From assembly GCA_944386175.1 (NCBI GenBank), contig CALXAB010000001.1, positions 47,645 through 111,644 on the forward strand: a stretch of DNA of 64,000 nucleotides. The letters are read 5' to 3'. Shown here one piece after another: positions 1 to 64,000 of the stretch (within the stretch, counting starts at the first letter, position 1; every line of letters starts with the position of its first letter). The stretch is from an uncultured Clostridia bacterium (GTDB lineage Bacteria > Bacillota > Clostridia > TANB77 > CAG-508). The notes beneath the pieces were generated by a model. It ran no database searches, was not told the origin of the DNA, and saw only the letters and a list, made by a program, of their open reading frames with translations. A program made the translations under genes and the position numbers.

Positions 1-112
1 AATTCCAAAGATTGTTTCTATTATGTATCCAAAGAAACTATAAATAATAAAATAGAAAAATATTTTCCATATGCTGTTTCCTAATATTGTTTTTTCTTTT
101 TTAGTTTCCATA
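1..112 (-). CDS. Partial CDS: N-terminus (about 37 aa, METKKEKTILGNSIWKIFFYFIIYSFFGYIIETIFGI...) of a hydrophobic membrane protein, running off the window edge
   Basis: ATG at 110-112 on the minus strand is preceded by the RBS AGGGGAA. The open frame continues to position 1 with a hydrophobic TM-like segment. Not in the ORF track because it is under 60 aa within the window. Confidence 0.3.
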
Positions 113-240
113 TTCCCCTCATTTCTTTTTTAGATTATATTATATTTAAAATGTAATGACAAGATATTATTATTAAATATTTTATAAAAAATTATTTTGC
201 GAAAAACTTTATTTACATAATATCATATTATATATAAAGG

Positions 241-843
241 TTGATTGAAAGGAGGAATGTATTCTTGGACTTAAAAGGAAAAAAAATAGGATTTGTACTT
301 ACTGGCTCGTTTTGCACATTTCAAAAAGTAATACCTAAAATGAAAGAATTAAAAAAATTAGAAGCGGAAATAATTCCAATTATGTCCTATAACAGTTATA
401 CTTTAGACACAAAATTTGGTAAAGCTAAAGATTTTATACAAGAAATCGAAAATATTAGTGAAAATGAAATAATTCATACAATACAAGGAGCTGAACCAAT
501 TGGTCCTAAAAAAATGACTGACATAATGATTATTGCTCCATGTTCTGGAAATACTATGGCAAAATTGGCTTGTGATATAATAGATACTCCAGCGGTAATG
601 GCTGCTAAGTCTCATTTAAGAAATGAAAGACCATTAGTAATTGCACCTTCTACTAATAATGGTCTAAGTGGAAATGCTGAAAATATAGGTAAATTATTAA
701 ATAGAAGAAATTATTATTTTGTGCCTTTCAGGCAAGATAACCCAATTACTAAACCTAGGTCTATAGTTTTTGATTCAGAATATATAATTAGAACTATAGA
801 GAGTGCTTTAAATGGAGAACAAATTAGTCCTATATTATTATAA
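241..843 (+). CDS. dpaB: Dipicolinate synthase subunit B (flavoprotein, SpoVFB/DpaB)
   Basis: The sequence LKGKKIGFVLTGSFCT...IAPCSGNTMAKLA...VIAPSTN matches the DpaB/flavoprotein family. GGAGG at 251-255 favours a TTG start at 265. No dpaA is adjacent upstream in the window. Confidence 0.8.
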   Translation: MIERRNVFLDLKGKKIGFVLTGSFCTFQKVIPKMKELKKLEAEIIPIMSYNSYTLDTKFGKAKDFIQEIENISENEIIHTIQGAEPIGPKKMTDIMIIAPCSGNTMAKLACDIIDTPAVMAAKSHLRNERPLVIAPSTNNGLSGNAENIGKLLNRRNYYFVPFRQDNPITKPRSIVFDSEYIIRTIESALNGEQISPILL

Positions 844-941
844 AATCTGTGCCAATTTTACGAAAATCAAAATTGTGTGCAATGGATTTTCTCTATTAGG
901 AAAAGTCAGCATGACTTTCCTAATAGATATCAAATCATTTA

Positions 942-2198
942 TTAAATTTGTAATAACTGTCCTGGATAGATTATATTAGGATTTTGAATCCCATTTATTC
1001 TAACCAAATAATTTACTGAAACTCCATATCTCCTTGCTATTGATGTTAAGGTATCTCCTCTTTTTACTACATATGTACTACTAATATTTTGTATAGGATT
1101 TAAATCCTGTATATTACTTTCTGTTATTCTAAGTTTTTGACCTGGATAAATTAAATTTGGGTTTTGTATGTTGTTTAATTCTACAATATGATTTACTGTT
1201 ACATTGTATGATTGTGCAATTCCTGACAATGTATTACCTCTTTGTACTGTATAAATTATATCGCCTGTACCTCTTGTTTCTTCTCCTCTAACTGTTGAAT
1301 TAGTTAATATTCTGATGGTTTGACCTGGAAAAATTAAATTTGGATTTTGTATATTGTTTATATTAGCAACCTCTTGGACAGTTGTTCCATATTTTCTTGC
1401 TATTTCCCATAATGTTTCTCCTCTTTTTATTGTATAATTTATAGTTTTAGTATTTGTTATTTCCTTTGGATTTTCTATTACAGGTATTTCTGAAACTTCA
1501 TCTAAAAATATTTCTTCTGAATATTTATCCATATCTACAAATCCATTTATTCCGCGTACTCTACCTCTATCTGAATATTGAATTCCTAAAAATTTTTCCC
1601 AGTTTGTTTGAATATTTTCTAGCTCTCTATAATCTCCATAATATGCAAGCCATAATCCATAATTTTCTGATAATTCTCTTCCAAATAAATTTTGTGCATT
1701 ACTTAGATCACTATACAAAATAACTTCTTTATTTGTTAGTCTTTTTGTAGTTTCTAAAAATACCTCTGCAATTTGGTTTATTTCTTCCACTCCTACTCCA
1801 CCAAATACTTCATAGTCTAATACTAATTTACAATCTGGAGCTTTATTAGCTATTACAGAAACAAAAAACCTCGCTTCTTCTATAGCTTGTTCTGTATTTG
1901 TCGCAGTTAAAAAATGATAAAATCCTACTTTTAGTCCATTAGCTTTTGCATTTTCATAGTTTATATCAAAATATGCATCTTTTATATTTGAACCTTGGCT
2001 TGCTTTTATATATACAACATCTACACCATCACTTTTTACTCCTTCATAATCTATGTATCCTTGCCAGTTACTAACATCAATTCCTTGATATTCTAAAGTT
2101 GATATTGGAGTTATTGCATATACAAAATTAGTATTCATGAATAATATGACTGTAATAATTACTAGAAAATTTAAAATAATACTTATTTTTTTCCTCAT
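942..2198 (-). CDS. Secreted GH25 family lysozyme (muramidase) with three C-terminal LysM repeats
   Basis: N-terminal signal peptide. GH25 signature GIDVSNWQG...[13 protein letters not shown]. Three repeats of the form YTVKRGDTL..IA..YGV....L...N (LysM). Confidence 0.8.
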
Positions 2199-2365
2199 AA
2201 AAAACCTCCATTACACATATTTAATTTATTATATGTAATAAAGGTTTTAGTGTTAATTTGCTGTATTAGTATTTGTAATATTTCATCAAATAAATCAATA
2301 CTATTTTTAGTTAAATTAATAGTTCTTTTTTTACTCATTTTATAATAATATTTAATGGTGATATT

Positions 2366-3877
2366 TTGAGAAAAGCTAAAGTTTTATTAATAAATGGATC
2401 AATACTTACAATATCAGCGCTTTTTATGCGTTTTGTTGGATTAGGTTTTAATGTTTATTTATCTAATAAATTAGGTGCTGAAACAATTGGAATTTTTACA
2501 TTAATTATGTCTGTTTATTTATTTTTCGTAACTATTGCTACTTCTGGCATTAGCATGGCTACTACTTGTATTGTGTCAGAAGAATTAGAAAAAAATAATA
2601 AACAAACAGCTTTTCAAAGTCTAAGAACTTCAATGAGTTTAAGCCTAACACTAGGTATAATCTCAGGTATTTTAATAATGCTTTTTTCCGATTTTATTAT
2701 TTCAGTTTGTTTAAATAATTTAGTTAGTAAAAAAATACTTTTCTATATAGCTATTGGGCTTCCTTTTATTGCTATGTCATCTTGCATTAATGGATATTTT
2801 TCTGCTATTAGAAAAGCTTATAAAACAGCTTTTGTGCAAAGTTTTGAACTTGTTTTTAAAATTATTGTAACAATAATTTTATTACCAAAATCTATTTCAA
2901 AAGGTGTTGAAGATATTTGTATTTCTTTAATTTTAGCTGATGTTATTGCTGAGATTGCTTCTTTTACTGTTATATATATTTGCTATTTATATGAAAAAAA
3001 TCGCTATTTTTCTTTTAGAAGTAGCTATGGCAATTTTAGAAGAATTGCTAAACTGTCTGTACCTGTTGCTTTGACTTCATATATACGTTCTGCTTTATCT
3101 ACAATAAAACAATTAATAATACCTACAAGACTTGAAAAATCTGGTCTTTCTTCTTCAATGTCTTTTGCTAGCTATGGAATTATCCAAGGTATGGTAATGC
3201 CTATTTTAGTTTTTCCTAATATATTTATAACTTCATTTAGTAATTTACTTATACCTGAATTTTCTAGATTTCATGCTACTAGCTCTAATAATAGATTGTC
3301 CATTATATGTGATAAAATATTTAAATTAACTTCTGTTTTTTCTATATGCGTATCTTTCATCTTCCTATTATTTGCAAATGAACTAAGTTTAGCAATATAT
3401 CAGAATTTAGAAAGTGCTACATGGATTAGGTTTTTATCACCTTTAGTATTTTTTATGTATATGGATACTGTAATAGACGGCGTTTTAAAAGGTATGCAAA
3501 AACAAGTTTTTGTTATGTTTGGAAATATTACAGATTTAATTGTTACTATTATTTTATTATACTTCTTACTACCTGTATTAGGCATTTGGGGATTCATCGT
3601 GTCTATCATAGTTAGTGAATTGTTGAATTTTACTATAAGTTTTATACAATTATGGAAACTTATAAAATTTAAAATAGATTTTAAAAATTATCTTTTAAAA
3701 CCTATTTTTGCTGGATTATTTAGTTACTTTATATTACATATATTTTCTTTAGTAAATACTAATTCTACTTTTACACTAATTATTACTATCGCATTTTTTT
3801 GTTGTTTTTATTTTATTGCATATATCTTACAAAATTTAAAGGATTTACCAATTTGGGGACGCGTCCAAAATTGGTAA
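2366..3877 (+). CDS. spoVB: Stage V sporulation protein B (MOP/MurJ-like polysaccharide flippase family)
   Basis: 503-aa polytopic membrane protein with N-terminus LGAETIGIF...TSGISMATTCIVSEE, typical of SpoVB/MOP flippases. Its stop abuts the spoIIIAH stop in a convergent arrangement. Confidence 0.65.
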   Translation: MRKAKVLLINGSILTISALFMRFVGLGFNVYLSNKLGAETIGIFTLIMSVYLFFVTIATSGISMATTCIVSEELEKNNKQTAFQSLRTSMSLSLTLGIISGILIMLFSDFIISVCLNNLVSKKILFYIAIGLPFIAMSSCINGYFSAIRKAYKTAFVQSFELVFKIIVTIILLPKSISKGVEDICISLILADVIAEIASFTVIYICYLYEKNRYFSFRSSYGNFRRIAKLSVPVALTSYIRSALSTIKQLIIPTRLEKSGLSSSMSFASYGIIQGMVMPILVFPNIFITSFSNLLIPEFSRFHATSSNNRLSIICDKIFKLTSVFSICVSFIFLLFANELSLAIYQNLESATWIRFLSPLVFFMYMDTVIDGVLKGMQKQVFVMFGNITDLIVTIILLYFLLPVLGIWGFIVSIIVSELLNFTISFIQLWKLIKFKIDFKNYLLKPIFAGLFSYFILHIFSLVNTNSTFTLIITIAFFCCFYFIAYILQNLKDLPIWGRVQNW

Positions 3878-4612
3878 TTATTTAGTAGCTATATGTATAT
3901 TTTCAATTGCTGCCTTCATTTCTCTTGAAATAATATTTTGAATTTGTGCAACTTCTTCTTGTTTTAATTCTTCTGCTTCAATTATTACACTTATACTATC
4001 TCCATTTACAAATACAATGTTATTTGAAAATCCCTTTGTTGTTATTAAATTTTCACAAATCATTATACTATTTTTAGTTTCATTTATTTTTGTTATTTCT
4101 TGTGTAGCTGTTTGTTTCTGAGTTTCTAATGAATTACTACTATTTAATACATTTTCATATGTTTCTATCATTTGTGAATACATTGTGTCTCTTTCTAATT
4201 TTGATTTTACAAAATAGTCATTATCATTATTATTTTGTTGAGTAGTACTTGTATTTATAGTTGTTTCATTTGTAGTTGAATTAGTATTTCCATCTGTATT
4301 TATAGTATTTTGATTCAATTGTGTGTTTTCTGTTAGAGCTGTTTCATTCGTACTATTTGATATTGTGTTTGTTTCTTCTTTTGATACTACATCATTACTA
4401 CTTACTAATTGTGCATCTCCTATATCCGCTAACTGTGTATCATCATTTGATTCCATTTGCATACTTGTTTCTAAATCTGTATTTTTTGTGTTTGTTGTAT
4501 AATTTAAATATCCTGCTGTAACTAACATTAAAGCTATAATATAAATAATAACTTGATTCTTTTTTAATATTTTTTTCATAGGCTTTCTCCTTAAAATATA
4601 TTTTTTGTTCAC
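3878..4612 (-). CDS. spoIIIAH: Stage III sporulation protein AH
   Basis: Last gene of the eight-gene spoIIIA operon. N-terminal TM segment, T/N/Q-rich linker, conserved C-terminal domain. Confidence 0.75.
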   Translation of the reverse strand: MNKKYILRRKPMKKILKKNQVIIYIIALMLVTAGYLNYTTNTKNTDLETSMQMESNDDTQLADIGDAQLVSSNDVVSKEETNTISNSTNETALTENTQLNQNTINTDGNTNSTTNETTINTSTTQQNNNDNDYFVKSKLERDTMYSQMIETYENVLNSSNSLETQKQTATQEITKINETKNSIMICENLITTKGFSNNIVFVNGDSISVIIEAEELKQEEVAQIQNIISREMKAAIENIHIATK

Positions 4613-4684
4613 TTACATATATAGAATTTGTTCATAAAATTTTTTTTTCTTAAATGAATTCTTATTTTTATTTTGTTTTTAATA

Positions 4685-5323
4685 TTAATTCATTTCAAAA
4701 ACTTGAATTTTATGTGTGGCAAGTCCTGTTACTGCTTCAACAGCCTGGATAATGCTTGTTTTTACTGTTGCGTCATTTGCTCCTTTTGCAGTAACTATTG
4801 CACCTTCAACTTTTGGCTGGACTATTTTTTGGGTTATGGGTGTTTTTTCTCCATTTTCTTCTTGATATATTACTTCTTTTTGTGAATCTGTTTCTTGAAT
4901 TTTCCTTGTCCCCCCTGATGTATCACTTTCTTCTGTGTTACTTACTTTTGAATTTTCATTATACATCGGTACTATTTCGTTTGATTCAGAATAATTTATA
5001 AAAACTTGTACATCTCCTACCCCTTTTATTTTTGTAAGTATTTGTTCTAGGCTTTCTTTTAGATTGCTATTAGTAGTGTTCTGTATATTATCATTCATGT
5101 TTATAGTATTATTAGTGTTATTTGATGCTAATTGTTTTGTAGATGTATTGTTAGTATTTTTACTGGTGTTTTTATTTCCATTCCATATTATATTTATTGC
5201 TACAATTGTTATTATAAGTATTATTAAAAATACAACTAAATTTTCAATTTTTCTTTTATTATTTCCTTCTTTTCCTTCCCCTTCTTCTTTGTTAAAGACG
5301 TTTTTTAATTTATCTCTAAACAT
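4685..5323 (-). CDS. spoIIIAG: Stage III sporulation protein AG
   Basis: Position in the spoIIIA operon. N-terminal TM, low-complexity linker, conserved C-terminal domain (GVGDVQVFINY...IVTAKG). Confidence 0.75.
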   Translation of the reverse strand: MFRDKLKNVFNKEEGEGKEGNNKRKIENLVVFLIILIITIVAINIIWNGNKNTSKNTNNTSTKQLASNNTNNTINMNDNIQNTTNSNLKESLEQILTKIKGVGDVQVFINYSESNEIVPMYNENSKVSNTEESDTSGGTRKIQETDSQKEVIYQEENGEKTPITQKIVQPKVEGAIVTAKGANDATVKTSIIQAVEAVTGLATHKIQVFEMN

Positions 5324-5955
5324 TTTTCACTCACCCCATATTCTTCTATTAAAAATTTTTTTATATTTTGAATATCTGCATTGGTAATTTTTATTGTATT
5401 TTCACTATTATTCGTTGTTTCATTATTATTTGTACTTTTACCATTATTTTCTGTTTTAGTTTCTATTGGTTTTATTTTTTGGACTTCTACAACTATTTTA
5501 TCTTCTATTGTATTATCTTGTTCTTTTTCGTTTTTCTGATTGTTTTCTCCTTTTTTTACATTTAATTTGATTTTTGTTATTTTTGTTTCTTCTTCTTCAT
5601 TTCCTATTTTAGCTTCTACATCACATTCTGTTACATCATATCCTTTTTCTTGCATTTTATTTTTTATATCTTTTTCTAATTCTTCTGAATATAATTGTAT
5701 TATTCTTTTATCCATAGAAGTTTGATCTACAGGTGTTGCTTGTGTTGTTTTATAATTTTCTAAATCTATATTTCCTATGTCCAATATTTCCTTATTCTTT
5801 ATGAATGGTGATATTATACTAAATAATATATATATTCCCATTATCATTCTTATATATTTTTTTGTTTTATTATTTGGTAACAACATTTCTAAAATAGACA
5901 CTATAACTATGGCTACTCCTAAACTTTTTGCCCATGAACTTAAAAATTCTACCAT
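5305..5955 (-). CDS. spoIIIAF: Stage III sporulation protein AF
   Basis: Position in the operon. Two N-terminal TM helices plus a charged C-terminal domain. Confidence 0.7.
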   Translation of the reverse strand: MVEFLSSWAKSLGVAIVIVSILEMLLPNNKTKKYIRMIMGIYILFSIISPFIKNKEILDIGNIDLENYKTTQATPVDQTSMDKRIIQLYSEELEKDIKNKMQEKGYDVTECDVEAKIGNEEEETKITKIKLNVKKGENNQKNEKEQDNTIEDKIVVEVQKIKPIETKTENNGKSTNNNETTNNSENTIKITNADIQNIKKFLIEEYGVSEKCLEIN

Positions 5956-5964
5956 TTTCTCTCC

Positions 5965-7137
5965 TTATCTATACATCATCCCTGTATTTGATATTTTTAA
6001 TACTAAGGCTGTTCCAATTATTAACAATACAGAAAGTGAGCATAATATTGCAAGAAAGATTTTAAATATATCTCCTATTTGTTCTAGTAAATCAACTATC
6101 TTGCTATCCGCTATTGGTTCTGTTACGGCCGACAGAATTTTGTATGCTATAGTAAGGATTGTAAGTTTTAATATTGGTATTATACATATCCCAACTACAA
6201 TAATTACTCCTACAAATCCAACTGCATTTTTTAATATTATTCCACATCCTAAAACTGTATCCACTGCGTCTCCTAATATTTTTCCTACTACAGGTATTGC
6301 TGAACTTACTACTGCTTTTGTAGTCTTAGCCGTTATTCCATCAACACTACTTGATAGAGTTCCCTCTAATGAAACCATTGCTACAAATACTGTTAATATA
6401 ATTCCTAGAAACCACACTATTCCTGATTTTAAAAATTTTGCAATTTTTCCTATTTGTACTTTATCAGATATTTTTGAAATTATTACTAAACTTACAACAA
6501 CTAGAACTAATGGTATTAAGATTGTTTGTATTATATTTCCTATAAAGTTTATTAGAAATAATGTTATTGGTTCTAATATTGTAGTTGTAGCTATACTTCC
6601 TGTATATATCATTAAAGTCATTAATAGTGGGACTAAAATATTCATAAATCCTACTAAATTATTGCTTGTATCTTGTACAATTTTTACTATGTCAGAAAAA
6701 TTGGACATTATTATTGTTATTATTAATATGTATTGAACATAATATATTATTTTTGATATATTATCATTTTCTAAGCCATCACTTATGGATTTTAATATAC
6801 TATGTATAATTATAATTGCTAATATTCCAGCTATTGCACCTAGTGCTGATGTGAATTCTTTTCCTAATAAATTTAATATTTTATTTATAATTGTATTGTT
6901 ATTTATCTCTCCTTTTAATGCATCTTGTAAAATTTTATTTATATCAATATCTTCAAAAAAATCTCCTGTGTATTGTTTTGACTCTTGTATAAAATTATTA
7001 ATTCCAAATTCTTCTTGTTGCTCTGTTAATGTCTGATTTTGATTATCAATTTCATTTGTATTTTCATTTGCATATATTTTTTGCATTGGAAAATTTATTA
7101 GTATTATAGTTATAAATAAACAAACTATTTTTCTCAT
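5965..7137 (-). CDS. spoIIIAE: Stage III sporulation protein AE (polytopic membrane protein)
   Basis: 390 aa, signal peptide plus multiple TM segments. Operon position between AD and AF. Confidence 0.8.
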   Translation of the reverse strand: MRKIVCLFITIILINFPMQKIYANENTNEIDNQNQTLTEQQEEFGINNFIQESKQYTGDFFEDIDINKILQDALKGEINNNTIINKILNLLGKEFTSALGAIAGILAIIIIHSILKSISDGLENDNISKIIYYVQYILIITIIMSNFSDIVKIVQDTSNNLVGFMNILVPLLMTLMIYTGSIATTTILEPITLFLINFIGNIIQTILIPLVLVVVSLVIISKISDKVQIGKIAKFLKSGIVWFLGIILTVFVAMVSLEGTLSSSVDGITAKTTKAVVSSAIPVVGKILGDAVDTVLGCGIILKNAVGFVGVIIVVGICIIPILKLTILTIAYKILSAVTEPIADSKIVDLLEQIGDIFKIFLAILCSLSVLLIIGTALVLKISNTGMMYR

Positions 7138-7149
7138 TAGTAGCTCCTT

Positions 7150-7554
7150 TTATGGTAATATTTTTAATACTATTTCTAACAATGCTGATATTATTGGAAT
7201 AGACATAGCTATAATTATTATTTTGCTTCCTATTTCTACTTTACTTGCAATTGCTGCTTCTCCTGCATCTCTACAAATACTTACTGCAAATTCTGCTAAA
7301 AATGCTATTCCTGTAATTTTTAATAGTAATGCAAGAAATTCTGTATTTATTGACGCCTTATTTGCTATAGAATTTAATAATTGTACTATGTCTGCTAGTT
7401 TGTCTGCAATTAATAAGATAATTACTATTCCTGTTAATATACTTACATATATAGCAAATTCTGGTCTATATTGTTTTAAAATTATAATTATTATTAGAGC
7501 AATCAGAGCAATACCAATAATTTTTATAATATCCATTTTGCTTGCTCCTTTCAT
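7150..7554 (-). CDS. spoIIIAD: Stage III sporulation protein AD
   Basis: 134-aa small membrane protein with the conserved SpoIIIAC/AD-like core. Operon position. Confidence 0.75.
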   Translation of the reverse strand: MKGASKMDIIKIIGIALIALIIIIILKQYRPEFAIYVSILTGIVIILLIADKLADIVQLLNSIANKASINTEFLALLLKITGIAFLAEFAVSICRDAGEAAIASKVEIGSKIIIIAMSIPIISALLEIVLKILP

Positions 7555-7604
7555 ATACTGCTTTTATCTCGTATAAGAAGAATCAAAGATTGTTATTACA
7601 TTTA

Positions 7605-7799
7605 TTATAGATTAAATATTGTCCTTACTGTATCAAATAATCCACTTATTTCTTTTATTACCATTGTTAATACTATTACTAATCCAGCTAAAGTCGTCAT
7701 CATTGCTTGGTCTTCTCTTCCCGCTCTTACTAAGACTTGGTGTAATACTGCTACTAGTATTCCTATTGCCGCTATTTTGAATAATAAATTTATATCCAT
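7605..7799 (-). CDS. spoIIIAC: Stage III sporulation protein AC
   Basis: 64-aa two-TM protein. Operon position. Confidence 0.75.
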   Translation of the reverse strand: MDINLLFKIAAIGILVAVLHQVLVRAGREDQAMMTTLAGLVIVLTMVIKEISGLFDTVRTIFNL

Positions 7800-7970
7800 A
7801 AACTTCTCTCCTTTGTAGGTTCTTTGTGAATTTTACTTATCATATTGACTATTTTCTTTTTGATTTTCTTTATTTTTGTTTTATATATTCTTTGATTTTT
7901 TATATTTTTGATTTACTAAATTTACATTAAAATTATTACTATTACTAAACCAATTGTTGTGCCTAATCTA

Positions 7971-8501
7971 CTATATAATTTTTCGTTTTTTACTTTTTCT
8001 TCTCCGTGCTTCTTTTATTTGACTCTCTAAGAAATTTTGTGTTATTTCTATTTGACTAACTTGTCCTTCTACATCTGTTTGTCCTAGTAATTTAGATAAG
8101 CTTTTTAATATGTTTATATCTTCTTTTTTTAAGTTTGTTTTATTTTCTTCAAGTATTTCATCTAATGTTTCTTCCCACGCAATAGTAGCTGTTAGAGTAT
8201 TCATTTTTTCTTTTGCTTTTGAAAAAATAAGACCTATATTTTTTCTTGTATTTTGTGATATTTCTTCAAATATTTCTGGTATTGGCTCATATGTAAATTT
8301 TATTTTGCTTTTGAATATGTTTAATGAATTTTGTATTTCTTCTAACTCTTCTAATCTATATACATATTTTTTTGATAAAAACTTTCCTATTAATGCTGAT
8401 ATTATAAATACTAAAAATAACATAAATATTTTTATCATTTCCATTTTTATCTCATTCCTTTCTGATGTATACTCTTTACTGGTTGTCCTTTTATATTTCA
8501 T
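7971..8501 (-). CDS. spoIIIAB: Stage III sporulation protein AB
   Basis: 176 aa, N-terminal TM. Sits directly downstream of spoIIIAA. Confidence 0.75.
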   Translation of the reverse strand: MKYKRTTSKEYTSERNEIKMEMIKIFMLFLVFIISALIGKFLSKKYVYRLEELEEIQNSLNIFKSKIKFTYEPIPEIFEEISQNTRKNIGLIFSKAKEKMNTLTATIAWEETLDEILEENKTNLKKEDINILKSLSKLLGQTDVEGQVSQIEITQNFLESQIKEARRRKSKKRKII

Positions 8502-8534
8502 ATATATTATATTCAGTTAATATTCTTATAGAAC

Positions 8535-9404
8535 CTATAAAAATATTATTTTTTCTATTTGCTTATTTTCTATTAATTTATATATTTCTTTATTATTTTT
8601 AACATCTTCTATATTTCGTCCATGCATTGTAAAAATTCCTTTTATTCCAGCTGTTGTTGCTTCTTGTATTGCTTCTATATCTTCTTTTGAGCCTATTTCA
8701 TCACATGCTATTATCTCTGGTGCCATTGTTCTTATCAAAATTTTCATTCCTTTATATTTAGATACATTTTCTATTACATCTGTCCTCATTCCTACATCAT
8801 TTTGTGGTATTCCTTTATACATTGCTGCAATTTCTCCTCTTTCGTCTACAACTCCACATGTTTTACCTTTAAAATTCAGATTTTCCATTCCATTGCTTAG
8901 TCTTCTTATTGTATCCCTTAATATTGTGGTTTTTCCTTTTCCTGGTGGTGATACTATTAATGTTGTAAAAATTGTATGATTTTCTATATCTAGTATTTCT
9001 TTTATAATTTTATTACTACAATTTAGTATTTGTCTTGCTATTCTAAAATTTAGACTTGTTATATATTTTAAATTTATTATTTTCCCATTTTCTTCTACTG
9101 CTGTTCCTGTAATTCCTACTCTATGTCCACCTTTTACAGTTATAAAACCTTCACATATTTGATTTTTGTATGCATATATGGAATTTTCACATATTTTTTC
9201 TAAAGTTTGAAGTATTTCTCTTTGATCTACTATATGATTTATTACAACATCTTCATATCTTAATTTTAAAATTATTGGTTTTTGTACTCTTATTCGTATT
9301 TCCTCTATGTTTTCTCTTATTATTTTATTGTCTTCAAATATATTTTTTAATATATTGTATATATCTATTGGGAAATACCTTATTACTTCATATATTCCAC
9401 TCAT
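8535..9404 (-). CDS. spoIIIAA: Stage III sporulation protein AA (secretion-type ATPase)
   Basis: Walker A motif PPGKGKTT. First gene of the spoIIIA operon. Confidence 0.85.
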   Translation of the reverse strand: MSGIYEVIRYFPIDIYNILKNIFEDNKIIRENIEEIRIRVQKPIILKLRYEDVVINHIVDQREILQTLEKICENSIYAYKNQICEGFITVKGGHRVGITGTAVEENGKIINLKYITSLNFRIARQILNCSNKIIKEILDIENHTIFTTLIVSPPGKGKTTILRDTIRRLSNGMENLNFKGKTCGVVDERGEIAAMYKGIPQNDVGMRTDVIENVSKYKGMKILIRTMAPEIIACDEIGSKEDIEAIQEATTAGIKGIFTMHGRNIEDVKNNKEIYKLIENKQIEKIIFL

Positions 9405-9553
9405 TTTTTCTCCTATTTTTTATTTATTTTATGTTTTTTTATATAACAATTTATTTATATGATATAAATTATATTTCATCACATTTAACACAAAAAAACA
9501 TATAATATTATTTTTCATAATATTATATGTTTTAGATTTTATTTTTAGAACTA

Positions 9554-11422
9554 TTATTTTTTATTTATAACTACTCTATATATAATTCCTGTGTCTGTAT
9601 CTTTTTCAAATTCTATTCTATAATAACTTTCTGGTTCTATTGAACTTTTTATAAATACTATATTTTGATCTGTTACTTCATATTCTGTACCATCAAAATT
9701 TATCTCTTTTATTTTTTGAGTTCCTTCTTCTTCATTATTTGTTTGAATTACTGTCAATAACCCTCTTGTTGTTGTTCCCATAGAGTTTGTACTTTGATAT
9801 GGTTCAAATTTAGCATTAAATGCTGATATCTCTATTCCTTCTAATTCTGATATAGAACTTTCTGCTATACTATTTGCAGAATTTAAGATTGACATAGTTG
9901 GGATAAATTTTAGTAATGGATTTTCTGTCTCACTAAGTCCTAATTCTTCCATTTGCTCTTTGTTTACTTGTGTAATCCTTTCTATTATTGAACTCATTAA
10001 ATTATCTACTTGTGATTGGTCATATTCACTTAATATTATCGCATTTCTGTTTGTCAATTCTTCTATATTGGCTGTTTCTACAAAATTTACTTTATTATTT
10101 AACTGATATTTATATGCTATTTTTTGTGTTTCTTCATTATCATTTTCACTAATGTTTGTGTTATTACTTTCAATTTCGCTACTTTCAGATCCATTTTCTA
10201 TATTTGTATCTTCTTCATTAGAAGTATTAGTATTTTCAAGTTCTGCATTTATATCCTCTTCGCTATTTAATTCATTATCTGTTGATTCATTCTCATCTTG
10301 ATATGATGTTTCTATATTTTTAGTTTTTGAATTCATAATATTTAATTCTAAAGTGTAAGTCTCTTCAATATTTTGTAATGAATTTAGTCCTTTATATTCC
10401 ATAGTAAAAACTATATTCTCATTATCTTCTATATTTGCTAAAGTTATTGAATATTTTAAATTTTCATCATCACTATTTTTTTCTATAATAAATGAGTTAT
10501 CATTATCTTTTATTTCAATCTTAGATAAACTATTATTGCTTGTATATAAAATAATATCAATACTATCATTTTGGTTGTTTGTATCCTCATTAAGCTCTAC
10601 AATAATATTATCTATATCAGCTGATGTAAGATTTGTAGAAAACATTTCATTTATATTACTTAATAATTGTTGATCATTTTTCAAATTTTCTAATAAAACA
10701 ATTTCTAAATCATTTAATTCTTGGTATGTTAAAGTCAATTTGTATCCATTATCAACTTTTGAAAATTTATCATCTGATAATCTCGAATTTATTATTTCAA
10801 TATATTTATCTAACTCAACTTTTAGTTGTTCTTTGTTAATAGTTTTTGATAATTCTAAATTCCCAATATTATTTGATAAATTACCTTGTACTTGTATATC
10901 TGATATATTTTCAGCTATATATTTACTTCCAATATATTTTGTTTGCACTCCCATAGTATCTGATAATTTTCTTACTGTAAGAGGGAAAACAACATCTGGA
11001 GAATAATTTATATTTATATTTTGTTCAAAATTTTTATTTTTTAAATCTAATATACCATCAAAAGATATGTTCATTTGATTTAATATTTCATATTCACTTT
11101 GATTTGCTTCATTTGTTACATTACACGTTAAATCTCCACTATTTTCATATGGTTCACTTATTATCTTATTATAATATTCTATTATATCATTCGAAATAAA
11201 TCCCTTTTTTTCATCTATTATTTGTGAAGCATACTCAAAAAATATTTGTTTTTTACTTCTAATTAAATCTGTTGCAAAATACATATATGCAACACCTGAT
11301 AAAATTAATATTAATAGTGTAACTATTATTAAAATTATCACTATTTTTTTGCTTTTGTTTGATTTCATAAAAAACCTCCATTGGAACAACTTATTATATT
11401 TTGATAATTTTATTCTTCCCAA
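9554..11422 (-). CDS. Hypothetical membrane-anchored protein with a long acidic low-complexity region
   Basis: The likely true start is the ATG at 11366-11368 (MKSNKSKK...), preceded by GGAGG with 7-nt spacing. One N-terminal TM helix. A D/E/N/S-rich segment is present. Confidence 0.5.
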
Positions 11423-12129
11423 TTATGATAAATGTTAGCAACATCATCTAAGTCTTCTAATCTTTCAATTAGTCTTTCCATTTTTTCTACACCTTTTTCA
11501 TCAAGAGTAACTGTTGTTGTTGGCACCATTTGAACTTCTGCTTCCAAAAATTTCAATCCTGATTCTTCTAGTTTTTCACGGACAGATGTAAAATCTGATG
11601 GATCTGTTGTAATTTCATATATTTCTTCTGATGTTTGAAAATCTTCTGCCCCTGCATCTAATGCTAACATCATTAATTCCTCTTCATCCATTGAAGTTTC
11701 TGCTTTTTCTATTATTATAACTCCTTTTTTGTTAAACATATATGATACACAACCTGTTGTTCCTAAATTTCCTCCTGATTTGTCAAATGCATGTCTTACA
11801 TCTGCTGCTGTTCTGTTTTTATTGTCTGTTGCTGCTTCTACAATAACTGCTACACCATTTGGTCCATATCCTTCATATGTAATTTCTTCATAGTTTTCGT
11901 TACTTGTTGATGCTTTTTTTATTGCATTATTTATTGTGTCATTTGGCATATTTGCTGCTTTACATTTTGCAATTACATTTTTTAATTTTGAGTTTCCTGC
12001 TGGGTCTGGTCCTCCTTCTTTTACTGCTATTAATAATTCTCTTCCTAGTTTTGTGAATATTTTTCCTCTTGCTGCATCTGCTTTTCCTTTTTTGGCTTGT
12101 ATGTTGTGCCATTTTGAGTGACCACTCAT
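11410..12129 (-). CDS. yebC: YebC/PmpR family DNA-binding transcriptional regulator
   Basis: The N-terminus [32 protein letters not shown] is diagnostic. Confidence 0.9.
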
Positions 12130-12310
12130 TTTATTTCCTCCTTCATTTTTCTTTTATTATTAATATCTATTTTTTAGATTAAATAAACTTTCTAGGTTAT
12201 TCTATCATATTTTTTTAGTTTTGTGTAGTATTTTTTTATATTTTTACATTTACGCAGTTAATTTGCATGTTATTATTTTATTATTTAAATTGTAATTTAT
12301 CTCCTACCTA

Positions 12311-12430
12311 TTAAATGAAATGCAAAACAATAGGAATAAGCAGAATTAAAATTACACCTACTGCACATATAGCAATCACTTTTTGAAAACTTCGTTTTTG
12401 TTGTTCACTCATATTATTATACCATTTCAT
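12311..12430 (-). CDS. Putative 39-aa small membrane protein (MKWYNNMSEQQKRSFQKVIAICAVGVILILLIPIVLHFI)
   Basis: Strong RBS AGGAGG about 9 nt upstream of the ATG. A single TM helix is predicted. Not in the ORF track because it is under 60 aa. Confidence 0.3.
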   Translation of the reverse strand: MKWYNNMSEQQKRSFQKVIAICAVGVILILLIPIVLHFI

Positions 12431-12488
12431 ACACTATTACCTCCTAATAAATCAAACAAAAAATTACTATTTTTGTTTAACTATTGCC

Positions 12489-12692
12489 TCATCTTTTTAC
12501 TAATTTCTTTACTTCTTCAAACTTTCCAAATCCCACGTCACCTAAATGATATACCGTATCTGTATTCTTAACGACGGAATTCCATCTTTCAATTATACAT
12601 TTGTTCATTTCTTCAATATTTTTAAATGGTCTATTACAGTATTTAATTATATTTGTATGATTAAAATGTGTATCAGCTATAAAATATATCAT
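12489..12692 (-). pseudogene. Truncated metallophosphoesterase (calcineurin-like), N-terminal 67 codons only
   Basis: [16 protein letters not shown]...YHLGDVGFG contains phosphoesterase motifs I-II and then hits a stop. Full-length family members are about 150-280 aa. The intact paralog is at 19155-19991. Confidence 0.5.
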
Positions 12693-12709
12693 ACACTCTC
12701 CCTTTCTGC

Positions 12710-13564
12710 TTAAACAGTTGAAACTTCTATATCTAAACTTGAAATAAATTCTTTTAGTTCTTTTATTATTTCTTCAAACTTAATATCATTTGCATATTTA
12801 TTCTTTTTAGCATATCCATTCCATAAACTTACAATTCTATCATATGAAGATATATTATCTAAAATCTGTTCATAATCCTTTAAATATCCAAGCGATTCTC
12901 TTTTATCAAATGTATTTTTTATTGATAGTTTTAAATTCTTAATATCAATATTATCTTTAAATTTGCTTAAAAACATATGTACATCATAGTAATCCTTCAT
13001 TCTGCTATTATACTATCCTCTTCTTAAAATGGTTTCAATTTTTTCAGATATGATTGTTTCAGCGTTATATGTATAAATTAATATCTTTTTATTTTCAAAT
13101 AATGATGGATAACTATACTCCAACTCTTTTGGTACAACTTTATCTCCTGTAGAAATATCAATATCTAAATTAATTTTAACATTTTCTAATTTTCCAATTA
13201 AATGATATTTATTTCCACCATATTCATCATCTTCTCTTATATCAGTTATATCAATTAATTCAAACTTCACTCCATCTTTTAAATCAATATTTAATATTTC
13301 GTTTAAAACTTTTGCCATCTGTTCTTTAGAAATATCTAAACCCTTGATTGTTGTATCCATATCTCTTGTAGTTCTATTATTGATTCCAAATAGTGCTGAT
13401 AACAGTAAACCACCTTTTAATATAAAATTTTCTTGATATTTTGAAAGTGAAATTCTTTCTAAGATTCTTTCAAACATAAATCTTTGTAACAATTCATAAT
13501 GATTTAGTTGGTATTTTTTCTCTAGTTCCTTTGATTTTTGTTTAAGTTCTTTATATTTTATCAC
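12710..13564 (-). pseudogene. abiEii: AbiEii/AbiGii-family nucleotidyltransferase toxin interrupted by an in-frame TAG
   Basis: ORFs 13013-13564 and 12710-13000 are in the same frame, separated by a TAG at 13013-15. Together they are colinear with the intact 281-aa paralog at 53266-54111. Confidence 0.7.
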
Positions 13565-14153
13565 TCATCAAAACCTCCATTATAATAGTTAATTTCTCAT
13601 ATACATTAAATATTTTAGCATATTCATCTAATAGTTTTAAATTTTTATCCTTTAAATTAAAATAACTTTTCAAAATTTTATTATATAATTCTATATCGTA
13701 CTCATCTTGTTTTTTTAGCATATCACATATACATCTTTCTAAATTATATACAATTATAGGATTACCATATGGACTTGTTATAGTAATTTTACCTATATTT
13801 AACTTTTCTTTAGATACATAGTGAATTTTTACATTTTCTCTAATTCTTTTATGAGAATATGTAGTAACATCAAGTTCATATGGTACTCTTTCACTAATTC
13901 CCAGCAAGTGAAACGCAGTATTGTATGAATAAATAATATTGTTATAACGTTTTTGCAAAATATAGTATTCATCTTCAATTAATTTATTATCAATATATAA
14001 ACCTCTTGATACTCTTCTAATTATTCCTTTTTTAATTAATTCCGGAATATATATTCTTTGAATTCCGTTTTGCTCTATTTCACTAGATGTTATATAACCA
14101 TTATTTCTTTTTAAAAATTTTTCTATTTTTTTTATATTCATATTAACCTCCAT
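13551..14153 (-). CDS. abiEi: AbiEi-family antitoxin / transcriptional regulator (type IV TA)
   Basis: Paralog of 54108-54701 (GVI/YITSSEIE...VARGVYI/VSRGLYI). Likely starts at the ATG at 14141, preceded by GGAGG. Overlaps the downstream toxin gene. Confidence 0.75.
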   Translation of the reverse strand: MEVNMNIKKIEKFLKRNNGYITSSEIEQNGIQRIYIPELIKKGIIRRVSRGLYIDNKLIEDEYYILQKRYNNIIYSYNTAFHLLGISERVPYELDVTTYSHKRIRENVKIHYVSKEKLNIGKITITSPYGNPIIVYNLERCICDMLKKQDEYDIELYNKILKSYFNLKDKNLKLLDEYAKIFNVYEKLTIIMEVLMSDKI

Positions 14154-15049
14154 TACAAACGTACTACCATTTTATCATATTGTTGTACGTTTGTAAATGT
14201 TATACTTGAAATTTATTAAATTTCTTATTAACCAATATAGTTTATAGTGTATTTTTACACCATATCATATCATTTTGAATAACAATACATTTTATATCAA
14301 TAATTTACTTGTTTCAATTTTACTTATTTCTTTGTTATAAACTTACTTTGAAATTTACAAACATTTACATTTTTTAGCAAAAAAATATAGCCAATAGTGG
14401 AATATTTTTATTCCACTATTGACTACTTTTTTATCTATTTTTTTCATTTGTGTAGTATTTTTACAAATATTTTTTGTATTTTACTTATGTGAGTTGTACA
14501 TTTTTTATTGTTTAAATTTATTTATAATCTTAATCTCATTGATCTTTCAAAAAACATTATTAATTGTACAAAAAGCTTTGAATGAAAAAAATTCAACCTA
14601 CTTTTTTGTTACCTATATTAAATATATTTTTTTATAAAAGCCATAAAATAAATTTTATTTATAAATTCATTTTATAGCTTAATTCTAATCAATTTGCTCT
14701 AAATTAATTAATTCATTTTCTTTAAATGTTAATTTTAGTAAACATGGTGATTTTATATTTAGTATTTTTTCATTTTATAAACAAGTGTAAATGTTAAAAT
14801 AAGATTTTTAGTTTATCAAAAACATAGGAAATGGAGAAACCACAAAGTGGTTTGTCTATTGAAATATGAAAAATACATCTACAACAGTCAAATTACAGAG
14901 GTGTTTTTCTTTTGTTGGTTATTTTTGTTTGCTAATATTATTACTAATGCAATAATTAAGGCAAACGTAATGATAGTTAACCCTATTAATGAATAATATA
15001 GTTTGTATAGCACCTAAAATAATTCCAAGTTCTGTTAGAGTTCTTGATA

Positions 15050-15877
15050 TTATTCACTTATTGTATATCCCGTAGTATCTGGTTTCGTAATATCTGTATC
15101 TTTAACCACACCAAATTCATATTTATAATCTGTTGTTCTATTATTTTGATTATCTATCATCTTTATTGCTAATCCAGTATCTACATCAATAAATTTTTCT
15201 GTATTGCCATCTCTTATTAAATAACATTCTTTTCTATTAAGTTCTATTTTATCTATACTTGTTGTAATTGCCATAAATAAGTTTTCGAATATATTTTGAC
15301 CAGTAAAGTAAACAGGATTAATGGTTATATCCGTTGAATTATTCAAAGTTTTTGTTGTCCCATTATCTATTAATGCTATTTTTTCTGTTTCCGACTTATA
15401 TAATATTATGTTAATAGTATCGTTTACTTCTGAAAATATACTCATTTTTCCCAAAGTTACGCCATTCTTATTAAATGATTCTAAAATACTCATTTGCCCA
15501 TTAGAATATGTTTCTGTTTTGGTATGATAATTTGTTTGATTTTTCATATCATTTGCTCGGTTTGATAAATTCATAAGTATCATTGTTTTTCTTCCTACTA
15601 CTATAATGAATAATATAACTACAATTAGTAAAATATTTCTTAAAAGTTTAAGTTTTCTGTTAAATTTTTTAATATATTTAACTTCTCTATTATCTCTTTT
15701 TGAACTATTTAGTTTTAAATCCTTTTGCATATTTTCAAATATGTTTTTACATTCTGTACATTCATTTAAATGTTCTTCAATGTATTTGTTTGTTTCTTCA
15801 TTTGTAAGTTTTTCTATATAATTTGGCAATAAATCTTGGATAATTTTACAATCTTTTTTTTCTTTCATACTAATCAA
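15050..15877 (-). CDS. Anti-sigma factor with N-terminal zinc-finger (HxxxCxxC) and a single TM
   Basis: HLNECTECKNIF motif followed by one TM. Overlaps the stop of the upstream ECF sigma gene. Likely starts at the ATG at 15868. Confidence 0.7.
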   Translation of the reverse strand: MISMKEKKDCKIIQDLLPNYIEKLTNEETNKYIEEHLNECTECKNIFENMQKDLKLNSSKRDNREVKYIKKFNRKLKLLRNILLIVVILFIIVVGRKTMILMNLSNRANDMKNQTNYHTKTETYSNGQMSILESFNKNGVTLGKMSIFSEVNDTINIILYKSETEKIALIDNGTTKTLNNSTDITINPVYFTGQNIFENLFMAITTSIDKIELNRKECYLIRDGNTEKFIDVDTGLAIKMIDNQNNRTTDYKYEFGVVKDTDITKPDTTGYTISE

Positions 15878-16418
15878 CCTCCTTTAATTGATTTTTTCCA
15901 CGATAAAATGTTACTCTAGCCCAGTTTTCTGTTTTATTCAAAATAATTCCTATCTCTTTAAAACTTAGTTCTCCAGTTATCCTTAGATACATTACTTCTC
16001 TTGTTTTATCATCTAAAGTTTGCATTTTTTTATATAATGAAATTTTTTCATCATTTGCAATAACTTGTTCTTCTACTGTATCTAATGCTTGTACATTTAT
16101 TAAATATTTCTCTTCTGTATTTATAACTTTTTTATTCTTTCTGCATTCATCATACCATAGATTTTTAGCTATCTGACATAACCATACTGCCATTTTACAT
16201 TCGCCTTTGTATGTATTTATTTTCTTTACAGCTTTATAAAAAGTTTCTTGCGTAAGTTCTTCAGAGATATCATTATTATGACTTAAACAGAATAGATATT
16301 TGTTTACTATTTCAAAATACTCTTCGTATATTTTTTCGATATCCTGCATAACTTTTGTCCCCCTTATATATGACGTATAAAAATTCGATTCGTTACAAAG
16401 TTTGTTAAATTTTTTCAT
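15870..16418 (-). CDS. ECF-subfamily RNA polymerase sigma-70 factor
   Basis: Sigma70 region 2 and region 4 features (ELTQETFYKA...; LSFKEIGIILNKTENWARV). The likely start at 16349 (MQDIEK) has the RBS AAGGGGGAC. Confidence 0.8.
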   Translation of the reverse strand: MKKFNKLCNESNFYTSYIRGTKVMQDIEKIYEEYFEIVNKYLFCLSHNNDISEELTQETFYKAVKKINTYKGECKMAVWLCQIAKNLWYDECRKNKKVINTEEKYLINVQALDTVEEQVIANDEKISLYKKMQTLDDKTREVMYLRITGELSFKEIGIILNKTENWARVTFYRGKNQLKEVD

Positions 16419-16649
16419 TTTTTTATTCTATTATATCAAAAATAGCAGATTTTTGTACTTAAAATGAAATCTCCTTATTAAACTTTTTTGTCTAATAATT
16501 TGAGTTCACTTCATTTTTTTCTGCTATTAATTAGAACTATAAATTATTATTTTGTAATTACAATATGTTGACTATTTAAACACATTTTATAACTAGTTAA
16601 GCTTACTAAATGGCTAATTTTGTATTTATTATTATATGTTTTATCTTTA

Positions 16650-17352
16650 TCACAACTCCATTTCTTGACTATCTAATATTTTTGTACATTTTTCTCTTTC
16701 TTTTTTTATTCCTTCTTGTATTGATGTTTTTATCAATGCTTTTAAATGTTCTGGTTCTGGATAATCTTTCTTATCTAAGGCTGCAAGAACAAACTTGTCT
16801 CTTATACTAAACCTTGTTATTTTTCCTTGTTCATTAGTAACTCTTAAAAGTTGATCTAATAAAATTCCAATATCCATAGGAAAACCATGCTCTCTTGAAT
16901 ATCTCTCAGCAAAAGCAAGTGTTGTTCGTGTATTACCATCTCTAAAAGGATGTACTCTCCACATTTTTACAATATTGTCTGTAAATTCTGCTGTTACTTC
17001 ATCAATATTTTTACCTGACCAATTAGAATTATTCAGTACAGTAAGAACTTTATCTAACTCTCCGCTCAATATTTTGTGGTTCAGAATATTCTAAGCTTAG
17101 ACCTGGAATAACTACTTCTTCTTTGTATATAGGAACTGTTCTAAACTCTCCTGCCCATTCAAATATATCTTCAAAAATATGTTTATGGAGTCTTTTTATA
17201 TAATCAATATCATATTTTTACTTAAATTCTTCTCCTACATCTATTAATTTTACAAAACCTATATCTTTTTCAGCACTATTTAACTCATCATATTCTTTAA
17301 TTCCTAGTTTATTTTTTAGAGTTCCGTTATCTTGAATATATGGATCTTTCAT
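16650..17352 (-). pseudogene. Fic/Doc family protein, frameshifted
   Basis: ORF 16650-17069 carries the Fic motif HPFRDGNTRT. Its N-terminal part (MKDPYIQDNGTLKNKLGI...) lies at 17070-17352 in broken frames. Confidence 0.6.
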
Positions 17353-17398
17353 ATTTTATTACATTCCCCCATTAACAAAATTATAATTTAAAATCATC

Positions 17399-17596
17399 TT
17401 ATTTGTTCTTATTATATCTATTAATTACTCTTTCTTGCAATTCCTTTAGTTCTATTTCTCCTTTTATATATTGTTTAGCTAAAGCGATTGTTTCGTCTGT
17501 AGGTATATCCGCACCTGACATTGAAATACCTAAAGCTTTTTTTAATAGTTCTTTTCTCTCTTCAACACTTGTTTCATTAACTTTATAACTACTCAT
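17399..17596 (-). CDS. VbhA-like antitoxin of the Fic toxin (65 aa)
   Basis: Small protein immediately upstream of the Fic gene. The motif ALGISMSGADIP...IALAKQYIKGEI is VbhA-like. Confidence 0.55.
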   Translation of the reverse strand: MSSYKVNETSVEERKELLKKALGISMSGADIPTDETIALAKQYIKGEIELKELQERVINRYNKNK

Positions 17597-17736
17597 ATTA
17601 ACTTTCCTTTCTCTTTCGGATATATTTTATCACATTTTATTTATTTTGTGTAGTATTTTTTCTATCTATGGTCTTACATATATTGTGCATATGTAAATCT
17701 ATCATTATCAATATTCATTATCTTTTACTTTTCTAA

Positions 17737-18819
17737 TTATTTTTCTACTCCTAACAAAAAATCATCAAATAATTTTTCTATGTATTCGGAAGGAATATCT
17801 TTATCCTGATTTTCTTTTTTATTTTTTAGCATAGTTATCAAATCATTCTCATTTAATGTTAATATTAATTGCCCCTGGTCTCTTAAAATTCCTTTGCATA
17901 TGCTTTTAGCATTTTTATTAATTCCTTCCCTACTTATCACTATTGCAACTGTTCGTAATGTATTTTTATTTAAATATTTATTTGTAGTCTCAATTTGGTC
18001 CTGTGTAATTTTACTATTGTAATTTTTAAATTCAAATATAATATATCTAGATTTATATATTTCATACAACATTTTCCAAAATCCATCTTGCTGTTTTACT
18101 TTTCCTAATAAATCTATTCTATGCAAATTATTATCACAATTTATCTGTGATTTCCAACCATATATATAATCTCCAAATAGATATTTTAATACTTTTTCTC
18201 CTATTTTTTCAAATTCTTTTGAGCCTTCTTTTCCTTTTTTTATATTCTTTATCTCATTTATATATTTGTCTTCTATGTTTATACATTTCTCTTTTTCTGG
18301 ATTTTCTACATAGTTCATATATTTTTCTAAATCTATTTTTTGCGGAACATAATCTATAATTGAAAATGTTAACATATTCTTTAGCTGTTCCAGTAGATCT
18401 TGATTGTTCTTTATCAAGTACATAATATTAGCAATATCTATTATAATTATATTGTCTTTTTTATAATAATCCTTTTGTTGTTCATCAACACTTCCAAATA
18501 TAATAACAAATGAATACTTATTTAGTTTTTCTTTTGGATAAATTTCTCTATAACTTTTCAATTGGTTTATTGCACTAATAATAGTATTTTTTGAATTGTT
18601 CTTTACTTCTTTTATTTCTACTAATATATCAAGATTATTAGCACTTTTTAAAACAAAATCTATTATTTTATTTTTGATTCGCAATTCTTTTTTATATTCA
18701 ATACTTAAATATTGAAACATTTTTTCTATAAAATCATCTACTTGTTGAAAAAAGAAAACAAACATATTCATTCCTTCATCTCCTATCTCTATATATAGAT
18801 TATTTTTCGATATTTTCAT
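17737..18819 (-). CDS. Hypothetical protein with two PD-(D/E)xK-like (restriction-endonuclease-fold) motifs
   Basis: DFVL..(x)DILVEIKE and RIDLLGKV..(x)IIFEFKNY resemble tandem D...(D/E)xK nuclease cores. I do not recognise a family. Confidence 0.4.
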   Translation of the reverse strand: MKISKNNLYIEIGDEGMNMFVFFFQQVDDFIEKMFQYLSIEYKKELRIKNKIIDFVLKSANNLDILVEIKEVKNNSKNTIISAINQLKSYREIYPKEKLNKYSFVIIFGSVDEQQKDYYKKDNIIIIDIANIMYLIKNNQDLLEQLKNMLTFSIIDYVPQKIDLEKYMNYVENPEKEKCINIEDKYINEIKNIKKGKEGSKEFEKIGEKVLKYLFGDYIYGWKSQINCDNNLHRIDLLGKVKQQDGFWKMLYEIYKSRYIIFEFKNYNSKITQDQIETTNKYLNKNTLRTVAIVISREGINKNAKSICKGILRDQGQLILTLNENDLITMLKNKKENQDKDIPSEYIEKLFDDFLLGVEK

Positions 18820-18858
18820 TTATCTTTTTTTAATTTATTAACAGCTTTAATAAATACA

Positions 18859-19046
18859 CTAAAAAACATACTCTAAAAATACTATTCCATCTAAATGATT
18901 ACATTCATGTTGCACTAATCTTGCAAAAAATCCATTTAATTGTTTTTGTATTTTTTCCCCATTCTTATTATAATAAGTTATTCTTCATCACATTTTTTGT
19001 TAAGAATAGGCTCTCCTACTTCTCTTACTTTTAAGACTTTTTCCAT
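18859..19046 (-). pseudogene. def: Peptide deformylase remnant
   Basis: Minus-strand translation gives MEKVLKVREVGEPILNKKCDEE* (PDF N-terminus) and, in another frame, GEKIQKQLNGFFARLVQHECNHLDGIVFLEYVF* (PDF motif 3, QHExDHLxG). The middle of the gene is missing. Confidence 0.55.
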
Positions 19047-19154
19047 GTATATTTTCCTCTTTTAAAATAATATTTCTTTATAAATTTCTACTTGTTGTAG
19101 TATAAACTAATATTACATTTAATTTTTTCATTTATAATCTTCTCCAAAATTTTT

Positions 19155-19991
19155 TTATATATTATCAGTATTAATTCCTAATTTTTTAAAATTTGCATTA
19201 ATTCTTGTCATGTCTCTATATCTTCCTTCTTTTAGTTCAAATCTGTAATTTTCTTTTTCTATATTTATCTTCTCATCATTCAGTTCTTTTTCTATATTAT
19301 ATGGGAGTTTTATAAATTGAAAAGAAATCTCTGATGTATAATCTTTACTTCCATATTCTCCTTCAATAATTAAATAAAAAGCTTTTGTTGTTTCTAAAAC
19401 ATTGCTATCTTTATTCCTATTTCTAATAACATCAAAAGAATTTCCTACACTTCCAACATTTATTATTGTTTTATTATATATTTTGTCCATATATGGGTGA
19501 TGAATATGCCCATATATTACAACATCTGCAATATTTTGTGATACTGTTTTTTCAGTTGGTAAAAACATTTGATATTTAGTATCTATACTATCAACATTTA
19601 ATATAGCTTTATTATTTACTTTTGGTGTTGCATGAAATACCCTCACTAAACTTCCACTCATATAAAACTCATAACAAAATGGTAGGTTTAATAAGTATTC
19701 TTTATCTTCTTTAGCTAATAATGACTGATTCCATTTAATTCTTTTTTGCTCTTGTTTAGGCATATTTCCTATATTTTCATGACTTTTTGAAAAATGTTCA
19801 TCACAATTTCCTTGTAATACCACATCACAGTTTTCTTTTATCAATTCAACACATTCTTTTGGATGTACTCCTTTGGCTATAATATCACCTAAACATATAA
19901 TCTTATCTACATTTCTTTTTTCTATATCTTTTAAAGTTACCTTTAATGCTTCTAAGTTGCCATGTATATCTGAAATTATTGCTATCCTCAT
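19155..19991 (-). CDS. Metallophosphoesterase (calcineurin-like phosphoesterase)
   Basis: MRIAIISDIHGN...ICLGDIIAKG...GHIHHP shows phosphoesterase motifs I-V. Confidence 0.8.
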   Translation of the reverse strand: MRIAIISDIHGNLEALKVTLKDIEKRNVDKIICLGDIIAKGVHPKECVELIKENCDVVLQGNCDEHFSKSHENIGNMPKQEQKRIKWNQSLLAKEDKEYLLNLPFCYEFYMSGSLVRVFHATPKVNNKAILNVDSIDTKYQMFLPTEKTVSQNIADVVIYGHIHHPYMDKIYNKTIINVGSVGNSFDVIRNRNKDSNVLETTKAFYLIIEGEYGSKDYTSEISFQFIKLPYNIEKELNDEKINIEKENYRFELKEGRYRDMTRINANFKKLGINTDNI

Positions 19992-20104
19992 ATTTAATTC
20001 GACCTCTTTTCCTTATAACCAATTTATATCACAAAAAGCTAAATTTTCATAGTATTTTACCAATATTTCCAAACATATTTATCCTTAAATTTTAATATAA
20101 TTTT

Positions 20105-20330
20105 ATAAGTACACTTAGTGAACTTTTTCTTAAAAATCACTTCTTTTTTGTTCATTTAGTGAACTTTTGCACTCTAAAAAGCGTTTTTTATCCATTCACT
20201 CGGTGAATTTTTGCATCAGATCTGCATAAAATTTTTGTTTTTTTATTAACTCTTGAAGGCTTGCCCTTCAATGTGTATATGCGTTGCGTAATGCACGCTA
20301 TCCTGCCTTTAGTATTCACTTTAGTTCACC
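20105..20330. repeat. Repeat locus A: three GTTCAC-N3-GTGAAC-like palindromes followed by the conserved roughly 100-nt two-hairpin T element
   Basis: Palindromes at 20109-23, 20150-64 and 20194-208. The T element at about 20224-20313 includes a 7-bp stem at 20253-59/20265-71. It is homologous to loci B, C and D (36.5, 43.2 and 51.0 kb). Confidence 0.85.
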
Positions 20331-20452
20331 TTATCAAAATTAATTTATGTAAATTGTTGAATTATTTCCTTTTTTATGCTATATTAACTGTATCGTTTCA
20401 AAATCTTCTTTATAAAATTTCTACTCAAAATTATTTCAAAGGAGGTGTATTT

Positions 20453-20791
20453 GTGGATTTAAATCTATTGGAACCTATTATTAATAATCTTGATAAAGCA
20501 ATTCATAAGACTAACTTAAAAGACTCTTTTATAGACGAGTTTATTCATGATTTACAAAGAAGTATTTTAAGGCAAAACCTTGATTATGATTATAGTAAAT
20601 TACCTAAAAATACCATATTTGAAGTCGACTATATTGAAAATGGATTTGCTTCTTGTTTAGATACTGCACAAAAACATTCAGAAAAATATTATATTCCAGA
20701 AGAGTTACTTGATGAAACTGCCAAAAATGCAGATTATATTCAACTTGACGGTAACAAATATACTGCTGTTTCTAATCCATATAAAAATTAG
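20453..20791 (+). CDS. Hypothetical protein (112 aa, GTG start)
   Basis: RBS GGAGGTG at 20441-47. Putative promoter TTGAAT-17-TATATT just downstream of repeat A. The 176-aa ORF-track model extends upstream into the repeat and is probably too long. Confidence 0.45.
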   Translation: MDLNLLEPIINNLDKAIHKTNLKDSFIDEFIHDLQRSILRQNLDYDYSKLPKNTIFEVDYIENGFASCLDTAQKHSEKYYIPEELLDETAKNADYIQLDGNKYTAVSNPYKN

Positions 20792-21758
20792 TTTCTGCAT
20801 AAAAATAAGAACATATTTGAAACATGCTCTTATAACTTATCTTATTTGCTCCATCTAAATTTAAATCTTTTCTTTTTTCTATTATAATATTATTTCCATC
20901 ACTCTTTAGCCATATAGTTCCATCATCTTTTGTTATAAATATATTATCTTCTTCTATTCCAATATTTTTTAGTCTTTCTAAAACATTTAAGTTTGGATGA
21001 TTATACCCTTCATTATTTCCAGCAGATATGATTGCATAAGTAGACTTTACTATATTTAAAAATTCACTAGATGTAGCATCTTCTGCTCCATGATGTGCAA
21101 CTTTTAATACATCAATTTTTTCTAAACCTTCTATTTTACTGTCTAAGTTATTTGTTAAATCTCCTGTAAATAAATATTTTGTATTTATATATTCAAGTTC
21201 AATTACTATTGATGTATCATTTAATTTATTTTTGTCAGTTGGATCTGAATTATCAACATTTAAACACTTCCACTTTGCTTTTCCTAAACTATATTCGATG
21301 TCTTGCGATTTCTCTATCTGTTGCTTGTTAATATTATTTTCTTTTATATAGTCTTCTAATTCAGTATAAAATCTTTTTCCTTGATATGTACTATATGGCA
21401 TATACAATGTTTTTACATTTATATTTGTTAATACTTCTTGCATCCCACCAATATGGTCTTCATCTATATGTGTTCCAATTAAATAATCTAATTCAACTAT
21501 TCCCTGTTCTTTCAAAAATTTTGATATATATTCTCCATCAGAGCCATTTCCACAATCTATCAACATATTGACATCATTATTCGTGACTAATATACTTTCA
21601 GCTTGTCCTACATTAAAAAAAATTATATTTAATTCTGAACTATCAATTCCAATATTTCCATATTTATTATTTAAGTTCACTTCTATAAATATTAAGAAGA
21701 TTAATACTAGTATAATTAATAATACTGTTAAAATAGATTTTAAGTTTTTCTTATTCAT
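20772..21758 (-). CDS. MBL-fold metallo-hydrolase (ComEC/Rec2-like beta-lactamase domain), membrane-anchored
   Basis: N-terminal TM. Motifs LIDCGNG and HIDEDHIGG (MBL HxHxDH). Confidence 0.7.
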   Translation of the reverse strand: MNKKNLKSILTVLLIILVLIFLIFIEVNLNNKYGNIGIDSSELNIIFFNVGQAESILVTNNDVNMLIDCGNGSDGEYISKFLKEQGIVELDYLIGTHIDEDHIGGMQEVLTNINVKTLYMPYSTYQGKRFYTELEDYIKENNINKQQIEKSQDIEYSLGKAKWKCLNVDNSDPTDKNKLNDTSIVIELEYINTKYLFTGDLTNNLDSKIEGLEKIDVLKVAHHGAEDATSSEFLNIVKSTYAIISAGNNEGYNHPNLNVLERLKNIGIEEDNIFITKDDGTIWLKSDGNNIIIEKRKDLNLDGANKISYKSMFQICSYFYAETNFYMD

Positions 21759-21767
21759 ACTCTCCTC

Positions 21768-22589
21768 CTATACATTTGCAACTTGTAATGTTTCAAAATA
21801 ATCTAGTACACTTTTAACTACCTCTTCTATTGGTAGTTCTAGCCAATTGTTTTTAGCAGTATTTAAACTCTTCAAATAATTTTTGTTATGTAATATTCTA
21901 TTTAATCTTTTAAATATATCCTCTAAGTTATTTTCTTTCATAGTTTCATCACTAAATATAAAAGTATTAAAACATTTTATCAATTTATTCTTATTTAAAT
22001 TTTCATTATTTATTAAATAATAGAAATCAAATATATCTTTGTATCTTGTAGAGATAAAACCAAATTTTAATAATGATTTCAATTTTTCTGAAAAAATTTG
22101 CTCTTTAGAATTTATTAGTAAAGTAACACTTTCTTTGATATTATTTAGATCAAAACAATATTCTTCTTGTTCAATATCAAAATTTTTATGCACTCCTATA
22201 TCTAATTTTGTTTCAATTTTATTATGTCTTTTATCTTTTAATTCAATATATACTCTTTTTCCATTATAATCTTGATGACTTAATTCTTCAATTGGAGCTA
22301 TAATTTTTATTGTTATATCTGATTCTTCATGATTCAACTTATCTATAAAATTTTCTATGGACTCATTTGATAAAGAATACTTTATAAAATCTAAGTCTAA
22401 ATCTCTTGTAGCTCGACGACTATCTTTAGAAATATTATGCATAACTACTCCACCTTTTATAGTTATATTTCTATTTAAAGAACTTTTGGATATTTTGGCT
22501 AGTATAATATCTTGACATACTTTGGCAGATGCATCTAAATGTTCATATCCATCTTTAATATAGTTATCTCTCATTTCTTTTAAATTCAT
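21768..22589 (-). CDS. AbiEii/AbiGii-family nucleotidyltransferase toxin (second family member in the window)
   Basis: KGGVVMHNIS...RATRDLDLDF is the DUF1814-type NTase motif. Overlaps the upstream antitoxin stop. Confidence 0.65.
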   Translation of the reverse strand: MNLKEMRDNYIKDGYEHLDASAKVCQDIILAKISKSSLNRNITIKGGVVMHNISKDSRRATRDLDLDFIKYSLSNESIENFIDKLNHEESDITIKIIAPIEELSHQDYNGKRVYIELKDKRHNKIETKLDIGVHKNFDIEQEEYCFDLNNIKESVTLLINSKEQIFSEKLKSLLKFGFISTRYKDIFDFYYLINNENLNKNKLIKCFNTFIFSDETMKENNLEDIFKRLNRILHNKNYLKSLNTAKNNWLELPIEEVVKSVLDYFETLQVANV

Positions 22590-23140
22590 TAAAACACCTC
22601 TCTTTGTAATGATTCATATATGTGTTCTTCATGTGGGAACATTTCTATATATTCTTCAATTTTACTTATATCTAAGCTATTTATAATTTTTCTGTAATTA
22701 GAAATTATTTCTTTGTAATAGTCAAATGCAAGTTGTTTTTTATTTCTGATTAGTTCTATTAACATTCTTTCCTTATCATATATATTTACTGTTACACCTT
22801 CTATATCAATTTGAGCTTTACCAATTTCAAATAATTTTTCTGAAACAAAGACTTGTACAATTTTATCGTCCTTAATTCTTAATGCATTTCTTTTTGTTGC
22901 TAAGTTTAATTTAGTTGGGATAACATCTGTTAAATTATGAAAATAAAATGCACTATCCATTGTAAAAATTGCATTTTTATACTTTTTTGATAATATTTCT
23001 AAATAATTTACATTTTTTGTATCTGAATATATATTTTTTTCAATTTTATATATTTCTTCTCTTTGAATTGCTTTCCTTATTTGATAGTCTGATTTGTATT
23101 TTTCCTTTATTTCTTTATGATTATATATCATTTTTACCAC
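22589..23140 (-). CDS. AbiEi-like antitoxin / transcriptional regulator
   Basis: Its position immediately upstream of, and overlapping, the NTase toxin gene. Its size fits the AbiEi family. Confidence 0.5.
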   Translation of the reverse strand: MVKMIYNHKEIKEKYKSDYQIRKAIQREEIYKIEKNIYSDTKNVNYLEILSKKYKNAIFTMDSAFYFHNLTDVIPTKLNLATKRNALRIKDDKIVQVFVSEKLFEIGKAQIDIEGVTVNIYDKERMLIELIRNKKQLAFDYYKEIISNYRKIINSLDISKIEEYIEMFPHEEHIYESLQREVF

Positions 23141-23146
23141 CCATAT

Positions 23147-23195
23147 GTATTTTAAACTAAAAACTCACACTTGTCAAGTTTGTGTGAGTTTTTAG
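23147..23195. terminator. Bidirectional rho-independent terminator (perfect 14-bp inverted repeat AAAAACTCACAC/GTGTGAGTTTTT flanked by A and T tracts)
   Basis: The sequence ctaaaaactcacacttgtcaagtttgtgtgagtttttag is read directly from the window, between convergent or adjacent genes. Confidence 0.6.
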
Positions 23196-23203
23196 TTTAA
23201 TTT

Positions 23204-23755
23204 TTATAAATAACTTACTATATCTTCAAATGTATCATGTCCACTTTCACTATTGATATGCCCACCATTTGGTATCAGAACTTGTTCTGTAGCAATTTTA
23301 TTTGCAAAATCGTTTTCTACTTCATATTTTACATATGGATCATTGTCTGAGTAGAAACATATAATTTCATTAGCATATTTTTTTACATTTTCTAAATTAT
23401 CAAAATACATTGTTCTATTTACTGTGTCATATTCTTCATTTATTCCTAAATAATTGTTAAATCCACATACAAATATTAATTTTTTAACTTTTACTTTATT
23501 TTGGGCTAAAAATTTGGATATAAATACTGGTGCAATACTATGCCCTATTATTGTTGTGTTTTCGTTTATTAATCCTAAATCTAAGTAATTTTTCAATAAT
23601 TTGCTCCAATTCTCATAATTTTGAAATCCTACTCCAATTGGAAAGTCTGGTACATATACTTGTTTTCCATCATCTTCTATAAAATCATGTAACCAACCAA
23701 ACCAATTTGAGTATGGGCTTCCAAATGATCCATGTATTATAAAATAATTTTCCAT
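23204..23755 (-). CDS. RBBP9/YdeN-family alpha/beta serine hydrolase
   Basis: IIHGSFGSP...IIGHSIAPVFI carries a GxSxG-like nucleophile elbow. The size of about 180 aa fits the family. Confidence 0.65.
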   Translation of the reverse strand: MENYFIIHGSFGSPYSNWFGWLHDFIEDDGKQVYVPDFPIGVGFQNYENWSKLLKNYLDLGLINENTTIIGHSIAPVFISKFLAQNKVKVKKLIFVCGFNNYLGINEEYDTVNRTMYFDNLENVKKYANEIICFYSDNDPYVKYEVENDFANKIATEQVLIPNGGHINSESGHDTFEDIVSYL

Positions 23756-23768
23756 TTACTTTTCCTCC

Positions 23769-24008
23769 TTAATATGTTGCATCTTGTATTCTATATTCTG
23801 TATAGTCAACAAGTTCAACCAATTCATCTAATATTTTTTCTTTTAATTCGTTGTAATCTTTTTTATTGATGTACGAATCTTCTCTTTCAAACTCATTTTC
23901 TGCTGGGTTTATATTATTAATTTTTATATCATTATTGCATAGCAATTGTTCTACTTCATATAAAATTTCTTCTGCTATTTCTTCACACCATGAATTACTA
24001 ACTAGCAT
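23769..24008 (-). CDS. Hypothetical protein (79 aa)
   Basis: ORF with a coding-like composition. Overlaps the next gene's stop. Confidence 0.35.
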   Translation of the reverse strand: MLVSNSWCEEIAEEILYEVEQLLCNNDIKINNINPAENEFEREDSYINKKDYNELKEKILDELVELVDYTEYRIQDATY

Positions 24009-24405
24009 TTTTTAATACCTCCACATCATAACAATATTTTTTTAAAATTTTTAAATCTAGTTCTATTACAGGTAACAAAATTAATTTAACAGCAATTCTT
24101 TTAACTATTTTCTTCATAATACCTAGTTCCAACAAAACACTTATTAAGTTTGTATTTGAATAGCTGTCTATTACAACTTGATTTTCTGGTAAATCTTCTT
24201 CTACATCAACTGTTACATTTGAAATTTGTGATAAGTTTGTATCATCTTCTATATAACCATATATACATAAACTCATTTTTCCTTTTCTGTATTCTCCTTT
24301 ATCAAAAAAACAGTTTTTGTATTTTACGCAATTTGATTCATAGTTAAATGTTTTCAAATAACTCCCTCCTTTTTTATAAATTTTTATTATTGTATTCAAA
24401 AACAA
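23998..24405 (-). CDS. Hypothetical protein (135 aa)
   Basis: ORF only. Confidence 0.4.
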   Translation of the reverse strand: MFLNTIIKIYKKGGSYLKTFNYESNCVKYKNCFFDKGEYRKGKMSLCIYGYIEDDTNLSQISNVTVDVEEDLPENQVVIDSYSNTNLISVLLELGIMKKIVKRIAVKLILLPVIELDLKILKKYCYDVEVLKNAS

Positions 24406-24765
24406 TAAACTACCCTCCTTTCTTTTTAAAACAAAAAAATAACAAGTTAGATTTCTCTTTCCTGTTATTTTATCTTGTTATATTTACTTTTAAGCACAAT
24501 TCCCCTATAGCCATGTTAAAACTATAAGAGACATTTTATAAAGTGCCACTTACTTTACCTTTGCTTGTAAGCAAAGGTATGCTGATAAATCAGCTTACCC
24601 TATTACTAGGTGTTACTTCATCAGTAACTATTTTTGAATACACATATATTATAATACATAATTTTTTTTTGTACAATATATACATATAATTTTTTTAATT
24701 GCTTACATATCAACTATTTAAAGTCTTTTTTATATCCACAATATTTTGAAGTAAACTTTTTATAA

Positions 24766-25515
24766 CTATTTCTTAATCAATTTTTTACTATAAAATTCAT
24801 AGTACTTATCATCTATGTTTTGGATCTTTTCTATCAATTTATTATATTTTTTTCTTCTTACTCCTATTTTTAAAGGTTTAACTATTTTCAATTCCTCTTT
24901 ATCCATACCATCAGATTTATAAAATCTCAATATTTCATACCTTATTGTGTCAAATTCACTTTGTGTATATATTTTATTCTTTTCTATTTCTATCCCTAAT
25001 TTTTTTAATATTTTTAATTCTTTACTATTTAACTCATCATATAAACTTATAATTTTTTTATTAGTGTATTCTTCATACCATTCTTCATATTCCATACTTA
25101 TCTCTCCTTTAATTACTTTATCATTTTTAAGTAGTTTCTCTATTTTTCTTATCTCTTCTATTATTATTGTATCATCATAATACGGTTTTTCTATATATCC
25201 TCCTATTTTTAATTTTTCATCTTTTTTAATAATATAATCTTTTTTGTCTGATGAAATAATCAAAAAATATGGTGAATATTGATTTTTACTATATTTTTTA
25301 ATTATGTCTAATCCTGTATATTTATAGTTTTTTCTCATTAAATCTGTAATAACTATGTCTGGTTTTAGAGTATCAATCATTATAACTTCATCATAATCAT
25401 TATTAGCAAGTCCTACTATCTCTATTTCTTCAAATTTACCTAAATATTTAGCAATTTGGTTACATATTGTTGAGTTATCATCTGCAATCAATACTTTTAT
25501 TGTATCATTTTCCAT
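24766..25515 (-). CDS. Orphan response-regulator receiver-domain protein with an uncharacterised C-terminal domain
   Basis: VLIADDNSTI...PDIVITDLMRKN is a CheY-like receiver with the phospho-accepting Asp context. No kinase is adjacent. Confidence 0.6.
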   Translation of the reverse strand: MENDTIKVLIADDNSTICNQIAKYLGKFEEIEIVGLANNDYDEVIMIDTLKPDIVITDLMRKNYKYTGLDIIKKYSKNQYSPYFLIISSDKKDYIIKKDEKLKIGGYIEKPYYDDTIIIEEIRKIEKLLKNDKVIKGEISMEYEEWYEEYTNKKIISLYDELNSKELKILKKLGIEIEKNKIYTQSEFDTIRYEILRFYKSDGMDKEELKIVKPLKIGVRRKKYNKLIEKIQNIDDKYYEFYSKKLIKK

Positions 25516-25593
25516 ACTTTCTCCTTTCTCGTATAAATTTTAATTTAACATTTTTATATAGACCATGAATATGGTCTATATTTATGAAAAAAA

Positions 25594-25884
25594 TTGCTAT
25601 ATTATAAAAAGAAAGGATTTACAAATATGTTATTAAATGATGCAATTAAAATACGAATAGAATATTTTTTAAATAGAAATGGATTATCTTCATTATGGGA
25701 TTTATATAAAGTATCTGGTGTACCTAAATCAACTATTAATTCATTGTTTTCTTCACAGACAAATTCTCTCCCACGTCTTTCAACATTACTGCATTTATGT
25801 GAAGGTTTAAATACAAACTTGAAAGAGTTTTTTAATGATGATATATTTCTTGATGTTGAAGATTATACAGAAGATAAAAAATAG
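25594..25884 (+). CDS. Helix-turn-helix domain protein
   Basis: LYKVSGVPKSTINSLF is an HTH motif. The start may be the internal Met (MLLNDAIK). Confidence 0.45.
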   Translation: MLYYKKKGFTNMLLNDAIKIRIEYFLNRNGLSSLWDLYKVSGVPKSTINSLFSSQTNSLPRLSTLLHLCEGLNTNLKEFFNDDIFLDVEDYTEDKK

Positions 25885-26064
25885 TTTTCTGTATTGTCTT
25901 TTTTTTGTAAAATTTCTTTATTTTATATTTTTATAGCACTTTTTATTTTATTCGAATTTTATCATTTTTTTATCAATACTTATATTGTATTTTTGCCATA
26001 ATATCAATATAAGTTTGTTCTGTTTGACTTAAAATTCCTATATTATTGATAAAAAAGGAGATTT

Positions 26065-26424
26065 TTGATGAAAAAAAATGACAACTTAAAATTTATTGGA
26101 AATAATATTCAACTTGCAAGGCTAAAAAGAGGCTTAACTCAAGAGACTTTAGCAGAAAAGTGTGATGTTTCTACTAATTATATTAGCTCTTTAGAACGTG
26201 GTCTTACTTCTGGTAGTATTCCTCTTATAATAAGCATTTGTAATGTTTTACAAGTTACTCCAAATTATTTATTTAATTATTCATCTAATACTGAAAATTT
26301 TAATGATAATGTTGATATAATTAATCCTGAAATACTTATTTGTTATTCTAAATTAAAGGATGAAAATAAAATATTTGTAAATCAAACAATACGCCATCTA
26401 TATGGTATGCAAAAAAAGAGATAA
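26065..26424 (+). CDS. XRE-family transcriptional regulator
   Basis: LKRGLTQETLAEKCDVSTNYISSLERG is a canonical Cro/C1 HTH. Confidence 0.8.
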   Translation: MMKKNDNLKFIGNNIQLARLKRGLTQETLAEKCDVSTNYISSLERGLTSGSIPLIISICNVLQVTPNYLFNYSSNTENFNDNVDIINPEILICYSKLKDENKIFVNQTIRHLYGMQKKR

Positions 26425-26488
26425 ATAAAATAAAGAGGGAGTAGTATATATTTGTTAAATCAACATTTATATCTACTCCCCTTTCAAC

Positions 26489-27163
26489 TTAGTCTTTCGG
26501 GTCTTTAATAACAATTCTAAAAGAGATGTCTGGACTTTCTCTTTCTGGGTCTGCCCATGTTCTGAAAATAGGAGAATGTTTTTCACCTGTGTTAAAGCAT
26601 GAGCCATGTCCTCCCCTAATAATTCTATGATGGTCATACAGTTCAGATTTTTCTGTTGTCCATGTATATGCATTTCCCCAGAAACAATCTAAACGGTTAC
26701 GCATCCAATTAGGATTTGAGCCTGTTTTCTTTAAAATAAATGGATTGGTATAATTCCCAATATCATCATTTCCTTTAATAAAAACTTCCTCAAAAGTTGC
26801 TGCACCTGTTTGTACTAACCACATAGCAATTCGGTTATATTCTTCGTTTCCTATTACAGTTCCATCCATCTTTTTTGCTAATTCCATTGCATCAGGAAAT
26901 TTAATATTTACACATGGATATTTTCCTGCAATTGAATATGGATTTCCTTTGTTGTCTATAGATATCTCATATCTTGAAATCCAAAAACCTCTTACATATA
27001 ACCCATCTGCTGTGTACCCTGATGGAATTCTTAAAAGATGATTTCCATTATCATCTTCTATTACATATCCATCATTAATAGTTCCTTCTTTGAAGTGATA
27101 TTTCTCTAAAACATCTACTTCAATCCGATCACCATCACAATACTCTACAAATCTTTCTCTCAT
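26489..27163 (-). CDS. Formylglycine-generating enzyme (SUMF1/FGE)-family protein
   Basis: GFWISRYEIS...IAMWLV...RIIRGGHGS...ISFRIV are motifs of the FGE-sulfatase domain. Confidence 0.6.
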   Translation of the reverse strand: MRERFVEYCDGDRIEVDVLEKYHFKEGTINDGYVIEDDNGNHLLRIPSGYTADGLYVRGFWISRYEISIDNKGNPYSIAGKYPCVNIKFPDAMELAKKMDGTVIGNEEYNRIAMWLVQTGAATFEEVFIKGNDDIGNYTNPFILKKTGSNPNWMRNRLDCFWGNAYTWTTEKSELYDHHRIIRGGHGSCFNTGEKHSPIFRTWADPERESPDISFRIVIKDPKD

Positions 27164-27291
27164 GTTAATGACCTCCTATATAAAGACTTGTTAATAAGAT
27201 ACCAATTAGCTTTTGCTAATTGGTATTATTATATATTATGGTATTGATTTTGTCAACATAATTAAATTTTAATCAATTTATACTTTTAAAA

Positions 27292-27975
27292 TTACTTTCC
27301 AAAAATTCTACTTGCTTCTACTTGATTATATAATGCTTCTTCATTATCATAATAGAAAGCCCATTCTTTATCTCCATATGAAAAGTGCCACCACTCACCA
27401 TCATATGGAGCAAATCCTTCTTTCATCATAATTTTTCTTAATAATTTCCTATTATTTTTTGCTTCCTCTGATATATTTTCAGTTTCATAATAGCATTGTA
27501 TAGTACTATAATCTAATATATCTGAACCAAAATCTAATATTTTATTTTCAACATCATCATATATAGCTGCATCAACTGCTCCACCTGTCGGATGTCCTGA
27601 AACAACTGGTACAGCAATTTTCTCATGTATGTATTCATACATCTCTATTTCATCTTCAAATTTATCCTTTACTTCTTCTAGGATTTCATTAAAATATTTC
27701 TCTTGTTTTTTCATATCTCTAAAACCATATACTACTATTATTTTATAATTTTCATTTACTTCTTTTAACTTTTTTGCAACATTTATAAGTTTTTTATAAA
27801 CAGTTTTTCTTACAGCTATTTGATGTCCATATTCCAACATATTTCTTCTTTCTTGATATTTTCCAATCACTAGGTCATCTTCTAATGGAAGTAGTACAAA
27901 TTCTTCTTTGTCTGTTTCTTCATTAAAGTTCTCAATAGTTATCAAATCTTCATATCTTACAAAATTATTTGCCAT
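27292..27975 (-). CDS. D-Ala-D-Ala dipeptidase (VanX/DdpX, peptidase M15D)
   Basis: SGHPTGGAVD (SxHxxGxAxD) and EWWHF motifs. Confidence 0.7.
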   Translation of the reverse strand: MANNFVRYEDLITIENFNEETDKEEFVLLPLEDDLVIGKYQERRNMLEYGHQIAVRKTVYKKLINVAKKLKEVNENYKIIVVYGFRDMKKQEKYFNEILEEVKDKFEDEIEMYEYIHEKIAVPVVSGHPTGGAVDAAIYDDVENKILDFGSDILDYSTIQCYYETENISEEAKNNRKLLRKIMMKEGFAPYDGEWWHFSYGDKEWAFYYDNEEALYNQVEASRIFGK

Positions 27976-27997
27976 TTGTATATTTGTCCTTTCTTTC

Positions 27998-29317
27998 CTA
28001 TTTTTTATTTTTTTGTAGTATTTTTATAGTTTCATCTAGCGTTATAGTATTTTGTTCCCCTGAATTCATATCTTTTAATGTTATTACATTATTTTTTATT
28101 TCTTCATCTCCTATAATTATTACATAATTTGCATTAATATTATTAGCATACTTGAATTTTTTTCCTATCTTTTGTTGTTCAATATTAATTTGTACATTTA
28201 TACCCTTTTCTCTTAGTTTTGCAGCTACTTTTGCACACATTTCACAGTCATCTGTCATTGAAATTATTAATACTTCTGCAATTGTTTCTTCAGTTGCTGA
28301 AATTATTTTATTATCTATTAGTTGAAAAAATAGCCTTGATAATCCTATTGAAATCCCTACTCCTGGCATTTTTCTATCAGTATAAAATTCTGTTAAATTG
28401 TCATATCTTCCTCCTGAACATATACTTCCTAAGTTTTTATATTGATTTAAAAATGTTTCATAAACTGTTCCTGTATAATAATCTAACCCTCTAGCAATAC
28501 TCAAATCAATTTTATAATTCTCTTCTGGAACTCCAAATATTTCAATAAATTTAGAAACTTCTTTTATTTCTTTTATACCTTCATTAAATATTTCATTATT
28601 AATTTGCATATTTTCTAATTCTTTTATTTTTTCTTCATTGTTTCCTCCTATACCCAAAAATTTAATTATAACATTAGCTTTTTTTTCTGGCATAAGTACT
28701 AATAATTCTTTTTTTACTTCTTCTTTTCCTATTTTTTCTATTTTATCAATTATTCTTAATATTTCAGATGATATATCTTCAAGTTTTAAACTTGAAAAAA
28801 GTCCATTTAATATTTTTCGATTATTTATACATATTGTAAAATCATCAAATCCTAACTTTTTAAAGGTATTATATATAATAGATGGAATTTCTGCATCATT
28901 TATTATTGACAATTCACCATCTCCAATAATATCAACATCACATTGATAAAATTCTCTATATCTTCCTCTTTGAGGTTTCTCACCACGATATACTTTTCCT
29001 ATTTGGTATCTTTTAAATGGAAAACTTAATTTATCATAGTATTCAGTTACATATTTAGCTAATGGTACTGTTAAATCAAACCTCAAAGCTAAATCTGTAT
29101 CTCCTTTTTCAAATCTATAAATTTGTTTTTCCGTTTCTCCTCCAGCTTTGGCCAGTAAAACATTTGCATCTTCTATTATTGGTGTATCTAATGGTACAAA
29201 ACCATATTGTTCGTAAGATTCTTGTATTATCGCTCTCATTTTATTAAATAATATTTGTTCATTAGGTAATAATTCCATAAATCCTGGTAAAGTTTTTGGT
29301 TGTATTTTCCCTTTCAT
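27998..29317 (-). CDS. hisS: Histidine--tRNA ligase (paralog 1, full length with anticodon-binding domain)
   Basis: Class II motif 2 (REFYQCDVDIIG) and motif 3 (GGRYDNL). C-terminal anticodon-binding domain. Confidence 0.8.
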   Translation of the reverse strand: MKGKIQPKTLPGFMELLPNEQILFNKMRAIIQESYEQYGFVPLDTPIIEDANVLLAKAGGETEKQIYRFEKGDTDLALRFDLTVPLAKYVTEYYDKLSFPFKRYQIGKVYRGEKPQRGRYREFYQCDVDIIGDGELSIINDAEIPSIIYNTFKKLGFDDFTICINNRKILNGLFSSLKLEDISSEILRIIDKIEKIGKEEVKKELLVLMPEKKANVIIKFLGIGGNNEEKIKELENMQINNEIFNEGIKEIKEVSKFIEIFGVPEENYKIDLSIARGLDYYTGTVYETFLNQYKNLGSICSGGRYDNLTEFYTDRKMPGVGISIGLSRLFFQLIDNKIISATEETIAEVLIISMTDDCEMCAKVAAKLREKGINVQINIEQQKIGKKFKYANNINANYVIIIGDEEIKNNVITLKDMNSGEQNTITLDETIKILQKNKK

Positions 29318-29329
29318 TCTAACTCCTCC

Positions 29330-29980
29330 TTAATAATCTCCTTTAATATTTTTTTTCTTTTTATTTCCTTGTTTTTTATGTCTTTCAATTAATTTATCTT
29401 CTATTTCTTGTATTGAAACATTAGATTTAAACATTAATACTAGTGTATGATATATTAAATCAGAAATTTCTCCTATCAATTCTTTTTTATCTATGTTTTT
29501 CGCAGCTATTACTGTTTCAGTTGCTTCTTCACCAACTTTTTTGCATATTTTATCTATTCCTTCATCTAATAAATAATTAGTATATGAATTTTCCTTTGGA
29601 TTAATATTTCTATCAATTATCTGATTATAAATATCCTGTAAGATATTTGTATCATCATTATTTTCATAAGAAACTATTTCCTTAAAAAAGCATGAATAGT
29701 TACCAGTATGACATGCTCCTTTTCCTTCCTGCTTTACATAAATCAACAATGTGTCGTTGTCACAATCTAAATACATGCCTTTTATTTCTTGAATATTTCC
29801 TGATGTTTCTCCTTTATGCCATAATTCTTTTCTACTTCTTGAATAAAAACATGTTTGTTTGTTTTCTATCATATATTTATAACTATCTTCGTTTACATAT
29901 GCTAACATCAATACTTCTTTTGTTTTATAATCTTGTACTATTGCTGGAATTAACTCCATCTTTTTAAAATCTGGCTTCAA
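29330..29980 (-). CDS. hisIE: Bifunctional phosphoribosyl-AMP cyclohydrolase / phosphoribosyl-ATP pyrophosphatase
   Basis: HisI region LIPAIVQD...[15 protein letters not shown]...LDCDNDTLL. HisE region [13 protein letters not shown]...LIYHTLVL. Confidence 0.85.
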
Positions 29981-30082
29981 TATTCTTCAACTCCTAAAAT
30001 ATTTATATTACTTATATATTGTTATTTTTATTGTGGGGAAAATAATACAATTATTTTCCCCTTTGATTAAACACTTTAAATC

Positions 30083-31447
30083 TTAAAGCTCTTTATCAAG
30101 GTAGATTTTTAAATCTTCCTCTTTTCTCTCTTTCTGTAATCTTCTCATCTTGTCAACACTACTTACACCTTCAAGTAATTTAAATCCTAATTTCACGGCA
30201 ATATTATAGGACATAGATTTACCTATTTCGAGAGTTTTCATATATACTCTTTCATAACCATCCTCTTTCATTACTTCAATAGCATATTTCATTAACTCTG
30301 TCCCAATTCCTTTTCCACGAAACTCTTGTAAGACTGTTATATCAGCAAGATATGCTGTTTTTTCTGGATTATCATAATGGACAGGATGCCTATCTTTTAA
30401 TAACATTTTTCTAAAAGTTACTGTTCCTATACATTCATCTCCAATATAATATCCATAAACATGACCGTATTTTGTTAGTTCTTCATATTCTTCTTTGATT
30501 AAATCATCTGTCCAATCCTCACAATATGGGGGATTACAAAATACTTTATATGCTTTTATAAAGTCTTTTATTTTATCTGGTGTTATTGCTTTGATTCTCC
30601 GTGCCATCATAGTTTTTTCCTCCTCTAATTCAATTGAATATTTTTTTCCATCAGTTTCAACATTGCCTAAAATAGTAGCCTTTTCAAAATTCCCTTCTTT
30701 ATAGATTATGTCTGCTGTAATAATCAATCCAGAAGGCTGTAAAACATCAATTTTTACACTTTCATTTTTTAAATAAGCTTCTACAATACATGTAGCTGTT
30801 GTCCCAGACCCACATGCTGTTTCATAGAAAAGTGTATGAATTTCCTTAACCCATACAATTGGATTAATCTTTATTACACCTTTTTCTTTTTCGCAGAACA
30901 TAACTCCTACTGCTTCACTATATTCAAGATGATATTTATGAATATAGTGCATCCCCATTGCTTTTAAATCCTTCTTATTAATAAGATATTTTTTAGCAAT
31001 TTCATCTTGAATAACTACAGTTACCATACCATTCATTTTTACAATAAAAATTCCTGGCTCTTTTTCAGTGATTACATCATCACCATGATAAAGTGGAATT
31101 TCGCACCATGCCTTTCCTTCTTCATCAACTCCTGCATTAATCAAATCTTTAGAATTTACAAACATTTGTAAATTCCCTGATTTACCATTTAAATAAATGG
31201 TTGCTGCACTTCTTGTTGCATTACCACAAAACTCTCCCCCTGCCATTTGCAATTCAGGTTTATGATTTAATTCAATAAACCCAACCTGCTCAACATTAGA
31301 ATGTTTTGCCATAATCAAATCGTTGATTTTCTTTCTCTGTTTTTGTGTATATTCCAATCCATAAACGAATGCTGTATCATTACCAGCTGGTCTATAAATT
31401 GAATATTCCACATTAGTTACAGATGCTTTGCAATGTTTTTCGTTCAT
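30083..31447 (-). CDS. Fusion protein: DapF-like (diaminopimelate-epimerase fold) N-terminal domain plus C-terminal GNAT acetyltransferase
   Basis: N-terminal YRPAGNDTAFV and CGNATRSAA resemble the two DapF active-site regions. C-terminal FRGKGIGTELMKYAIE is the GNAT motif A. Confidence 0.5.
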   Translation of the reverse strand: MNEKHCKASVTNVEYSIYRPAGNDTAFVYGLEYTQKQRKKINDLIMAKHSNVEQVGFIELNHKPELQMAGGEFCGNATRSAATIYLNGKSGNLQMFVNSKDLINAGVDEEGKAWCEIPLYHGDDVITEKEPGIFIVKMNGMVTVVIQDEIAKKYLINKKDLKAMGMHYIHKYHLEYSEAVGVMFCEKEKGVIKINPIVWVKEIHTLFYETACGSGTTATCIVEAYLKNESVKIDVLQPSGLIITADIIYKEGNFEKATILGNVETDGKKYSIELEEEKTMMARRIKAITPDKIKDFIKAYKVFCNPPYCEDWTDDLIKEEYEELTKYGHVYGYYIGDECIGTVTFRKMLLKDRHPVHYDNPEKTAYLADITVLQEFRGKGIGTELMKYAIEVMKEDGYERVYMKTLEIGKSMSYNIAVKLGFKLLEGVSSVDKMRRLQKERKEEDLKIYLDKEL

Positions 31448-31579
31448 AATGTTCTCCTTTCTTTGAATTGAAGGTAAGTATAAAATATTTATACTTAGTA
31501 ATGAATAAATTACATTAATTATTATATATTCATTTTATGTAAAAGTCAAGAAAATCCAGTATATTCAAGACTTTTACGG

Positions 31580-32215
31580 TTATTTATTATTTTGTTTTTC
31601 TATTAAATCAATTAAATTTAAAATTTCTTCCTTCTTATACTTAAATTTAGTCTTATTACAAATTAATCTTGTACTTACATCTGCTATTTTCTCTATAACT
31701 TCTAAGCCATTCGCTTTCAATGTTGCTCCTGTTTCTACTATATCTACTATTGCATCTGTTAATCCAACTACTGGTCCTAATTCAACTGACCCTTCAAGTT
31801 TTATTATTTCAACATCTTCATCTTTACTTTCAAAATAGTTTTTAGCAACACTAGGATATTTTGTTGCTATCCTTTTTCTTCTATTTAATTTTAGATTTTT
31901 ATATTCAGGATAACTACAGACTGCAAATGAGCATTTTCCTATTTCCAAATCTAGTAATTCATAATAATTTTTAAAAGAATTTTCCAGTAATGTATCACTA
32001 CCTACAATTCCTATATCAACAATACCATGTTCAATAAAGGTAACTACATCGTTTGACTTTGCAAATATTATTATCATTTTATCTTCTACGTTTATTTGTA
32101 ATTCTCTTTTTTTATTTATCATAGATTCTACATTATATCCTAATTTTTCTAACATTTCTGTCATCTTTTTTTCTATTCTACCCTTTGTTAAGGCTATCTT
32201 TAACATTTTGTTCAC
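31580..32215 (-). CDS. hisG: ATP phosphoribosyltransferase, short form
   Basis: [10 protein letters not shown]... matches HisG. The likely start is at 32206. Lies immediately downstream of hisZ. Confidence 0.8.
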
Positions 32216-33176
32216 CTGCTCTTTCTACTGCTTTTAATATATTATCCATATAATAAGCCATTCCTATGGCTGGTACATCCTTTCCGAAATTGTTATATAA
32301 TTTGTCATATCTTCCACCACTTATTATAGGTTCTTCTACAAATTTACTATATACTTTAAATATAATTCCTGTATAATATTCCATATTAGGAACACAAGCC
32401 AAATCAAACAAATCTTGTTGTTTCATATTCATGGTTTCATACAATTCTTTCAATTCTATTAGACTATTCTTTAATTCATTATCTCTTAATTTTTCTATGG
32501 TTCTTACTAATATTTCTATATTTCCATTAAGTCTTGGTAAAGATATTAAAAAATTGCTTATATTTTTATCTATATTATATTTATCACAAAATTTTTTTAA
32601 TCCACTTATATTTTTTTGTAGTAATAGCTGCGAAAACTCTTTCTTTTTTTCAGATCCAACTATTTGGCATAATCTATTATAAAAACTAGCTGAACCAAGT
32701 TCTATCTTTAAATCCTTTAATCCAAAAAGTGGTAAAGATTTTTGTAATAATGATATACACTCTACATCTCCTTCTATTGCTTTTTTTCCAATTAATTCTA
32801 TCCCTACTTGGTATATTTCGCTATTCTTTCCTTTATGTTCCTTTTCTTTTCTATATACTTTTCCAAAATAGCAATACCTTTTTATTTCATCTTTTTTTTG
32901 TGATACATAGTATCTAGCTATTGGAACTGTAAAATCCCATCTTAAAGCAACATCTTTTCCTTCTTTATTTATATATTTGAATAAAGTACTCTCATCTAAA
33001 TTCTTATATACACTTTTATATAATTCCACATATTCAAATGTTGGCATCAGCATTTCTATATATTTTTCATCATAGAATATCTTTCTCAATTTACTTTCAA
33101 AATTTCTTAATTTATTAACATTCTCAGTAATTACCCCACTACTTTCTTCTGGTATTGAAAATTTGTATAATTCCAT
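32178..33176 (-). CDS. hisZ: ATP phosphoribosyltransferase regulatory subunit (HisS paralog lacking the anticodon domain)
   Basis: HisS-like catalytic core at about 330 aa. GGRYDKL motif. Adjacent to hisG. Confidence 0.75.
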
Positions 33177-33482
33177 AAAAATTCTCCTTTCACATTAAAA
33201 AGCTATATAGTTAAATAATATCTTTCTATGAATATTATCTACCTATATAGCTTTATATTTTTATATAGGCACATCAAAATCGACTTGTGCCTATACATTA
33301 TATTAGACACAAGTTTAAAAATGATGATGCACTTTATTTATATTTTTAGTTATATTCTTCATTTTTATTCCTCTTTTTTCTTATTTTTAATTATAATACA
33401 TTATTTTTTTATATATGTCAAGTACAAAATTCATTTTTTTTAACATGCTATAACCAATTATGATTATAGCATGCTTTAGATT

Positions 33483-33767
33483 TTACTTAGAGAAAGATAT
33501 AATTGCATAATGTCGCTTTGCATCAATTTGATAATAAGAATGCCCCCTAATATTAATTGGCTTTTCTATTGTTTTAATAGAAATTTTCAGCCCATTACCA
33601 TTTGCCCAGCTTGTTAGTTCTCTTTCCATAGCAACATCTACATCCCTTTTTTCTTTTTCAATCTGAACTTTCTTGAAAAATACTAATGCTACTTTTACTT
33701 TGAACTTAATCCATTCCGTATCAAACCGTGACCTTTCTCTTCTTTTTCTACTTTCAAATTTTGACAT
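33483..33767 (-). CDS. Hypothetical protein (94 aa)
   Basis: ORF only. Confidence 0.35.
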   Translation of the reverse strand: MSKFESRKRRERSRFDTEWIKFKVKVALVFFKKVQIEKEKRDVDVAMERELTSWANGNGLKISIKTIEKPINIRGHSYYQIDAKRHYAIISFSK

Positions 33768-33873
33768 ATAGATTTACCTCCTACTATTTATTTTATTTAT
33801 TTTATCACATACACTTATATTTTTCAATTAAAATTTTAGGAAGCCATGCATTATACACAGCTCCCTATGATTT

Positions 33874-35205
33874 TCAGTCCTTATTATTAGTTTCGATAAA
33901 TTGCATAATCCCTTCATAGTCAAAGATACCGAACTCTCGATTGTTTCCAGTTTCCATATCCTTGACTTGGATTTTTTGCTGTTTGATTTCATCTTCCCCA
34001 ATAATAATAACGTAAGGAATGTTCATTTTGTTGGCATAATTCATACTTTTTTTCAGTTTCTGAGTCTTTTTTTCCATTTCTGTTTTGATTCCAACTTCAC
34101 GCATTTTAGTAACAAACTTAAATGTCTGTTCTTCTGTTCCCATTGGAATCACAAACAAATCAACGGTAGAAAACTTTTTGTCAGAATTCTTTAAGACTAA
34201 AATTTCATATATAACATCTAATCCAAAAGACATTCCAACTGCTGGATATTCATTTCCATCATCAATGAATGTTGTAATAATTTTATCGTATCTGCCTCCT
34301 CCTCCTATGCTCATGTTGAAATCTTGTACACCAACTTTTCTGTCTTTCAGGAAAATCTCCCAAACTGTACCAGTATATATATCAATCCCTCTTGCCAAAT
34401 AAGGAGCAAATTTCATGCATTTTTCGGCCTCTGTTCCTGACAGATAATCATATAATGCATCAATTTCTTTTATCCCTTCGGCAATCATTTCATTATCATA
34501 TACTGATAATAATCTTTTTAATGTTACATAATCAGAGTTTAGAACATTTTTCAATGCCTCCACTTTATTGGCATCAATACCAATAGCTGCAAACTCTTCA
34601 AATAATTCTTCCTCTGTGAGTTTGGCAAACTTATCAATCAACATGATTGATTTTCTTAATATTTCTTCCGAAACATCACCAAAAATAGAGAAGATGATAC
34701 CACTCAATAGCTTTCTGTTGTTGAATTCTATTTCAATGTCAAGTCCTAGCTCTTTATATGCTTCGCTTGTCATTGTCATGTATTCTGCTTCTGCTAAAAC
34801 ACTTTTAACTCCAACAACATCAACATCGCATTGGGTAAATTCTCTGTTTCTACCTACCTTAACTGGACCATCTCTAAAAACTTTTCCAATCTCATACCGT
34901 TTAAAGGGTAAGGTAACTCCTTTATTTGAACTAATCAATTTAGAAAAAGTGATTGTCAAATCATACCTTAAACCCAGTTTTCTTTTTCCTTGATCACTCA
35001 ATTTGTACATCTCGTTCAGAATATCTGCACCTTCTGAATATTTAGATGCCAATAAGTCATACATACAAAGAATTGGTGTTTCGACTGGTGAAAATCCGTA
35101 CTTTACAAAGATGCTTTGCAATACACTTTTGATTTTTTCCCGGATAATTTGTTTTTCCGGCAAATAATCATAAGTCCCCTTTAAGTTTTCAAAATTTCTG
35201 CTCAT
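33874..35205 (-). CDS. hisS: Histidine--tRNA ligase (paralog 2, full length)
   Basis: REFTQCDVDVVG and GGGGRYDKI motifs plus a C-terminal anticodon-binding domain. Confidence 0.8.
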   Translation of the reverse strand: MSRNFENLKGTYDYLPEKQIIREKIKSVLQSIFVKYGFSPVETPILCMYDLLASKYSEGADILNEMYKLSDQGKRKLGLRYDLTITFSKLISSNKGVTLPFKRYEIGKVFRDGPVKVGRNREFTQCDVDVVGVKSVLAEAEYMTMTSEAYKELGLDIEIEFNNRKLLSGIIFSIFGDVSEEILRKSIMLIDKFAKLTEEELFEEFAAIGIDANKVEALKNVLNSDYVTLKRLLSVYDNEMIAEGIKEIDALYDYLSGTEAEKCMKFAPYLARGIDIYTGTVWEIFLKDRKVGVQDFNMSIGGGGRYDKIITTFIDDGNEYPAVGMSFGLDVIYEILVLKNSDKKFSTVDLFVIPMGTEEQTFKFVTKMREVGIKTEMEKKTQKLKKSMNYANKMNIPYVIIIGEDEIKQQKIQVKDMETGNNREFGIFDYEGIMQFIETNNKD

Positions 35206-35450
35206 AAAATTACTCCTTTCTGAAAATCATGGAAAATCATACTTTTAATTTTCCTTAGTCTATATGAACATTCTTCGCAATTATTATACTGTATTTTACT
35301 AAATTTGTCAATTATTTACATAATTTTTTCACCTAAAAAAGCACATTATATCAATACTTTTGATACAATATGCTTTAATAATTTTAATATAAATTATTAT
35401 TTTATATTTAATTATTTATATAGTATTTATAATTTTTATATGTTACATTA

Positions 35451-36125
35451 TTAAAATTCCCTTATATCATATCTAAAATATAGTCCATCCATTTTTATTT
35501 TATGAAAATCTTTTATTATATTTTCTTTGACTTTATTAAAATCTTTTCCTACTCTTCTTAATGCAAATACTCTACCTCCTGAAGGATATAGTATATTATT
35601 TTTTGATATTATATGTTCCCCTATAATATCTGTTGTATTTTTTACTTTGTTCATACCTAAAATTGGTTCATCAAAACTACTTCTTTCTACTTCTGGATAT
35701 CCTGCTGAAAATCCATACATTGCTATAGAAAAGCAGTCTTTTTTCCAACAATTATTTATCTTTTCTACATCTTCATAAAAGAAATTTATTATATCTATAA
35801 AAGGTTTATTCAGTAACCCTAATAAAGCTAACCACTCTGGATTACCTGTTCTTGTATTATATTCTAATACATATACTTTTTTATCTTCGGTAACCATTAT
35901 TCCTATATATAAAATATAGTTATATTCCATATTTTCTTTTTTCATACCTCTTATAGTTGGTTCTATTATATCTTTTTTTAATTGTTCTTCTTTTTCTGTG
36001 CTAACTCTTGCATAAGCACATACTCTTAAATTACCTTTTATAACTTCTCCTGTTGTTCTATTAATTCTTCCTTTTTTCTTCTCTATTACTTGTACTTTCA
36101 AATTTAACCTCTCTTTCTCAAGCAT
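35451..36125 (-). pseudogene. purD: Chimeric ORF: the first 46 codons of a large serine recombinase fused in frame to the 3' about 177 codons of phosphoribosylamine--glycine ligase (purD)
   Basis: Residues 1-46 (and the upstream DNA) are near-identical to the start of the recombinase at 48681-50573 up to ...ARVSTEKEEQ. From about 35983 downstream the product (IIEPTIRGM...VLEYNTRTGNPE...PSGGRVF) is the PurD C-terminal half. No purD 5' half is in the window. Confidence 0.7.
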
Positions 36126-36168
36126 AGAGAATCTTTATGTTTGTATTATATACTAAAATTTTATATTT

Positions 36169-36354
36169 TTAAATACCTATGTGGATTAAATTATATTCTT
36201 TTAAAATATTTTGTTTTAGTTCTAAATATCTTTTCTCTTTAATTAATCCTGCATTATATGTTTTATTTAGAATTGCTATTTTAATGCTACAATTAAAAAT
36301 ATTTTCATTTAGTTTTACATTTTTCGTATTATCAAATTTTACTTCGTACAACAT
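36169..36354 (-). CDS. SHOCT-like small protein (61 aa), partner of the recombinase
   Basis: GLIKEKRYLELKQNILKEY resembles the SHOCT motif. Near-identical to 50617-50802. Always sits immediately upstream of a recombinase gene. Confidence 0.5.
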   Translation of the reverse strand: MLYEVKFDNTKNVKLNENIFNCSIKIAILNKTYNAGLIKEKRYLELKQNILKEYNLIHIGI

Positions 36355-36519
36355 AAAAATCCTCCTCTGCTTGAATTAAATTTCAAAAAAGAGCGACAAA
36401 AAAGCCAGCCGGCTAGCTAGACTGACTTCTTTGTCTTACATTTTTTGATAATACAATTATATTATGCTGTTCTATAAAGTTCAATTCCCGTTTTTTTCCC
36501 TTTTTTCTATTTTAATTGA

Positions 36520-36890
36520 TAAAGCGTTGACTTTTTAGTTAGTACACTAAGTAAACTTGTGTAAAAATTTTTTTAATTATTTTTTACTTTATTATTTTTG
36601 AGTTCACTTAGTGTACTTTTTGTTTTGTATTTAAAAACCTTAGTTCACTTAGTGAATAAAAAACTAACTTTCAAGTACACTTGGTGAACTTTTTCTTAAA
36701 AATCACTTATTTTTCGTTCATTTAGTGAACTTTTGCACTCTCAAAGGCATTTTTTAGCTGTTCATTCGGTGAATTTCCGCATCAAATTTGCTTAAAATTT
36801 TTGTTCTTTTGTTAACTCTTGAAGGCTTGTCCTTCAATGTGTATAGGCGATGTGTGCACACTCGCTTTCCTGCCTTTAGTATTGTTTTTT
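36520..36890. repeat. Repeat locus B: six GTTCAC-N3-GTGAAC-like palindromes plus the T element
   Basis: Palindromes at 36541-55, 36601-15, 36642-56, 36674-88, 36715-29 and 36759-73. T element at about 36789-36878 with stem 36828-34/36840-46. Confidence 0.85.
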
Positions 36891-36891
36891 A

Positions 36892-38670
36892 TCATATATT
36901 AATTACTTTTTGTTGACTCATATATAATTTATAATAATTTCCTTTTATGCTCATTAATTCTTCATGAGTTCCATATTCTACTATTTCTTTATCTTTAATA
37001 AAAAATATTCTGTCACTATCCACTATTGTAGATAATCTATGAGCAATCGTTATTACAGTTTTATTTTTAACCATTTCTTTTGTTAGATTTTGTAGCATTT
37101 TTTCTGTTTTTACATCAATCTTACTTGTTGCTTCATCGAAGATTAATATTTTAGGGTTATTAATAATTGTTCTTATATAGCATAATACCTGTTTTTCTCC
37201 ATCTGATAGATTTTTTCCATTACTACTTAATTTTGTATTGTATCCATCTTCTAAACTCATTATCCAATTATGTACATTCAATCTTTTACATATTTCTATT
37301 ACTTTATCATCAGTTATATTTTCATTTCCATATTTTAAATTTTTCATAATGCTTGTACTAAATAAGTAATTTTCTTGTTGCATAATAGCTATCTGTTTTC
37401 TAAGTCTATTTAGTTTTATATTTCTAACATCTTCTCCATCAATAAAAATATTTCCTGAATCTATATCATAAAATCTTCCAATTAGATTTGTAATAGTGGT
37501 TTTTCCACTTCCTGTACTACCTACAATAGCTACTTTTTCTTGCGGTTTTACTTTAAAAGATATATTATTTAAAACTTTATTATTTTCTATATAAGAAAAA
37601 CTAACATTTTTAAATTCTATTTCACCTTTTATTTTGATGTCTTTAGCATCTATTTTATCTTTTATATCTATTTTTTCATCCATTGTTTCAAATATTCTCT
37701 CTAAATATGTAATTGAATTAATAAAATCATCTAATGTTTTAAATAAGTCTTCTATAGGTTGCCAAAAGTTAGATGAATAACTTCCCATAGCAACAATAGT
37801 TCCAACTGATGTAGTTGGATATAAAAACATCGCTCCTACAAAATATATTGTTGCAGTTACCCAATGTGACATTGTTTGTACACTACACCATCCAATATTG
37901 CCAAATTTTATTTGTTTGCAACTTGCATCTTTCCAACTTCTACTTAAATCATTAAATATATCTTCATTCTTTTCTTCTCTATTAAATGCTTGGGTTATTT
38001 GCATTCCTTTTAATGTTTCTAATAGATATGCATTAGTATTAGAATTTTTATTATTAATTAGTAATTTATTTTTTCTCTTTATCTTAGCTGTTGAAGCAAA
38101 TATAAAAATAAGTATTACTATTCCAACTAATGCGATTAATGTTAGTTTCACACTTGTTAAAAACATAAATATCAGAATAATAAGCATATTAAATATGTTT
38201 AAAAATGTTGTTACTAATTTATCTGTAATTAGAGTAGAAACATCTTCTGCATATTCTGTTAGTCTAACTAGTATTTTTCCATGAGGTCTTGTGTCGTAAT
38301 AATTAACTGATAAATACTGAATATGTGAAAACAAATCATTTTTTATATCTTCTACAATATTTTGATTTACTTTAGCCAACATTTTTTTATACACTTTAGT
38401 TACAATAATAGACAATAATACTAAAAATAATGCTAATAATATTATGATAAACAATTTTTCATAATCGCTATTAGGAATAACATCATCGATTACATATTGT
38501 AGTATTTTAGTGATAAATAAAGTAGCTATAATAGATATACAATTTAAAATAAATATAATAATCAATTTTGATTTATATTTTTTTATGTATGTTAAACCTC
38601 TTTTATAATTAGAAAGACTGAATGAAGTATTTTTTTCATCTTGGTCATATTTGTTTACACTCATATACAT
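36892..38670 (-). CDS. ABC transporter, fused permease/ATP-binding protein (type I exporter)
   Basis: Six-TM N-terminal domain. Walker A GSTGSGKTT. Signature LSDGEKQ. Confidence 0.85.
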   Translation of the reverse strand: MYMSVNKYDQDEKNTSFSLSNYKRGLTYIKKYKSKLIIIFILNCISIIATLFITKILQYVIDDVIPNSDYEKLFIIILLALFLVLLSIIVTKVYKKMLAKVNQNIVEDIKNDLFSHIQYLSVNYYDTRPHGKILVRLTEYAEDVSTLITDKLVTTFLNIFNMLIILIFMFLTSVKLTLIALVGIVILIFIFASTAKIKRKNKLLINNKNSNTNAYLLETLKGMQITQAFNREEKNEDIFNDLSRSWKDASCKQIKFGNIGWCSVQTMSHWVTATIYFVGAMFLYPTTSVGTIVAMGSYSSNFWQPIEDLFKTLDDFINSITYLERIFETMDEKIDIKDKIDAKDIKIKGEIEFKNVSFSYIENNKVLNNISFKVKPQEKVAIVGSTGSGKTTITNLIGRFYDIDSGNIFIDGEDVRNIKLNRLRKQIAIMQQENYLFSTSIMKNLKYGNENITDDKVIEICKRLNVHNWIMSLEDGYNTKLSSNGKNLSDGEKQVLCYIRTIINNPKILIFDEATSKIDVKTEKMLQNLTKEMVKNKTVITIAHRLSTIVDSDRIFFIKDKEIVEYGTHEELMSIKGNYYKLYMSQQKVINI

Positions 38671-40379
38671 TCCTCCATATTATTTACTTGAATATCATAA
38701 ATTTCTTTATATTCTCCATTCTTATTCAATAATTCTTCATGTGAACCACTCTCTATGATTTCTCCGTTTTTCATTACAAATATGACATCAGCATTTTTTA
38801 CAGAAAGAATTTTTTGTGCAATTATAATTTTTGTACATCTATATTTCAAATTATTAATATTTTCAGTAACTTCTAATTCAGTTTCAAAATCTAGTGCGGA
38901 AGTTATATCATCTAATATTAATATACTAGGTCTCTTAGCTAATGCTCTTGCCAAAGATAAACGCTGTTTTTCACCTCCTGATAAACTCACTCCATTTTCT
39001 CCTATTATTGTATTAATATCCTCTGGTAAATCAAATACATAATCAGCTTTAGCCAATTTTAAACATTTTTTTATTTCTTCTTCTTTTAAATCTTCATTTC
39101 CAAAACTAACATTATTGGAAATAGTATCAGAAAACAGAAAAGGAGTTTGAGAAACATAACCGATATTTTTTCTTAATGATTTTAATGTATATGTATTTAT
39201 TAAATTATCGTCTATTTCTATCTTTCCACTTGAACATTCTATCAGTCTTAACATCAGTTTTCCAATAGTAGATTTTCCACTCCCTATTTCTCCAATAAAT
39301 GCATAAGTCTTATTGGGCTTTAAATCTAAATTAATATTTTTTATAACTTTCCTATTATTAAGTTTGACATTAACCCCTTTAAAAATAATATTTTCCCAAT
39401 TATTTAATATTAAACTTCCTTTATCTTTTATTTTAGGTTCAGTTTCTAATAATTTTCTTACTTTTGATACAGATACTCTAAATTGTTGCCATTCATTTAT
39501 AAAACCACTTAATTCTATAAACGGTTTTCTTATAGTGCCTATAAAAGAATTAATAATAATAAATTGTCCCATTGTCGTGTAACCTTTTATAACAAATATT
39601 CCCCCAAATAAAGTTAATAATATTTGCATACAATATGATAAAAATGTGACTATATTGTCATAAGAGATATTCATATTTTGTATTTCTAAATTCTTATTTT
39701 TCAAATTTCTATTCTTTACTTTAAAGTTATCTATTTCTTTTTGTTCTGTTGCAAATGTTTTGATTAATCTATTTCCTTCTATATTTTCTTGTATATAATT
39801 ATTTAGGTTTGACAAACTTTCTCTTTGATCTTTATATAATTCCTTTGATTTTTTTATATGTTTTTTAGATATAACTGCAATTATAGGAGTAGGTATTAAA
39901 ATAATTAGTGTTAAAATTGGGTTTATATATAGGCAGTAAATTGTAGTTAAAATACTAGTAGTTAACATGCTTATAGATTGTTTTATCACAAAACACATAT
40001 TATGATGAATAATGCTATTATCTGTTGTTAAAAGCGTGCTTATTTCTCCCAAAGTTTTTTCTTCGTAAAAATCTTGATTTAATTCATTCAATTTTTTATA
40101 ACATTCAACTTTTAACTTATGTGCTAAATTAAATCTAACATGATCCATTATTAATATTCCAAAATAAGTTATCAGCCTACCTATAAAATACATACTAATA
40201 GATATAATAAAAAGGTATGGAATAATAGAAAAATTACTCTCATATATACCTTTATCTATTATTTCTCCTAATAGTATAACTGGTAATATTTTAGAAATTC
40301 CTCCACCTAATATTATCATTAAATTTGAAATCCAATATCTAAAATTATATTCTTTAATAAATTTTAATACCCATCTCAT
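38661..40379 (-). CDS. ABC transporter, fused permease/ATP-binding protein (partner half-transporter)
   Basis: GEIGSGKST, LSGGEKQR and ILILDD motifs. Overlaps the downstream partner gene. Confidence 0.85.
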   Translation of the reverse strand: MRWVLKFIKEYNFRYWISNLMIILGGGISKILPVILLGEIIDKGIYESNFSIIPYLFIISISMYFIGRLITYFGILIMDHVRFNLAHKLKVECYKKLNELNQDFYEEKTLGEISTLLTTDNSIIHHNMCFVIKQSISMLTTSILTTIYCLYINPILTLIILIPTPIIAVISKKHIKKSKELYKDQRESLSNLNNYIQENIEGNRLIKTFATEQKEIDNFKVKNRNLKNKNLEIQNMNISYDNIVTFLSYCMQILLTLFGGIFVIKGYTTMGQFIIINSFIGTIRKPFIELSGFINEWQQFRVSVSKVRKLLETEPKIKDKGSLILNNWENIIFKGVNVKLNNRKVIKNINLDLKPNKTYAFIGEIGSGKSTIGKLMLRLIECSSGKIEIDDNLINTYTLKSLRKNIGYVSQTPFLFSDTISNNVSFGNEDLKEEEIKKCLKLAKADYVFDLPEDINTIIGENGVSLSGGEKQRLSLARALAKRPSILILDDITSALDFETELEVTENINNLKYRCTKIIIAQKILSVKNADVIFVMKNGEIIESGSHEELLNKNGEYKEIYDIQVNNMEECI

Positions 40380-40960
40380 TTATATTTTTTCTCCAATATT
40401 TATTATATTTTTATATTACTTTTCATATTCTATCATAATTTTATTTCTTTCTCAATAAAATTATAAAGTTTCAAAATATATTTATCCTTACATTTGCTTA
40501 ATTATGAAAAAATCCGCAATAGAAATAATGTCAAGAGCGAGTGATAATGAGTTTATTTACTCTTGATATTATTTTTATTGCAGATTAAATTTACCCTGCA
40601 AATGTATGAGGCAAAAAATAAGTATCAGTACATATCTACCGACACTTAAATTTATAAAGATTCTCTATTACTTATTTCATAAATTCTTTCTAGCAATTGA
40701 AATAACTGATAATTTTACATATCTACAATTAAACACAACCTATATATGTCATGCTTATCATAGACACAATCTCAAATTCCCTAGTATTTCAAACACTTCT
40801 ATCAATTTTCTAAAATTTAATTTATGTGTTTCCACTTACCACATCTGCAACTACTTTAACTTTCACATCTGAATTTTGATGTTTTTCTCTTCCATATCTT
40901 CCTTTTTTCTCGAAAGTTATAATCTCTGAAAACATATCAAATTCAAGTATTACCTGTCCT
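40380..40960. other. Conserved non-coding E region downstream of recombinase 2. It holds a 26-bp imperfect inverted repeat with a 23-nt spacer (40512-40585) and about 400 bp that are about 90% identical to 58140-58560
   Basis: Direct comparison of the two stretches in the window. The only ORF here (40606-40872, plus strand) is not conserved in the second copy. Confidence 0.7.
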
Positions 40961-40963
40961 GTT

Positions 40964-42679
40964 TTAGTTGTAGCACTGCCACACATTCCACATGTGTTGG
41001 TCATCTCTGGTTGCAGTAAGTTTTAAATGTTGTTTATCTCCTGTTGCAGTAAAATTGTCTTTACAATTTATTTCTGTTCCGTTTTTACAAATAAACCTTA
41101 TTGTATATGGATTTATTGTACCATTTTCTAATGTTTCCCCAATTATTACTTTCTCTATTATACATTCAAAAATATCTTTATCAAAATTTTTCATTATTTC
41201 CATATCTTTAAATAAACCTTTAAACTTGTTTAATCTATGTTTAATACTTTCATTTCTGTTTGTGTCTTTTAGTAGGTTTTGTATTTTCTGTTCTACTTTT
41301 AATAGTTCTATGTTTAGCTCATCATATTTTAAAGTATATTGTTCTTTATTTATTCTGCCTTCTAAGTTTAGTTCTAATAGATTATTAAGTTTCTTGTTTA
41401 TTTTCTCTTTGTCTTTTTCTAGCTTATTTACTACTGTTTCTGTAGTATTTTCTTTTAAGACATTTTCTATTTTTTCTAAAAAATCTTCTACTACTTTTTT
41501 ATTGTTGTTACAGAGTATTCTATATCCTTGTACAAAACAATCTTCTAGTATTTCTTCTGGTATTGCTTTACAGTATGGGCATTCTTCTTTTCCATGTTTT
41601 GCTCTTTTGATACATTGCCATACTGCTTTTTCATATTTTCTTTTTGAGTTCCAGTTTCTTCTTGTAAGTAAGCTACCACAAAATCCACAATATAATTTAC
41701 TACTAAAAGCATATTTCTTACTATAGTTATTATTTCTTCTTCCTGTTTCTCTTGTTCCTACTCGTTTTATTCTTATTTCTTGTACTCTATCAAATAACTC
41801 TTTACTAATAATTGGCTCATGATGTTCTTTTATATAATGCTTTTCTGCTTCTCCTAAATTGCTTAATCTTTTATGTGATATTGGATCTATTGTAAATGTT
41901 TTTCCCATTAGCACATCTCCAATATATTTTTCATTTTTTAGTATTCCTCTTATTGTTGATTCGTTCCAATTATCATTACCTTTTGGGGATTTAATGCCTT
42001 TTGCTTTTAGTTCTTTTGCTATTGTACTTGAACCTATTCCGTCTACATATCTTTCAAATATATATTTTATAACTTCTGCTTGTTCCTCATTTATAGTTAT
42101 CTGTTTTGTTATTAAATCATAGTTATAACCGTAACAACCATTATAGCCAATTAACTCTCCCCTGTCTTTCTTCATTTTTAGTCCAAGCAATACATGTGAA
42201 GATATGTTCTCACTTTCTTGTTGTGCCATAGCACTTAATACTGTTAGTAGCATTTCTCCTGTTCCTGATAGAGTATTTAGATTTTCTTCTTCAAATAAAA
42301 CTGCAATGTTCTTTTCTTTTAGCATTCTTACATATTTTAAAGTATCTAATGTGTTTCTAGCAAATCTTGATATGGATTTTGTTAAAATCATATCAAATTT
42401 TCCAGACATTCCATCTGTTATCATTTTCATAAAGTCTGTTCTTTTAAAATCTAATGTGCCACTTATAGATTCATCTGCATATATTCCTGCAAATTGCCAT
42501 TCAGATTTGCTATTGATTTTTTCATCATAATACTTTAATTGTGATTGGTAACTATTTAATTGTTCTTTATTTCCTGTACTAACTCTACAATATGCACATA
42601 CTCTTAATCTTTCTTTGATTGTTGTACCTGTTACTCTGTTAATTCTTCCGTTTGTTTTCTCTATGACTTGAATTTCCAT
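40964..42679 (-). CDS. Large serine recombinase (resolvase/invertase-type catalytic domain plus recombinase and zinc-ribbon domains); C-terminus frameshifted
   Basis: RVCAYCRVSTGNKEQ is the catalytic Ser region. 571 aa. The last about 58 residues are encoded in another frame (ORF 40822-41004, similar to the C-terminus of the recombinase at 48681-50573). The shift is near 41018-41029. Confidence 0.8.
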   Translation of the reverse strand: MEIQVIEKTNGRINRVTGTTIKERLRVCAYCRVSTGNKEQLNSYQSQLKYYDEKINSKSEWQFAGIYADESISGTLDFKRTDFMKMITDGMSGKFDMILTKSISRFARNTLDTLKYVRMLKEKNIAVLFEEENLNTLSGTGEMLLTVLSAMAQQESENISSHVLLGLKMKKDRGELIGYNGCYGYNYDLITKQITINEEQAEVIKYIFERYVDGIGSSTIAKELKAKGIKSPKGNDNWNESTIRGILKNEKYIGDVLMGKTFTIDPISHKRLSNLGEAEKHYIKEHHEPIISKELFDRVQEIRIKRVGTRETGRRNNNYSKKYAFSSKLYCGFCGSLLTRRNWNSKRKYEKAVWQCIKRAKHGKEECPYCKAIPEEILEDCFVQGYRILCNNNKKVVEDFLEKIENVLKENTTETVVNKLEKDKEKINKKLNNLLELNLEGRINKEQYTLKYDELNIELLKVEQKIQNLLKDTNRNESIKHRLNKFKGLFKDMEIMKNFDKDIFECIIEKVIIGETLENGTINPYTIRFICKNGTEINCKDNFTATGDKQHLKLTATRDDQHMWNVWQCYN

Positions 42680-42881
42680 CTTTCCTCCGTTCCGCCTAGA
42701 GATAAAACTTAATAATTTTATTTTATAGAAAAGTGCATTTTAATGCATCTTTTCTATAAAACAAGGTTAATTTACCTATATTTGCCCGAGCTTTAGCTCG
42801 TGGCATTTGAGCCTAGAAATCTTTGATTTCGTTAAGGCTCAATTATCTTATATCATTTTTTAGATAAAAAGTAAATTGTTC

Positions 42882-43100
42882 TTACAAAAGTTTATAATCT
42901 TTTAAGATTTTTCTTTTTATTTCAATATATTCTGAATCTAGTATTAAGTTTTCTCTAAACAAATTATTTAAAAACAATAATTCCATGCTACAGTCTAGCA
43001 TATTATTATCTTTTAGTTGTTTAGAGTTATCTACTTCTATTTTATAATTATGTAGCATGAAATTGCTCCTTTTCTTTAAATTTGAAAAGAAAAAGAACAA
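42882..43100 (-). CDS. SHOCT-like small protein (divergent paralog)
   Basis: ENLILDSEYIEIKRKILKDY motif. Same position relative to the recombinase as 36169-36354. The start is possibly the internal Met (MLHNYK, about 43058). Confidence 0.45.
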   Translation of the reverse strand: MFFFFSNLKKRSNFMLHNYKIEVDNSKQLKDNNMLDCSMELLFLNNLFRENLILDSEYIEIKRKILKDYKLL

Positions 43101-43229
43101 AGAAACTAGAATCTTTCTAATCCCTTTGCTCTTTCTCTTTCATACTACCATTATATTATCGTGTTTTTATATAGTCAATTCCATTTTTATTCCCTCTTTT
43201 CTATTTTTGATATAATTCTAGTATCTAAT

Positions 43230-43620
43230 TTTATAAGTACACTAAGTAAACTAAAAATTGTATAATTTTAAATTGCAGTTCACTTGGTGTACTAGAAAAA
43301 TATAACAAAAGTTCACTAAGTGTATTTGTAAATTTTGTTTTATTTTCACATTCACTTAGTGAACTAAATTCAAAAATATTATTCAATATCAAGTACACTT
43401 GGTGAACTTTTTCCCAAAATAAGTGAATTTTTTTAATTTTTTAATTCACCATTTTTAATTTTGAACGAAGAATAGCGGGTTTGAGCCAGTTCACCGAGTG
43501 AATTTTTACATCATATTTGCATAAAATTTTTGTTTTTTTATTAACTCTTGAAGGCTTGTCCTTCAATATGTATAGGCATTTTGTTAAGAATGCTATCCTG
43601 CCCTCATTTTCAATGAGGTA
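43230..43620. repeat. Repeat locus C: seven palindromes (one widely spaced) plus a T element with a variant second hairpin
   Basis: Palindromes at 43237-51, 43278-92, 43311-25, 43350-64, 43393-407 and 43489-503, plus GTGAAT-N14-ATTCAC at 43424-49. T element at about 43519-43600. Confidence 0.85.
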
Positions 43621-43788
43621 TTTTGCTCTTAAAATGTACTTATTCTACTTAATTAAATATACTTATCCTTAAATCCTCTTAATCGAAAAACAATGTGCTT
43701 TTAAAAATAAGTCAAGGTTGTGCGATAGCACATTTATTTAAACCTTGACTTGTTTTTATAAAGCACATTATACTTTTCTAAAAGGATT

Positions 43789-45240
43789 TTAACTATTTAT
43801 AAAAAATTGAATTATTGCAAATATTCCCATATCTGAAATTGTTTTTATTGCATCTACATTAGCAATAACTTTATAAGGGTGATGAATTACTAAATCTAAA
43901 TAGTTTTTCATTCCTTCATTATTAAAACATGTCTCCCATGCTCTTGAAATAGTATCGTCATCAATAAGATTTTGTTTATCTATTGATATTTTATTTATAA
44001 TCTTCTCTAATCTCAAGTCCAAATTATTATTTGCAGATTTCCATTTTTCCCATTTTCCTTTGTTTATTAAAAAATAGATGCTTGATTGTTCTAATAATGA
44101 GCGGATTAAAAAGCAATATGATATTGGGTAATTTTTATATAAATTTCCAAATGATAAATGCTGAATTTCATAGCATAGATTTTTAATCCCTTTAGCTCTA
44201 TCATTACTATATTTTAGTTTGCTACAATTAATATTTTTAAATAAAATACTATTGTCTTTTCTTGTTAATCTGATTTTATTAAATGCTATACTTTCATTTA
44301 TTTTATTTTTTACTATTTCACTTTCATTGGCATTATTATGTTTTTCTTCTCTACCATTAGAAAATATCTTCATTTGTTCATTTTTATTTTCTAAATTTTC
44401 ATTTATTTTATCTTTGCTGTCAAACCTTTCACTAACATTATTTTCTATATTGCCATACAAATATTTTTCTATATTAGCATTATTTTTTATTGTGTTACTT
44501 GTAATCCTACCACTTACAATATCTTGAACAATTCGTAATACTTTCTTGTCTAATTCATTTATTGAAGACAATGGCATTAAAACATTGTTATTAAAAGAAA
44601 TATTCAGATATTCTTTACCAACTTTTGAAGAAACAATCTTTTCAAACTTATTTACTGAAAAATTATTGTCAACTCCATCAAATGCTTTTTTACAAAATCC
44701 TTGTAATTGTGAAAATATATTTTTTACTCCCATTTTATCTTCAAATCTTTTTATTGAAGCTGTATCCCATTTTAAAGCTCCTGTATCAGTTGTATGTACA
44801 TTTCTTATATATCCAGCACAATCTTCAAATGAAGTGGCCACATAACAAGGAATTTGAAAATATTCTTCTCCTTGAATTCCTGCACTCATTGCATATATGC
44901 TTCTTATTTGTGTATATGAAAAGTATTTAAAAGATTCTACCAATTTAGGATTTTTTAAGATTTTCATTGCTGTTAATCTTCTATTACCATCCCATGCCAC
45001 AAATTTTTCTTTTTTCTCATCATAAGTGACTGTAACTATTGATTGTGGATACCAACCATTTGTGTAAATATCACTAATTAACTTATGCATTGCCTTCGCT
45101 TCTTTAGAATTTCTCACCAATTGTTGCATTATAAAAAGTTCATCCGCTATCATAATTTGTGTATGTCTTGGATTCTCTGGATTTACTAATATTTTTTCTA
45201 TGTCTATTAGTTGATGTTCTCTCATATATAATTCCCCCAT
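43789..45240 (-). CDS. ParB/sulfiredoxin-fold (ParB N-terminal domain) protein with a long uncharacterised C-terminal region
   Basis: VNPENPRH and VAWDGNRRLTAMK resemble ParB boxes I and II (GxxRxxA). The likely start is the ATG at 45225, preceded by TGGGGGAAT. Confidence 0.6.
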   Translation of the reverse strand: MGELYMREHQLIDIEKILVNPENPRHTQIMIADELFIMQQLVRNSKEAKAMHKLISDIYTNGWYPQSIVTVTYDEKKEKFVAWDGNRRLTAMKILKNPKLVESFKYFSYTQIRSIYAMSAGIQGEEYFQIPCYVATSFEDCAGYIRNVHTTDTGALKWDTASIKRFEDKMGVKNIFSQLQGFCKKAFDGVDNNFSVNKFEKIVSSKVGKEYLNISFNNNVLMPLSSINELDKKVLRIVQDIVSGRITSNTIKNNANIEKYLYGNIENNVSERFDSKDKINENLENKNEQMKIFSNGREEKHNNANESEIVKNKINESIAFNKIRLTRKDNSILFKNINCSKLKYSNDRAKGIKNLCYEIQHLSFGNLYKNYPISYCFLIRSLLEQSSIYFLINKGKWEKWKSANNNLDLRLEKIINKISIDKQNLIDDDTISRAWETCFNNEGMKNYLDLVIHHPYKVIANVDAIKTISDMGIFAIIQFFINS

Positions 45241-45294
45241 TTTTTACCTTATAAAGTCTTTCGTAAATCCCTCATCATTCTTAAGTATATTATT

Positions 45295-46812
45295 CTATTT
45301 TTTTGCAATATATTTTTGATTTTTAGTATTTGGTTTATCTGGTATAGTCATTTGCAATTTTCCACTATCTAATAATGGTCTCATGTATTTTAAATAGAAA
45401 TTTCTTCTGTCTTTTAATCCTAAATATGCCATTATTTCTTTTGTTGTTTTTGGTTCTCTACAAAATTCTAATATTTTATCTTGATGGGTATCTTGGTGGA
45501 TATCTTGGTGGGTTGTTGGTCGGTCTTTTATCTCATTTTCAAATCTATCATGTATAAATATTGTTGTAATAAAATAATCTCTTGTTTCATTTGTTTCAAA
45601 CTCTGGTTCTTTTGAGCCATTATTTTTCAATGCTCTTTTTATTTTTGGAATACCTGTATTTCTACCTTCTGTTAATTTTAATTCTTTTAAAAACTCTCCA
45701 ATTCTACGATTTCTATATTTTCTTGCTATCATATTTTTATCTTCAATTGATTTTTCGCTTATTGAACGGTCTGGTCCTGGATAACTTACAATATGAATTC
45801 TATCTTCCATTATTCTTACTTCTACTGGTTCCCTTACATCATATCCTCTATGATAAACTGCATTTACTAATGCTTCTTCTATTGCTTGATATGGATAATT
45901 AAAAAATCTTACAGCCTCCGCTTGTCCATCTATCTTTAAAATTTTTTCCATAATAACAGTATTTTTAATATATGTTAAAGCACTTTTTATCATAGTATCA
46001 ATAGGTCCTTTAAATATTTGCTCTGTCATATCATCACCTTCTGGACCGTTTCTTAAATCTACTACTTCTATTTGTGAATATGGAAAGAATTTTTGTGGCT
46101 CATCATTAAAAAACATTAACCCTACATTTAAAGGTTTCATATATTCTGGTGTTCCATCTACTATTCTCATACTTTTACATAAATCTATAAAACTCATTGT
46201 TTCGGATTCTTTTAATAGTTCACTCTTTATCTCATATAAGTAATTTTGAATTAGTGGTAGTTTTAAATCTTGAATTTGTGCCTCATGATTCATTCTATCA
46301 TCGAATGGTATTACTCTTGCCATATCATATAATTCTTTTTGCTCTACTTCTGTAGCTTTTACTGTACTGGACATTTTTCTAATATAATATGAATATCCTT
46401 TTGAAAAATCTTTATCTAGTGTTGTTGGACATTTGTATGGTCTATTCTGACCACCAAAACACCATACTACTAGTATATTTTTACCTTTATATTGAGCAAC
46501 ATCTACAATTGGTGTATAGGCTGGCTGTATCATTTTACATTTTGTTAGCAATTCTTTTTGAATTTTATCTATTTCAGATAATTGTAGCCCTTCAAAATCT
46601 TTCTTAGGTCTACCATTTGCTTCTTCAACACCTATTAAAATATATCCTCCACCCCAGTTATCTATATCATTTGCAAAAGCACAAATTGTATGTAATATTG
46701 GTTCTGGATTCCAGTTTCTCTTTAATTCTAATCTTGCATTTTCTACAATGTTTTCATTTAGTATATTTTCTATACTTGTAGGTAATCTCATCTTCTCACC
46801 TTTCTTTTTCAA
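45295..46812 (-). CDS. Schlafen/AlbA_2-domain protein with HATPase_c_4-like and C-terminal winged-helix regions (often annotated as 'RecG-like putative ATP-dependent DNA helicase / transcriptional regulator')
   Basis: The N-terminus NARLELKRNWNPEPILHTICAFANDIDNWGGGYILIGVEE is typical of the AlbA_2/divergent AAA-4 domain. ALVNAVYHRGYDV lies in the middle. The likely start is at 46791, preceded by AAAGGTGAG. Confidence 0.6.
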   Translation of the reverse strand: MKKKGEKMRLPTSIENILNENIVENARLELKRNWNPEPILHTICAFANDIDNWGGGYILIGVEEANGRPKKDFEGLQLSEIDKIQKELLTKCKMIQPAYTPIVDVAQYKGKNILVVWCFGGQNRPYKCPTTLDKDFSKGYSYYIRKMSSTVKATEVEQKELYDMARVIPFDDRMNHEAQIQDLKLPLIQNYLYEIKSELLKESETMSFIDLCKSMRIVDGTPEYMKPLNVGLMFFNDEPQKFFPYSQIEVVDLRNGPEGDDMTEQIFKGPIDTMIKSALTYIKNTVIMEKILKIDGQAEAVRFFNYPYQAIEEALVNAVYHRGYDVREPVEVRIMEDRIHIVSYPGPDRSISEKSIEDKNMIARKYRNRRIGEFLKELKLTEGRNTGIPKIKRALKNNGSKEPEFETNETRDYFITTIFIHDRFENEIKDRPTTHQDIHQDTHQDKILEFCREPKTTKEIMAYLGLKDRRNFYLKYMRPLLDSGKLQMTIPDKPNTKNQKYIAKK

Positions 46813-46842
46813 ATGTCCGTTTTTTCGGACTTATAAAATTTT

Positions 46843-47259
46843 TTATTTCATATAATCTCTAATTTTAAATAATAACTCATCATCTAATATCTCTGTTGAG
46901 GCAAAATTATTTAAAGTATTATTATCTTCCCAATCTATATCAAATAAATTTATCACTTTATCATATCTTGGGAAAGCATGATAATGAACAAATGGATCAT
47001 GCATCATCATAATCATATAATTAAACTTTATTGCTCCAAACCTGTCTCTACATAGTTCTTCATACCATTTTATTACTTTTGGAAATTCAGCACCTTCATC
47101 TTGTAACATTCCACTTACATTTTGTGTTTCTCTTTTCAATAAAATAACTACATCTCCTAATGTTGTTTGTTTTTGCCTAACACAAACAATCCAATACTTA
47201 AACTCTTTAATACAAAGTTCCTCTGGTCTAAATTTTTTCATAAATTCTAAATTGTCCAT
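46843..47259 (-). CDS. Hypothetical protein, possibly HIT-like
   Basis: The FVHYHAF motif gives only a weak resemblance to a HIT histidine triad. Confidence 0.3.
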   Translation of the reverse strand: MDNLEFMKKFRPEELCIKEFKYWIVCVRQKQTTLGDVVILLKRETQNVSGMLQDEGAEFPKVIKWYEELCRDRFGAIKFNYMIMMMHDPFVHYHAFPRYDKVINLFDIDWEDNNTLNNFASTEILDDELLFKIRDYMK

Positions 47260-47282
47260 TGATAAGACCTCCTCTTACATTT

Positions 47283-47922
47283 TTATTTTTTAAACATATC
47301 ATTTAAATTATGTGATATTAATTTTAAATTATCTATATTTTCCCCTTCAATAACATAAGGCGTACAATGTTGTATTTGCAATTCAAATACTCTTTCTCTT
47401 GGTTCAATCTTAAACATATTTAAAAATAAGCACCTTATTGCATGATAATGTGAGAATATTCCTATTGTTATATCATCATTAAAATCTAACGAATCAAGAA
47501 ATCTTTTACATCTTATACTAACATCAGTATAGTTTTCTCCTTTTGGTGCTTTTTGTACGAAATCTGTTCTAAATTTATTAAATTTTTCATCTGTAATATA
47601 TTCATTATATTCATTAGAAGCTAATAAATCCTTCTTTTCCTTCAAATATTCCTAAACATCTTTCTCTTAAATCTTTACTTAAATTTAGTTCATATCCTGG
47701 TTTAGCTAATTTTGCTGTTTGTATTGCTCTCATTAAATCTGAAGAATAAACTTTTTTAATACTTTTAATAATATCATTTTTTGCTAAAATACTTGCTTGA
47801 TTCTTTCCTTATTCTGTTAAACTCGTCAATTCATTATCTAAAGTTCCTGTGTATAAAGCTGTTCCTTCATCATTTATCACGTTTGCCATTGTTTGTCCAT
47901 GTCTAATTATAACTATTCTCAT
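47283..47922 (-). pseudogene. Histidine phosphatase (phosphoglycerate-mutase-like) family gene, frameshifted
   Basis: Translation from the ATG at 47920-22 gives MRIVIIRHGQTMANV... (RHG catalytic motif) and stops after 36 codons. The remainder is in another frame (ORF 47283-47645). The start overlaps the HD gene's stop (TAATG). Confidence 0.55.
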
Positions 47923-48506
47923 TAATTGTTACCTTCCTTTTTATTCTTTATTGTTTCAATATATTCTTTAACATATGCGTTCATATCTCTATCAAATAGT
48001 TCTTTTGAATATTCTAATCTTAATAGTTCTTCTCTTAAGATTGGCAAATATACTTCTATAATTTCATCTAACGCCTCTGGTTCTTCTTCAATACATCTTT
48101 TCCATCTATTTTTTCCGATATAAGCAATTTTGTCTGCATCTCTTACAATTTTTCCTTCAACTGTTGGAGGAATACATTTTCTCTTATGATTTACTACTGC
48201 TGAATAACATTGTTCTATTATTTCATTACTATAACTTAACTTTTCCATTTCTTCTTTTAGAATTCTTCCGCTTTCTTCTTCATGTCCTTTATCTGTAACA
48301 GACCTTCCAACATCATGCCAATATGCAGCTATAATACATATTTCTTTATTAGCTGGTATCTCTTCTAATAATTCTTTTACATAGTTTACGACATCAATAG
48401 TATGACCTATAAAATGTAGAGGATCATTTTCACATACTTTCATTTTTTCTATAGCTATATCAATTAATTTTTTATTTTTATTATATATTTCTTCGTAAAT
48501 ATCCAT
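47922..48506 (-). CDS. HD-domain phosphohydrolase
   Basis: IAAYWHDVGR...DADKIAYIG carries an HD motif. Confidence 0.7.
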   Translation of the reverse strand: MDIYEEIYNKNKKLIDIAIEKMKVCENDPLHFIGHTIDVVNYVKELLEEIPANKEICIIAAYWHDVGRSVTDKGHEEESGRILKEEMEKLSYSNEIIEQCYSAVVNHKRKCIPPTVEGKIVRDADKIAYIGKNRWKRCIEEEPEALDEIIEVYLPILREELLRLEYSKELFDRDMNAYVKEYIETIKNKKEGNN

Positions 48507-48680
48507 TCTATCTAAATTCTCCCTATCTCTATTCTTTTATATTTTGACCATATTTTACCATAAAACAATAAAAAAATAAAGCATATAACAAATTAAATTA
48601 TTACATACTTTACCTTTCAAGTTTTATCTCCAAACATTTTTATTTTTCGTTGACAAATCGTTGACATTATCAACAAGAAA

Positions 48681-50573
48681 TTATACTACTCCGCACACCA
48701 TGTCAACTTCTATCGTTACTTTAATTTTATGATTTTCTGTTCTTTTAACCTTATTTTTGCCTTTTCTATCAAAACTAATAAAATCTTCAAAAGCAGTAAA
48801 TTGGGCTATTGTATCGAATCTTTCAGACATAGCACCGAGCAACACTCCACATGGCTCACACCCAGTCTGTAGATAGTTTTGGCTTACCTCGTATGATGAC
48901 TGTTGCAAACTACCTTGATTTTTATCTTTTTGACATTTGATTTCGTTTCCAGATTTTAGGATAAATGTTATTACTCTTGGATTTACATCTCCATTTTGTT
49001 CTTTTTCTCCTATTATAACTTTTTCTATCATTAATTCAAAAACATCTTTATCAAATGTTGGCATTATTTCATCATCTTTAAATAGACTTTTAAACTTGTT
49101 TAATCCTTGATTTAAACTAATTGAATCTTCTAACTCTAGTTGTAAATGTTCTTGCTCTTTTTCTATTTTGTTTATCTTGTTTTGTAATTTTGCCTTTTTA
49201 TCTTTTAATGTTTCAAGTGTTATTGTTCCATTCAAGTTTAAATCAATTAACTTGTCTATCTTTTCTTTTAAAGTTTGTTTTTCTTCTTCTAATTTTTTAA
49301 TAGAACTTTCATTACTTTCTTCTTGTATGATTTCTTCCATTTGTTTTAAGAATGTTTTGATTAGTTTTTTGTTATTATTACATAAAAGTTTATAACTTTC
49401 TGTAAATGCTTCTTCTATAATGTTTTCTTTCATTGCTTTACAATATGGGCAATTTTCTTTTCCATGTTTTACAAATTCCATACAATGCCATACCGTAATA
49501 CTATTTTTTGTTCCAGAGTGCCAGTTTCTTCTTGTTAATAAACTTCCACAAAAACCACAATATATTCTACTACTAAAAGGATATTTTCTGCTAAAGTTTC
49601 CTTTTCTTCTTCCAGAGCCTCGTACTCCTCCTCGCTTTTGTAATATTTCTTGTGCTTGATTAAACATTCTTTCTGAAATAATTGGTTCATGATGTTCTTG
49701 TATGTAATACTGATTTTCTTCTCCCATATTGACTACTCTTCTATGTGAGATTGGATCTGTTGTATATGTTTTTCCTTGTAAGACATCTCCTTTGTATTTT
49801 TCGTTTTTCAAAATACCTCTTATAGTTGAGTCATGCCATTGTTTCTTTCCTGTTGGTGTTTTATATTTCATAGCAGTTAGTTCTTTTGCAATTGTTGTGC
49901 AACCTACTCCTTGACAGTATCTTTCAAAGATATATCTTACTATTTCTGCTTCTTGATAATTTACTGATATTTTCTTTGTTTCTTTATCATATACATATCC
50001 TAAACATCCATTATATCCAATTAATTCTCCTCTTTTTTGTTTCATCTGTAATCCTAGTTTTACATGAGAAGATATATTTTCGCTCTCCTGCTGTGCCATT
50101 GCACTCATTACTGTTAGCATTACTTCGCCAGATAATTCTAAAGTATTGATGTTTTCTTCTTCAAAATAAATAGTGATTCCTTTTTCCTTTAATAATCTTA
50201 CATACTTTAAAGTATCTACTGTATTTCTTCCAAATCTTGATATTGATTTTGTAATTATCATGTCAAATTTGTTTTCTGTTGCATCTTGCATCATTCTCAT
50301 AAAGTTATCTCTTTTATAGTCAAGTGTTCCTGTTATCCCTTCATCTGCATAAATCCCTACATAAGTCCAATCACTTCTTGATTTTATTTTTTCTTCATAA
50401 TATTTTAGCTGAGAATTATAACTATTTATTTGTTCTTCTTTTTCTGTACTAACTCTTGCATAGGCACATACTCTTAAATTGCCTTTTATAACTTCTCCTG
50501 TTGTTCTATTAATTCTTCCTTTTTTCTTCTCTATTACTTGTACTTTCAAAATTAACCTCTCTTTCTCAAGCAT
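48681..50573 (-). CDS. Large serine recombinase (full length, 630 aa by the ORF track; a TTG start at 50549 gives 622 aa)
   Basis: LRVCAYARVSTEKEEQ is the catalytic Ser region. Large recombinase domain with a Cys-rich region. About 70% identical to the recombinase at 40964-42679 and identical to the chimeric ORF at 35451-36125 over the first 46 codons. Confidence 0.85.
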   Translation of the reverse strand: MLEKERLILKVQVIEKKKGRINRTTGEVIKGNLRVCAYARVSTEKEEQINSYNSQLKYYEEKIKSRSDWTYVGIYADEGITGTLDYKRDNFMRMMQDATENKFDMIITKSISRFGRNTVDTLKYVRLLKEKGITIYFEEENINTLELSGEVMLTVMSAMAQQESENISSHVKLGLQMKQKRGELIGYNGCLGYVYDKETKKISVNYQEAEIVRYIFERYCQGVGCTTIAKELTAMKYKTPTGKKQWHDSTIRGILKNEKYKGDVLQGKTYTTDPISHRRVVNMGEENQYYIQEHHEPIISERMFNQAQEILQKRGGVRGSGRRKGNFSRKYPFSSRIYCGFCGSLLTRRNWHSGTKNSITVWHCMEFVKHGKENCPYCKAMKENIIEEAFTESYKLLCNNNKKLIKTFLKQMEEIIQEESNESSIKKLEEEKQTLKEKIDKLIDLNLNGTITLETLKDKKAKLQNKINKIEKEQEHLQLELEDSISLNQGLNKFKSLFKDDEIMPTFDKDVFELMIEKVIIGEKEQNGDVNPRVITFILKSGNEIKCQKDKNQGSLQQSSYEVSQNYLQTGCEPCGVLLGAMSERFDTIAQFTAFEDFISFDRKGKNKVKRTENHKIKVTIEVDMVCGVV

Positions 50574-50616
50574 AGAGAATCTTTATGTTTGTATTATATA
50601 TTAAAATCTTATATTT

Positions 50617-50802
50617 TTAAATACCTATATGAGTTAAATCATATTCTTTTAAAATATTTTGTTTTAGTTCTAAATATCTTTCCTCTTTAATTAGTCCTGC
50701 ATTATATGTTTTATTTAGAATTGCTATTTTAATGCTACAATTAAAAATATTTTCATTTAGTTTTACATTTTTCGTATTATCAAATTTTACTTCGTACAAC
50801 AT
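50617..50802 (-). CDS. SHOCT-like small protein (61 aa)
   Basis: Near-identical to 36169-36354. The 105-aa ORF-track model (to 50934) runs through a terminator hairpin and is probably over-extended. Confidence 0.5.
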   Translation of the reverse strand: MLYEVKFDNTKNVKLNENIFNCSIKIAILNKTYNAGLIKEERYLELKQNILKEYDLTHIGI

Positions 50803-50832
50803 AAAAATTCTCCCTTGCTTAAATAAAATTTC

Positions 50833-50880
50833 AAAAAAGAGCAATAGAAAAAGCCAGTCGGCTAGCTTCGACTGACTTCT
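50833..50880 (-). terminator. Putative rho-independent terminator (stem CAGTCG/CGACTG with a GCTAGCTT loop, then a U-rich tract on the minus strand)
   Basis: Read directly at 50855-50874. The homologous position at 36.39-36.43 kb is degenerate. Confidence 0.35.
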
Positions 50881-50979
50881 TTGTCTGACATTTTTTGATA
50901 ATACGATTATATTATGATGTTCTATAAAGTTCAATTCCCGTTTTTTTCCCTTTTTTCTATTTTAATTGATAAAGTGTTG

Positions 50980-51350
50980 ATTTTTTAGTTAGTACACTAA
51001 GTGAACTTGTGTAAAAATTTTTTTAATTATTTTTTACTTTATTATTTTTGAGTTCACTCGGTGTACTTAGTTTTTTATTATATCAATTTTTAGTACACTT
51101 AGTGAACTAATTATAAATTATTTCATAAAATTTAGTACACTTGGTGAACTTTTTCTTAAAAATTACTTATCTTTCGTTCATTTAGTGAACTTTCACACTC
51201 TAAAAGAGATTTTTTAGTCATTCATTCGGTGAATTTTTGCATCAAATTTGCTTAAAATTTTTGTTCTTTTATTAACTCTTGAAAGCTTGACCTTCAATGT
51301 GTATATGCGTTGCGTGATGCACGCTATCCTGCCTTTAGTGTTCACTTTAT
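50980..51350. repeat. Repeat locus D: six palindromes plus the T element (about 95% identical to locus B)
   Basis: Palindromes at 50992-51006, 51052-66, 51093-107, 51135-49, 51176-90 and 51220-34. T element at about 51251-51345 with stem 51279-85/51291-97. Confidence 0.85.
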
Positions 51351-51355
51351 ATCCT

Positions 51356-53209
51356 TTAATTAGTATTAGATTCTGATGTAGTTTTATTTACAACACCCAA
51401 GTTCTTAATACTATCTTGTAAACTTTCATCTGGAATAAAGTTTCTACAATTTTCTAATTTATAAAATTCCCCTAATTTATCTATATCTTTATATAAGAAA
51501 TAAAAATAGTTTTTTAATGCATTTTCTGTTGTTTCTAATCTAGGTCTTAATGAGTATGCTCTTTTCTTCTTATAGAAATAGTTTTCATTAAATAATTTAT
51601 ATAAATTATTTAGTTCATCACTATCTAATGTTATTTTGTGAAATCTCGTTTCTTTGAAAATATAATTTATTTTATCAATGTCTATATTTAAATCATCAAC
51701 ATATTCTCTAATGTTATTCTTGCTTATTATAGTTATTATAGATAATGTAATACTCATAATTATATAATCCATAAATTCTTTTGATAAATTCATTGTCCTA
51801 AATATTTTTATTGATCTAATATCATTGTTTTCAATCATTTTTAAAAACATTATAATGATTGGTTCACCCTTTATAAGATATGGTATAAATATTTCTTCTT
51901 CATGTATATTTTTTCTTTGCAGAAAATCATTAATACTTCTATCTGGAAATTTTTCCCTATGTTCCATTAATCTAATATTATCGTATAATTCTTCTAGTAC
52001 TCTGTACTTTTCATTTTTAGTTAAATTCTTATTTTCAATAACACATGTATATACAGATTCTAAATATCTATTACTAGTAAACATATATATAGAATCATAT
52101 TTATATAATCTACAATAGCTAAAATCTATAACATTTTCATATAGAAAAATTAAATACATATCTAATTTAATAATTCTCCATACAAGATTTATATATTCTT
52201 TTTCTTGACTTTCAGTTTGAATATATTTTATTTTATCTATTAAATTTGCAATATTTTGCATTTTATAATCATCATGAACAGGCACAAATTCATAATAAGC
52301 AAACATTGTATAAAGTTTACAATATATATTTGCAGCCTCTATATGTTTATTATATAAAATCAAATGCGAAACTATTTCATGTATAGCACTAATCAAATCA
52401 CTTCTAAAAATCATTTCTGTATAATATTCTTGAAGAATTTTTTTGTTATTAAATAAAGTTAAATCTATAAGATTCATTATGTTGTGAATATTATAATTAT
52501 AATCATTATCATTTTTTTGTATTAATACTAATGTTTGATTCTTTAAGTCTGTGATATCTTTGCACCCATGGCTATTTAGAGGAATCGCCTTTTTTATATG
52601 CTTCTTTTGTTTCTCTAAATACATACATAGTAAACTGTTTCCAAACCAATTTTTATGAGTGTAAAACCAAATCATTTTAATACACATATAAAATATAACT
52701 ACAAGAGAAAGCAAAAAATTTATTAATATTAGTATTTGACTACTGCCTTTTAGGCATTGTATAATATTTACAAATAATAGGAGAACTAAAATTATAAAAA
52801 TTTTTAGCAATGATAAAAAACTATTGTTAGGGAAAATAACATTAATATGTTTTTTTCCCAATATATAACTTTCAGACAACCCAGATAATAAAGATATTAC
52901 TGAAATTATTATCAATGTATTACTAATTTGAGCTACTAATATATCATTTGAATCAATGTTAAATTCTTTATTCAAGTCTAATATATTTTCAATTTTGTAA
53001 TCATTAATAGCATAAAAAATTACAAACATACTAAATATAACTATACTAAACATAAAAATAATCATTAAAAAATTCATAATTTTTTGTTTAACTACAAAAT
53101 ATTTTTTATTATCATATATTTTATACCATTTTAAAAATTCTTTTATTTTATAATTTTTATTTAAAATAAATCTTCTTATTTTTTTTAATTTACCATTAGA
53201 ATCTTCCAT
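51356..53209 (-). CDS. Hypothetical 617-aa protein: N-terminal multi-TM region plus a large soluble domain
   Basis: Several hydrophobic helices in the first about 200 aa. No recognisable motifs. Located downstream of the AbiE pair. Confidence 0.45.
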   Translation of the reverse strand: MEDSNGKLKKIRRFILNKNYKIKEFLKWYKIYDNKKYFVVKQKIMNFLMIIFMFSIVIFSMFVIFYAINDYKIENILDLNKEFNIDSNDILVAQISNTLIIISVISLLSGLSESYILGKKHINVIFPNNSFLSLLKIFIILVLLLFVNIIQCLKGSSQILILINFLLSLVVIFYMCIKMIWFYTHKNWFGNSLLCMYLEKQKKHIKKAIPLNSHGCKDITDLKNQTLVLIQKNDNDYNYNIHNIMNLIDLTLFNNKKILQEYYTEMIFRSDLISAIHEIVSHLILYNKHIEAANIYCKLYTMFAYYEFVPVHDDYKMQNIANLIDKIKYIQTESQEKEYINLVWRIIKLDMYLIFLYENVIDFSYCRLYKYDSIYMFTSNRYLESVYTCVIENKNLTKNEKYRVLEELYDNIRLMEHREKFPDRSINDFLQRKNIHEEEIFIPYLIKGEPIIIMFLKMIENNDIRSIKIFRTMNLSKEFMDYIIMSITLSIITIISKNNIREYVDDLNIDIDKINYIFKETRFHKITLDSDELNNLYKLFNENYFYKKKRAYSLRPRLETTENALKNYFYFLYKDIDKLGEFYKLENCRNFIPDESLQDSIKNLGVVNKTTSESNTN

Positions 53210-53265
53210 ATTTTGCTCCCATTTTCATATATTCATTTAATTATTCTATGTATGTAGTTATTAGA

Positions 53266-54111
53266 TTATTTTTTTAATTCATTCTTTATTTCTTCTAATA
53301 CTCCCATCGTATCTTCATAATTAATATCTTCTGCATAACTAAATTTAGATTGATAATTCTTCCAATGCTCTTTCAGAACATCACTTTCTTTTATAACTTC
53401 CATTATCTCATTTATATTATTTAATTTATCCATTGAACCTCTATATTCAAATTTCTTCAATATAGCTTGTCCTAATAATTCTTTATTAAAATTTTGTTGT
53501 TGAGTAGTCCATAATATATAAATATCATAAAAATCTCTCGCTCTTGTAGTATCTATATTTCTTGATATAATTGTTTCAAATTTATCAGCTATTACTGTTT
53601 CCATATTATATGCTAATATTTCTATTGAACGATTTTCAAACATTAAATCGAACTTATAATTTACTTCTTTTGGAACAATTACATCTCCTGTTGTTATATC
53701 TAATTTCATTGGTACAACTAACTTATCAAATTTAGCATCTAAAGCTACTCTGTATCCTCCATATTCATCTTCTTGTCTTATTTCTTTTATACTTCTAAAT
53801 TCAAATGCTACTCCATCATCTAAATCTATATTAAAAATTTCATTTAAGATATTTTCAAGATTATCCTTTTCTAAATCAAATCCTTTTATCGTTGCATCCA
53901 TATCAAGAGTATTTCTCATGTCTATTCCAACTATTGCTGTTATTAACATTCCTCCTTTTAATACAAATTTATATTTGTATTTTGATACCGAAATTCTTTC
54001 CAATAGTCTTTCTAGCATATAGTTTTGTAAAATAATGTTTTCATTCACATCTACTTTATCTGACATATTCTTTATCCATGCTTTTAATTGTGCTCTATTT
54101 TTTGCTATCAC
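53266..54111 (-). CDS. abiEii: AbiEii/AbiGii-family nucleotidyltransferase toxin (intact)
   Basis: KGGMLITAIVGIDMRNTLDMD is the NTase motif. 281 aa. A 4-nt overlap (ATGA) with the upstream antitoxin gene. Confidence 0.75.
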   Translation of the reverse strand: MIAKNRAQLKAWIKNMSDKVDVNENIILQNYMLERLLERISVSKYKYKFVLKGGMLITAIVGIDMRNTLDMDATIKGFDLEKDNLENILNEIFNIDLDDGVAFEFRSIKEIRQEDEYGGYRVALDAKFDKLVVPMKLDITTGDVIVPKEVNYKFDLMFENRSIEILAYNMETVIADKFETIISRNIDTTRARDFYDIYILWTTQQQNFNKELLGQAILKKFEYRGSMDKLNNINEIMEVIKESDVLKEHWKNYQSKFSYAEDINYEDTMGVLEEIKNELKK

Positions 54112-54701
54112 AATAACACCTCCAAGTATTTTCTTACTTCATCTTCAATATTAAATAATTTTGCATATTTGTGTAGTTTAATAGAGTTTCTATCTTTTCT
54201 TTCAGCATATCTTTTCATCGCATCTGTAAATAAGGCAATTTCTATTTTTTTCTTATTTCTGATAATGTCACATATTGTTCTCTCTAAATCATAAACTTTA
54301 ACTTTGTTTCCATATGGTGTATTCATTTCTATTATTCCTAATTCATATAATTCATCTTTTAAATAGAAAAATTGATAGTTTCTATCTTTTAGTAATTTAG
54401 TATTATAGTAACTAGGTATAGTCAATTGATATTTTATGGGAGTTCTATCACATAAATCATGAAAATACAAAGCTGTCTCATGAGAGAATATCCCTTTTTT
54501 ACAAATTGCTTGTGTGATAAAATAATTATCTTCAAATGTATCTGCTCCAATATATACTCCTCTTGCTACTCTATCTATCAATCCCTTTTCTATCATCCTT
54601 GTTAAAATCTTATTATTTATCCCAATATCTTCTACTTGATATGTTTCAATCACTCCATTATTATTTTTTAATAATTTTTCTACTTTTTCTATATCATCCA
54701 T
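54108..54701 (-). CDS. abiEi: AbiEi-family antitoxin / regulator (intact)
   Basis: Paralog of 13551-14153. Operonic with the toxin. Confidence 0.75.
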   Translation of the reverse strand: MDDIEKVEKLLKNNNGVIETYQVEDIGINNKILTRMIEKGLIDRVARGVYIGADTFEDNYFITQAICKKGIFSHETALYFHDLCDRTPIKYQLTIPSYYNTKLLKDRNYQFFYLKDELYELGIIEMNTPYGNKVKVYDLERTICDIIRNKKKIEIALFTDAMKRYAERKDRNSIKLHKYAKLFNIEDEVRKYLEVLL

Positions 54702-54810
54702 AAATTTTCTCCTTTGCCGTTTTCATTCGTAAATATTATATCATTTACGAATAAAAACGGCAACAATATTTAAAAAATTAATAGCACAAAATTAAAATTT
54801 GTGCTAAAAT

Positions 54811-55296
54811 CTAACTTTCAAAGTAAAATGCTAACCTTGAATTATTTCTAATATATTTCTCCTCAAAATTATTATTTGTAAAATTTTTTATAGTCTTTCT
54901 CCAAAATTTTTGAGCTCTTTCATTTTTTAATAATGTTCTAACTTCCCATTTTCCTTTATATAACTCAAACATTTTATTTGCCATATATGTACCTGCTCCC
55001 ATTTTTCTATACTTGTTAAGAATAAAAAATTCAGCTATTTCGTTCATATTTTCTTCATTAAATCTATGTAAAACAAAACCTGCTAATTCATTATCACATT
55101 TTAATATATATGGATGTCTATTTTCTTCTTGCCAGTATCTTTCAACATATTTATTCATTACATATAATCCAGAATCTAGCATTGTAAATGTTGCTGTCTC
55201 ATCTTCAAAAAAGCTAAGCTCATATGTATATAATTGCATTAAATTATATATTATATTTTTGTCTTTTTCATCAACTTTTATTAAATCAAATCTCAT
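54811..55296 (-). CDS. GNAT-family acetyltransferase
   Basis: A size of about 160 aa. Motif A-like RKMGAGTYMANKMF. Confidence 0.5.
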   Translation of the reverse strand: MRFDLIKVDEKDKNIIYNLMQLYTYELSFFEDETATFTMLDSGLYVMNKYVERYWQEENRHPYILKCDNELAGFVLHRFNEENMNEIAEFFILNKYRKMGAGTYMANKMFELYKGKWEVRTLLKNERAQKFWRKTIKNFTNNNFEEKYIRNNSRLAFYFES

Positions 55297-55325
55297 TTTC
55301 TTCTCCTTATTTAAATAATAAAAAA

Positions 55326-55949
55326 CTATTTTTCAATTTCATTATCATATATACTTTTATATTCTTCAAACTTAGCCTTTGCTCTTGGTAGTCCTGCATC
55401 CACTGCCATCTTTAAATAATATTCTGATAATCTTAAATTTTTCTCTGTTCCAACTCCATTATAATAAAAATTTGCTCCTAAATCATAAATTGCTGGAAGA
55501 TGTCCTTGTATTGCACAGTCATGTATTAATTCAAATGCTTTCTTTTCATCTCTTTCAATATTTCCAAATCCAAAATAGTAATAAGCTCCTAAACAAAATT
55601 TTGAAAATGCTTGTCTTCTCGGTGTTTCTTGTTCTTCATTTATAAGACTTAATAGTGATTCATAAGCCTCAATATGTATCTGTTTTGCTTTTTCTTTATC
55701 TTGTTCCACTCCATCTCCAAAATGATAGCAAGCACCAACTCCATATGCACAACGAGGATCTCCTAAGTCTTTTCCTTTTTCATACCAGTACATTGCTTTT
55801 TCAAAACTTTGCTCTGCTCCATTTTCTTGACTATCATAACTTCTTCCTAGAATATAGCACGCAAGTCTATCTCCATTTTTAGCTTTCATTTCTAAATCTT
55901 CTATGTTAAATATCATTGGCTTTATTATATTATTCACTTTTAGCTTCAC
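55326..55949 (-). CDS. Sel1-like (tetratricopeptide-like) repeat protein
   Basis: Repeated AxxWYxKAAxxGxxxAQ-like units (YWYEKGKDLGDPRCAYGVGACY, LIHDCAIQGHLPAIYDLGANFY). Confidence 0.55.
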   Translation of the reverse strand: MKLKVNNIIKPMIFNIEDLEMKAKNGDRLACYILGRSYDSQENGAEQSFEKAMYWYEKGKDLGDPRCAYGVGACYHFGDGVEQDKEKAKQIHIEAYESLLSLINEEQETPRRQAFSKFCLGAYYYFGFGNIERDEKKAFELIHDCAIQGHLPAIYDLGANFYYNGVGTEKNLRLSEYYLKMAVDAGLPRAKAKFEEYKSIYDNEIEK

Positions 55950-56481
55950 CTAATTTCTTTAATAAAATATATCTTTTTATATTTTCATCTTTTTTATACC
56001 AAGTTTGTTCCTCATATCCTAAGTCTTTTAAATTTCTTAAACTATAAATATTTCCAAAAGTTACTTCTGCAATAATGTTACTTATTCCTTTTTCTTTAGC
56101 CCTTCCTTCAAGATATTTTACTAATGTTTTCTGTAATCCATATCCTCTATACTCTGGTAATACAATAACTCCATCTATATCAGCACAATTACCTTTGATA
56201 TTTGTAATCATTTGCTTTAATTCTTTCATTCTGCTTGAAACTGATAAAAAAATCCATGCAATCATTTTATTATCTATAAAAGCACCATATATCTCTCCAT
56301 CATTTATAGGGTTGTTTAATATCCTTAAATATGTTTCTTTTTTAAAAGGTAAAAAATAACCTTTTTCCTCCTCTTTAAAATTATCTATTACAATATTTTG
56401 AATATTATATATGTCATCAACGTCATTCGAATTGCATTTTCTAATTTTTAGTTTTTCCTTAGAAAATTGATTAATTTCCAT
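55930..56481 (-). CDS. GNAT-family N-acetyltransferase
   Basis: Motif A: VLPEYRGYGLQKTLVKYL. Confidence 0.7.
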   Translation of the reverse strand: MEINQFSKEKLKIRKCNSNDVDDIYNIQNIVIDNFKEEEKGYFLPFKKETYLRILNNPINDGEIYGAFIDNKMIAWIFLSVSSRMKELKQMITNIKGNCADIDGVIVLPEYRGYGLQKTLVKYLEGRAKEKGISNIIAEVTFGNIYSLRNLKDLGYEEQTWYKKDENIKRYILLKKLGEAKSE

Positions 56482-56498
56482 ATTTTAATTCACCTTCG

Positions 56499-57494
56499 TT
56501 ATTTTGTTTTTTCAAAAATATCACTCCAAAAGTCATTGTTGCTAAATTCTAATCCTTTTTCACTTTCATAATACCAAAATTTATCTTCTTCCGATATTTC
56601 TCCTTTACTCATCAAATGACTTAACTGTAAAATTCCCATTGCATTTGCAATATCAAATAATATTGGAAATACTTCTTTTTCATAGCTTGTCAATTTATTA
56701 TATTTCTCATACTCATTTAATATCATCCTTATCTTGTTTTTGGTATCTTCAGTATCATTTGGGTTTAAACATAAGTTACAACTACTTACAGCTAAATCAA
56801 TAATTCTAGGAAGATAATTTGACACTGCAAAATCTATTATCCATAATTTTCCATTATTATCTTTCATAACATTTGTACTTATTATATCTCCATGTGTAAA
56901 AGCATGTGGTAATTTTTGCATATCAATATTTTTAAATTTTACTATCAATTCATTTAACCTTGTGTAATCATTTTCACTTAAATGTTGTTTTTTATCCTCA
57001 AACTCTTGTGCAAAATTTATAATTGCCCATTTGTCATAAATAAACTCTGAATCTAATTTTTGGTTATGTATAATCGCCATTTGTCTTATAATTTCTTTTA
57101 TTTCTTCTTCACTTGGAATAATTCCTAAATCAAAAAAGCTATTACCATTTATGTACTGAAATACACATAATCTATATTTGATATTTTCTATTTCAATTAC
57201 ACATTCACTTTCATTATTTACTTTATACAGTTTTGGTGTATTTATTTCTGTTTTTTCTGCTAATTCAATTCTCTCAATATAGTTTTTACAATCTGTATCT
57301 GTTCTTTCTTTATGAAATATTTTTACACAATATTTTCCTGTTGTTGTCTTTAATATATAATTGAAATCTTCATACCCAACTGTAATAATCGTATCTGATA
57401 CATATTCTCCTAAATTATACATATTACATATATGTTTTGAAACTGTACTTAAATCAGTGTTTAGATTAATCCTATCTTTAAATTCTTCTTCCAC
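56499..57494 (-). CDS. Aminoglycoside/choline-kinase-type phosphotransferase (APH family)
   Basis: HGDIISTNVM...WIIDFAVS shows the Brenner catalytic motif and a DFG-equivalent. Confidence 0.7.
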   Translation of the reverse strand: MEEEFKDRINLNTDLSTVSKHICNMYNLGEYVSDTIITVGYEDFNYILKTTTGKYCVKIFHKERTDTDCKNYIERIELAEKTEINTPKLYKVNNESECVIEIENIKYRLCVFQYINGNSFFDLGIIPSEEEIKEIIRQMAIIHNQKLDSEFIYDKWAIINFAQEFEDKKQHLSENDYTRLNELIVKFKNIDMQKLPHAFTHGDIISTNVMKDNNGKLWIIDFAVSNYLPRIIDLAVSSCNLCLNPNDTEDTKNKIRMILNEYEKYNKLTSYEKEVFPILFDIANAMGILQLSHLMSKGEISEEDKFWYYESEKGLEFSNNDFWSDIFEKTK

Positions 57495-57500
57495 TAATAT

Positions 57501-57833
57501 TTATACCTCCATGTACCATTGTTTAAGAAATATACATTTATTGCTCTTATTTAATTTTATTTGATATATCATGTCATATAATATTGTATCTTTCAAAATA
57601 AAATTAACTATACAACATTCATCATTTTCACATAGTATATTGAACTCAATATCATTTGTGTTTTGCCCTTTTATTTCTTCCCATATTTCTCTAATTTTTT
57701 TCATGTTATTTATTTTTTCTATAGGCGACTCATAATACTCCACTTTTTCATCAAATAAGTTAATTATCTTGTCTATATCTTTCTGTTTCCAATTATTTAG
57801 TAATTCATCACACCATTTATAATAATCTCTCAT
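57501..57833 (-). CDS. Hypothetical protein (110 aa)
   Basis: ORF only. Confidence 0.35.
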
Positions 57834-57939
57834 ATTCTATTCTCCTAATCTTTACTGTATATAATATATCATAAATTCCTTAATTTTACAATGAAATCGC
57901 CAATATTTTAATATTACATATATCTTTACATTTGCTTAA

Positions 57940-58560
57940 CTACCCCAAAATCTCCAATAGAAATAATGTCAAGAGCGAGTGATAACAAGTTCATTTACTC
58001 TTGACATTATTTGTATTGGAGATTAAAATTGCTTTGCAAATGTATAGCACAAATTTTTCGCTTTTTTCGTGATATAAAATTCCATCGGACGAAAATTTCA
58101 ATTTTTTCGTCCGATAAATTTTTATAAGCCGAATTTCATTAAATTTTCGTCCTATAAAAAATAAGCATCAGCAGATATCTACCAACACTTAAATTTATAA
58201 AGATTCTCTATAACTTATTTCATAAATTCTTTCTAACTATTAAAATAACTAATAAATTCACATATCTACTAACCACCTCAACCTATATATGTTTTTCTTG
58301 CCATAGATACAATCTCAAATTTCCTAGTATTTCAAACACTTTCATCAATTTTCTAAAATTTAATTTATGTGTTTCCATTTACCATATCTGCAACTACTTT
58401 AACTTTCACATCTGAATTTTGATGTTTTTCTCTTCCAAATCTACCTTTTTTATTAAAAGTTATAATCTCTGAAAACATATCAAAATCAAGTATTACCTGC
58501 CTTTCTTTAGTTGTAGCACTGCTACACACTCCACATGTGTGGTCGCTTATAAATTCAATT
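57940..58560. other. Second copy of the E region: 26-bp IR pair (57950-58023), a roughly 100-bp insertion holding a perfect 12-bp IR hairpin (58084-58115), the conserved non-coding stretch, and a remnant of a recombinase 3' end (about 58380-58556, no start codon)
   Basis: Aligned directly against 40500-41000. The remnant translates to ...CGVCSSATTKERQVILDFDMFSEIITFNKKGRFGREKHQNSDVKVKVVADMVNGNT*. Confidence 0.7.
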
Positions 58561-58597
58561 ACAAAATTTTTTTTTGAATATTAAAAATTTTTTATGT

Positions 58598-60187
58598 TTA
58601 TGCTCTTAACTTAAATGTTTTTGGTGCATATTTATATGCCACAAACAATGAAATCAAAGAATAAAGTATGCAAAAAACAATTGTTGCTATTCCAAAAGAA
58701 AATGTAGGTAGTTGTATTTGTATCATATACCAACATACAAAATAAGTTATTCCTTGTACCACTGTATATGTACTACTTTTCATTTCTGTGCTAACATTAT
58801 AAGGTTGAAGTAAATAGTACATTACTAAATAGTGGACTGAAAAAAATACACTCATTGCTATTATAGATATTATCAAAATAGCATAATTTAATGAATTATT
58901 TGTTCCACCAGATAAGTATAGTAATAAAGCTAATCCTAATCCTATTAGTGTTGCTGGTAATAGATTTATTACTATTAAAGTTTTTAATCTTTCTTTAAAT
59001 ATTCCAAGTATAACTTTTGGTGTTCTATATATTCTATATGTAAGCATACTGTAGTCGCAATTCATGAACATTGCTTGGGTAACAGATGAACTCCTATTTA
59101 TACAATACATGATAAACACAAAATATGGCAAATATACCATTAATATTTTATTTATTCTATCCTTAAGTCCGTTATTTATCAAAATCCCAATAATTAGTGC
59201 AATAAAAATAAATAATATAACAATCGATTGTTTTTTTACTGCTTTTGTTAAAATCTTGCTATGTCTTTTTACAAATAAATCATGAAAATATGCAAATCCA
59301 GATTTATTACTTGTATAGTTTTCATTCAATTCTATTTGTTTTAGACTTACATTTTTTATAGCTTGTGTTCCAGTATTTTTCTCTTGCATATATACATTGT
59401 TTTCTGTCAATATTTGTTTATACATCTTTTTATAATCTTTAAAATTATGTATTTTTATTAAACTGTAAATTCCTATTATTATTGAAATAATAAATATAAC
59501 TAAGAAAATATTCTTGTTTAATACTATATTTATAGCTGGTAATCCATAAGCTAATAATAGACACACTCCTACAAATCCCCAGACAAATTTTGTTGGTAAG
59601 TTTTCATTTGATGCCTTGTTTGTCTTCTTAAAGTAATATATGCTGTAATTCATTACAATTAGCTTTATTGCTACCACAAAAAATGGTAATACTATTTGAA
59701 TCCACAAGGGTACTTCTGTTATCATTCCAAATAAAATTGTAAATGGTAAAAAGCCAATAATCAGTTTTAATAATTGATAATAGTAATTAGATAAGCCATA
59801 TTCTCTTGCATTTATATTCATTAAAACTATTGCATAATATTTGTCTTTTGTTGGATTTAACATATATGTGTTTAAAACTCCTCCACATAGTGTTAAAAAG
59901 GTAAATAAATGTATAAACATATCTGATTGATTTGTTTTATACCATGATAATGCCATAAATATCATGGCTACAATATATATGATTTTTCCAATAAATATAC
60001 TTAATATTTCATATAATATACTTATAATATTTGCAAATATTTTTAATCCTTTATTTTTATATAAACTATTTGGCAATATTTTTTTAATAATTGGGAGTTG
60101 TTTTATAGAATAAATAATACTATTTATTCTATATGTATTTTTTAATTTAAAGGATGTTATAAATGTTTCTATCATATTAAATTTCAT
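58598..60187 (-). CDS. ABC-2-type transporter permease (polytopic membrane protein)
   Basis: 529 aa with about 10-12 TM segments. Directly downstream of an ABC ATPase gene. Confidence 0.55.
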   Translation of the reverse strand: MKFNMIETFITSFKLKNTYRINSIIYSIKQLPIIKKILPNSLYKNKGLKIFANIISILYEILSIFIGKIIYIVAMIFMALSWYKTNQSDMFIHLFTFLTLCGGVLNTYMLNPTKDKYYAIVLMNINAREYGLSNYYYQLLKLIIGFLPFTILFGMITEVPLWIQIVLPFFVVAIKLIVMNYSIYYFKKTNKASNENLPTKFVWGFVGVCLLLAYGLPAINIVLNKNIFLVIFIISIIIGIYSLIKIHNFKDYKKMYKQILTENNVYMQEKNTGTQAIKNVSLKQIELNENYTSNKSGFAYFHDLFVKRHSKILTKAVKKQSIVILFIFIALIIGILINNGLKDRINKILMVYLPYFVFIMYCINRSSSVTQAMFMNCDYSMLTYRIYRTPKVILGIFKERLKTLIVINLLPATLIGLGLALLLYLSGGTNNSLNYAILIISIIAMSVFFSVHYLVMYYLLQPYNVSTEMKSSTYTVVQGITYFVCWYMIQIQLPTFSFGIATIVFCILYSLISLFVAYKYAPKTFKLRA

Positions 60188-60296
60188 TCCTTTCTCGCTT
60201 TACTATAAAGGCACAAATAGTTATGAAAGTAATTTTATTTCAAACTAATCTTATCCCTTTCTAGTAAAAATTTAATTAGAAATTAATCTTATAACT

Positions 60297-60995
60297 TTAC
60301 TCTTCTTTTAATGCTTCTATTATTTTATTTTTCAAATGTTGATTATCTAAATTATTTTTATCTATTTCTTCTAACATGCCTTTATTTAAAATAACAATTT
60401 CATCACATAAATCTAGTGCTAATTCCATGATATGTGTAGAAAATATAATAATATGGTCTTTTTTTATTTCTCTTAGCATTTGTTTCATTTCTTCTGCAAC
60501 AACTACATCAAATGATGTTAAAGGTTCATCTAATAACAATACATTTGGACTTGCTATTATATTAACAAGCATTTGCATTTTATTTTTCATACCATGCGAA
60601 TAATCTTTTAATAATTTATCCCTATCTTCTTGCTCTATCTTCATAAAGCCAAAATATTCATCTATTGTTTTCTCATTTTTTATTCTATTTTTATTGATAT
60701 CTATGAAAAATTTTAAAAATTCTCTTGCTGTTAAAAATTCTGGAACATTTGGAGTAGATAATACATATCCTATGTCTTCTGCTTCCATTTTTCTTTTATT
60801 ATTATTGTCTTCTATATAAAATTCTCCTGCATCTATTTCTATATCTTCATTTAAACAATTAAAAAATGTTGTTTTTCCTGCTCCATTTCTACCAAGTAAA
60901 CCATAAATTTTACCTTTTTCAAATTCAAAATTTATGTCTTTTAAGACTTCTTTTTTTTCAAAACTTTTTTTTAGATTTTTAACGACTAATTTCAT
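60297..60995 (-). CDS. ABC transporter ATP-binding protein
   Basis: Walker A GRNGAGKTT. Motifs LSHGMKNKMQ and LLLDEP. Confidence 0.8.
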   Translation of the reverse strand: MKLVVKNLKKSFEKKEVLKDINFEFEKGKIYGLLGRNGAGKTTFFNCLNEDIEIDAGEFYIEDNNNKRKMEAEDIGYVLSTPNVPEFLTAREFLKFFIDINKNRIKNEKTIDEYFGFMKIEQEDRDKLLKDYSHGMKNKMQMLVNIIASPNVLLLDEPLTSFDVVVAEEMKQMLREIKKDHIIIFSTHIMELALDLCDEIVILNKGMLEEIDKNNLDNQHLKNKIIEALKEE

Positions 60996-61097
60996 ACACT
61001 TCTCCTTTAATTCTATCTTTAATTATTTCGTCAATAGAATACCATATATATATAAATTAGTCTAGTATCTTTTATTATAATTTTTTCATTTTTCAAC

Positions 61098-63194
61098 TTA
61101 TTCCTCCTCTTTAATAATATTTTTACTTCCAAAATATGTTGCTAAAAAATATATTCCATAAATTACTCCTATAATAATTGCTGTTGCTATAGTAGAAGGC
61201 AACAATTCGTCTGGTGAAGCAAGTACAGCAAGCATTGATAATATAAATTTAATTCCAAATATTGAATGTACTATTGCTAAAACAAGTGGCAACATAAAGA
61301 AAATAAATATCTGCCTAAATAATGCTTTATTTATCATTTTTTCATCACAACCTATTTTTCTTAAAATTGTATATCTTTGTTTGTTATCAGAACTTTCAGT
61401 TAATTGTTTTAAAGCTAAAATTGCTGAACTTGCAATTAGAAATACAATTCCTAAATAAATTGCTATAAATATGATAATTGTTGCTAATCCTTTACTTGCT
61501 TCTTTTAAACTAATTTTAGATGTTCCATCAAGGTTAATTCCTTTTTCTTTTATATTATTAATAAATTCTGTGTCTCCATTTCCTATTAATGTATTTTCTA
61601 TTTCTTGTTTACCCGCTTCTGTATCTGCATTATAGTTTGCTACTAAAAGGTATTGTTCTGTATATTGATTTTGTACCTCAAAACTATCTGGTACTAATAT
61701 AATTCCTGCATTCATATTACTTGAAGACATAAATATAAATCCATATTTACATTCATTATATTTTGAATGATATCTTTTGCCATTTATTTCTATATCTGAG
61801 TTATTTTTTAATGCTTGATTTCTTAAATTGGTCATTTGGTCAAAATCGCAAAGTACCATATATTCATCATCATTTAAACTATATTGTTCTTCTCCATATA
61901 ATGTAGCTATTTTGTTATAATCAGAAAGTTTTATAACTGATTCTGGTGTATCATAAGTTAGCATTGAAAATTGATTTTTAGCTGTTTCGTAATAATCTCC
62001 CAAACTAGTTTTTAAAGTCCATTCTGGTATTGCATAAATTGGAACTTCTACAACATCTTTTAATGTATTCATATCATAGCCATTTGTTTCTAAAGTATAG
62101 CTTACAGGATGTTTTGAATCTTCTATTTGTGTTTGCGTATTATATATTGTTTTTCCACTATATGAACTCACATAACTTTCTGGAAGATATGCTGTTTTAT
62201 ATAAATTTACATCTACTGGTGTAAGTTCTTCTAGTTGTGAATCTAATGCCGATTTTATAGATAGACTTCCAGATAATACACTTATTGTCATAAATAACAT
62301 TAAACAAATGATACTCATACTGATTATATTTGTATTAACTTTATTATTTAATTGCCTTAATACAAACATATTTGTTCCTTTTAAATATACTTTTTTACTT
62401 GATTGTATCATTCGTAATATAAACCCTGATAATGACCAAAATATGCCGATTGTCCCTATAATGCCCATTAGTATAGGTTTTAATAATTTATCTGCTGTAT
62501 TTAATTCATATACTCCGCCTGTTACTCTCCAATACGCATATCCTAGTATTCCAGCTGATATTAGAAATACAAGTATTGAAATAATTGGATTTTTCATTTT
62601 TACTTTTTCATTTTTTCTTATAGCAGTTAATAAATTAATTAATTTATATCTTGAAATTGTTAGTGTGTTAAAAATAATAACTGCTAAATACATAACTGCA
62701 AAATAAATACATGTTTTTATGCAAGCATCTTTTGAAAATACAAAAGTAAATTCGCTCATATCTGCTTCAAATAGTTTTGCAACTAAAATAGACATAAATT
62801 GTGAAGCAAATACACCTATAAATATACCAACTGCTAATGATAAAATTCCAATTAATATAGTTTCTAAAAGGATAATTCCTGATATTTGCCTTCTTCCCAT
62901 ACCAAGTGTCATATATATTCCAAATTCTCTTTTTCTTCTATTTACTAAAAAGTTATTGGCATATACAATTAAAAATCCTAATACGATTGCTACAAAAACT
63001 GACATCATTCCAAGTAAATCAACTAATAGAGTTATCATTTCTCTTGTTGAAGTAGATACTTTTATCATTGCTTGTTGACTATCTAATGAGTTAAACATAT
63101 AGAAAATTGCTACTCCTAATACTAATGTTAAAAAATATATTGCATAATCTTTAAAACTTTTTTTCATATTTCTTATAGATAATTTAAATAACAT
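61098..63194 (-). CDS. FtsX-family ABC permease, BceB/MacB-like (698 aa, about 10 TM with a large extracellular domain)
   Basis: FtsX-like helices at both ends around a large hydrophilic insert. Follows a BceA-like ATPase gene. Confidence 0.7.
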   Translation of the reverse strand: MLFKLSIRNMKKSFKDYAIYFLTLVLGVAIFYMFNSLDSQQAMIKVSTSTREMITLLVDLLGMMSVFVAIVLGFLIVYANNFLVNRRKREFGIYMTLGMGRRQISGIILLETILIGILSLAVGIFIGVFASQFMSILVAKLFEADMSEFTFVFSKDACIKTCIYFAVMYLAVIIFNTLTISRYKLINLLTAIRKNEKVKMKNPIISILVFLISAGILGYAYWRVTGGVYELNTADKLLKPILMGIIGTIGIFWSLSGFILRMIQSSKKVYLKGTNMFVLRQLNNKVNTNIISMSIICLMLFMTISVLSGSLSIKSALDSQLEELTPVDVNLYKTAYLPESYVSSYSGKTIYNTQTQIEDSKHPVSYTLETNGYDMNTLKDVVEVPIYAIPEWTLKTSLGDYYETAKNQFSMLTYDTPESVIKLSDYNKIATLYGEEQYSLNDDEYMVLCDFDQMTNLRNQALKNNSDIEINGKRYHSKYNECKYGFIFMSSSNMNAGIILVPDSFEVQNQYTEQYLLVANYNADTEAGKQEIENTLIGNGDTEFINNIKEKGINLDGTSKISLKEASKGLATIIIFIAIYLGIVFLIASSAILALKQLTESSDNKQRYTILRKIGCDEKMINKALFRQIFIFFMLPLVLAIVHSIFGIKFILSMLAVLASPDELLPSTIATAIIIGVIYGIYFLATYFGSKNIIKEEE

Positions 63195-63951
63195 CGTTCA
63201 AATCACCTCCAAGAAGTGTTTGCACCTCAATTATTTTTTCAAAGAATTGTTTTCTTGTGTCTTCACCTTTAATTAATTCATTAAATATCTTTCCATCTTT
63301 TATAAAGATAATTCTTTCTGCATAACTTGCTGTGAAAGCGTCATGTGTAACCATTAAAATGGTTGCTCCTAAATTTTTATTTAAATGTTCAAACGTTTCT
63401 AGTAATTGTCTTGCTGATTTTGAGTCTAATGCTCCTGTTGGTTCATCCGCTAGAACTATTTTAGGGTTTGTTATAATTGCTCTGCTACTAGCCACTCTTT
63501 GTTTTTGTCCTCCTGATATCTGATATGGATATTTATTTAAAATATCTGATATATCAAGTTTTTTTGCTACTTCTTTTACTTTTTTATCTATTTCATGAGA
63601 ATTTACCTTTTGAATTGTTAATGCTAGTGCAATATTTTCATAAGCAGTTAAAGTATCTAGTAAATTAAAATCTTGAAATATAAAGCCTAATTCTTCTCTT
63701 CTAAACTTATTTAGCTTATTTCCTTTTAATCTTGTAATGTCTTGGTTATTAATTATAATTTTTCCGGCTGTTACTCTATCAATTGTTGATATACAATTTA
63801 ATAATGTTGTTTTACCAGATCCGGATGCCCCCATTATACCAACAAATTCTCCTTCTCCTACATTAAAACTAATTCCATCTATTGCTTTTGTTAAATTTGA
63901 TTTGTTACCATAGTATTTTTCTATGTTTTTTACCTCTAATACATTACTCAT
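63184..63951 (-). CDS. ABC transporter ATP-binding protein, BceA/MacB-ATPase-like
   Basis: GASGSGKTTLLN, LSGGQKQRVA and VLADEPTGALD motifs. Confidence 0.85.
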   Translation of the reverse strand: MSNVLEVKNIEKYYGNKSNLTKAIDGISFNVGEGEFVGIMGASGSGKTTLLNCISTIDRVTAGKIIINNQDITRLKGNKLNKFRREELGFIFQDFNLLDTLTAYENIALALTIQKVNSHEIDKKVKEVAKKLDISDILNKYPYQISGGQKQRVASSRAIITNPKIVLADEPTGALDSKSARQLLETFEHLNKNLGATILMVTHDAFTASYAERIIFIKDGKIFNELIKGEDTRKQFFEKIIEVQTLLGGDLNDVI

Positions 63952-64000
63952 TATAAAATTTTCCTCCTTTTTCTTAGTTAAAATTGTAATTGTTTTTCGA

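Follow-up and report, generated by a model that had tools for sequence, protein, structure and literature searches.

What is the element that recurs beside each palindrome array of this locus, and what does it do there? In the 64-kb stretch of DNA analysed here (the window), four arrays of short palindromes are each followed by a conserved segment, which we call T, and the original prediction had taken these four segments for copies of one folded element. The copies and their arrays are borne out: a covariance model trained on 23 related copies (R1), run over the whole window with filters off, finds exactly those four, all on the + strand and with E-values of 1e-17 to 1e-26 (the next best match has E = 0.04), and palindrome sites resembling TTCACnnnGTGAA number 35 where 3.6 would be expected, nearly all of them lying in the four arrays. 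When the window copies are aligned with one another, they have about 90 nt in common together with the last palindrome preceding each (Table 1).

Every copy contains two hairpins and an unpaired tail. Hairpin 1, foreseen as a 7-bp stem with a single mismatch in copy D, is placed by motif coordinates as TTGAAGG-N5-CCTTCAA in all four, the mismatch being an A.C, and hairpin 2 takes the copy-specific sequences that had been described for it: GCGT..ACGC in copies A and D, GCGA..TCGC in copy B and GCATT..AATGC in copy C. What stays invariant in T is unpaired: CTTGY in the loop of hairpin 1, ATGTGT in the linker, and T(A/T)TCCTGCC, a tail directly 3′ of hairpin 2 that among about 113 distinct copies is the best-conserved part of the element (CTTTCCTGCC in 85, CTATCCTGCC in 20). 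Homology among copies ends at CCTGCC, and variable cargo begins there. Copy C, alone among those of the window, goes on to a third hairpin followed by TATTTT, as do 56 of 80 (70%) close relatives. It had also been argued that T does not look like a simple intrinsic terminator, and indeed no U-tract follows hairpin 1 or hairpin 2 on either strand; among the T hairpins of the window, the combination of a GC-rich hairpin with a U-tract occurs only at hairpin 3 of copy C.

Table 1. Coordinates of T copies, palindrome arrays, recombinase operons and att cores in the window.
Feature	Position	Strand	Basis and remarks
T copy A	20227..20318	+	93.9 bits (R1), motif coordinates, fold; hairpin 3 absent
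T copy A, parts	hairpin 1 20253-20271; hairpin 2 ~20281-20298; tail 20300-20307	+	tail ATCCTGCC
T copy B	36793..36885	+	89.5 bits (R1), motif coordinates, fold
T copy B, parts	hairpin 1 36819-36837; hairpin 2 ~36847-36865; tail 36867-36874	+	tail TTCCTGCC
T copy C	43522..43624	+	123.1 bits (R1); terminator-like site by scan; fold z = -3.15
T copy C, parts	hairpin 1 43548-43566; hairpin 2 ~43576-43593; tail 43595-43602	+	tail ATCCTGCC
T copy C, hairpin 3	43602-43618	+	then TATTTTG; terminator scan
T copy D	51253..51344	+	84.3 bits (R1), motif coordinates, fold
T copy D, parts	hairpin 1 51279-51297; hairpin 2 ~51307-51324; tail 51326-51333	+	tail ATCCTGCC
Palindrome array A	20109..20208		3 sites, left side truncated
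Palindrome array B	36542..36774		6 sites, ~41 bp spacing
Palindrome array C	43237..43503		6 sites
Palindrome array D	50992..51234		6 sites
Promoter and leader	36403..36484	-	TTGAAC-17-TATAAT 36484-36456; terminator-like leader hairpin 36420-36403; kept in relatives
Promoter and leader	43091..43178	-	TTGACT-17-TATAAT 43178-43150; terminator-like leader 43135-43091; scan, alignment
Promoter, recombinase operon of island 3	50906..50934	-	TTGAAC-17-TATAAT; motif coordinates
Small ORF, 61 aa	36169..36354	-	first gene of recombinase operon; predicted helical hairpin
Small ORF, 59 aa	42882..43061	-	38% identical to the 61-aa ORF; sequence comparison
Small ORF, 61 aa	50617..50802	-	sequence comparison
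LSR1, 571 aa	40964..42679	-	Pfam Resolvase + Recombinase + Zn_ribbon_recom
LSR2, 630 aa	48681..50573	-	Pfam; C-terminal extension crosses att core into tail ORF
First 48 codons of LSR2-type gene, fused to purD C-terminal half	35965..36125	-	deletion scar ending the island array
att core at LSR1 3′ end	40983..40994	-	attP-like joint between two tandem islands; recurrent junctions, motif coordinates
att core inside LSR2 3′ end	48842..48853	-	attP-like joint; sequence comparison, motif coordinates
att core, outer junction	58526..58537	-	chromosome/tail; only last ~20 LSR codons left; recurrent junctions
Tail module	40416..41002	-	54-aa ORF + inverted repeat 40511-40586; repeated at 57852-58544
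Long inverted repeat right of T	43671..43789		kept in many relatives; T-run on - strand follows

Relatives of T were collected in two ways. A 30-nt pattern taken from hairpin 1 gave 87 loci in species-representative genomes, all of them in MAGs of uncultured Clostridia from the gut of mice and humans, and a genome often contains several. The T region has no blastn match in the plasmid or phage collections. For a second set, independent of T, the recombinase protein encoded next to it served as the seed for a metagenome search, which yielded 73 loci; among the 48 of these with at least 2.3 kb of upstream sequence, 39 have T on the opposite strand, 460-2630 nt before the recombinase start, and the copies found in this way include divergent versions scoring 27-70 bits. 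T is also kept in islands whose recombinase has decayed, whether truncated, replaced or split by an IS element. As a side observation, IS3-family transposase genes lie between T, or its array, and the recombinase operon, to the left of T, in three relatives (L034, L055, L072).

The central claim of the original prediction, that T is a functional folded element whose structure is kept where its sequence changes, and the check proposed for it, a covariance model and a search of relatives for further copies, can be judged against about 130 further copies, in which all stems covary. In a gapless, structure-blind alignment of 23 copies the partners pair in 95% of cells, as against 31-54% when the partners are slid, and the observed covariation score of that alignment was reached in none of 500 shuffles. 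Both members of a pair have changed at 12 of 21 pairs among 87 distinct close copies and at 14 of 21 among 33 distinct copies of the recombinase-seeded set. The hairpin 1 stem appears in the latter set as TTGAAGG/CCTTCAA, TAGAAAG/CTTTCTA and TAGAAAA/TTTTCTA; hairpin 2, with compensatory changes at 5-7 of its 8 pairs, has 7-bp stems there (e.g., GTGATGC/GCATCAC or GAGATAC/GTATCTC); and hairpin 3 has the compensatory variants CCTCATT/AATGAGG and CCTCAAT/ATTGAGG. Hairpins 1 and 2 thus covary and the tail does not. Folded as single-stranded DNA, the two hairpins have z-scores of -3 to -5. The comparative record supports the view that T is a functional folded nucleic-acid element.

The copies that lack hairpin 3 (CCTGCC-TTTA-GTATT...) read like those that have it (CCTGCC-CTCAT-TTTA-ATGAG-GTATT...) minus both stem arms, and in the latter it looks as though TTTA had been flanked by an inserted inverted repeat. 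Because the copies of distant relatives are without hairpin 3, the shorter form may be the older one.

The four copies belong to mobile islands. The window contains three tandem, head-to-tail islands of a large serine recombinase (LSR), at about 35965-58545, and one remnant, which holds copy A. Their order is attL, tail ORF, variable cargo, T, palindrome array, promoter, leader, 61-aa ORF, LSR and att, so that on the - strand, which carries nearly all genes of the window, one reads T, the array, a strong promoter, a terminator-like leader, the small ORF and the LSR. The window islands are similar in size, about 7-8 kb, and those elsewhere range from 6 to 10.5 kb. Two intact LSRs are present (LSR1 and LSR2). 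Cargo differs from island to island, with an ABC exporter pair in the first, ParB-nuclease-like, Schlafen/AlbA_2 and HD proteins in the second, and AbiE, GNAT and APH in the third. The outer junction, at about 58545, adjoins an ABC transporter operon, and the remnant island of copy A lies beside a metallophosphoesterase gene, which in one relative (L063) is found just beyond an intact LSR.

It had been suggested that T might serve as a recombinase substrate, and this part of the prediction is not supported. The same att core, CACATGTGGARTGYGT, is present at all three window sites listed in Table 1. Tail homology starts at one and the same nucleotide beside unrelated flanks in four relatives (L007, L012, L019, L054) and at 58545 of the window, and in five others (L051, L060, L063, L084, L085) the LSR gene runs into unrelated DNA at this core. 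Judging from these recurrent junctions, the crossover site of the LSR is the 3′ end of its own gene; since the att junctions map there and T is internal to the island, T is not the att site and was ruled out as such. Across the core LSR2 reads on into the tail ORF, and LSR1 stops just after the core with the 54-aa tail ORF in another frame; with the att core inside the LSR 3′ end and read-through differing between LSR1 and LSR2, integration would therefore change the C-terminus of the recombinase.

A chimeric ORF on the - strand (35451-36125) begins with the 48 LSR2-type codons, which extend past the catalytic RVST motif, and continues in frame with the last ~175 aa of purD (GARS_A/GARS_C); the N-terminal half of purD is absent from the window, and the his operon follows. 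The fusion had suggested an attP inside the 5′ end of the LSR gene, which was rejected as a general rule. Because the N-terminal LSR fragments of other loci differ in length (67, 94 and 133 aa), the fusion is read as a deletion scar, apparently left by the loss of the recombinase body together with part of purD. An ORF at 58598-60187, at one point considered as a third recombinase, encodes a membrane protein without a Pfam match beside an ABC ATPase. Two diverged AbiEi/AbiEii pairs (68% DNA identity) lie at 12972-14153 and 53266-54701, and a third AbiEii at 21768-22589; one pair falls within island 3 and the others in or near the remnant island and a further accessory region. A similar two-island stack occurs on a 1.86-Mb contig (L088) beside a rumA-like (TRAM/U5-methyltransferase) gene.

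If T is not the site of integration, its invariant tail offers another lead. The nick site of MOBP oriT regions has the consensus 5′-(C/T)ATCCTG(C/T)-3′; in RP4 the nick region is GGGCCTACTTCACC-TATCCTG-CCCGG, with an inverted repeat immediately 5′ of the nick sequence, and sequence variation is greater in this repeat than in the nick region (PMC3772185). In T, hairpin 2 is a sequence-variable inverted repeat immediately 5′ of the putative nick sequence, and in close and distant members alike exactly 7 nt (TATCCTG or TTTCCTG) separate the end of its 3′ arm from the putative nick. Window copies A, C and D are identical to RP4 over CTATCCTGCC, at 10 of 10 positions. The usual layout of an oriT, as described in discussion of the sbyA/sbm sites, runs from the nick through inverted repeats and a palindrome array of protein-binding sites to a promoter reading away, and the T region has the same layout from its putative nick onwards. 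No gene for a relaxase, a coupling protein or a T4SS was found in the window by Pfam or in the 164 loci, and tblastn with PcfG, PcfF and PcfC of pCF10 and with MobT gave no match in those loci. The three window islands and L088-L091 thus have an integrase and att and lack relaxase and mating-pair genes, and a class of oriT-only islands is already recognised (PMC5704250; bioRxiv 10.64898/2026.01.13.699239).

From the nick-region match, the layout, the covarying hairpins beside a constant tail, the start of variable cargo at CCTGCC, the retention of T even where the recombinase has decayed, the missing transfer genes and the existence of this class, we therefore rank first the reading of T as an oriT-like cis site in a family of small integrative islands that carry a large serine recombinase and lack a relaxase, and we give it an even chance of being right. 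In such a scheme the LSR would excise the island by recombination at the 3′ end of its gene, where att lies, and a MOBP-type relaxase from a co-resident conjugative element would recognise hairpin 2 and T(A/T)TCCTG^CC on the + strand (^ marks the putative nick), nick after the G, and pilot the + strand into the recipient with the cargo side leading. Hairpins 1 and 2 would refold in the transferred single strand and so mark the site for the closing reaction, and the palindromes, which lie to the side of the hairpins, would be occupied by a protein with an accessory or regulatory function. Observed are the anatomy of T, its conservation and covariation, its place in the island, the missing relaxase, and the likeness to the RP4 nick region in sequence and geometry; that T is nicked, that a helper acts, which way transfer runs and what the array does are what we infer here. 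No helper element or helper oriT of this sequence was found, so the conjugative partner is hypothetical.

Several points count against an oriT. The consensus, which derives from proteobacterial systems, is matched exactly in 20 of the 113 distinct copies, A, C and D included; 85 have TTTCCTGC, with one mismatch, and their TTTCCTG places that mismatch within ATCCTG, the core hexamer. In pCF10, an enterococcal plasmid of the MOBP class, the oriT has an inverted repeat and TCCGCTTG^CA. By itself YATCCTGY is fairly frequent in the AT-rich sequence of the window, with 9 matches where 5.3 are expected, and a cognate relaxase is lacking in cis, both in the window and in the 164 loci. In 56 of the 80 close copies the terminator-like hairpin 3 stands directly after the putative nick, where an oriT needs none, and reading T as an oriT assigns no role to the CTTGY loop or to the ATGTGT linker. 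The two sets of features pull in different directions: the invariant tail, by its sequence and by its position, suggests a site of DNA processing, an oriT nick region with hairpins in single-stranded DNA, and hairpin 3 with its U-tract points to transcription of the + strand.

The latter would follow if T were a small structured ncRNA, or the 3′ domain of an RNA of ~450 nt, transcribed from the + strand divergently from the recombinase operon and ending at hairpin 3, the main alternative, which we think less likely than an oriT. Its role might be that of a switch between excision and maintenance, for example through binding of a protein by the CUUGY loop and the single strands AUGUGU and UCCUGCC. 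Hairpin 3 followed by UAUUUU, in those same 56 of 80 copies, is scored as a + strand terminator and has compensatory variants, but 25% of close copies, nearly every distant one and window copies A, B and D lack it. There are two candidate + strand promoters, a TAAAAT that precedes hairpin 1 by 20 nt and has the last palindrome at its -35 position, and a conserved TGnTATAAT at the distal end of the array, although neither is kept across the T family. All three stems covary, and T holds no conserved ORF and has indels in its 5′ part, as might be expected of an RNA; no Rfam family is matched by T, however. On the + strand G.U pairs exceed A.C pairs (95 vs 24 and 27 vs 11), but most of the excess comes from one outer pair, without which the counts are 30 vs 24 and 15 vs 11, and a call of the strand from wobble pairs was accordingly set aside as weak. 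For the RNA reading a target is also lacking: duplexes of T with operon RNA are no better than those of shuffled T, and a recurrent duplex site at LSR codons 40-50 shows no covariation, most relatives having AGAGTAAG where pairing needs AGAGTTAG.

Rejected along the way was the idea that T is antisense to the LSR mRNA: in the window the 5′ part of T is complementary to CAAGAGTTA...GAAGAACAA in codons 40-50, and this complementarity is not conserved in relatives and has duplex energies no better than those of shuffled T. Coding potential was likewise dismissed, the short ORFs on both strands having no ribosome-binding sites and variable starts and being broken by indels. The reverse complement of the T-rich 5′ part (20232-20258 and 36798-36824) does resemble CAAGAGTTAG...GAAGAACAA near the codons for the catalytic serine of the LSR (e.g., 50430-50460), a resemblance that is not conserved in relatives, and the LSR′-purD deletion junction falls at the end of this T-resembling stretch. 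Rfam 15 had no matches in the window at gathering thresholds, and at E up to 10 there were only chance-level ones around copy C.

An undescribed kind of element can be envisioned as well: a structured RNA particular to LSR islands, transcribed from the strand opposite the recombinase operon, that controls or joins excision, integration or island immunity, for instance by titrating the palindrome-binding protein or the recombinase; a variant would have T nicked by a non-canonical enzyme encoded by the island. We consider this rather improbable. Were it true, T would be the first RNA partner of an LSR system, and T as an RNA of any kind would represent a new family linked to the control of serine integrases, of relevance to integrase-based genome engineering.

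The fixed placement of T relative to the array raises the possibility that T is read as duplex DNA together with the palindromes, as a cruciform, a protein-binding site or an accessory site for synapsis or directionality. T always stands 12 nt from the last palindrome, its linker ATGTGTAT resembles a half-site of the palindromes of distant relatives (ATACAC-N3-GTGTAT), and copies without hairpin 3 continue with two TTCAC half-sites. Proteins that read inverted repeats in duplex DNA conserve sequence, however, and the stems of T change sequence and keep pairing; an accessory site of this kind also sits uneasily with att junctions that lie elsewhere than T. Large serine recombinases normally need just simple att sites, which counts further against a duplex site, and we regard such a role as quite unlikely.

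We think it very unlikely that T is a packaging or replication signal for a helper phage or a rolling-circle initiator, that is, a cos/pac-like site with the array as terminase repeats or a dso/sso nicked in the CTTG loop. An array next to a dyad resembles the cosB-cosN layout, the loop CTTG^Y is presumably akin to the pC194-type nick CTTG^ATA, and the three tandem islands share a size of ~7-8 kb. Yet no island holds a gene for a Rep, primase, terminase or capsid protein, sizes elsewhere spread over the range given above, and neither the 2.9 million viral contigs, in which the T pattern has zero matches, nor the phage collection, in which the T region has no blastn match, offer any trace of T. 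Both the duplex-DNA reading and the phage or rolling-circle reading thus fit the covariation and the gene content worse.

Set beside known systems, T as an oriT-like site has clear likenesses and clear differences. It shares with MOBP oriT regions (IncP/RP4, the VirD2/T-DNA border) an inverted repeat immediately 5′ of a highly conserved sequence on the same strand, in T the putative nick sequence, a repeat that is variable in sequence yet paired, and accessory binding sites on the side of the repeat; unlike them, most T copies read TTTCCTGCC, a second conserved hairpin with the CTTGY loop lies upstream, no cognate relaxase is nearby, and the host belongs to a low-GC Clostridia lineage in which MOBP nick sites are poorly charted. 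Relaxase-less islands such as the Vibrio MGIs, the 'iOriT' elements (Ares-Arroyo et al. 2026) and the class IV/V IMEs (Guedon et al. 2017) similarly consist of an integrase, cargo and a cis site without relaxase or T4SS, have defence genes beside the site, accrete in tandem at one att and form families across many species. Those islands, however, are defined by the similarity of their oriT to a known helper oriT, whereas the helper of the T islands is hypothetical and their integrase is an LSR whose att overlaps its own 3′ end. Like the serine-recombinase IMEs of Firmicutes (the Tn4451 family and the rumA-targeting streptococcal IMEs), the T islands have a single LSR and integrate site-specifically; the array at L088 adjoins a rumA-like gene, and among annotated LSRs the nearest, at 46% identity, come from streptococcal 'rum' elements. 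A relaxase of their own (TnpZ and others) is encoded by Tn4451 and by most IMEs described so far, and the T islands have none. As for the RNA alternative, the sRNAs of mobile elements (pCF10 Anti-Q and pAD1 mD type) are also short structured units with a terminator beside the promoter region of a mobility operon, and the mobility operon next to T starts with a terminator-like leader; T, in contrast, neither overlaps nor complements the operon transcript, and its terminator is missing in many copies. The type of site is a known one, whether an oriT-like site on a hitch-hiking island or a mobile-element sRNA, and what is new is the T family, its design of two hairpins and a tail, its association with tandemly stacked LSR islands of gut Clostridia, and the fact that it has no database entry.

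Many small islands consist of nothing but a recombinase and cargo, and their route from cell to cell is usually obscure. As a cis site for riding conjugative elements, T would explain the spread of these islands, a family that is widespread in uncultured gut Clostridia of mouse and human, stacks in tandem and carries defence and export genes, and model R1 together with the att core provides practical markers for finding them.

The region between T and the recombinase has its own conserved features. The window palindromes have the form GT(A/T)CAC-N3-GTGAAC and those of distant relatives ATACAC-N3-GTGTAT; the notion that they form RNA hairpins was rejected, as half-sites vary independently (GTACAC..GTGAAC) with no compensation. 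A conserved extended -10 element, TGnTATAAT, on the + strand (43205-43216 in the window, and in relatives) stands back-to-back with the recombinase promoter and is aimed through the array at T. On the other side a near-consensus promoter and then a terminator-like hairpin precede the small ORF, an arrangement kept even in distant relatives (L099, L120), which suggests, from sequence, attenuation or a short leader RNA in the recombinase operon. In about 40 of the loci collected with the hairpin 1 pattern, the spacing from T to the 59-61-aa ORF and to the start of the recombinase gene is constant. AF2 models the 61-aa protein as a helical hairpin (pLDDT 78), and it has no Pfam family and no meaningful PDB match. 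In the two distant relatives a ParB-HTH (PF17762) protein of 246 aa is encoded between promoter and small ORF (L099 2491-3234, L120 2496-3236). The candidates for binding the array are the product of the 61-aa ORF in the present islands and the ParB-HTH protein in the distant ones.

To the right of T, a conserved module of ~170 nt with a long nested inverted repeat (AATGTGCTTT...AAGTCAAGGTT..AACCTTGACTT...AAAGCACATT) is found at 43671-43789 of the window and in eight relatives (L004, L005, L013, L025, L026, L050, L051, L068); because a T-run follows on the - strand, this repeat is likely to be the terminator of the - strand cargo operon. A second family of long palindromes, ATAG(G/A)ACGAA-N10-12-TTCGT(C/T)CTAT or TATATCACGAA..TTCGTGATATA, occurs at 58045-58160 of the window and right of T in L035, L082, L099 and L120, and in L082 its members form a tandem array with a period of ~48 nt.

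Follow-up and report, generated by a model that had tools for sequence, protein, structure and literature searches.

Cassettes of the SCC and SCCmec type enter the 3' end of orfX/rlmH, an rRNA methyltransferase gene, through the action of the Ccr large serine recombinases, and the insertion site is regenerated, which permits tandem composite islands with varied cargo to form. In SSV1-type archaeal viruses the att site lies in the virus's own integrase gene, which encodes a tyrosine integrase and is split near its 5' part. The systems closest to the locus described here are elements with a single serine integrase that target rumA; direct repeats lie both in rumA and within the integrase gene of these elements, and their integration exchanges the 3' parts of the two genes reciprocally with a change of reading frame (Ambroset et al. 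2016, PMC4701971). IMEs are found in rumA, and accretion in tandem with decayed elements has been described (Guedon et al. 2017, PMC5704250). Stacking is illustrated by CIME/IME/ICE arrays such as ICESt1/ICESt3 and by SGI1 tandem arrays (Pavlovic 2004 and Bellanger 2011, as cited in PMC5704250), and an att site within an integrase gene by the Myxococcus phage Mx8 (as cited in PMC4701971).

We consider it very probable that the locus described here arose by head-to-tail accretion of at least three elements of the family in which a single large serine integrase targets the rumA 3' end. The minus strand of the window (the whole stretch of DNA that was analysed, 64,000 nt) carries three modules, X, Y and Z, arranged head to tail with a common layout: a tail or E region, cargo, a structured T motif, a palindrome array, a small SHOCT-like ORF and a large serine recombinase (LSR). 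This thrice-repeated architecture had been proposed in a first-pass annotation of the same DNA, and the repeated blocks that we found by self-BLASTN of the window, together with domain matches, bear it out. The features of the array, all on the minus strand, are as follows.

58524-58537, minus strand: left-hand att core of module Z, CATGTGGAGTGTGT, encoding the RumA C-terminal HVECV; a sharp conservation boundary
57852-58537, minus strand: E region of module Z, 80-86% identical in nucleotide sequence to E regions of other species
51356-57833, minus strand: cargo of module Z, namely a SnoaL-like 110-aa protein, APH, GNAT, Sel1-like, GNAT, AbiEi, AbiEii and a 617-aa membrane protein
50850-51349, minus strand: control region of module Z, with the T motif (51349-51114) and five 15-bp palindromes (50992-51190)
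50617-50802, minus strand: small ORF of module Z, 61 aa, SHOCT-like at sub-threshold score
48681-50549, minus strand: recombinase Z, 622 aa, TTG start, whose body (50549-48854) belongs to module Z
48840-48853, minus strand: att core at the Z/Y boundary, CATGTGGAGTGTTG, within the recombinase Z ORF at residues EPCGV
43789-48506, minus strand: cargo of module Y, namely HD, His_Phos-like, a 138-aa protein, Schlafen/AlbA_2-ATPase and PD-Lambda-5_A
43237-43602, minus strand: T motif (43602-43498) and six palindromes of module Y, from self-BLASTN and motif count
42882-43058, minus strand: small ORF of module Y, 58 aa, divergent type, SHOCT_2 E 0.012
40964-42679, minus strand: recombinase Y, 571 aa, from domain matches
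40981-40994, minus strand: att core at the Y/X boundary, CATGTGGAATGTGT, a core match
40416-40994, minus strand: E region of module X, 89.5% identical to that of module Z
36892-40379, minus strand: cargo of module X, two ABC exporter genes (ABC_membrane and ABC_tran)
36169-36880, minus strand: in module X, the T motif (36880-36674), a set of five palindromes (36542-36730) and the small ORF (36354-36169)
20108-20323, minus strand: T motif standing alone, accompanied by two palindromes but by neither small ORF nor recombinase

Modules Z and X are sister backbones, about 90% identical, that differ in the cargo which their conserved E and T blocks enclose, and Y is divergent and belongs to another lineage. 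A block holding the T motif, palindromes, small ORF and first 40 recombinase codons (35965-36883) matched 50415-51342 at 90.8% over 934 bp. The E region matched at 89.5% (40613-41002 against 58156-58544), the adjoining 40416-40607 matched 57852-58045 at 78%, and the recombinase bodies (41060-42678 against 48930-50548) were 71.4% identical, in line with the earlier estimate of about 70%. The block and the start of the recombinase gene (117 of 120 nt) likewise agree with the annotation's statement that the SHOCT gene and recombinase 5' region are near-identical in X and Z and divergent in Y. Its claim of an E region in every module holds for X and Z; module Y has none at the DNA level, and its counterpart there is a homologue, the C-terminal 62 aa of recombinase Z. 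The window thus holds three modules in direct orientation, with three att cores, one member being decayed through truncation of recombinase X. Arrays of at least four elements occur in other strains, and in three loci (L021, L022 and L025) module Z has an upstream neighbour different from that in the window. No tRNA genes lie within the window, and a tRNA-targeting island was therefore ruled out.

Exact repeats of more than 100 nt are shared by X and Z, the window is a metaSPAdes contig (ERZ2916176 NODE_270) and several other assemblies break at these repeats, all of which would fit a repeat structure created by chimeric metagenome assembly. That explanation is scarcely credible in view of single contigs from other samples (L105-L109, L020-L022) that span Z, Y, X and the fusion of recombinase X to a purD-like gene at the end of the array, of an independent contig (ERZ2641816 NODE_1181) that does the same, and of the occurrence of the fusion protein (P0121) on 8 contigs from three sources. 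Because independent contigs span the whole arrangement, the array is not an assembly artefact.

Most of the cargo had been named correctly at the outset: APH, two GNATs, AbiEi/AbiEii, HD, Schlafen/ATPase and the two ABC exporters were all recovered, as were Sel1 (a faint match) and His_Phos (a weak one). The gene that had been called ParB-like in fact matches PD-Lambda-5_A (E 8e-43), and nothing significant in Pfam or NCBIfam was found for the 617-aa protein or for the 138-aa protein described as HIT-like. Exact-protein look-ups with the 224-aa and 630-aa ORFs and with the 592-aa ABC exporter ORF returned no match because gene callers choose other start codons.

Both full recombinases contain Resolvase, Recombinase and Zn_ribbon_recom domains (PF00239, PF07508, PF13408), the catalytic serine motif is present as YARVST or YCRVST, and the likely start is the TTG or ATG at MKVQVIE. 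In the 3' part of each recombinase gene lies the att core, CATGTGGA(G/A)TG, which occurs in the window at 58537, 48853 and 40994: exactly three copies, one per module boundary, against 0.11 expected. The core sequence encodes HVECV, the C-terminus of RumA, a 23S rRNA methyltransferase (m5U), and it is this rumA 3' coding sequence that bounds the elements as a direct repeat. Within recombinase Z the core lies about 170 nt ahead of the stop codon of the ORF, and the last 57-62 codons or so, past the core, are module Y sequence; with the junction inside its ORF, the recombinase can therefore read into the neighbouring module. Z-type recombinases that are at least 85% identical diverge right after EPC(G), into many tails or stop codons, the pattern of an att site within the integrase ORF, where near-identical bodies carry many different tails. 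Recombinase Y ends in ...QHMWNVWQCYN, with the core read in another frame. Since the tail ORF is out of frame in Y-type genes, a tail-swap function is not general.

The relationship to rumA is physical in related loci. In one of these (L033) the order is murD, a gene with TRAM and U5-methyltransferase domains ending in ...DMFPWTSHVECVAVLQLKQDM, then E, cargo, T, small ORF and recombinase, and a second (L035) is arranged similarly; in both, the E region is joined precisely to rumA with no recombinase between. In a third, from Aliicoccus (L094), the core is present once in rumA and once at the recombinase end, as an 11-bp direct repeat about 9.8 kb apart. The C-terminus of RumA (HVECV) holds the same core in all three loci, and insertion in rumA is observed in each. 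Distant relatives (about 50% identity) in Bacillus, Paenibacillus and Aliicoccus have this core too. At the far end of such arrays, terminal recombinases (L103, L030, L029, L037, L055 and L038) are followed directly by native-looking rumA ends (HVECV..VLNLK and a stop codon) with no E region after them, and two of these loci (L037 and L055) have one and the same host flank beyond the rumA end. The junction positions, the linkage to rumA in relatives and the divergence of recombinases past the core are direct observations. The 64-kb window contains no rumA gene and no insertion of the array in one, and the anchoring of this array at rumA is therefore inferred from its relatives; neither an excised circle nor an empty site from the source species was seen.

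Across species the E region always starts at one and the same nucleotide, and what lies upstream is unrelated: at least three recombinase types, rumA or other DNA. Its first 23 nt or so copy the native rumA 3' end. In module Z it starts with a rumA-like 3' end (HVECVAVLQLKKGR and a stop codon) and contains an ORF of about 55-60 codons in another frame (58374-58541) that is homologous to the recombinase C-terminal tail, together with a conserved non-coding stretch and a hairpin of about 76 nt (57949-58024); the E region of module X has a 60-aa tail-like ORF (40822-41004). The tail ORFs gave nothing significant in Pfam or NCBIfam. Because E can be joined to rumA without a recombinase, and terminal recombinases stand without E, we rejected the assignment of E to the upstream recombinase.

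These observations suggest a scheme in which crossover would occur within or beside the core in the 3' part of the recombinase ORF, so that integration would part the recombinase body from its C-terminal tail region. Given that the start of E copies the rumA 3' end, each insertion would rebuild an attB-like site beside rumA, and the next element would enter the rebuilt site and push the older elements away. The circle junction expected for module Z would combine the recombinase-Z P arm, core and E(Z) as ...GGGTGTGAGC CATGTGGAGTG TGTAGCAGTGCTACAAC, and that for module Y the recombinase-Y P arm, core and Y tail as ...GATGACCAACA CATGTGGAGTG TTGCTCGGTGCT. The order of insertion and present-day mobility can likewise only be surmised: internal junctions look attR-like on either side of a module, canonical LSR rules do not obviously let internal modules excise, and the array may now be immobile.

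Recombinase genes among the relatives are mosaic, with breakpoints at about aa 80, 150 and 320, and they show that homologous recombination also reshapes these arrays. Could it have made them, through recombination and duplication among the E, T and recombinase blocks of a single island? The 80-90% conservation of E and T across species on either side of variable cargo, and the frequency of microhomology deletions, would suit such an origin. We nevertheless think it unlikely to be the main one: module boundaries coincide to the nucleotide with a rumA-derived core in many species with unrelated left flanks, recombinases Y and Z at only 71% identity are too divergent for recent duplication, and homologous recombination accounts better for cargo swaps and decay than for the origin of the array.

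Accretion at a rumA-like site leaves the two ends of the array to be explained, and both are ordinary deletions. The features concerned are these.

58538-58550, minus strand: ATAAGCGACCACA, 13 nt left over from the 3' end of a type W recombinase, the fourth; marks a deletion
35982-36101, minus strand: stub of recombinase X, 40 codons long, which agrees with Z at 117 of 120 nt and ends at the deletion junction
35451-35981, minus strand: purD-like ATP-grasp gene of a his-like cluster, represented by its 3' part (about 177 codons), which continues the stub in frame

At the right-hand end a deletion joined the array to a flank downstream of an ABC-2 permease gene (stop at 58598), and took away all that had stood upstream of module Z, leaving 13 nt of the fourth recombinase. 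In L021, L022, L025 and L036 the sequence ...ATGA(A/G)CGACCACA, meeting CA(T/C)GTGG at the boundary, ends an in-frame recombinase ORF directly upstream of the same E region. A deletion here had been suspected from some 60 codons of apparent recombinase at 58380-58560; the deletion stands, and those codons (58374-58541) are the normal left end of a module. At the other end, the ORF 35451-36125 joins a recombinase N-terminus that includes the catalytic serine (YARVST) to GARS_A/GARS_C and covers positions 235-419 of the 425 in the purD model. Its partner had been called purD and is a divergent purD-like paralogue in a his-like cluster, while the stub, given as 46 codons, has 40 from the likely start. 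Close relatives of the purD-like gene comprise fragments and one uninterrupted, frameshifted copy (in L015), which served as the empty-site comparator and places a 5-nt TTAAA microhomology (35981-35977) at the junction. Decay on this side was a deletion from codon 40 of recombinase X into the purD-like gene over that microhomology. Fused or deleted recombinases with varied junctions are found elsewhere (P0044, P0046, P0049, P0058, P0063, P0065 and L032); one of them (P0063), recombinase Z fused to a Schlafen-like gene, is consistent with a deletion inside such an array.

The first-pass annotation had read the stub differently. It placed the att core in the recombinase 5' end, at codon 46 or so (codon 40 from the likely start), with serial insertion of sister elements there and internal recombinases that were hybrids of two elements; the fusion of stub to purD would then be the attR of the array. 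Serial site-specific insertion inside a recombinase ORF, in a head-to-tail LSR array, survives from that model; the 5' location does not, and the model as a whole is very improbable. The likeness of X and Z does stop sharply at codon 40, and a cut there has X and Z about 90% identical on both flanks, which partition at the 3' core explains equally well. Against it, the identity between Y and Z does not change abruptly at nt 120 or near codon 46, mosaic breakpoints lie elsewhere in the gene, and the first 40 aa, in every one of 120 database relatives, run on into a body of the corresponding type rather than forming 5'/3' hybrids. No second junction at codon 40 occurs in about 110 loci, nor was there a reproducible 5' junction with the reciprocal target-gene fusions of a split integrase; the 5' half of the purD-like gene is nowhere within the window; a split at codon 40 would part the catalytic serine from the remainder of the enzyme; and the 3' end of the gene holds another att site, for which the support is good. 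The X stub junction has no att-like sequence, only TTAAA, and inspection by eye revealed no dyad symmetry around codon 40. A pseudo-att event at that codon was likewise rejected since nothing there resembles the core. Variable junction positions and the lack of a conserved core were the outcomes that the annotation itself had named as refuting its model, which is effectively refuted.

Between cargo and recombinase, the modules share what looks like a control region. The palindrome GTWCAC-N3-GTGWAC has 18 copies in the window against 0.02 expected, all in the three modules save two at 20109-20164, and in module Z a promoter-like site (50934-50906) and a terminator-like hairpin (50869-50850) accompany it. 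The small ORF directly upstream of the recombinase is conserved in about 25 loci. The small ORFs have no significant match in Pfam or NCBIfam, and the earlier label SHOCT-like corresponds to no more than a sub-threshold SHOCT_2 match (E 0.012). The small ORF and the palindromes may be a regulator or directionality factor with its operators. The T motif is conserved, with three helices showing covariation, and might be a structured RNA or an oriT-like set of hairpins; it is possibly a new observation. An Rfam search of the window gave no family at gathering scores and, in E-value mode, only chance miRNA matches on the palindromes. An exact 30-mer of T is absent from IMG/VR, so that there is no sign of phage carriage. 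The solitary T motif, which has defence-like genes around it, is probably what is left of a module that decayed. A bolder and rather doubtful reading would make these cargo-only LSR modules a distinct and widespread family in uncultured gut Clostridia, in which rebuilding of a rumA-like attB at each insertion creates an integron-like platform that extends itself and carries genes for defence and resistance, and T, palindromes and SHOCT-like ORF form a new control or mobilisation unit. That unit, acting as a structured RNA or a relaxase-free mimic of oriT, would set the timing of tail-less integrated versus tail-bearing excised recombinase.

Our findings replace an attractive but wrong mechanism with assignment of the locus to a described family, and they show that rumA-type serine-integrase elements occur as small stacked modules in uncultured human-gut Clostridia. 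The modules shuttle AbiE and PD-Lambda-5-like anti-phage systems, aminoglycoside-kinase and acetyltransferase genes, and ABC exporters. The att cores and P-arms of at least three integrase types are candidate LSR/att pairs, possibly useful for genome engineering, and the T motif is a candidate new structured element tied to integrase control or mobilisation.

Among known systems, SCCmec resembles the array in that LSR cassettes occupy the 3' end of a gene for an rRNA methyltransferase, the site is regenerated and the cargo varies. It differs in its target gene and in having the att site outside the ccr ORF; moreover, the recombinases scored 82-133 bits in the Ccr equivalog test and did not reach the CcrA/CcrB/CcrC cut-offs of 700-900 (133 against 900 bits). 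The 5' split of SSV1 is an analogue of the codon-46 model and differs from the present locus. Mx8, as cited in PMC4701971, has its integrase C-terminus replaced on integration, as here, and its enzyme is a tyrosine integrase. Tandem accretion arrays, as covered in PMC5704250, share same-specificity stacking at one site, loss of recombinase in older members and an att repeat per junction; most documented cases use tyrosine integrases at the 3' ends of tRNA or other genes, whereas here each module has kept an LSR of its own and the target that is rebuilt imitates rumA. It is the ICEs and IMEs of rumA, in streptococci and in CTn5 of C. difficile (PMC4701971, PMC5704250), that have the same LSR domain architecture, an att core that is likewise rumA 3' coding sequence repeated directly in rumA and inside the integrase gene, and the same swap of 3' parts between rumA and integrase, with a change of frame and replacement of the RumA C-terminus. 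Unlike them, the modules described here are 5-10 kb long without conjugation or relaxase genes; carry AbiE, PD-Lambda-5-like defence, APH/GNAT or ABC exporter cargo; have in common a T motif that is conserved, an array of palindromes and a small ORF of SHOCT-like type; and form arrays of at least three in uncultured low-GC gut Clostridia, the rumA anchor being lost in the window. With these differences, the locus matches the described rumA-type LSR element family, of which it is a new example.

Our findings place the locus in a family of elements that use large serine recombinases (LSRs) to target rumA, a 23S rRNA methyltransferase gene; it is a tandem array, now decayed, whose cargo consists of defence and resistance genes. 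The module architecture repeated three times that the first-pass annotation had described was confirmed by the self-BLASTN blocks and by independent assemblies. Segments 35965-36883 and 50415-51342 are 90.8% identical over 934 bp, the recombinase bodies of modules Y and Z are 71.4% identical, and the E region, a conserved block at the left end of a module, is 89.5% identical between 40613-41002 and 58156-58544, with a second E block at 78% between copies. Both complete recombinases (2/2) have the LSR domain set. The order Z, Y, X and stub (a truncated recombinase X fused to a purD-like gene) recurs in single contigs that were assembled independently from other samples, which shows that the array is real. 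The ENA metagenome contig ERZ2916176 NODE_270 is essentially the window itself, which has a GC content of about 25% and carries almost all of its genes on the minus strand. The nearest genomes are metagenome-assembled genomes labelled uncultured Clostridium or Clostridiaceae, together with Candidatus Merdicola; the host is an uncultured human-gut Clostridia bacterium and is spore-forming, since the contig has the spoIIIA operon. The earlier cargo assignments were mostly upheld and the AbiE pair is solid, but the 483-aa protein called ParB-like is PD-Lambda-5_A.

We found that the modules join at the 3' end of the recombinase genes, at a core derived from rumA. The E region is 80-86% identical across species at the nucleotide level and lies behind recombinases of several types, and also where there is no recombinase. 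Alignment upstream of E gives a sharp boundary at CA(T/C)GTGGA(G/A)TG, with unrelated sequence leftward. In two related loci (L033, L035) the left flank of E is the 3' end of a gene encoding TRAM and uracil-5-methyltransferase domains (rumA/rlmD type), ending ...DMFPWTSHVECVAVLQLKQDM, and the core encodes HVECV. In an Aliicoccus locus (L094) one core lies in rumA and one at the recombinase end, an 11-bp direct repeat bounding an element of about 9.8 kb. After the recombinases at array ends (L103, L030, L029, L037, L055, L038) come rumA ends of native appearance (HVECV.VLNLK*), beyond which L037 and L055 share the same host flank. Three cores, and no more, lie in the window (58537, 48853 and 40994; 0.11 expected), and they delimit the modules:

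58537 to 48854, minus strand: module Z, bounded by cores
48853 to 40995, minus strand: module Y, bounded by cores
40994 to 35982, minus strand: module X, truncated, core at its left end

The recombinase Z reading frame runs through the core into module Y, which adds a 62-aa tail homologous to the E-region reading frame (32% identity). Recombinase Y passes through the core in a different frame and then stops. Z-type recombinases that are at least 85% identical part right after ...SEPC(G), with many tails or stops. The proposal that a junction inside the recombinase gene creates chimeras stands for the 3' tail and fails for the 5' end. Some other recombinase types (L052, L053, L054, L103; about 45-53% identical) carry a C-terminal tail of their own and their genes stop about 200 nt short of the att core, whereas the Z-type frame crosses it; the att site has thus changed place with respect to the tail-coding region as the clade evolved.

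The first-pass annotation had placed the junction near codon 46, where recombinase identity should change abruptly. Between Y and Z, successive 60-nt windows are 71 and 80% and then 70, 71 and 65% identical, with no step at nt 120. Among 120 database relatives, Z-type first 40 residues always continue as Z-type and Y-type as Y-type; true mosaics break at about residue 80 (P0007), 150 (P0066, P0067, P0070) or 320 (P0104). Truncated or fused variants are numerous and their junctions differ (P0044, P0046, P0049, L032), with further fusions to Schlafen (P0063), NUDIX (P0065) and ParB-domain (P0058) proteins. No second codon-40 junction was found in about 110 fetched loci. The Schlafen-like C-terminus of P0063 matches a gene in module Y, which fits a deletion within an array like this one. 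P0063 and P0065 are independent Z-type fusions broken directly after the same residues, ...KENIIEEA, coinciding in P0063 with an IEEAL microhomology; this site, in the zinc-ribbon/coiled-coil region, may be a deletion hotspot.

The left end of the array is itself a deletion, from recombinase codon 40 into the purD-like gene. The reading frame at 35451-36125 joins a recombinase N-terminus to the C-terminal 180 or so residues of a PurD-like ATP-grasp protein. Homologues begin at MKVQVIE and the TTG has a GAGAGG ribosome-binding site ahead of it, so the stub has 40 codons rather than the 46 first counted; recombinase X matches Z over 117/120 nt and is unrelated beyond. Only seven relatives of the purD-like gene turned up among 5.8 billion proteins. 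In one of them, L015, the gene is uninterrupted except for a poly-A frameshift, in the order hisS-like, panC-like, purD-like, hisZ, hisG and further genes, and by comparison the window junction falls in a TTAAA microhomology. The window lacks the 5' half of the purD-like gene, and with it the panC-like gene and the hisS-like gene upstream. Variable junctions, the microhomology and the missing identity step, evidence of the kind that the annotation had itself named as counting against it, dispose of the 5' split-recombinase junction. The gene called purD is a divergent purD-like ATP-grasp gene, clustered (window 24000-36100) with three HisS/HisZ paralogues, HisG, HisIE and a GNAT fusion with CntK_N (histidine-racemase-like), joined in L015 by a PanC-like ligase. 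It looks like a specialised cluster for a histidine-derived metabolite rather than purine biosynthesis, presumably inactivated in this species by the deletion.

At the right end, 13 nt are kept upstream of E(Z), ATAAGCGACCACA. They match the 3' terminus of a fourth type of recombinase, which other strains (L021, L022, L025) and L036 carry intact and in the reading frame of E(Z). Directly adjoining these 13 nt is the host flank that lies downstream of an ABC-2 permease gene, and the right end is therefore a deletion junction. The 60 or so codons there, taken earlier for a deletion remnant, are the normal left end of module Z.

The recombinase operon is preceded by T, a conserved structured motif present in four copies:

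51349-51114, minus strand: T motif, conserved structure
36880-36674, minus strand: T motif, conserved structure
43602-43498, minus strand: T motif, conserved structure
20323-20108 (20323-20086 by self-BLASTN), minus strand: solitary T motif

T is a motif of about 125 nt with three helices, 97% of cells paired and compensatory double changes at 5 pairs (18 cells), values reached by 0/500 shuffles. It is 80-90% conserved across species upstream of the operon of a small ORF and the recombinase, has no Rfam match, and an exact 30-mer taken from it is absent from IMG/VR. Downstream it is followed by five or six palindromes, a site resembling a promoter, a hairpin resembling a terminator, the small ORF (SHOCT_2 below threshold, E 0.012) and the recombinase. 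There are 18 copies of the 15-bp palindrome GTWCAC-N3-GTGWAC (0.02 expected), confined to the modules and the flank of the solitary T. We read the block from T to the small ORF as a putative control region of the operon and the small protein as a putative regulator or directionality factor; alternatively, the hairpins might have an oriT-like role. T is a candidate new non-coding RNA or oriT-like element, and G-U wobbles favour an RNA from the recombinase-sense strand. A long hairpin, formed by an inverted repeat of about 76 nt, is conserved in the second E block, after the tail ORF and before the first cargo gene (57949-58024 and 40511-40586); it could be a terminator or regulatory element.

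Another defence-like stretch lies at 12000-24000, with an AbiEi/AbiEii paralogue pair (12972-14153), VbhA/Fic, sigma-70, metallophosphoesterase and Lactamase_B/Apyc1-like genes and a second AbiEii. It is probably a decayed module, because it has the solitary T and neither recombinase nor att core. Upstream of yebC (11410-12129), two contigs of one sample differ (L018 and L019).

The serial site-specific accretion that the annotation proposed survives the loss of its 5' junction. The first 23 or so nucleotides of E are identical to the 3' ends of native rumA genes, which suggests that integration would restore, next to rumA, an attB-like site (B|P') open to the next element. Such a site would explain the stacking of modules and would make X the oldest and most decayed. 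Homologous recombination between the conserved E and T blocks would most simply account for the differences in cargo between the sister backbones X and Z, a suggestion supported by the recombinase mosaicism. Related arrays have mini-modules lacking a recombinase, or extra att cores (L027 11697-13337, L037 15504, L011 1098), laid out as core, tail, about 1.5 kb, and another core with E; they point to CIME-like decayed members and to recombinases being lost often from inside the arrays.

ICEs of streptococci that have a single serine integrase integrate in rumA, with direct repeats in rumA and the integrase gene, so that the 3' parts of the two genes are swapped reciprocally with a change of frame and the excised ICE has an integrase with a different C-terminus; CTn5 of C. 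difficile is also noted to have moved into rumA (Ambroset et al. 2016, PMC4701971). IMEs in rumA have been reported, and tandem accretion with decayed partners has been reviewed (Guedon et al. 2017, PMC5704250). The arrangement in the streptococcal rumA ICEs is the same as in our array, and the mechanism operating here is therefore one that is already known.

Follow-up and report, generated by a model that had tools for sequence, protein, structure and literature searches.

Organization of the locus

The window is the whole stretch of DNA that was analysed, 64,000 nt long. At 40380-41045 it holds the 3' end of a large serine integrase gene (recombinase 2) and, further along in the direction of that gene, a short open reading frame (ORF), a non-coding stretch, a hairpin and a promoter. 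Several of the features listed below refer to rumA (rlmD), the gene for a 23S rRNA uracil-5 methyltransferase.

40964-42679, minus strand: recombinase 2, large serine integrase of 571 aa with Pfam Resolvase, Recombinase and Zn_ribbon_recom domains
40995-41025, minus strand: integrase-side att arm (P arm), the 3' coding end of recombinase 2, which holds ACTGCAAC; left flank common to L022, L030, L032, L035, L047 and L103
40972-40994, minus strand: crossover (core) region CATGTGGAATGTGTGGCAGTGCT, the block common to rumA, integrase genes and element ends
40950-40994, minus strand: substitute rumA 3' end, by translation HVECVAVLQLKQDR and stop; completes rumA where this end adjoins rumA (attL)
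40822-40992, minus strand: type-C integrase tail ORF (CGMCGSATTK...VVSGNT and stop), in the frame of recombinase-3-type integrases, not that of recombinase 2
40650-40821, minus strand: conserved non-coding stretch (3' UTR-like), 86% column identity
40613-40648, minus strand: intrinsic terminator T1 with a 12-bp stem, 6-nt loop and T6 run, conserved in 16 copies
40490-40605, no strand assigned: extended hairpin, outer stem formed by ACATTTGC (40598-40605) with GCAAATGT (40490-40497)
40511-40586, no strand assigned: hairpin inverted repeat with 27-nt arms (40560-40586 and 40511-40537) and a 22-nt loop
40427-40455, minus strand: outward promoter TTGAGA-17-TGaTAGAAT, directed into the cargo; best promoter match (10/12, with TG)

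The order 3' of the core was the same in every copy of this module: substitute rumA end, alternative integrase tail of about 56 aa, intrinsic terminator, hairpin and outward promoter, after which the cargo diverges. Homology among 17 copies stops directly past the -10 box of the promoter, and in the window an ABC transporter gene starts downstream of it, at 40379, as cargo. T1 was the only terminator-like match in 40300-41100 (0.0 expected), and its variation among copies can be accommodated by wobble pairs in the gene strand.

A duplication of about 590 bp provides a second copy of the module in the window.

57852-58544, minus strand: E2, second module copy, with the core at 58515-58537, the tail at 58365-58535 and T1 at 58156-58191
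Further parts of E2, minus strand: 105-nt hairpin insert at 58044-58155, inverted repeat at 57949-58024, -10 box at about 57861-57875

Segments 40613-41002 and 58156-58544 were 89.5% identical over 390 bp, in agreement with the first-pass annotation, which had put some 400 bp at about 90%; 40416-40607 matched 57852-58045 at 78%. The second inverted repeat that it had reported is also present (57949-58024), with arms that match between the loci at 23/26 and 24/26 positions rather than 25/26. Outside the tail, no ORF is conserved across the non-coding stretch on either strand, as had been noted; the small ORFs in it (25/31 aa and 88 aa) are not retained in other copies and were dismissed. A structured RNA was predicted in the 170-nt UTR-like stretch and rejected, since 96.0% of it was paired compared with 95.8% after shuffling, and 105 of 500 shuffles reached as high a value. 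Rfam covariance models gave no gathering-score match on the non-coding stretch, the E-value mode returning spurious microRNA-hairpin matches far below threshold, and no tRNA genes were found.

Junction mapping

In related loci all junctions lie inside a 23-nt core, about 385-500 nt upstream of the inverted repeat. By this mapping the recombination site is the core CAYGTGGARTGTGTRGCAGTGCT at 40972-40994 and 58515-58537, the two exact matches in the window (0 expected). Related gut Clostridia contigs carry the core at the 3' end of rumA (attL) and also at the 3' end of integrase genes (attR, or attP-like junctions in tandem arrays). The target gene adjoining the module in the related loci scored 357 bits against TIGR00479 rumA (cutoff 184).

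Junctions of rumA, core and the tail-C module were found in L005-L010, L019, L021 and 12 further metagenome contigs; in L005 and L007, rumA terminates in DMFPFTGHVECVSVLQLKQSM and stop by way of the same block as 40950-40994. The integrase gene is joined through the core to the native rumA end GTGGAATGTGTAGCAGTTCTTAATTTAAAATAA, which reads VECVAVLNLK and stop in the rumA frame, in L023 and L045, and to a tail in the window, L001-4, L011-13, L022, L030, L035 and L047. Common to all junction types is CAYGTGGARTGT(GT), a short direct repeat found both in rumA and within the integrase gene. The core is read in three frames, as HVECV... in rumA, (E)PCG(V/M)... in the recombinase-3 type and HMWNV in the recombinase-2 type, and one core is common to several integrase subfamilies.

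Two module copies in one window might also have arisen by segmental duplication or by homologous recombination between related islands, with no site-specific step. The long homology needed is there (integrase genes 72% identical, upstream A-regions 91% identical), and a cross of attP with attL is not expected of serine integrases. We nevertheless consider this very unlikely, because general recombination would not place the left homology boundary at one and the same 23-nt core both in the window and in over 40 unrelated contigs, the left flanks being of at least five kinds. The E region at 40380-41045 and its copy are, with high probability, the element-side, left terminal module of a mobile genomic island whose large serine integrase targets the rumA 3' end. 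The rumA gene is absent from the 64,000-nt window, so no island of this array is visible joined to its target; no excised circle, circular contig or empty rumA site was recovered.

Recombinases 2 and 3 and the reading frame of the tail

The first-pass annotation had set the region in a serine-recombinase system, and this was borne out. Recombinases 2 and 3 both contain Resolvase, Recombinase and zinc-ribbon domains and keep the RVST motif with the catalytic serine as well as the family-invariant residues; the catalytic domain of recombinase 3 matched PDB 3g13, a 'putative conjugative transposon recombinase', with E = 1e-57. An exact-sequence look-up of recombinase 3 gave no match.

48681-48853, minus strand: core and type-A tail, in frame with recombinase 3; junction of the first and second islands

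In recombinase 3 the core, at about 48831-48853, is inside the ORF, and the AlphaFold model shows the tail as four beta strands with a pLDDT of only about 60. The short repeat 3' of this gene, once suggested as a cognate att site, turned out to be a small hairpin after the type-A tail stop. The type-C tail is fused in frame to an integrase in P0012 and P0052; its dN/dS is 0.58, and 2/17 copies carry a stop codon. As a widespread protein domain the tail was rejected: it had only 54 matches among 1.8 billion representatives, nearly all of 40-134 aa, and the sole long match was a spurious tandem-repeat protein.

The earlier interpretation of recombinase 2 was that it may be a frameshifted pseudogene or an assembly error, with the inverted repeat as a serine-recombinase binding or recombination site and 58380-58556 as a dead remnant. 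It was correct in observing that the tail and recombinase 2 are in different frames; the ORF 40822-41004 is homologous to the recombinase 3 C-terminus, and a TAA at 41023-41025 closes the tail frame. The shift does not come from a single indel in the A/T run at about 41018-41029, as had been proposed, since the two frames differ from about 41050 already. Among recombinase-2-type genes, eight independent examples from different assemblies share this frame across the core (...TATR(E/D)xQHMW.. and stop), as do the database proteins P0066 and P0067, and in recombinase 2 all three domains and the family-invariant residues are intact; inactivity or misassembly is thus not supported. The final 10 or so codons of the gene cross the att core. 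Homologous integrases are about 85% identical as far as ...ENYLQKxSEPC and then diverge abruptly, with many tail lengths. On the comparison of these genes, the "shifted" frame is a trait of the recombinase-2 clade, neither an assembly error nor a fresh pseudogene. Recombinase 2 abuts the tail of the next island and its type reads the core in another frame than the recombinase-3 type, which is why the tail seems frameshifted. The supposed remnant likewise has another identity: 58365-58537 is an ordinary element-side arm, found beside rumA in most copies. Taken as a whole, the earlier interpretation is most improbable.

Programmed frameshifting that would join recombinase 2 to the tail was rejected on the basis of stops in the tail frame no more than about 30-100 nt upstream of the core (window, L030, L035 and L036). 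The many database integrases that start MKMMQDA had suggested another junction, in the 5' portion of the integrase gene; this was discarded when their context showed integrase genes split into 70 + 494 aa.

The tandem array

The window contains at least three tandem islands, all on the same strand:

58544 down to 48854, minus strand: island 1, ending in recombinase 3
48853 down to 40995, minus strand: island 2, ending in recombinase 2
40994 down to about 35977, minus strand: island 3, truncated, ending in 48 integrase codons fused to half of purD

Defence, resistance and transporter genes make up the cargo of the islands. Pfam identified no relaxase, coupling protein or type IV secretion genes in the ORFs of all three (35451-60187), several of which lack a Pfam match. 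Two details count against the island reading: the odd terminus of the third island, with its integrase codons and half of purD, and the left flank of E2 (58538-58600), which has neither rumA nor an integrase gene.

Strand exchange would take place within the block of about 23 nt common to rumA, the integrase 3' end and the island end. Because the att site lies inside both rumA and the integrase gene, integration would make the two genes trade 3' ends: rumA would be completed by 15 island-supplied codons, and the integrated integrase would lose its tail of about 56 aa and stop a few codons past the core. Only the excised circle, or a place where two islands abut, would bring tail and integrase together again. 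Beyond the tail, transcription would meet T1, then a very stable hairpin selected for pairing, and then the outward promoter, which would drive the variable cargo. The comparisons show the junction positions, the conservation, the reading frames and the covariation in the hairpin; from these we infer that the integrase catalyses the exchange events and that the array grew by site-specific accretion. Serine integrases normally recombine only attP with attB, which is at odds with attP-like junctions inside arrays.

The hairpin

The inverted repeat described earlier downstream of recombinase 2 is real, and its arms pair at 23/26 positions. Its folding z-scores were -6.3 (gene strand) and -9.3 (plus strand), with 0/200 shuffles folding as well, and the arm motif occurs at only four places in the window (0 expected). 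Across the 44 distinct copies in which the hairpin is conserved, there are about four compensatory changes: C:G to G:C in E1, C:G to A:T in L022 and L119, T:A to C:G in L023, and A.C to G:C in L035 and L130. Column identity is 97-98% in the arms and 83% in the loop, whose length lies between 21 and 24 nt. An invariant TTTT follows the stem, in which two A.C mismatches are fixed on the gene strand; the RNA hairpin of that strand reaches -26.7 kcal/mol compared with -35.8 on the other strand. Single substitutions show no strand bias. Similar DNA was not found in plasmid and phage collections.

A 26-bp arm does resemble a serine-integrase half-site, the feature on which the idea of a recombination site was based. 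Half-sites of serine integrases abut the central dinucleotide; here the arms are separated by a loop of variable length. Homology runs through both sides of the repeat in the 17 aligned and 44 distinct copies, and the hairpin is never a junction, the junctions being at the core.

Among the roles considered for the hairpin, that of a terminator or insulator is the likeliest. Our preferred reading, held tentatively, is that T1 and the hairpin together insulate the cargo promoter against read-through from rumA or the integrase gene. Several properties speak against a terminator proper: T1 is already upstream, a 27-bp stem with so long a loop is atypical, the conserved A.C mismatches weaken the RNA hairpin on the gene strand, and the single substitutions lack a strand bias. 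A simple terminator scan made no call.

Alternatively, the hairpin may be a regulatory palindrome, either an operator for an island or host protein on the cargo promoter or the carrier of an embedded antisense promoter, or both. The left arm holds the promoter-like motif TTGATA-17-TAAATT in antisense; a plus-strand promoter TTGATA-17-TA(A/G)AAT would yield an antisense transcript of either the integrase gene's 3' end or that of rumA, and a -35/-10-like motif is found in nearly all copies (TAAAAT, TAGAAT or TAAATT). A regulatory role would be in keeping with the conservation of the arms, which is the highest in the module, with the 90% conservation of the stretch from repeat to promoter and with a conserved 61-aa protein of unknown function (36169-36354) encoded at the opposite island end. 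We still judge such a role unlikely. The variation in loop length would alter the phasing of two duplex half-sites, the compensatory changes indicate pairing and not base-specific contacts, promoter-like matches are frequent in AT-rich DNA (9 against 6.5 expected), and no solitary hairpin arm was found elsewhere in the islands.

The hairpin might also act as single-stranded or cruciform DNA, as a transfer origin or single-strand origin by which relaxase-less islands are mobilised by a helper conjugative element. A long imperfect palindrome (about 115 nt with the outer stem), in which pairing is selected, the arm sequence is invariant and single changes are without strand bias, would fit an origin, as would its position in the non-coding island end and the lack of relaxase and transfer genes in the islands. 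Relaxase-less mobilizable elements are known (PMC5704250). The hairpin resembles no known origin and has no match in the plasmid and phage collections, the type-A end module belongs to the same system without having such a hairpin, and no helper element was identified; we regard an origin as decidedly unlikely. A further reading, quite unlikely in our estimation, gives the hairpin of about 115 nt a dedicated cis-acting function, as DNA or as RNA, in a large and undescribed family of relaxase-less rumA islands from gut Clostridia. It would serve either as a hairpin-type origin of transfer or priming that hijacks helpers or as an integrase-controlling operator with an antisense promoter, and loss of the beta-strand tail on integration would in addition switch the integrase between integration and excision forms.

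Comparison with known systems

The biology is largely as already described, and elements that target rumA are a known kind. The analysis corrects two tempting misannotations, an intact integrase read as a frameshifted pseudogene and a hairpin read as a recombination site, and places the att core to within 23 nt. Streptococci and C. difficile were already known to have islands with rumA-specific serine integrases; in uncultured low-GC gut Clostridia such islands form long tandem arrays on one strand, with each cargo block of the array behind a standard terminator-hairpin-promoter module. The module and the core are simple sequence handles for delimiting islands in metagenomes, and they supply candidate attP/attB pairs for integrase engineering.

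Staphylococcal (SCCmec) and enterococcal (ECC) cassette chromosomes use Ccr serine recombinases to insert at the 3' end of rlmH (orfX) without destroying the gene, and they stack into composite tandem arrays with resistance and defence cargo. The islands described here resemble them as serine-recombinase islands in tandem arrays at the 3' end of an rRNA methyltransferase gene. They differ in their target, rumA rather than rlmH, and in having the att core inside the integrase gene, whereas SCC att sites are not inside ccr genes. The Ccr models (CcrA, CcrB and CcrC) scored 82-133 bits (cutoffs 700-900), and only 128-133 bits where the cutoff is 900.

A close likeness is that to streptococcal ICEs and IMEs and to CTn5 of Clostridioides difficile (PMC4701971), which share the large serine integrase, the rumA 3' target and the direct repeat in both genes. 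Single serine integrases specific for rumA are associated with direct repeats of 2-21 bp in rumA and the integrase gene, and in the streptococcal elements a reciprocal exchange of 3' parts gives both proteins an altered length, sequence and frame (Ambroset et al. 2016, PMC4701971). The present islands would undergo the same exchange of 3' ends with a change of frame, the excised form having a different integrase C-terminus. Unlike the streptococcal elements, they are without conjugation or mobilisation genes, carry defence, resistance and transporter cargo, reside in uncultured low-GC gut Clostridia and use several integrase subfamilies on one core. Their conserved terminator-hairpin-promoter end module is not described for the streptococcal elements, and rumA stays open through 15 codons of island-supplied sequence, which also sets them apart.

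In the account of phage Mx8 of Myxococcus cited in PMC4701971, attP lies inside a tyrosine integrase gene, and integration gives a short C-terminus and hence two enzyme forms. Here, too, integration would replace the integrase C-terminus, with a serine instead of a tyrosine recombinase. Tandem accretion and CIMEs, in which related or decayed elements occupy one target with chimeric internal att sites, have been reviewed by Guedon et al. (2017, PMC5704250). The accretion covered there mostly involves tyrosine integrases, and a mechanism for serine integrases is not established; the array in the window is of the serine type.

Organization of the window

Between ~3.9 kb and 64 kb, nearly all long ORFs of the window are encoded on the minus strand, and the G+C content is ~25%. 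The parts relevant to E1, the flagged region, and to E2, its second copy, are listed below.

Features in gene order (high to low coordinates). The A-region is the island end opposite the element-end module; recombinases 2 and 3 are large serine integrases.
58598-60187: membrane ORF, 529 aa
58544-57852, minus: E2, after the membrane ORF
After E2: cargo (110-aa ORF, phosphotransferase, two GNAT acetyltransferases, Sel1 protein, AbiEi/AbiEii, 617-aa ORF)
50573-48681, minus: recombinase 3, 630 aa, preceded by an A-region of ~770 nt
After recombinase 3: cargo (HD, histidine-phosphatase fragment, Schlafen/AlbA_2 protein, 483-aa ORF)
42679-40964, minus: recombinase 2, 571 aa, preceded by a diverged A-region and followed by E1
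40379-36892, minus: two ABC transporter genes, after E1
36125-35451, minus: integrase codons 1-48 fused to the purD 3' half, preceded by a third A-region

The genes at 3878-63951, nearly all on one strand, make up a patchwork across the whole window, which also contains three HisRS-like paralogues with hisG, hisZ and hisIE, a D-Ala-D-Ala dipeptidase, GNAT acetyltransferases, a Fic protein, several ABC transporters and two AbiE pairs (12972-13489 resembles 53513-54030). Most of the 64 kb may be one island array.

The recombination core and its junctions

Up to ...ENYLQKxSEPC, the homologues of recombinase 3 share ~85% identity; beyond it they diverge abruptly, with tails of many lengths (proteins of 563, 577, 585, 622 and 633 aa) and, in a few, fused unrelated domains. 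This break point is the DNA position at which the resemblance of E1 and E2 begins. The core motif was searched in 135 related loci (neighbours of homologous proteins, 79 genome loci and 46 metagenome loci), and one core, CAYGTGGARTGT(GT), was found. Its left flanks are of several kinds, its right flanks of a few.

Core positions.
40972-40994 and 58515-58537: the 23-nt exchange block, two occurrences in the window versus 0 expected
about 48831-48853: type-A version of the core

One left flank was the 3' end of a gene that terminates in ...DMFPxTxHVECV and scored 357 bits against the NCBIfam rumA/RlmD model (cutoff 184). The others were 3' ends of integrase genes, from at least four subfamilies, and a few further sequences. 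On the right were a type-C tail module, seen in E1, E2 and ~44 distinct copies, the type-A tail module that lies downstream of recombinase 3 or, in loci L023 and L045, TAGCAGTTCTTAATTTAAAATAA. Because it reads (VECV)AVLNLK and then a stop in the rumA frame, TAGCAGTTCTTAATTTAAAATAA is most simply taken as the original rumA end. These are the junction kinds expected of one site-specific system, with rumA joined to an island end as attL, integrase joined to the rumA end as attR, and integrase joined to an island end as attP-like. The first-pass annotation had considered the 26-bp inverted repeat as the crossover site; this candidate was rejected, since the junctions of related loci fall at the 23-nt core instead.

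The same core was observed in at least two further integrase subfamilies (L043, L045, L047, L064, L034, L035:6129 and L063:11879), whose 3' ends read ...CCACACCACACAT and ...CCTGTGACACAT, which suggests that several diverged integrases compete for one rumA site.

Reading frames across the core

Three frames cross the core.
rumA frame, 40994-40950: HVECVAVLQLKQDR and a stop, allowing completion of rumA by the island
recombinase-3 frame: ..PCG(V/M)C..., running on into a ~56-aa tail
recombinase-2 frame: ..QHMWNVWQCYN and a stop

The out-of-frame end of recombinase 2 had raised the possibility of an assembly error. This is contradicted by eight independent recombinase-2-type genes from different assemblies (L022, L023, L030, L034, L035, L036, L047 and the window), all of which use the recombinase-2 frame and terminate no more than a few codons from the core, as do the database proteins P0066 and P0067. 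The shifted frame of the window is not an assembly error, and re-sequencing would leave it unchanged. Several of these genes have stop codons in the tail frame shortly upstream of the core (TAA at 41023-41025 in the window), and when the DNA upstream of the core in recombinase 2 is read in the other frame (LQQ...NxLQ...CG), homology to recombinase 3 is still recognisable. The recombinase-2 clade has thus undergone a frame shift in its past. This change is old, is shared across the clade and has left the enzyme otherwise intact. The tail adjoining recombinase 2 belongs to the neighbouring island.

The integrase tail

Tail types A, B and C share 30-47% peptide identity. All 13 distinct type-A copies were intact, and their dN/dS was 0.42 in frame versus 0.65-0.69 out of frame. 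For type C the signal was weaker (0.58 versus 0.66-0.78), 2 of 17 copies had a stop, and the end position varied. In the AlphaFold model of recombinase 3, residues 550-585, including the core-encoded EPCGV, form a disordered linker, followed by four beta strands at 587-623 with a pLDDT of only ~60. The tail is rare among proteins: 1.8 billion representatives gave 54 matches, most of them to short ORFs. We take it to be a probably genuine, though dispensable, part of the C-terminus, probably joined to the integrase only in the circular or abutting state.

In the recombinase 3 homologues P0063, P0058, P0065 and P0046/P0048, the C-terminal parts are swapped for unrelated domains or sequence; replacements include a Schlafen/Fic-like C-terminus, ParB and NUDIX, and in P0046/P0048 the core is followed by an unrelated tail. 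These are probably integrase-to-cargo deletions or assembly chimeras. The integrase gene of the rumA-inserted island in L005-L010 (9752-11485) is split into ORFs of 70 and 494 aa and, unlike recombinase 2, is a real candidate pseudogene. The island ends after two small genes, followed by serS, in L007 and L009, and L005, L006 and L008 have additional cargo there.

The element-end module

All four features of the first-pass annotation were found in the window: the inverted repeat, its second copy, the duplication of the non-coding DNA and a tail that is out of frame. These observations stand, and their interpretation has largely been replaced. An alignment of 17 copies showed conservation from the core to a -10 box, then complete divergence into different cargo.

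Parts of the module, in E1 order.
Core and tail: 94% column identity
Non-coding stretch, 170 nt: 86%
40648-40613, minus: T1, an intrinsic terminator, 95%
Small ATAGGACGAAAA...TTCGTCCTAT hairpin: zero, one or two copies
Large hairpin (the 26-bp inverted repeat), then 56 nt at 90%
40455-40427, minus: promoter TTGAGA-17-TGaTAGAAT

T1 was the sole terminator-like match in 40300-41100 (0.0 expected), and the 105-nt insert of E2 (58044-58155) consists of two small hairpin units. When copies were compared on both strands, the non-coding DNA held no conserved ORF except the tail, as had been claimed. The type-A module downstream of recombinase 3 has the tail, promoter-like sequences and the small hairpin, which is the "CGTTGACA" repeat noted earlier; the large hairpin was not found in it. 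At the opposite end lies the A-region, which contains a conserved 61-aa ORF and is itself conserved in >30 loci. The islands thus combine two standard ends with free cargo.

A-region copies of ~760 nt, upstream of recombinase-3-type integrases, were observed at 36126-36915, 50574-51342, 43138-43602 and 20086-20323. The last is partial, has no integrase beside it and suggests further decayed islands lower in the array. The 61-aa ORF (36169-36354) is 80% identical to its L005 counterpart, has no Pfam match and is a candidate regulator or directionality factor.

The large hairpin

Forty-four distinct copies of the large hairpin were found, 400-517 nt downstream of a core except for a few with an internal deletion, which lie ~127 nt from the core. 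Three copies had no core found upstream, and across the window and related loci the hairpin was never found alone or elsewhere. Its duplication in the window was upheld, with arm matches between the loci of 23/26 and 24/26 rather than the 25/26 claimed. The arms agree with each other at 23 of 26 positions around a 22-nt loop. Conservation within the module is highest in the arms (97-98%; loop 83%, 21 to 24 nt), and an outer 8-bp stem (ACATTTGC with GCAAATGT) lengthens the structure to ~115 nt. Both strands fold far more stably than shuffled sequence (gene strand, z = -6.3; opposite strand, z = -9.3), and the opposite strand folds better because two A.C mismatches are fixed on the gene strand.

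Pairing-preserving double substitutions, about four of them independent.
C:G to G:C: E1
C:G to A:T: L022, L119
T:A to C:G: L023
A.C to G:C: L035, L130

That these changes keep pairing argues that pairing is under selection, whichever the strand or molecule (RNA or DNA); single transitions were wobble-compatible equally often on both strands. An invariant TTTT follows the hairpin on the gene strand, and long AT-rich hairpins are common at gene ends in the window. We tentatively prefer to read the hairpin as a second terminator or insulator, which would shield the cargo promoter from transcription exiting rumA or the integrase gene. Alternatively, it may be a regulatory palindrome (the left arm holds a conserved TTGATA-17-TA(A/G)AAT resembling an antisense promoter), or a hairpin-type transfer or priming origin for relaxase-less islands. 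In the window the left-arm motif reads TTGATA-17-TAAATT (plus strand, 40563-40591), in antisense orientation and facing the core; the -10 of other copies reads TAAAAT or TAGAAT.

Array formation and comparison with known elements

rumA was not found in the window, and E2 has neither rumA nor an integrase as its left flank. In ORF 35451-36125 (minus), codons 1-48 of a recombinase-3-like integrase, with the catalytic RVST, are fused at ~35977 to the 3' half of purD (TIGR00877 positions 235-419). Its upstream A-region (36126-36915) is intact, the junction was in none of the other loci compared, and the purD 5' half was not in the window. Either a deletion cut the third island short here, or the fusion is a misassembly. 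Because attP-like junctions inside arrays are not an expected product of serine integrases, accretion may involve other routes: less strict site selection, homologous recombination among the related integrase genes, or the transfer of composites as a whole.

A review covers the tandem accretion of elements of this kind, decayed relatives included (PMC5704250). The catalytic domain of recombinase 3 matched PDB 3g13, a "putative conjugative transposon recombinase" (E = 1e-57). Streptococcal elements with a single serine integrase insert in rumA, with direct repeats of 2-21 bp located in rumA and the integrase gene, and CTn5 of C. difficile also inserts there (Ambroset et al. 2016, PMC4701971). 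Their integration reciprocally swaps the 3' parts of rumA and integrase, changing the length, sequence and frame of both proteins, so that in the excised element the integrase has another C-terminus (PMC4701971). The 3'-end exchange at rumA is an already described phenomenon, and the region belongs to a known kind of element that here carries one well-conserved hairpin. The host group, uncultured gut Clostridia such as Candidatus Merdicola, is new for rumA islands.

Follow-up and report, generated by a model that had tools for sequence, protein, structure and literature searches.

Do five tightly packed, co-directional genes in an uncultured gut Clostridia bacterium make up one immune system? 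They lie at 43789-48506 of the 64,000-nucleotide stretch of DNA analysed here (the window), and an earlier note had proposed that they form a single system of HD, histidine phosphatase, HIT-like, Schlafen/AlbA_2-HATPase (SLFN) and ParB-like proteins. ORF coordinates bear out this layout, with all five genes on the minus strand (Table 1), and each of the five family assignments holds in profile and structure comparison. The stop codon of the HD gene overlaps the phosphatase ATG (TAATG), the intergenic spacers in the string are 23, 30 and 54 nt, and no terminator-like site was found on the minus strand within 43789-48506.

Table 1. Features of the five-gene string and its flanks (positions in the window).
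Feature	Position	Strand	Evidence
Small ORF, 105 aa (upstream flank)	50617-50934	-	
Large serine recombinase, 630 aa (upstream flank)	48681-50573	-	Resolvase + Recombinase + Zn_ribbon_recom domains
HD-domain phosphohydrolase, YedJ-like, 194 aa; first gene of the HD-phosphatase-HIT trio	47922-48506	-	PF01966 and other profiles
Branch 1 histidine phosphatase pseudogene	47283-47922	-	sequence reading; repaired frame vs PF00300; DNA alignment, five relatives
HIT-fold protein, 138 aa	46843-47259	-	profile vs PDB, AF2 model, Foldseek, family alignment
Stand-alone 'Schlatpase'-HTH, 505 aa: SLFN/AlbA_2 nuclease-type + GHKL ATPase (HATPase_c_4) + C-terminal winged helix	45295-46812	-	Pfam, PADLOC, PHROG, PDB
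Orphan PD-Lambda-5_A-type ParB/Srx-HEPN protein, 483 aa	43789-45240	-	PADLOC, PHROG, alignments, AF2 model
Array of six near-palindromic 15-mers (GTTCACYAAGTGWAC)	43237-43503	.	repeat families D1, D8; alignment
Small ORF, 72 aa (downstream flank)	42882-43100	-	
Second large serine recombinase, 571 aa, 58% identical to the upstream one (downstream flank)	40964-42679	-	

The HD protein matches PF01966 (E 7e-13), HDIG TIGR00277 (3.5e-8) and, in PDB, 2pq7 (1.2e-6) and YedJ (3gw7), and its H..HD..D residues can be read directly; PADLOC returned nothing better for it than weak partial Cas3-HD matches, and gave no match for the HIT and phosphatase proteins. When the frame is repaired, the phosphatase matches His_Phos_1 (PF00300, E 5e-27). 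This gene had been described as frameshifted. It is indeed broken, but by two lesions and not by a frameshift alone: an in-frame TAA at 47811-47809 (codon 38), where relatives have CAA, and the loss of 5 nt near 47640. When the DNA was aligned with that of five relatives, each one examined proved to have a dead phosphatase, the lesion differing each time (four independent lesions); the suggestion that the operon may be decaying in this strain was thus too mild. No Pfam or NCBIfam model reaches threshold for the HIT-like protein. Its family profile matches the HIT proteins 2oik (1.4e-5) and 3imi (2e-4) in PDB, and the best Foldseek matches of its AF2 model (pLDDT 90.3) are Rv2613c Ap4A phosphorylase, FHIT and other HIT proteins (E 9e-7 and weaker, probability 1.00, TM ~0.6-0.7). 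It shares with this superfamily the fold and the HxH-x-x-PR core, but departs from it in the motif FVHYHAFPRY, where triad histidines 2 and 3 are kept and the first is replaced by Phe. Judged by sequence, HD-phosphatase-HIT forms a short operon with translational coupling, encoding nucleotide/phospho-ester hydrolase-type enzymes and confined to close relatives; its role may lie in nucleotide or dinucleoside-polyphosphate housekeeping.

The SLFN protein matches SLFN_AlbA_2 (2.7e-14), HATPase_c_4 (3e-13) and the Fic-like_C winged helix (2.9e-14) in Pfam, the SLFN-GHKL portion of a PADLOC pAgo model (1e-22), phrog_12156 in PHROG (9e-37), and 2kyy and 3lmm in PDB. Of 103,533 prokaryotic SLFN proteins, 58.6% contain the Schlatpase supradomain (SLFN/AlbA_2 plus GHKL ATPase), which was defined around the SLFN-pAgo RzAgo. 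Schlatpase proteins are mostly small and may or may not carry a short HTH, and the layout seen here, AlbA_2 with a PF13749 GHKL domain and a short C-terminal HTH, is the majority prokaryotic Schlafen architecture (bioRxiv 10.64898/2026.05.29.728809). A catalytic-type E24-x4-E29-x-K31 can be read in the protein, with the same spacing as the catalytic residues E17-D22-K24 of CbCash (Cash, PMC13462974). Unlike RzAgo and Cash, it lacks a sensor module, be it Argonaute, CARF/Csx15 or NACHT. Among SLFN-anchored loci no conserved partner gene was found; the genes downstream vary (GHKL/HSDR_N, TPR, epimerase, DUF6847, YaaC), and copies in relatives are often reduced to the C-terminal 170 aa. In a putative defence role, the SLFN nuclease site would be assembled and would cut tRNA or other RNA, and the infected cell would stop growing.

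The ParB-like protein matches PD-Lambda-5_A in PADLOC nearly end-to-end (PDLC03998, E 8e-43, residues 6-434) and phrog_9592 in PHROG (2e-33). In alignments and the AF2 model the protein begins with a ParB/Srx domain (NPENPRH, DGNRR) and ends in a HEPN-like helical domain that holds R380-LLE-Q385 and H453; between the two lie a middle domain and, at residues about 264-329, a disordered linker. The canonical PD-Lambda-5_A group shares this ParB/Srx and HEPN-like layout, and the residues GNRR, K93, H149, W158, R380, LLE and H453 are invariant in it as well as in the group of the window protein. The canonical HEPN Rx4-6H is not evident; in its place stand an invariant R380-x4-Q385 and the distant H453. 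The superfamily counts 2119 representatives at E<=1e-3, and the protein is full length in most loci compared. PD-Lambda-5 has a second component, B, a Dam-like D12 methyltransferase (Vassallo et al. 2022, PMC9519451; PADLOC PD-Lambda-5_A/_B). Such a D12-class adenine methylase (PDLC04018, 5e-123; PF02086) directly adjoins distant homologues of 25-27% identity (L039-43), but the 64-kb window has none, and none adjoins the gene in any close relative (homologues of at least 36% identity), so that a two-gene PD-Lambda-5 call cannot be made. By homology, then, the gene is an orphan PD-Lambda-5_A-type ParB/Srx-HEPN gene. ParB-HEPN fusions, which the protein resembles in joining a ParB-fold domain to a HEPN-type helical one, and operons of ParB, methylase and HEPN have been described as R-M-linked abortive systems, predicted to link restriction of DNA to suicide by RNA targeting (Anantharaman et al. 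2013, PMC3710099). The ParB/Srx domain may be the sensing or restriction part, binding or cutting nucleic acid or binding NTP, and the HEPN-like domain a candidate RNase-type abortive effector. Since the methylase partner is absent, cognate methylation cannot set self against non-self, and the trigger would have to be another, such as modified phage DNA or a phage protein. The gene combination had been said to match no named system; this needs qualifying for two of its members, a PD-Lambda-5_A homologue and the commonest prokaryotic Schlafen architecture.

We compared the neighbourhoods of about 100 related loci, with some neighbour genes called by our own ORF caller; the loci are metagenome contigs of related gut Clostridia, so the counts do not represent independent events. 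All five genes occur together in the window and in no other locus of this set. HD-phosphatase-HIT recurs solely among close relatives (HD 91-95% identical). One close relative (L011-13) keeps this trio and carries a 133-aa deaminase exactly at the SLFN+ParB position. DNA homology of the window with L011 runs from 50548 to 46841 and resumes from 43789 to 42838, so a deaminase gene of 430 bp stands in place of the SLFN+ParB block (3051 bp), its borders gene-exact at the HIT and ParB stops. L102-103 have HD, phosphatase (pseudogene), HIT and SLFN without ParB, followed by unrelated small ORFs, and in L018 the ParB gene is alone (homology 45294 to 43788), directly behind an NTPase_I-T gene, with the HD gene also alone. 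More distant HD homologues (79-87% identity) lie in unrelated chromosomal strings, and HIT homologues (77-86%) among GNATs, NUDIX, NT5C, DUF5680 and ThyX genes.

Co-occurrence of SLFN and ParB-HEPN, a check proposed earlier, was found in some loci, although the two are mostly apart: 2 of 15 ParB-HEPN-anchored loci have an adjacent SLFN gene, and 1 of 10 SLFN-anchored ones an adjacent ParB-HEPN gene. Adjacency was seen in the window, L056, L019/L001-4, L025, L079 and L088 fragments. L056 carries the whole 3-kb block (83% nucleotide identity) in other surroundings, beside another recombinase; L019/L001-4 retain a C-terminal SLFN remnant (residues 393-504) joined to ParB; and in L025 and L079 a ParB allele of just 49% identity also follows SLFN. 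Recombination in L025 had its breakpoint within the 3' end of SLFN, so that the ParB allele changed along with the wHTH segment. The recurring adjacency may point to a functional or regulatory link of some kind.

The surroundings agree with several earlier observations: large serine recombinases flank the five genes, an AbiEi/AbiEii pair lies next door at 53266-54701, and two of the five genes (SLFN and ParB-HEPN) belong to defence-associated families, in a neighbourhood rich in AbiE, HEPN-MNT and PemK modules. As in SCC-type and other large-serine-recombinase islands (CcrA/B/C, XisF), the flanking enzymes have Resolvase, Recombinase and Zn-ribbon domains and repeated junctions bound successive segments of the window; unlike in those islands, the recombinases score far under the equivalog cut-offs of their nearest NCBIfam models, CcrC, CcrB and XisF (133 bits vs 900). 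The 15-mers, mostly ~40 nt apart, lie in the junction that directly follows the ParB-HEPN gene, with similar arrays at 50992-51190, 36542-36730 and 20109-20164 (31 strand-matches vs 0.2 expected by chance). That the five genes are the cargo of one such module is doubtful, because L092-96 have HD immediately after this AbiE pair and no recombinase in between (TRAM methyltransferase - AbiEi - AbiEii - HD - 136 aa - NUDIX - Era - RecO).

How, then, should the string be read? A single system for defence or signalling through nucleotides, carried by a serine-recombinase element, would suit the tight co-directional packing with its lack of an internal terminator-like site, the flanking recombinases and nearby AbiE pair, and the joint presence of four of the genes in L102-103. 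The neighbourhood data largely refute it: beyond the absence of the full set elsewhere, the deaminase swap, the homologues of HD, HIT, SLFN and ParB in unrelated surroundings, the AbiE-HD order of L092-96, the phosphatase inactivated in every haplotype seen and the PADLOC results for the trio make it highly improbable. A narrower unit, a methylase-free PD-Lambda-5 variant in which the Schlatpase partners or controls ParB-HEPN and the trio is unrelated, would account for the exchange of the pair as one block, its recurrence in L056, the attached SLFN remnants and the divergent allele behind SLFN. We nevertheless regard it as unlikely, with the partner missing in 13 of 15 ParB-anchored and 9 of 10 SLFN-anchored loci, other neighbours in L018 and L102-103, and recurrences that may all go back to a single ancestral gene order among closely related strains.

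Quite unlikely, too, is that the orphan ParB-HEPN acts as a type IV-like, modification-dependent restriction factor resembling GmrSD, its ParB/DUF262-type N-domain using NTP and modified phage DNA being attacked. Such a target would make a cognate methylase unnecessary, in keeping with its absence here, the DGNRR motif resembles the DGQQR of DUF262, and 4 of the 31 family members have weak GmrSD_N Pfam matches; yet these matches (best E 0.011) fall well short of the threshold, the C-terminal domain resembles HEPN and not HNH/DUF1524, and canonical PD-Lambda-5_A has all the same invariant residues and pairs with a methylase. Finally, none of the genes may serve defence: they could be assorted accessory or housekeeping genes of small-genome gut Clostridia, with SLFN-HTH a DNA-binding regulator and ParB-HEPN the remnant of a lost R-M module. 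Long co-directional strings of unrelated small enzymes in relatives (GNAT, NUDIX, NT5C, glyoxalase, APH), the frequent truncation of SLFN and the mere two weak matches in viral contigs fit this reading, the least unlikely of the alternatives; the retention of every canonical invariant residue in a mostly full-length ParB-HEPN, the intact E/E/K triad and GHKL domain of SLFN, and the abundant defence modules nearby speak against it.

With moderate confidence we favour reading the string as a mosaic in which three or more units were inherited separately, comprising two genes that probably act alone in defence and a trio in decay. Unit 1 would be HD-phosphatase-HIT with its dead phosphatase, unit 2 the SLFN gene and unit 3 the orphan ParB-HEPN gene; units 2 and 3 at times move as one 3-kb block, each being found alone more often. 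The sequences themselves establish the genes, their family and fold assignments, the lack of a methylase, the mosaic inheritance and the lesions of the pseudogene, whereas the biochemical activities and any part in defence are inferred. The setting is best read as a hypervariable co-directional gene string on a low-GC gut Clostridia chromosome, into which serine-recombinase genes have been inserted. The locus would thus hold not a new five-gene immune system but two defence-type genes from known families and three small nucleotide-hydrolase genes.

The window has a G+C content of about 25%, and its minus strand carries almost all of the coding. All five open reading frames claimed in the earlier note are present (see the table), and the TAATG overlap of the HD stop with the phosphatase start is seen in the sequence. 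The five family calls made there also hold after profile searches, in the case of HIT through a family profile and an AF2/Foldseek comparison. A consensus scan found no minus-strand terminator-like site within the five-gene stretch, and promoter-like sites were at chance level (57 found versus 55.9 expected); thus, co-transcription of the five genes is possible, judging by these scans. Rfam searches over the entire window returned no family, and the region 36000-54000 had no megablast match in phage and plasmid collections.

Coordinates of features in the window and in related loci from gut Clostridia (L numbers)
Feature	Locus	Coordinates	Strand	Details
HD gene	window	47922-48506	minus	
Histidine phosphatase, broken	window	47283-47922	minus	CAA->TAA at codon 38 and 5-nt deletion in GAAAA repeat
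138-aa ORF, HIT-fold (predicted)	window	46843-47259	minus	
505-aa ORF, SLFN	window	45295-46812	minus	
483-aa ORF, ParB-like	window	43789-45240	minus	
Large serine recombinase	window	48681-50573		upstream flank
Large serine recombinase	window	40964-42679		downstream flank
15-mer arrays	window	20109-20164, 36542-36730, 43237-43503, 50992-51190		
Phosphatase lesion	L011	7333-7977		GAA->TAA at codon 31
Phosphatase lesion	L102-104	L102 2628-3273; L104 776-1418		1-nt insertion near codon 22
Phosphatase lesion	L101	7585-8035		truncated after ~30 codons, beside rve-family transposase gene
ParB-HEPN gene upstream of serine recombinase	L026	11565-		
ParB-HEPN gene upstream of serine recombinase	L027	3910-5541		
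ParB-HEPN gene upstream of serine recombinase	L033	3527-5119		
ParB-HEPN gene upstream of serine recombinase	L056	3554-		
Recombinase remnant	L045	5194-5316		
Recombinase remnant	L052	2325-2498, 7981-8106		
Recombinase remnant	L053			
Recombinase remnant	L054			
Recombinase remnant	L063	327-692		
Recombinase remnant	L070			

Neighbourhood searches were anchored on four of the five genes, and about 100 loci were examined; all relatives come from uncultured gut Clostridia, as MAGs or as metagenome contigs. No locus besides the window holds all five genes together, and partners change gene by gene, so the earlier reading of the stretch as one conserved system does not survive the comparison. The closest relative of the HD-phosphatase-HIT trio (L011-13) has the order serine recombinase, HD, phosphatase, HIT, deaminase, small ORF, recombinase, with identities to the window of 95% (amino acids) for HD, 98% for the phosphatase, 93% for HIT, 87% for the small ORF and 95% for the downstream recombinase. 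Its 133-aa deaminase belongs to the dCMP/cytidine-deaminase family and, in L011, has no PADLOC match. DNA homology between L011 and the window breaks off precisely at the HIT stop codon (46841) and returns precisely at the ParB stop codon (43789); thus, the 3051-bp SLFN+ParB block has been swapped for a 430-bp deaminase gene. Another arrangement (L102-103) runs GNAT, HD (91%), phosphatase, HIT and SLFN, then unrelated small ORFs, without ParB. The ParB gene stands alone (88%) behind an NTPase_I-T gene in L018, where a separate HD gene lies downstream and homology starts at 45294, immediately past the SLFN stop. When the window is compared with L011, L018 and L056, the borders of strain-to-strain replacement are stop codons or gene ends (SLFN+ParB versus deaminase, ParB alone, HD alone).

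HD homologues with 79-87% identity occur in two contexts: one reads TRAM methyltransferase, AbiEi, AbiEii, HD, a 136-aa protein, NUDIX, Era and RecO, the other peptidase C1, HD and a 566-aa protein. The AbiE pair of the former is 81-86% identical to the window pair at 53266-54701, and since AbiE abuts HD in these relatives, the window differs from them by an insertion, a 617-aa ORF plus a recombinase unit, that separates AbiE from HD. Recombinases do flank the stretch, but HD is not simply cargo of a recombinase module, as it directly follows AbiE in relatives. HIT homologues (77-86% identical) are found beside DUF5680, 2-phosphosulfolactate phosphatase or ThyX, or among acetyltransferases, NUDIX and NT5C; other genes downstream of SLFN encode GHKL/HSDR_N, TPR, epimerase, DUF6847 and YaaC-like proteins. 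Each gene of such a co-directional string acts much like a cassette of its own, although the spacers of 23-54 nt leave no room for attC-like sites. Because genes swap singly with gene-exact borders in these genomes, tight co-directional packing close to recombinases and Abi genes is not enough to make a system.

The two flanking recombinases are 58% identical to each other; ahead of each lie a small ORF, homologous between the two, and a junction of 0.4-0.7 kb. A third junction lies at 35451-36484 with a small ORF and the opening 49 codons of a recombinase gene, which are 96% identical to the 630-aa gene; there, the recombinase start is fused in frame to the purD 3′ half (GARS_A/GARS_C, 35451-36125). 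The 5′ half of purD was not found in the window, and the fusion is the scar of a deletion or else arose by recombination. The junctions carry arrays of the near-palindromic 15-mer GTTCACYAAGTGWAC in 2-6 copies, mostly ~40 nt apart, with 31 strand-matches of the 15-mer versus 0.2 expected. Three arrays are located upstream of a small ORF and serine recombinase, the one at 36.5 kb having only the truncated recombinase 5′ end, whereas no recombinase accompanies the fourth (20.1 kb). These arrays could be operator sites or recombination sites. ORFs at 36892-40379, considered as further recombinases, proved to be two ABC exporter genes. Remnants of the recombinase C-terminus (residues ~573-630) are scattered in the relatives' strings, as is the internally deleted L063 recombinase, its N-terminal 66 aa being joined to the C-terminal 74 aa; this indicates that recombinase units were repeatedly inserted and decayed.

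The 617-aa ORF (51356-53209), with the AbiE pair on one side and the recombinase junction on the other, has a hydrophobic N-terminal part; it has no match in Pfam, NCBIfam, PHROGs or PADLOC and is absent where AbiE abuts HD. The window contains three AbiEi/AbiEii-type pairs (53260-54701, 12743-14138 and 22014-23128). The AbiE pair of a related locus, L092, has proteins 81-86% identical to those of the first pair and 24-41% identical to those of the other two.

The HD protein matches PF01966 (E 7e-13, residues 33-128) and has the metal-binding H..HD..D residues of an HD phosphohydrolase, the HD dipeptide being readable in AAYWHDVGR. The 138-aa protein has no match in Pfam, NCBIfam, PHROG or PADLOC. 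A profile of its 30 homologues retrieved the HIT proteins 2oik (1.4e-5) and 3imi (2e-4) from the PDB, and all top Foldseek PDB matches of its AF2 model (pLDDT 90) are bacterial HIT proteins, FHIT or Ap4A phosphorylase (Rv2613c). The modelled structure has the HIT alpha+beta fold. The invariant core of the family, FVHYHAFPRY, comprises what are probably the second and third histidines of the HIT triad HxHxHxx; only H92 and H94 are invariant, whereas the first position is Phe or Tyr. In the alignment of the family profile to 2oik, vhyhafPRy pairs with VHWHVIPRF.

With two lesions mended, the phosphatase sequence matches PF00300 (E 5e-27), and the RHG motif is recognisable; there is no PADLOC match. 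The full branch 1 (His_Phos_1) domain does not lie in one ORF here: the window gene opens with MRIVIIRHGQT..., runs into a TAA at 47811-47809 and shifts frame near 47640. DNA alignment of six haplotypes revealed four independent inactivations in four lineages and no intact copy, while HD is intact in all phosphatase-broken haplotypes, and HIT likewise wherever present. The gene is thus broken, as had been noticed, but decay is not confined to this strain: each of the four lineages seen carries its own lesion. This pattern suggests that the whole lineage either can do without the phosphatase or is under selection to lose it. Programmed recoding at the in-frame stop was considered and rejected, since the relatives' lesions differ in kind and site. 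Because of its families and of neighbourhoods rich in NUDIX, NTPase_I-T, YfbR-like HD and Ppx-GppA, the trio would most likely serve ordinary nucleotide/ApnA-type hydrolase housekeeping, with the phosphatase already lost.

The 505-aa protein comprises SLFN_AlbA_2, HATPase_c_4 and a Fic-like_C winged helix in Pfam (PF04326, E 2.7e-14, residues 24-153; PF13749, E 3e-13, residues 329-410). It also matches the PADLOC pAgo model (positions 55-429, 1e-22) and has no NCBIfam match. An SLFN/AlbA_2 domain followed by the PF13749 GHKL ATPase corresponds to the ‘Schlatpase’ supradomain (AlbA_2 plus GHKL), present in 58.6% of 103,533 prokaryotic Schlafen proteins; most Schlatpase proteins are small, with nothing else or a short HTH added (bioRxiv 10.64898/2026.05.29.728809). 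The window gene is predicted from its domains to encode such a small Schlatpase protein with a short HTH. Catalytic residues of Cash (CbCash) are E17, D22 and K24 (PMC13462974), and the putative counterpart in the window protein, E24-x4-E29-x-K31 as read straight from the sequence, has the same spacing. By analogy, the Schlatpase-HTH would most likely be an RNase that acts alone in abortive infection and is controlled by ATP-dependent oligomerisation. Relatives often keep only the C-terminal ~170 residues (from ~333) of this gene (L070-L076 and L080-L083); the match is at about 6001-6573 in the longer of these loci, and L073 is an internally deleted copy. Frequent decay or a recurrent deletion end-point is suggested for the gene.

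The 483-aa protein matches PADLOC PD-Lambda-5_A over nearly its full length, with PDLC03998 as the best model (E 8e-43; residues 6-434 to model positions 1-417 of 466) and 19 other A models also matching. It likewise matches phrog_9592 and has no Pfam or NCBIfam match. Its architecture is that of PD-Lambda-5 component A, a protein of ~450-500 aa with a ParB/Srx N-domain and a helical C-domain. NPENPRH and WDGNRRxTA motifs are invariant in the family alignment, and the window protein keeps all residues invariant across the window-type and canonical A groups (GNRR, K93, H149, W158, G351, R380, LLE, H453). Pfam searches at E<=5 with all 31 family members gave GmrSD_N only, sub-threshold, for four members; a PDB sequence search with the family profile gave nothing meaningful, and an exact-protein look-up gave no record. 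In phages and plasmids, tblastn found only distant N-terminal matches (22-26% identity), which support the PD-Lambda-5_A label, and viral contigs scanned with the ParB-HEPN profile contained two weak partial matches. Clustered at 50% identity, the superfamily counts 2119 representatives with E<=1e-3, of which 49 reach E<=1e-30. ParB-HEPN fusions and operons of ParB, methylase and HEPN have already been catalogued (Anantharaman et al., PMC3710099); a paper on anti-plasmid HEPN was set aside as a guide, being not relevant to this architecture.

PD-lambda-5 is a two-gene system that includes a methyltransferase, and its cloning needed an mrr-deleted host (Vassallo et al., PMC9519451). A search for component B, the D12-class N6-adenine methyltransferase, with two canonical B proteins (tblastn, E<=0.01) found none in the 64-kb window and none adjoining the homologues at least 36% identical in the loci of close relatives. 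Among the window and its relatives' loci, B matches came only from L039-L043, where homologues 25-27% identical to the window protein each have an adjacent 272-298-aa gene that matches both PD-Lambda-5_B (E 5e-123) and PF02086, the family of D12-class adenine methylases. The window gene is bordered by SLFN upstream and a non-coding junction downstream. Whereas PD-Lambda-5 consists of A and an adjacent B, only A is found here; we do not class the gene as a PD-Lambda-5 system, because the defining component B was looked for and not found, and its product is thus an orphan A-type protein. In four further contexts, a ParB-HEPN gene is located 90-170 nt upstream of a serine recombinase that belongs to another subfamily and shares 33-43% identity with the window's, so the gene tends to occupy the recombinase-proximal edge of such elements. 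The orphan ParB-HEPN protein would most likely be a single-protein defence or abortive effector, whose ParB/Srx domain would detect or cleave nucleic acid while its toxic output would come from the HEPN-like domain; its trigger would have to be other than absence of cognate methylation.

The main rival to independent action is that SLFN and ParB-HEPN could be functionally linked. SLFN followed by ParB-HEPN recurs in the window, L056, L001-4, L019, L025, L079 and L088. The entire block is present in L056 (83% nucleotide identity), where the recombinase that comes next shares just 39% identity with that of the window; L001-4 and L019 have a SLFN remnant ahead of ParB-HEPN, and L025, L079 and L088 retain the order but have a ParB allele with just 49% identity to that of the window. 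The first 1290 nt of the L025 SLFN gene are 92% identical to the window, while everything from the 3′ end of SLFN through the spacer to the ParB gene has been replaced, and the SLFN C-terminus matches HTH_24 in place of Fic-like_C. Such recurrence could reflect a functional link, a promoter within the SLFN 3′ end or shared ancestry. Against linkage, and against the co-occurrence raised in the earlier note, SLFN adjoins ParB in only 2 of 15 ParB-anchored loci (full-length gene with at least 1.6 kb upstream; L025, and L019 with a remnant of residues 393-504), and ParB adjoins SLFN in 1 of 10 SLFN-anchored loci (alignment over 400 aa or more and a downstream stretch of 1.5 kb or more; L056), these counts being descriptive for related, non-independent loci.

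On balance, we lean towards a mosaic in which two defence-type genes act independently. The parts are known families, as the earlier note had them, one in an unusual methylase-less configuration; its new five-gene system falls away. We consider improbable a more specific proposal, that gut Clostridia harbour a PD-Lambda-5_A-type clade without methyltransferase that works as single-gene defence or as a two-gene cassette, with the upstream Schlatpase-wHTH exerting control in methylation's stead. If the cassette version were true, the SLFN wHTH segment and the ParB allele would have been replaced jointly in L025 because the two proteins interact physically.

The methylase-less PD-Lambda-5_A clade poses the question of how a ParB-HEPN effector stays harmless without cognate methylation, and the Schlatpase-HTH genes without a sensor partner, intact and truncated, form a natural series. 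Methylase-less ParB-HEPN and sensorless Schlatpase-HTH thus bear on the activation of stand-alone HEPN and Schlafen effectors.
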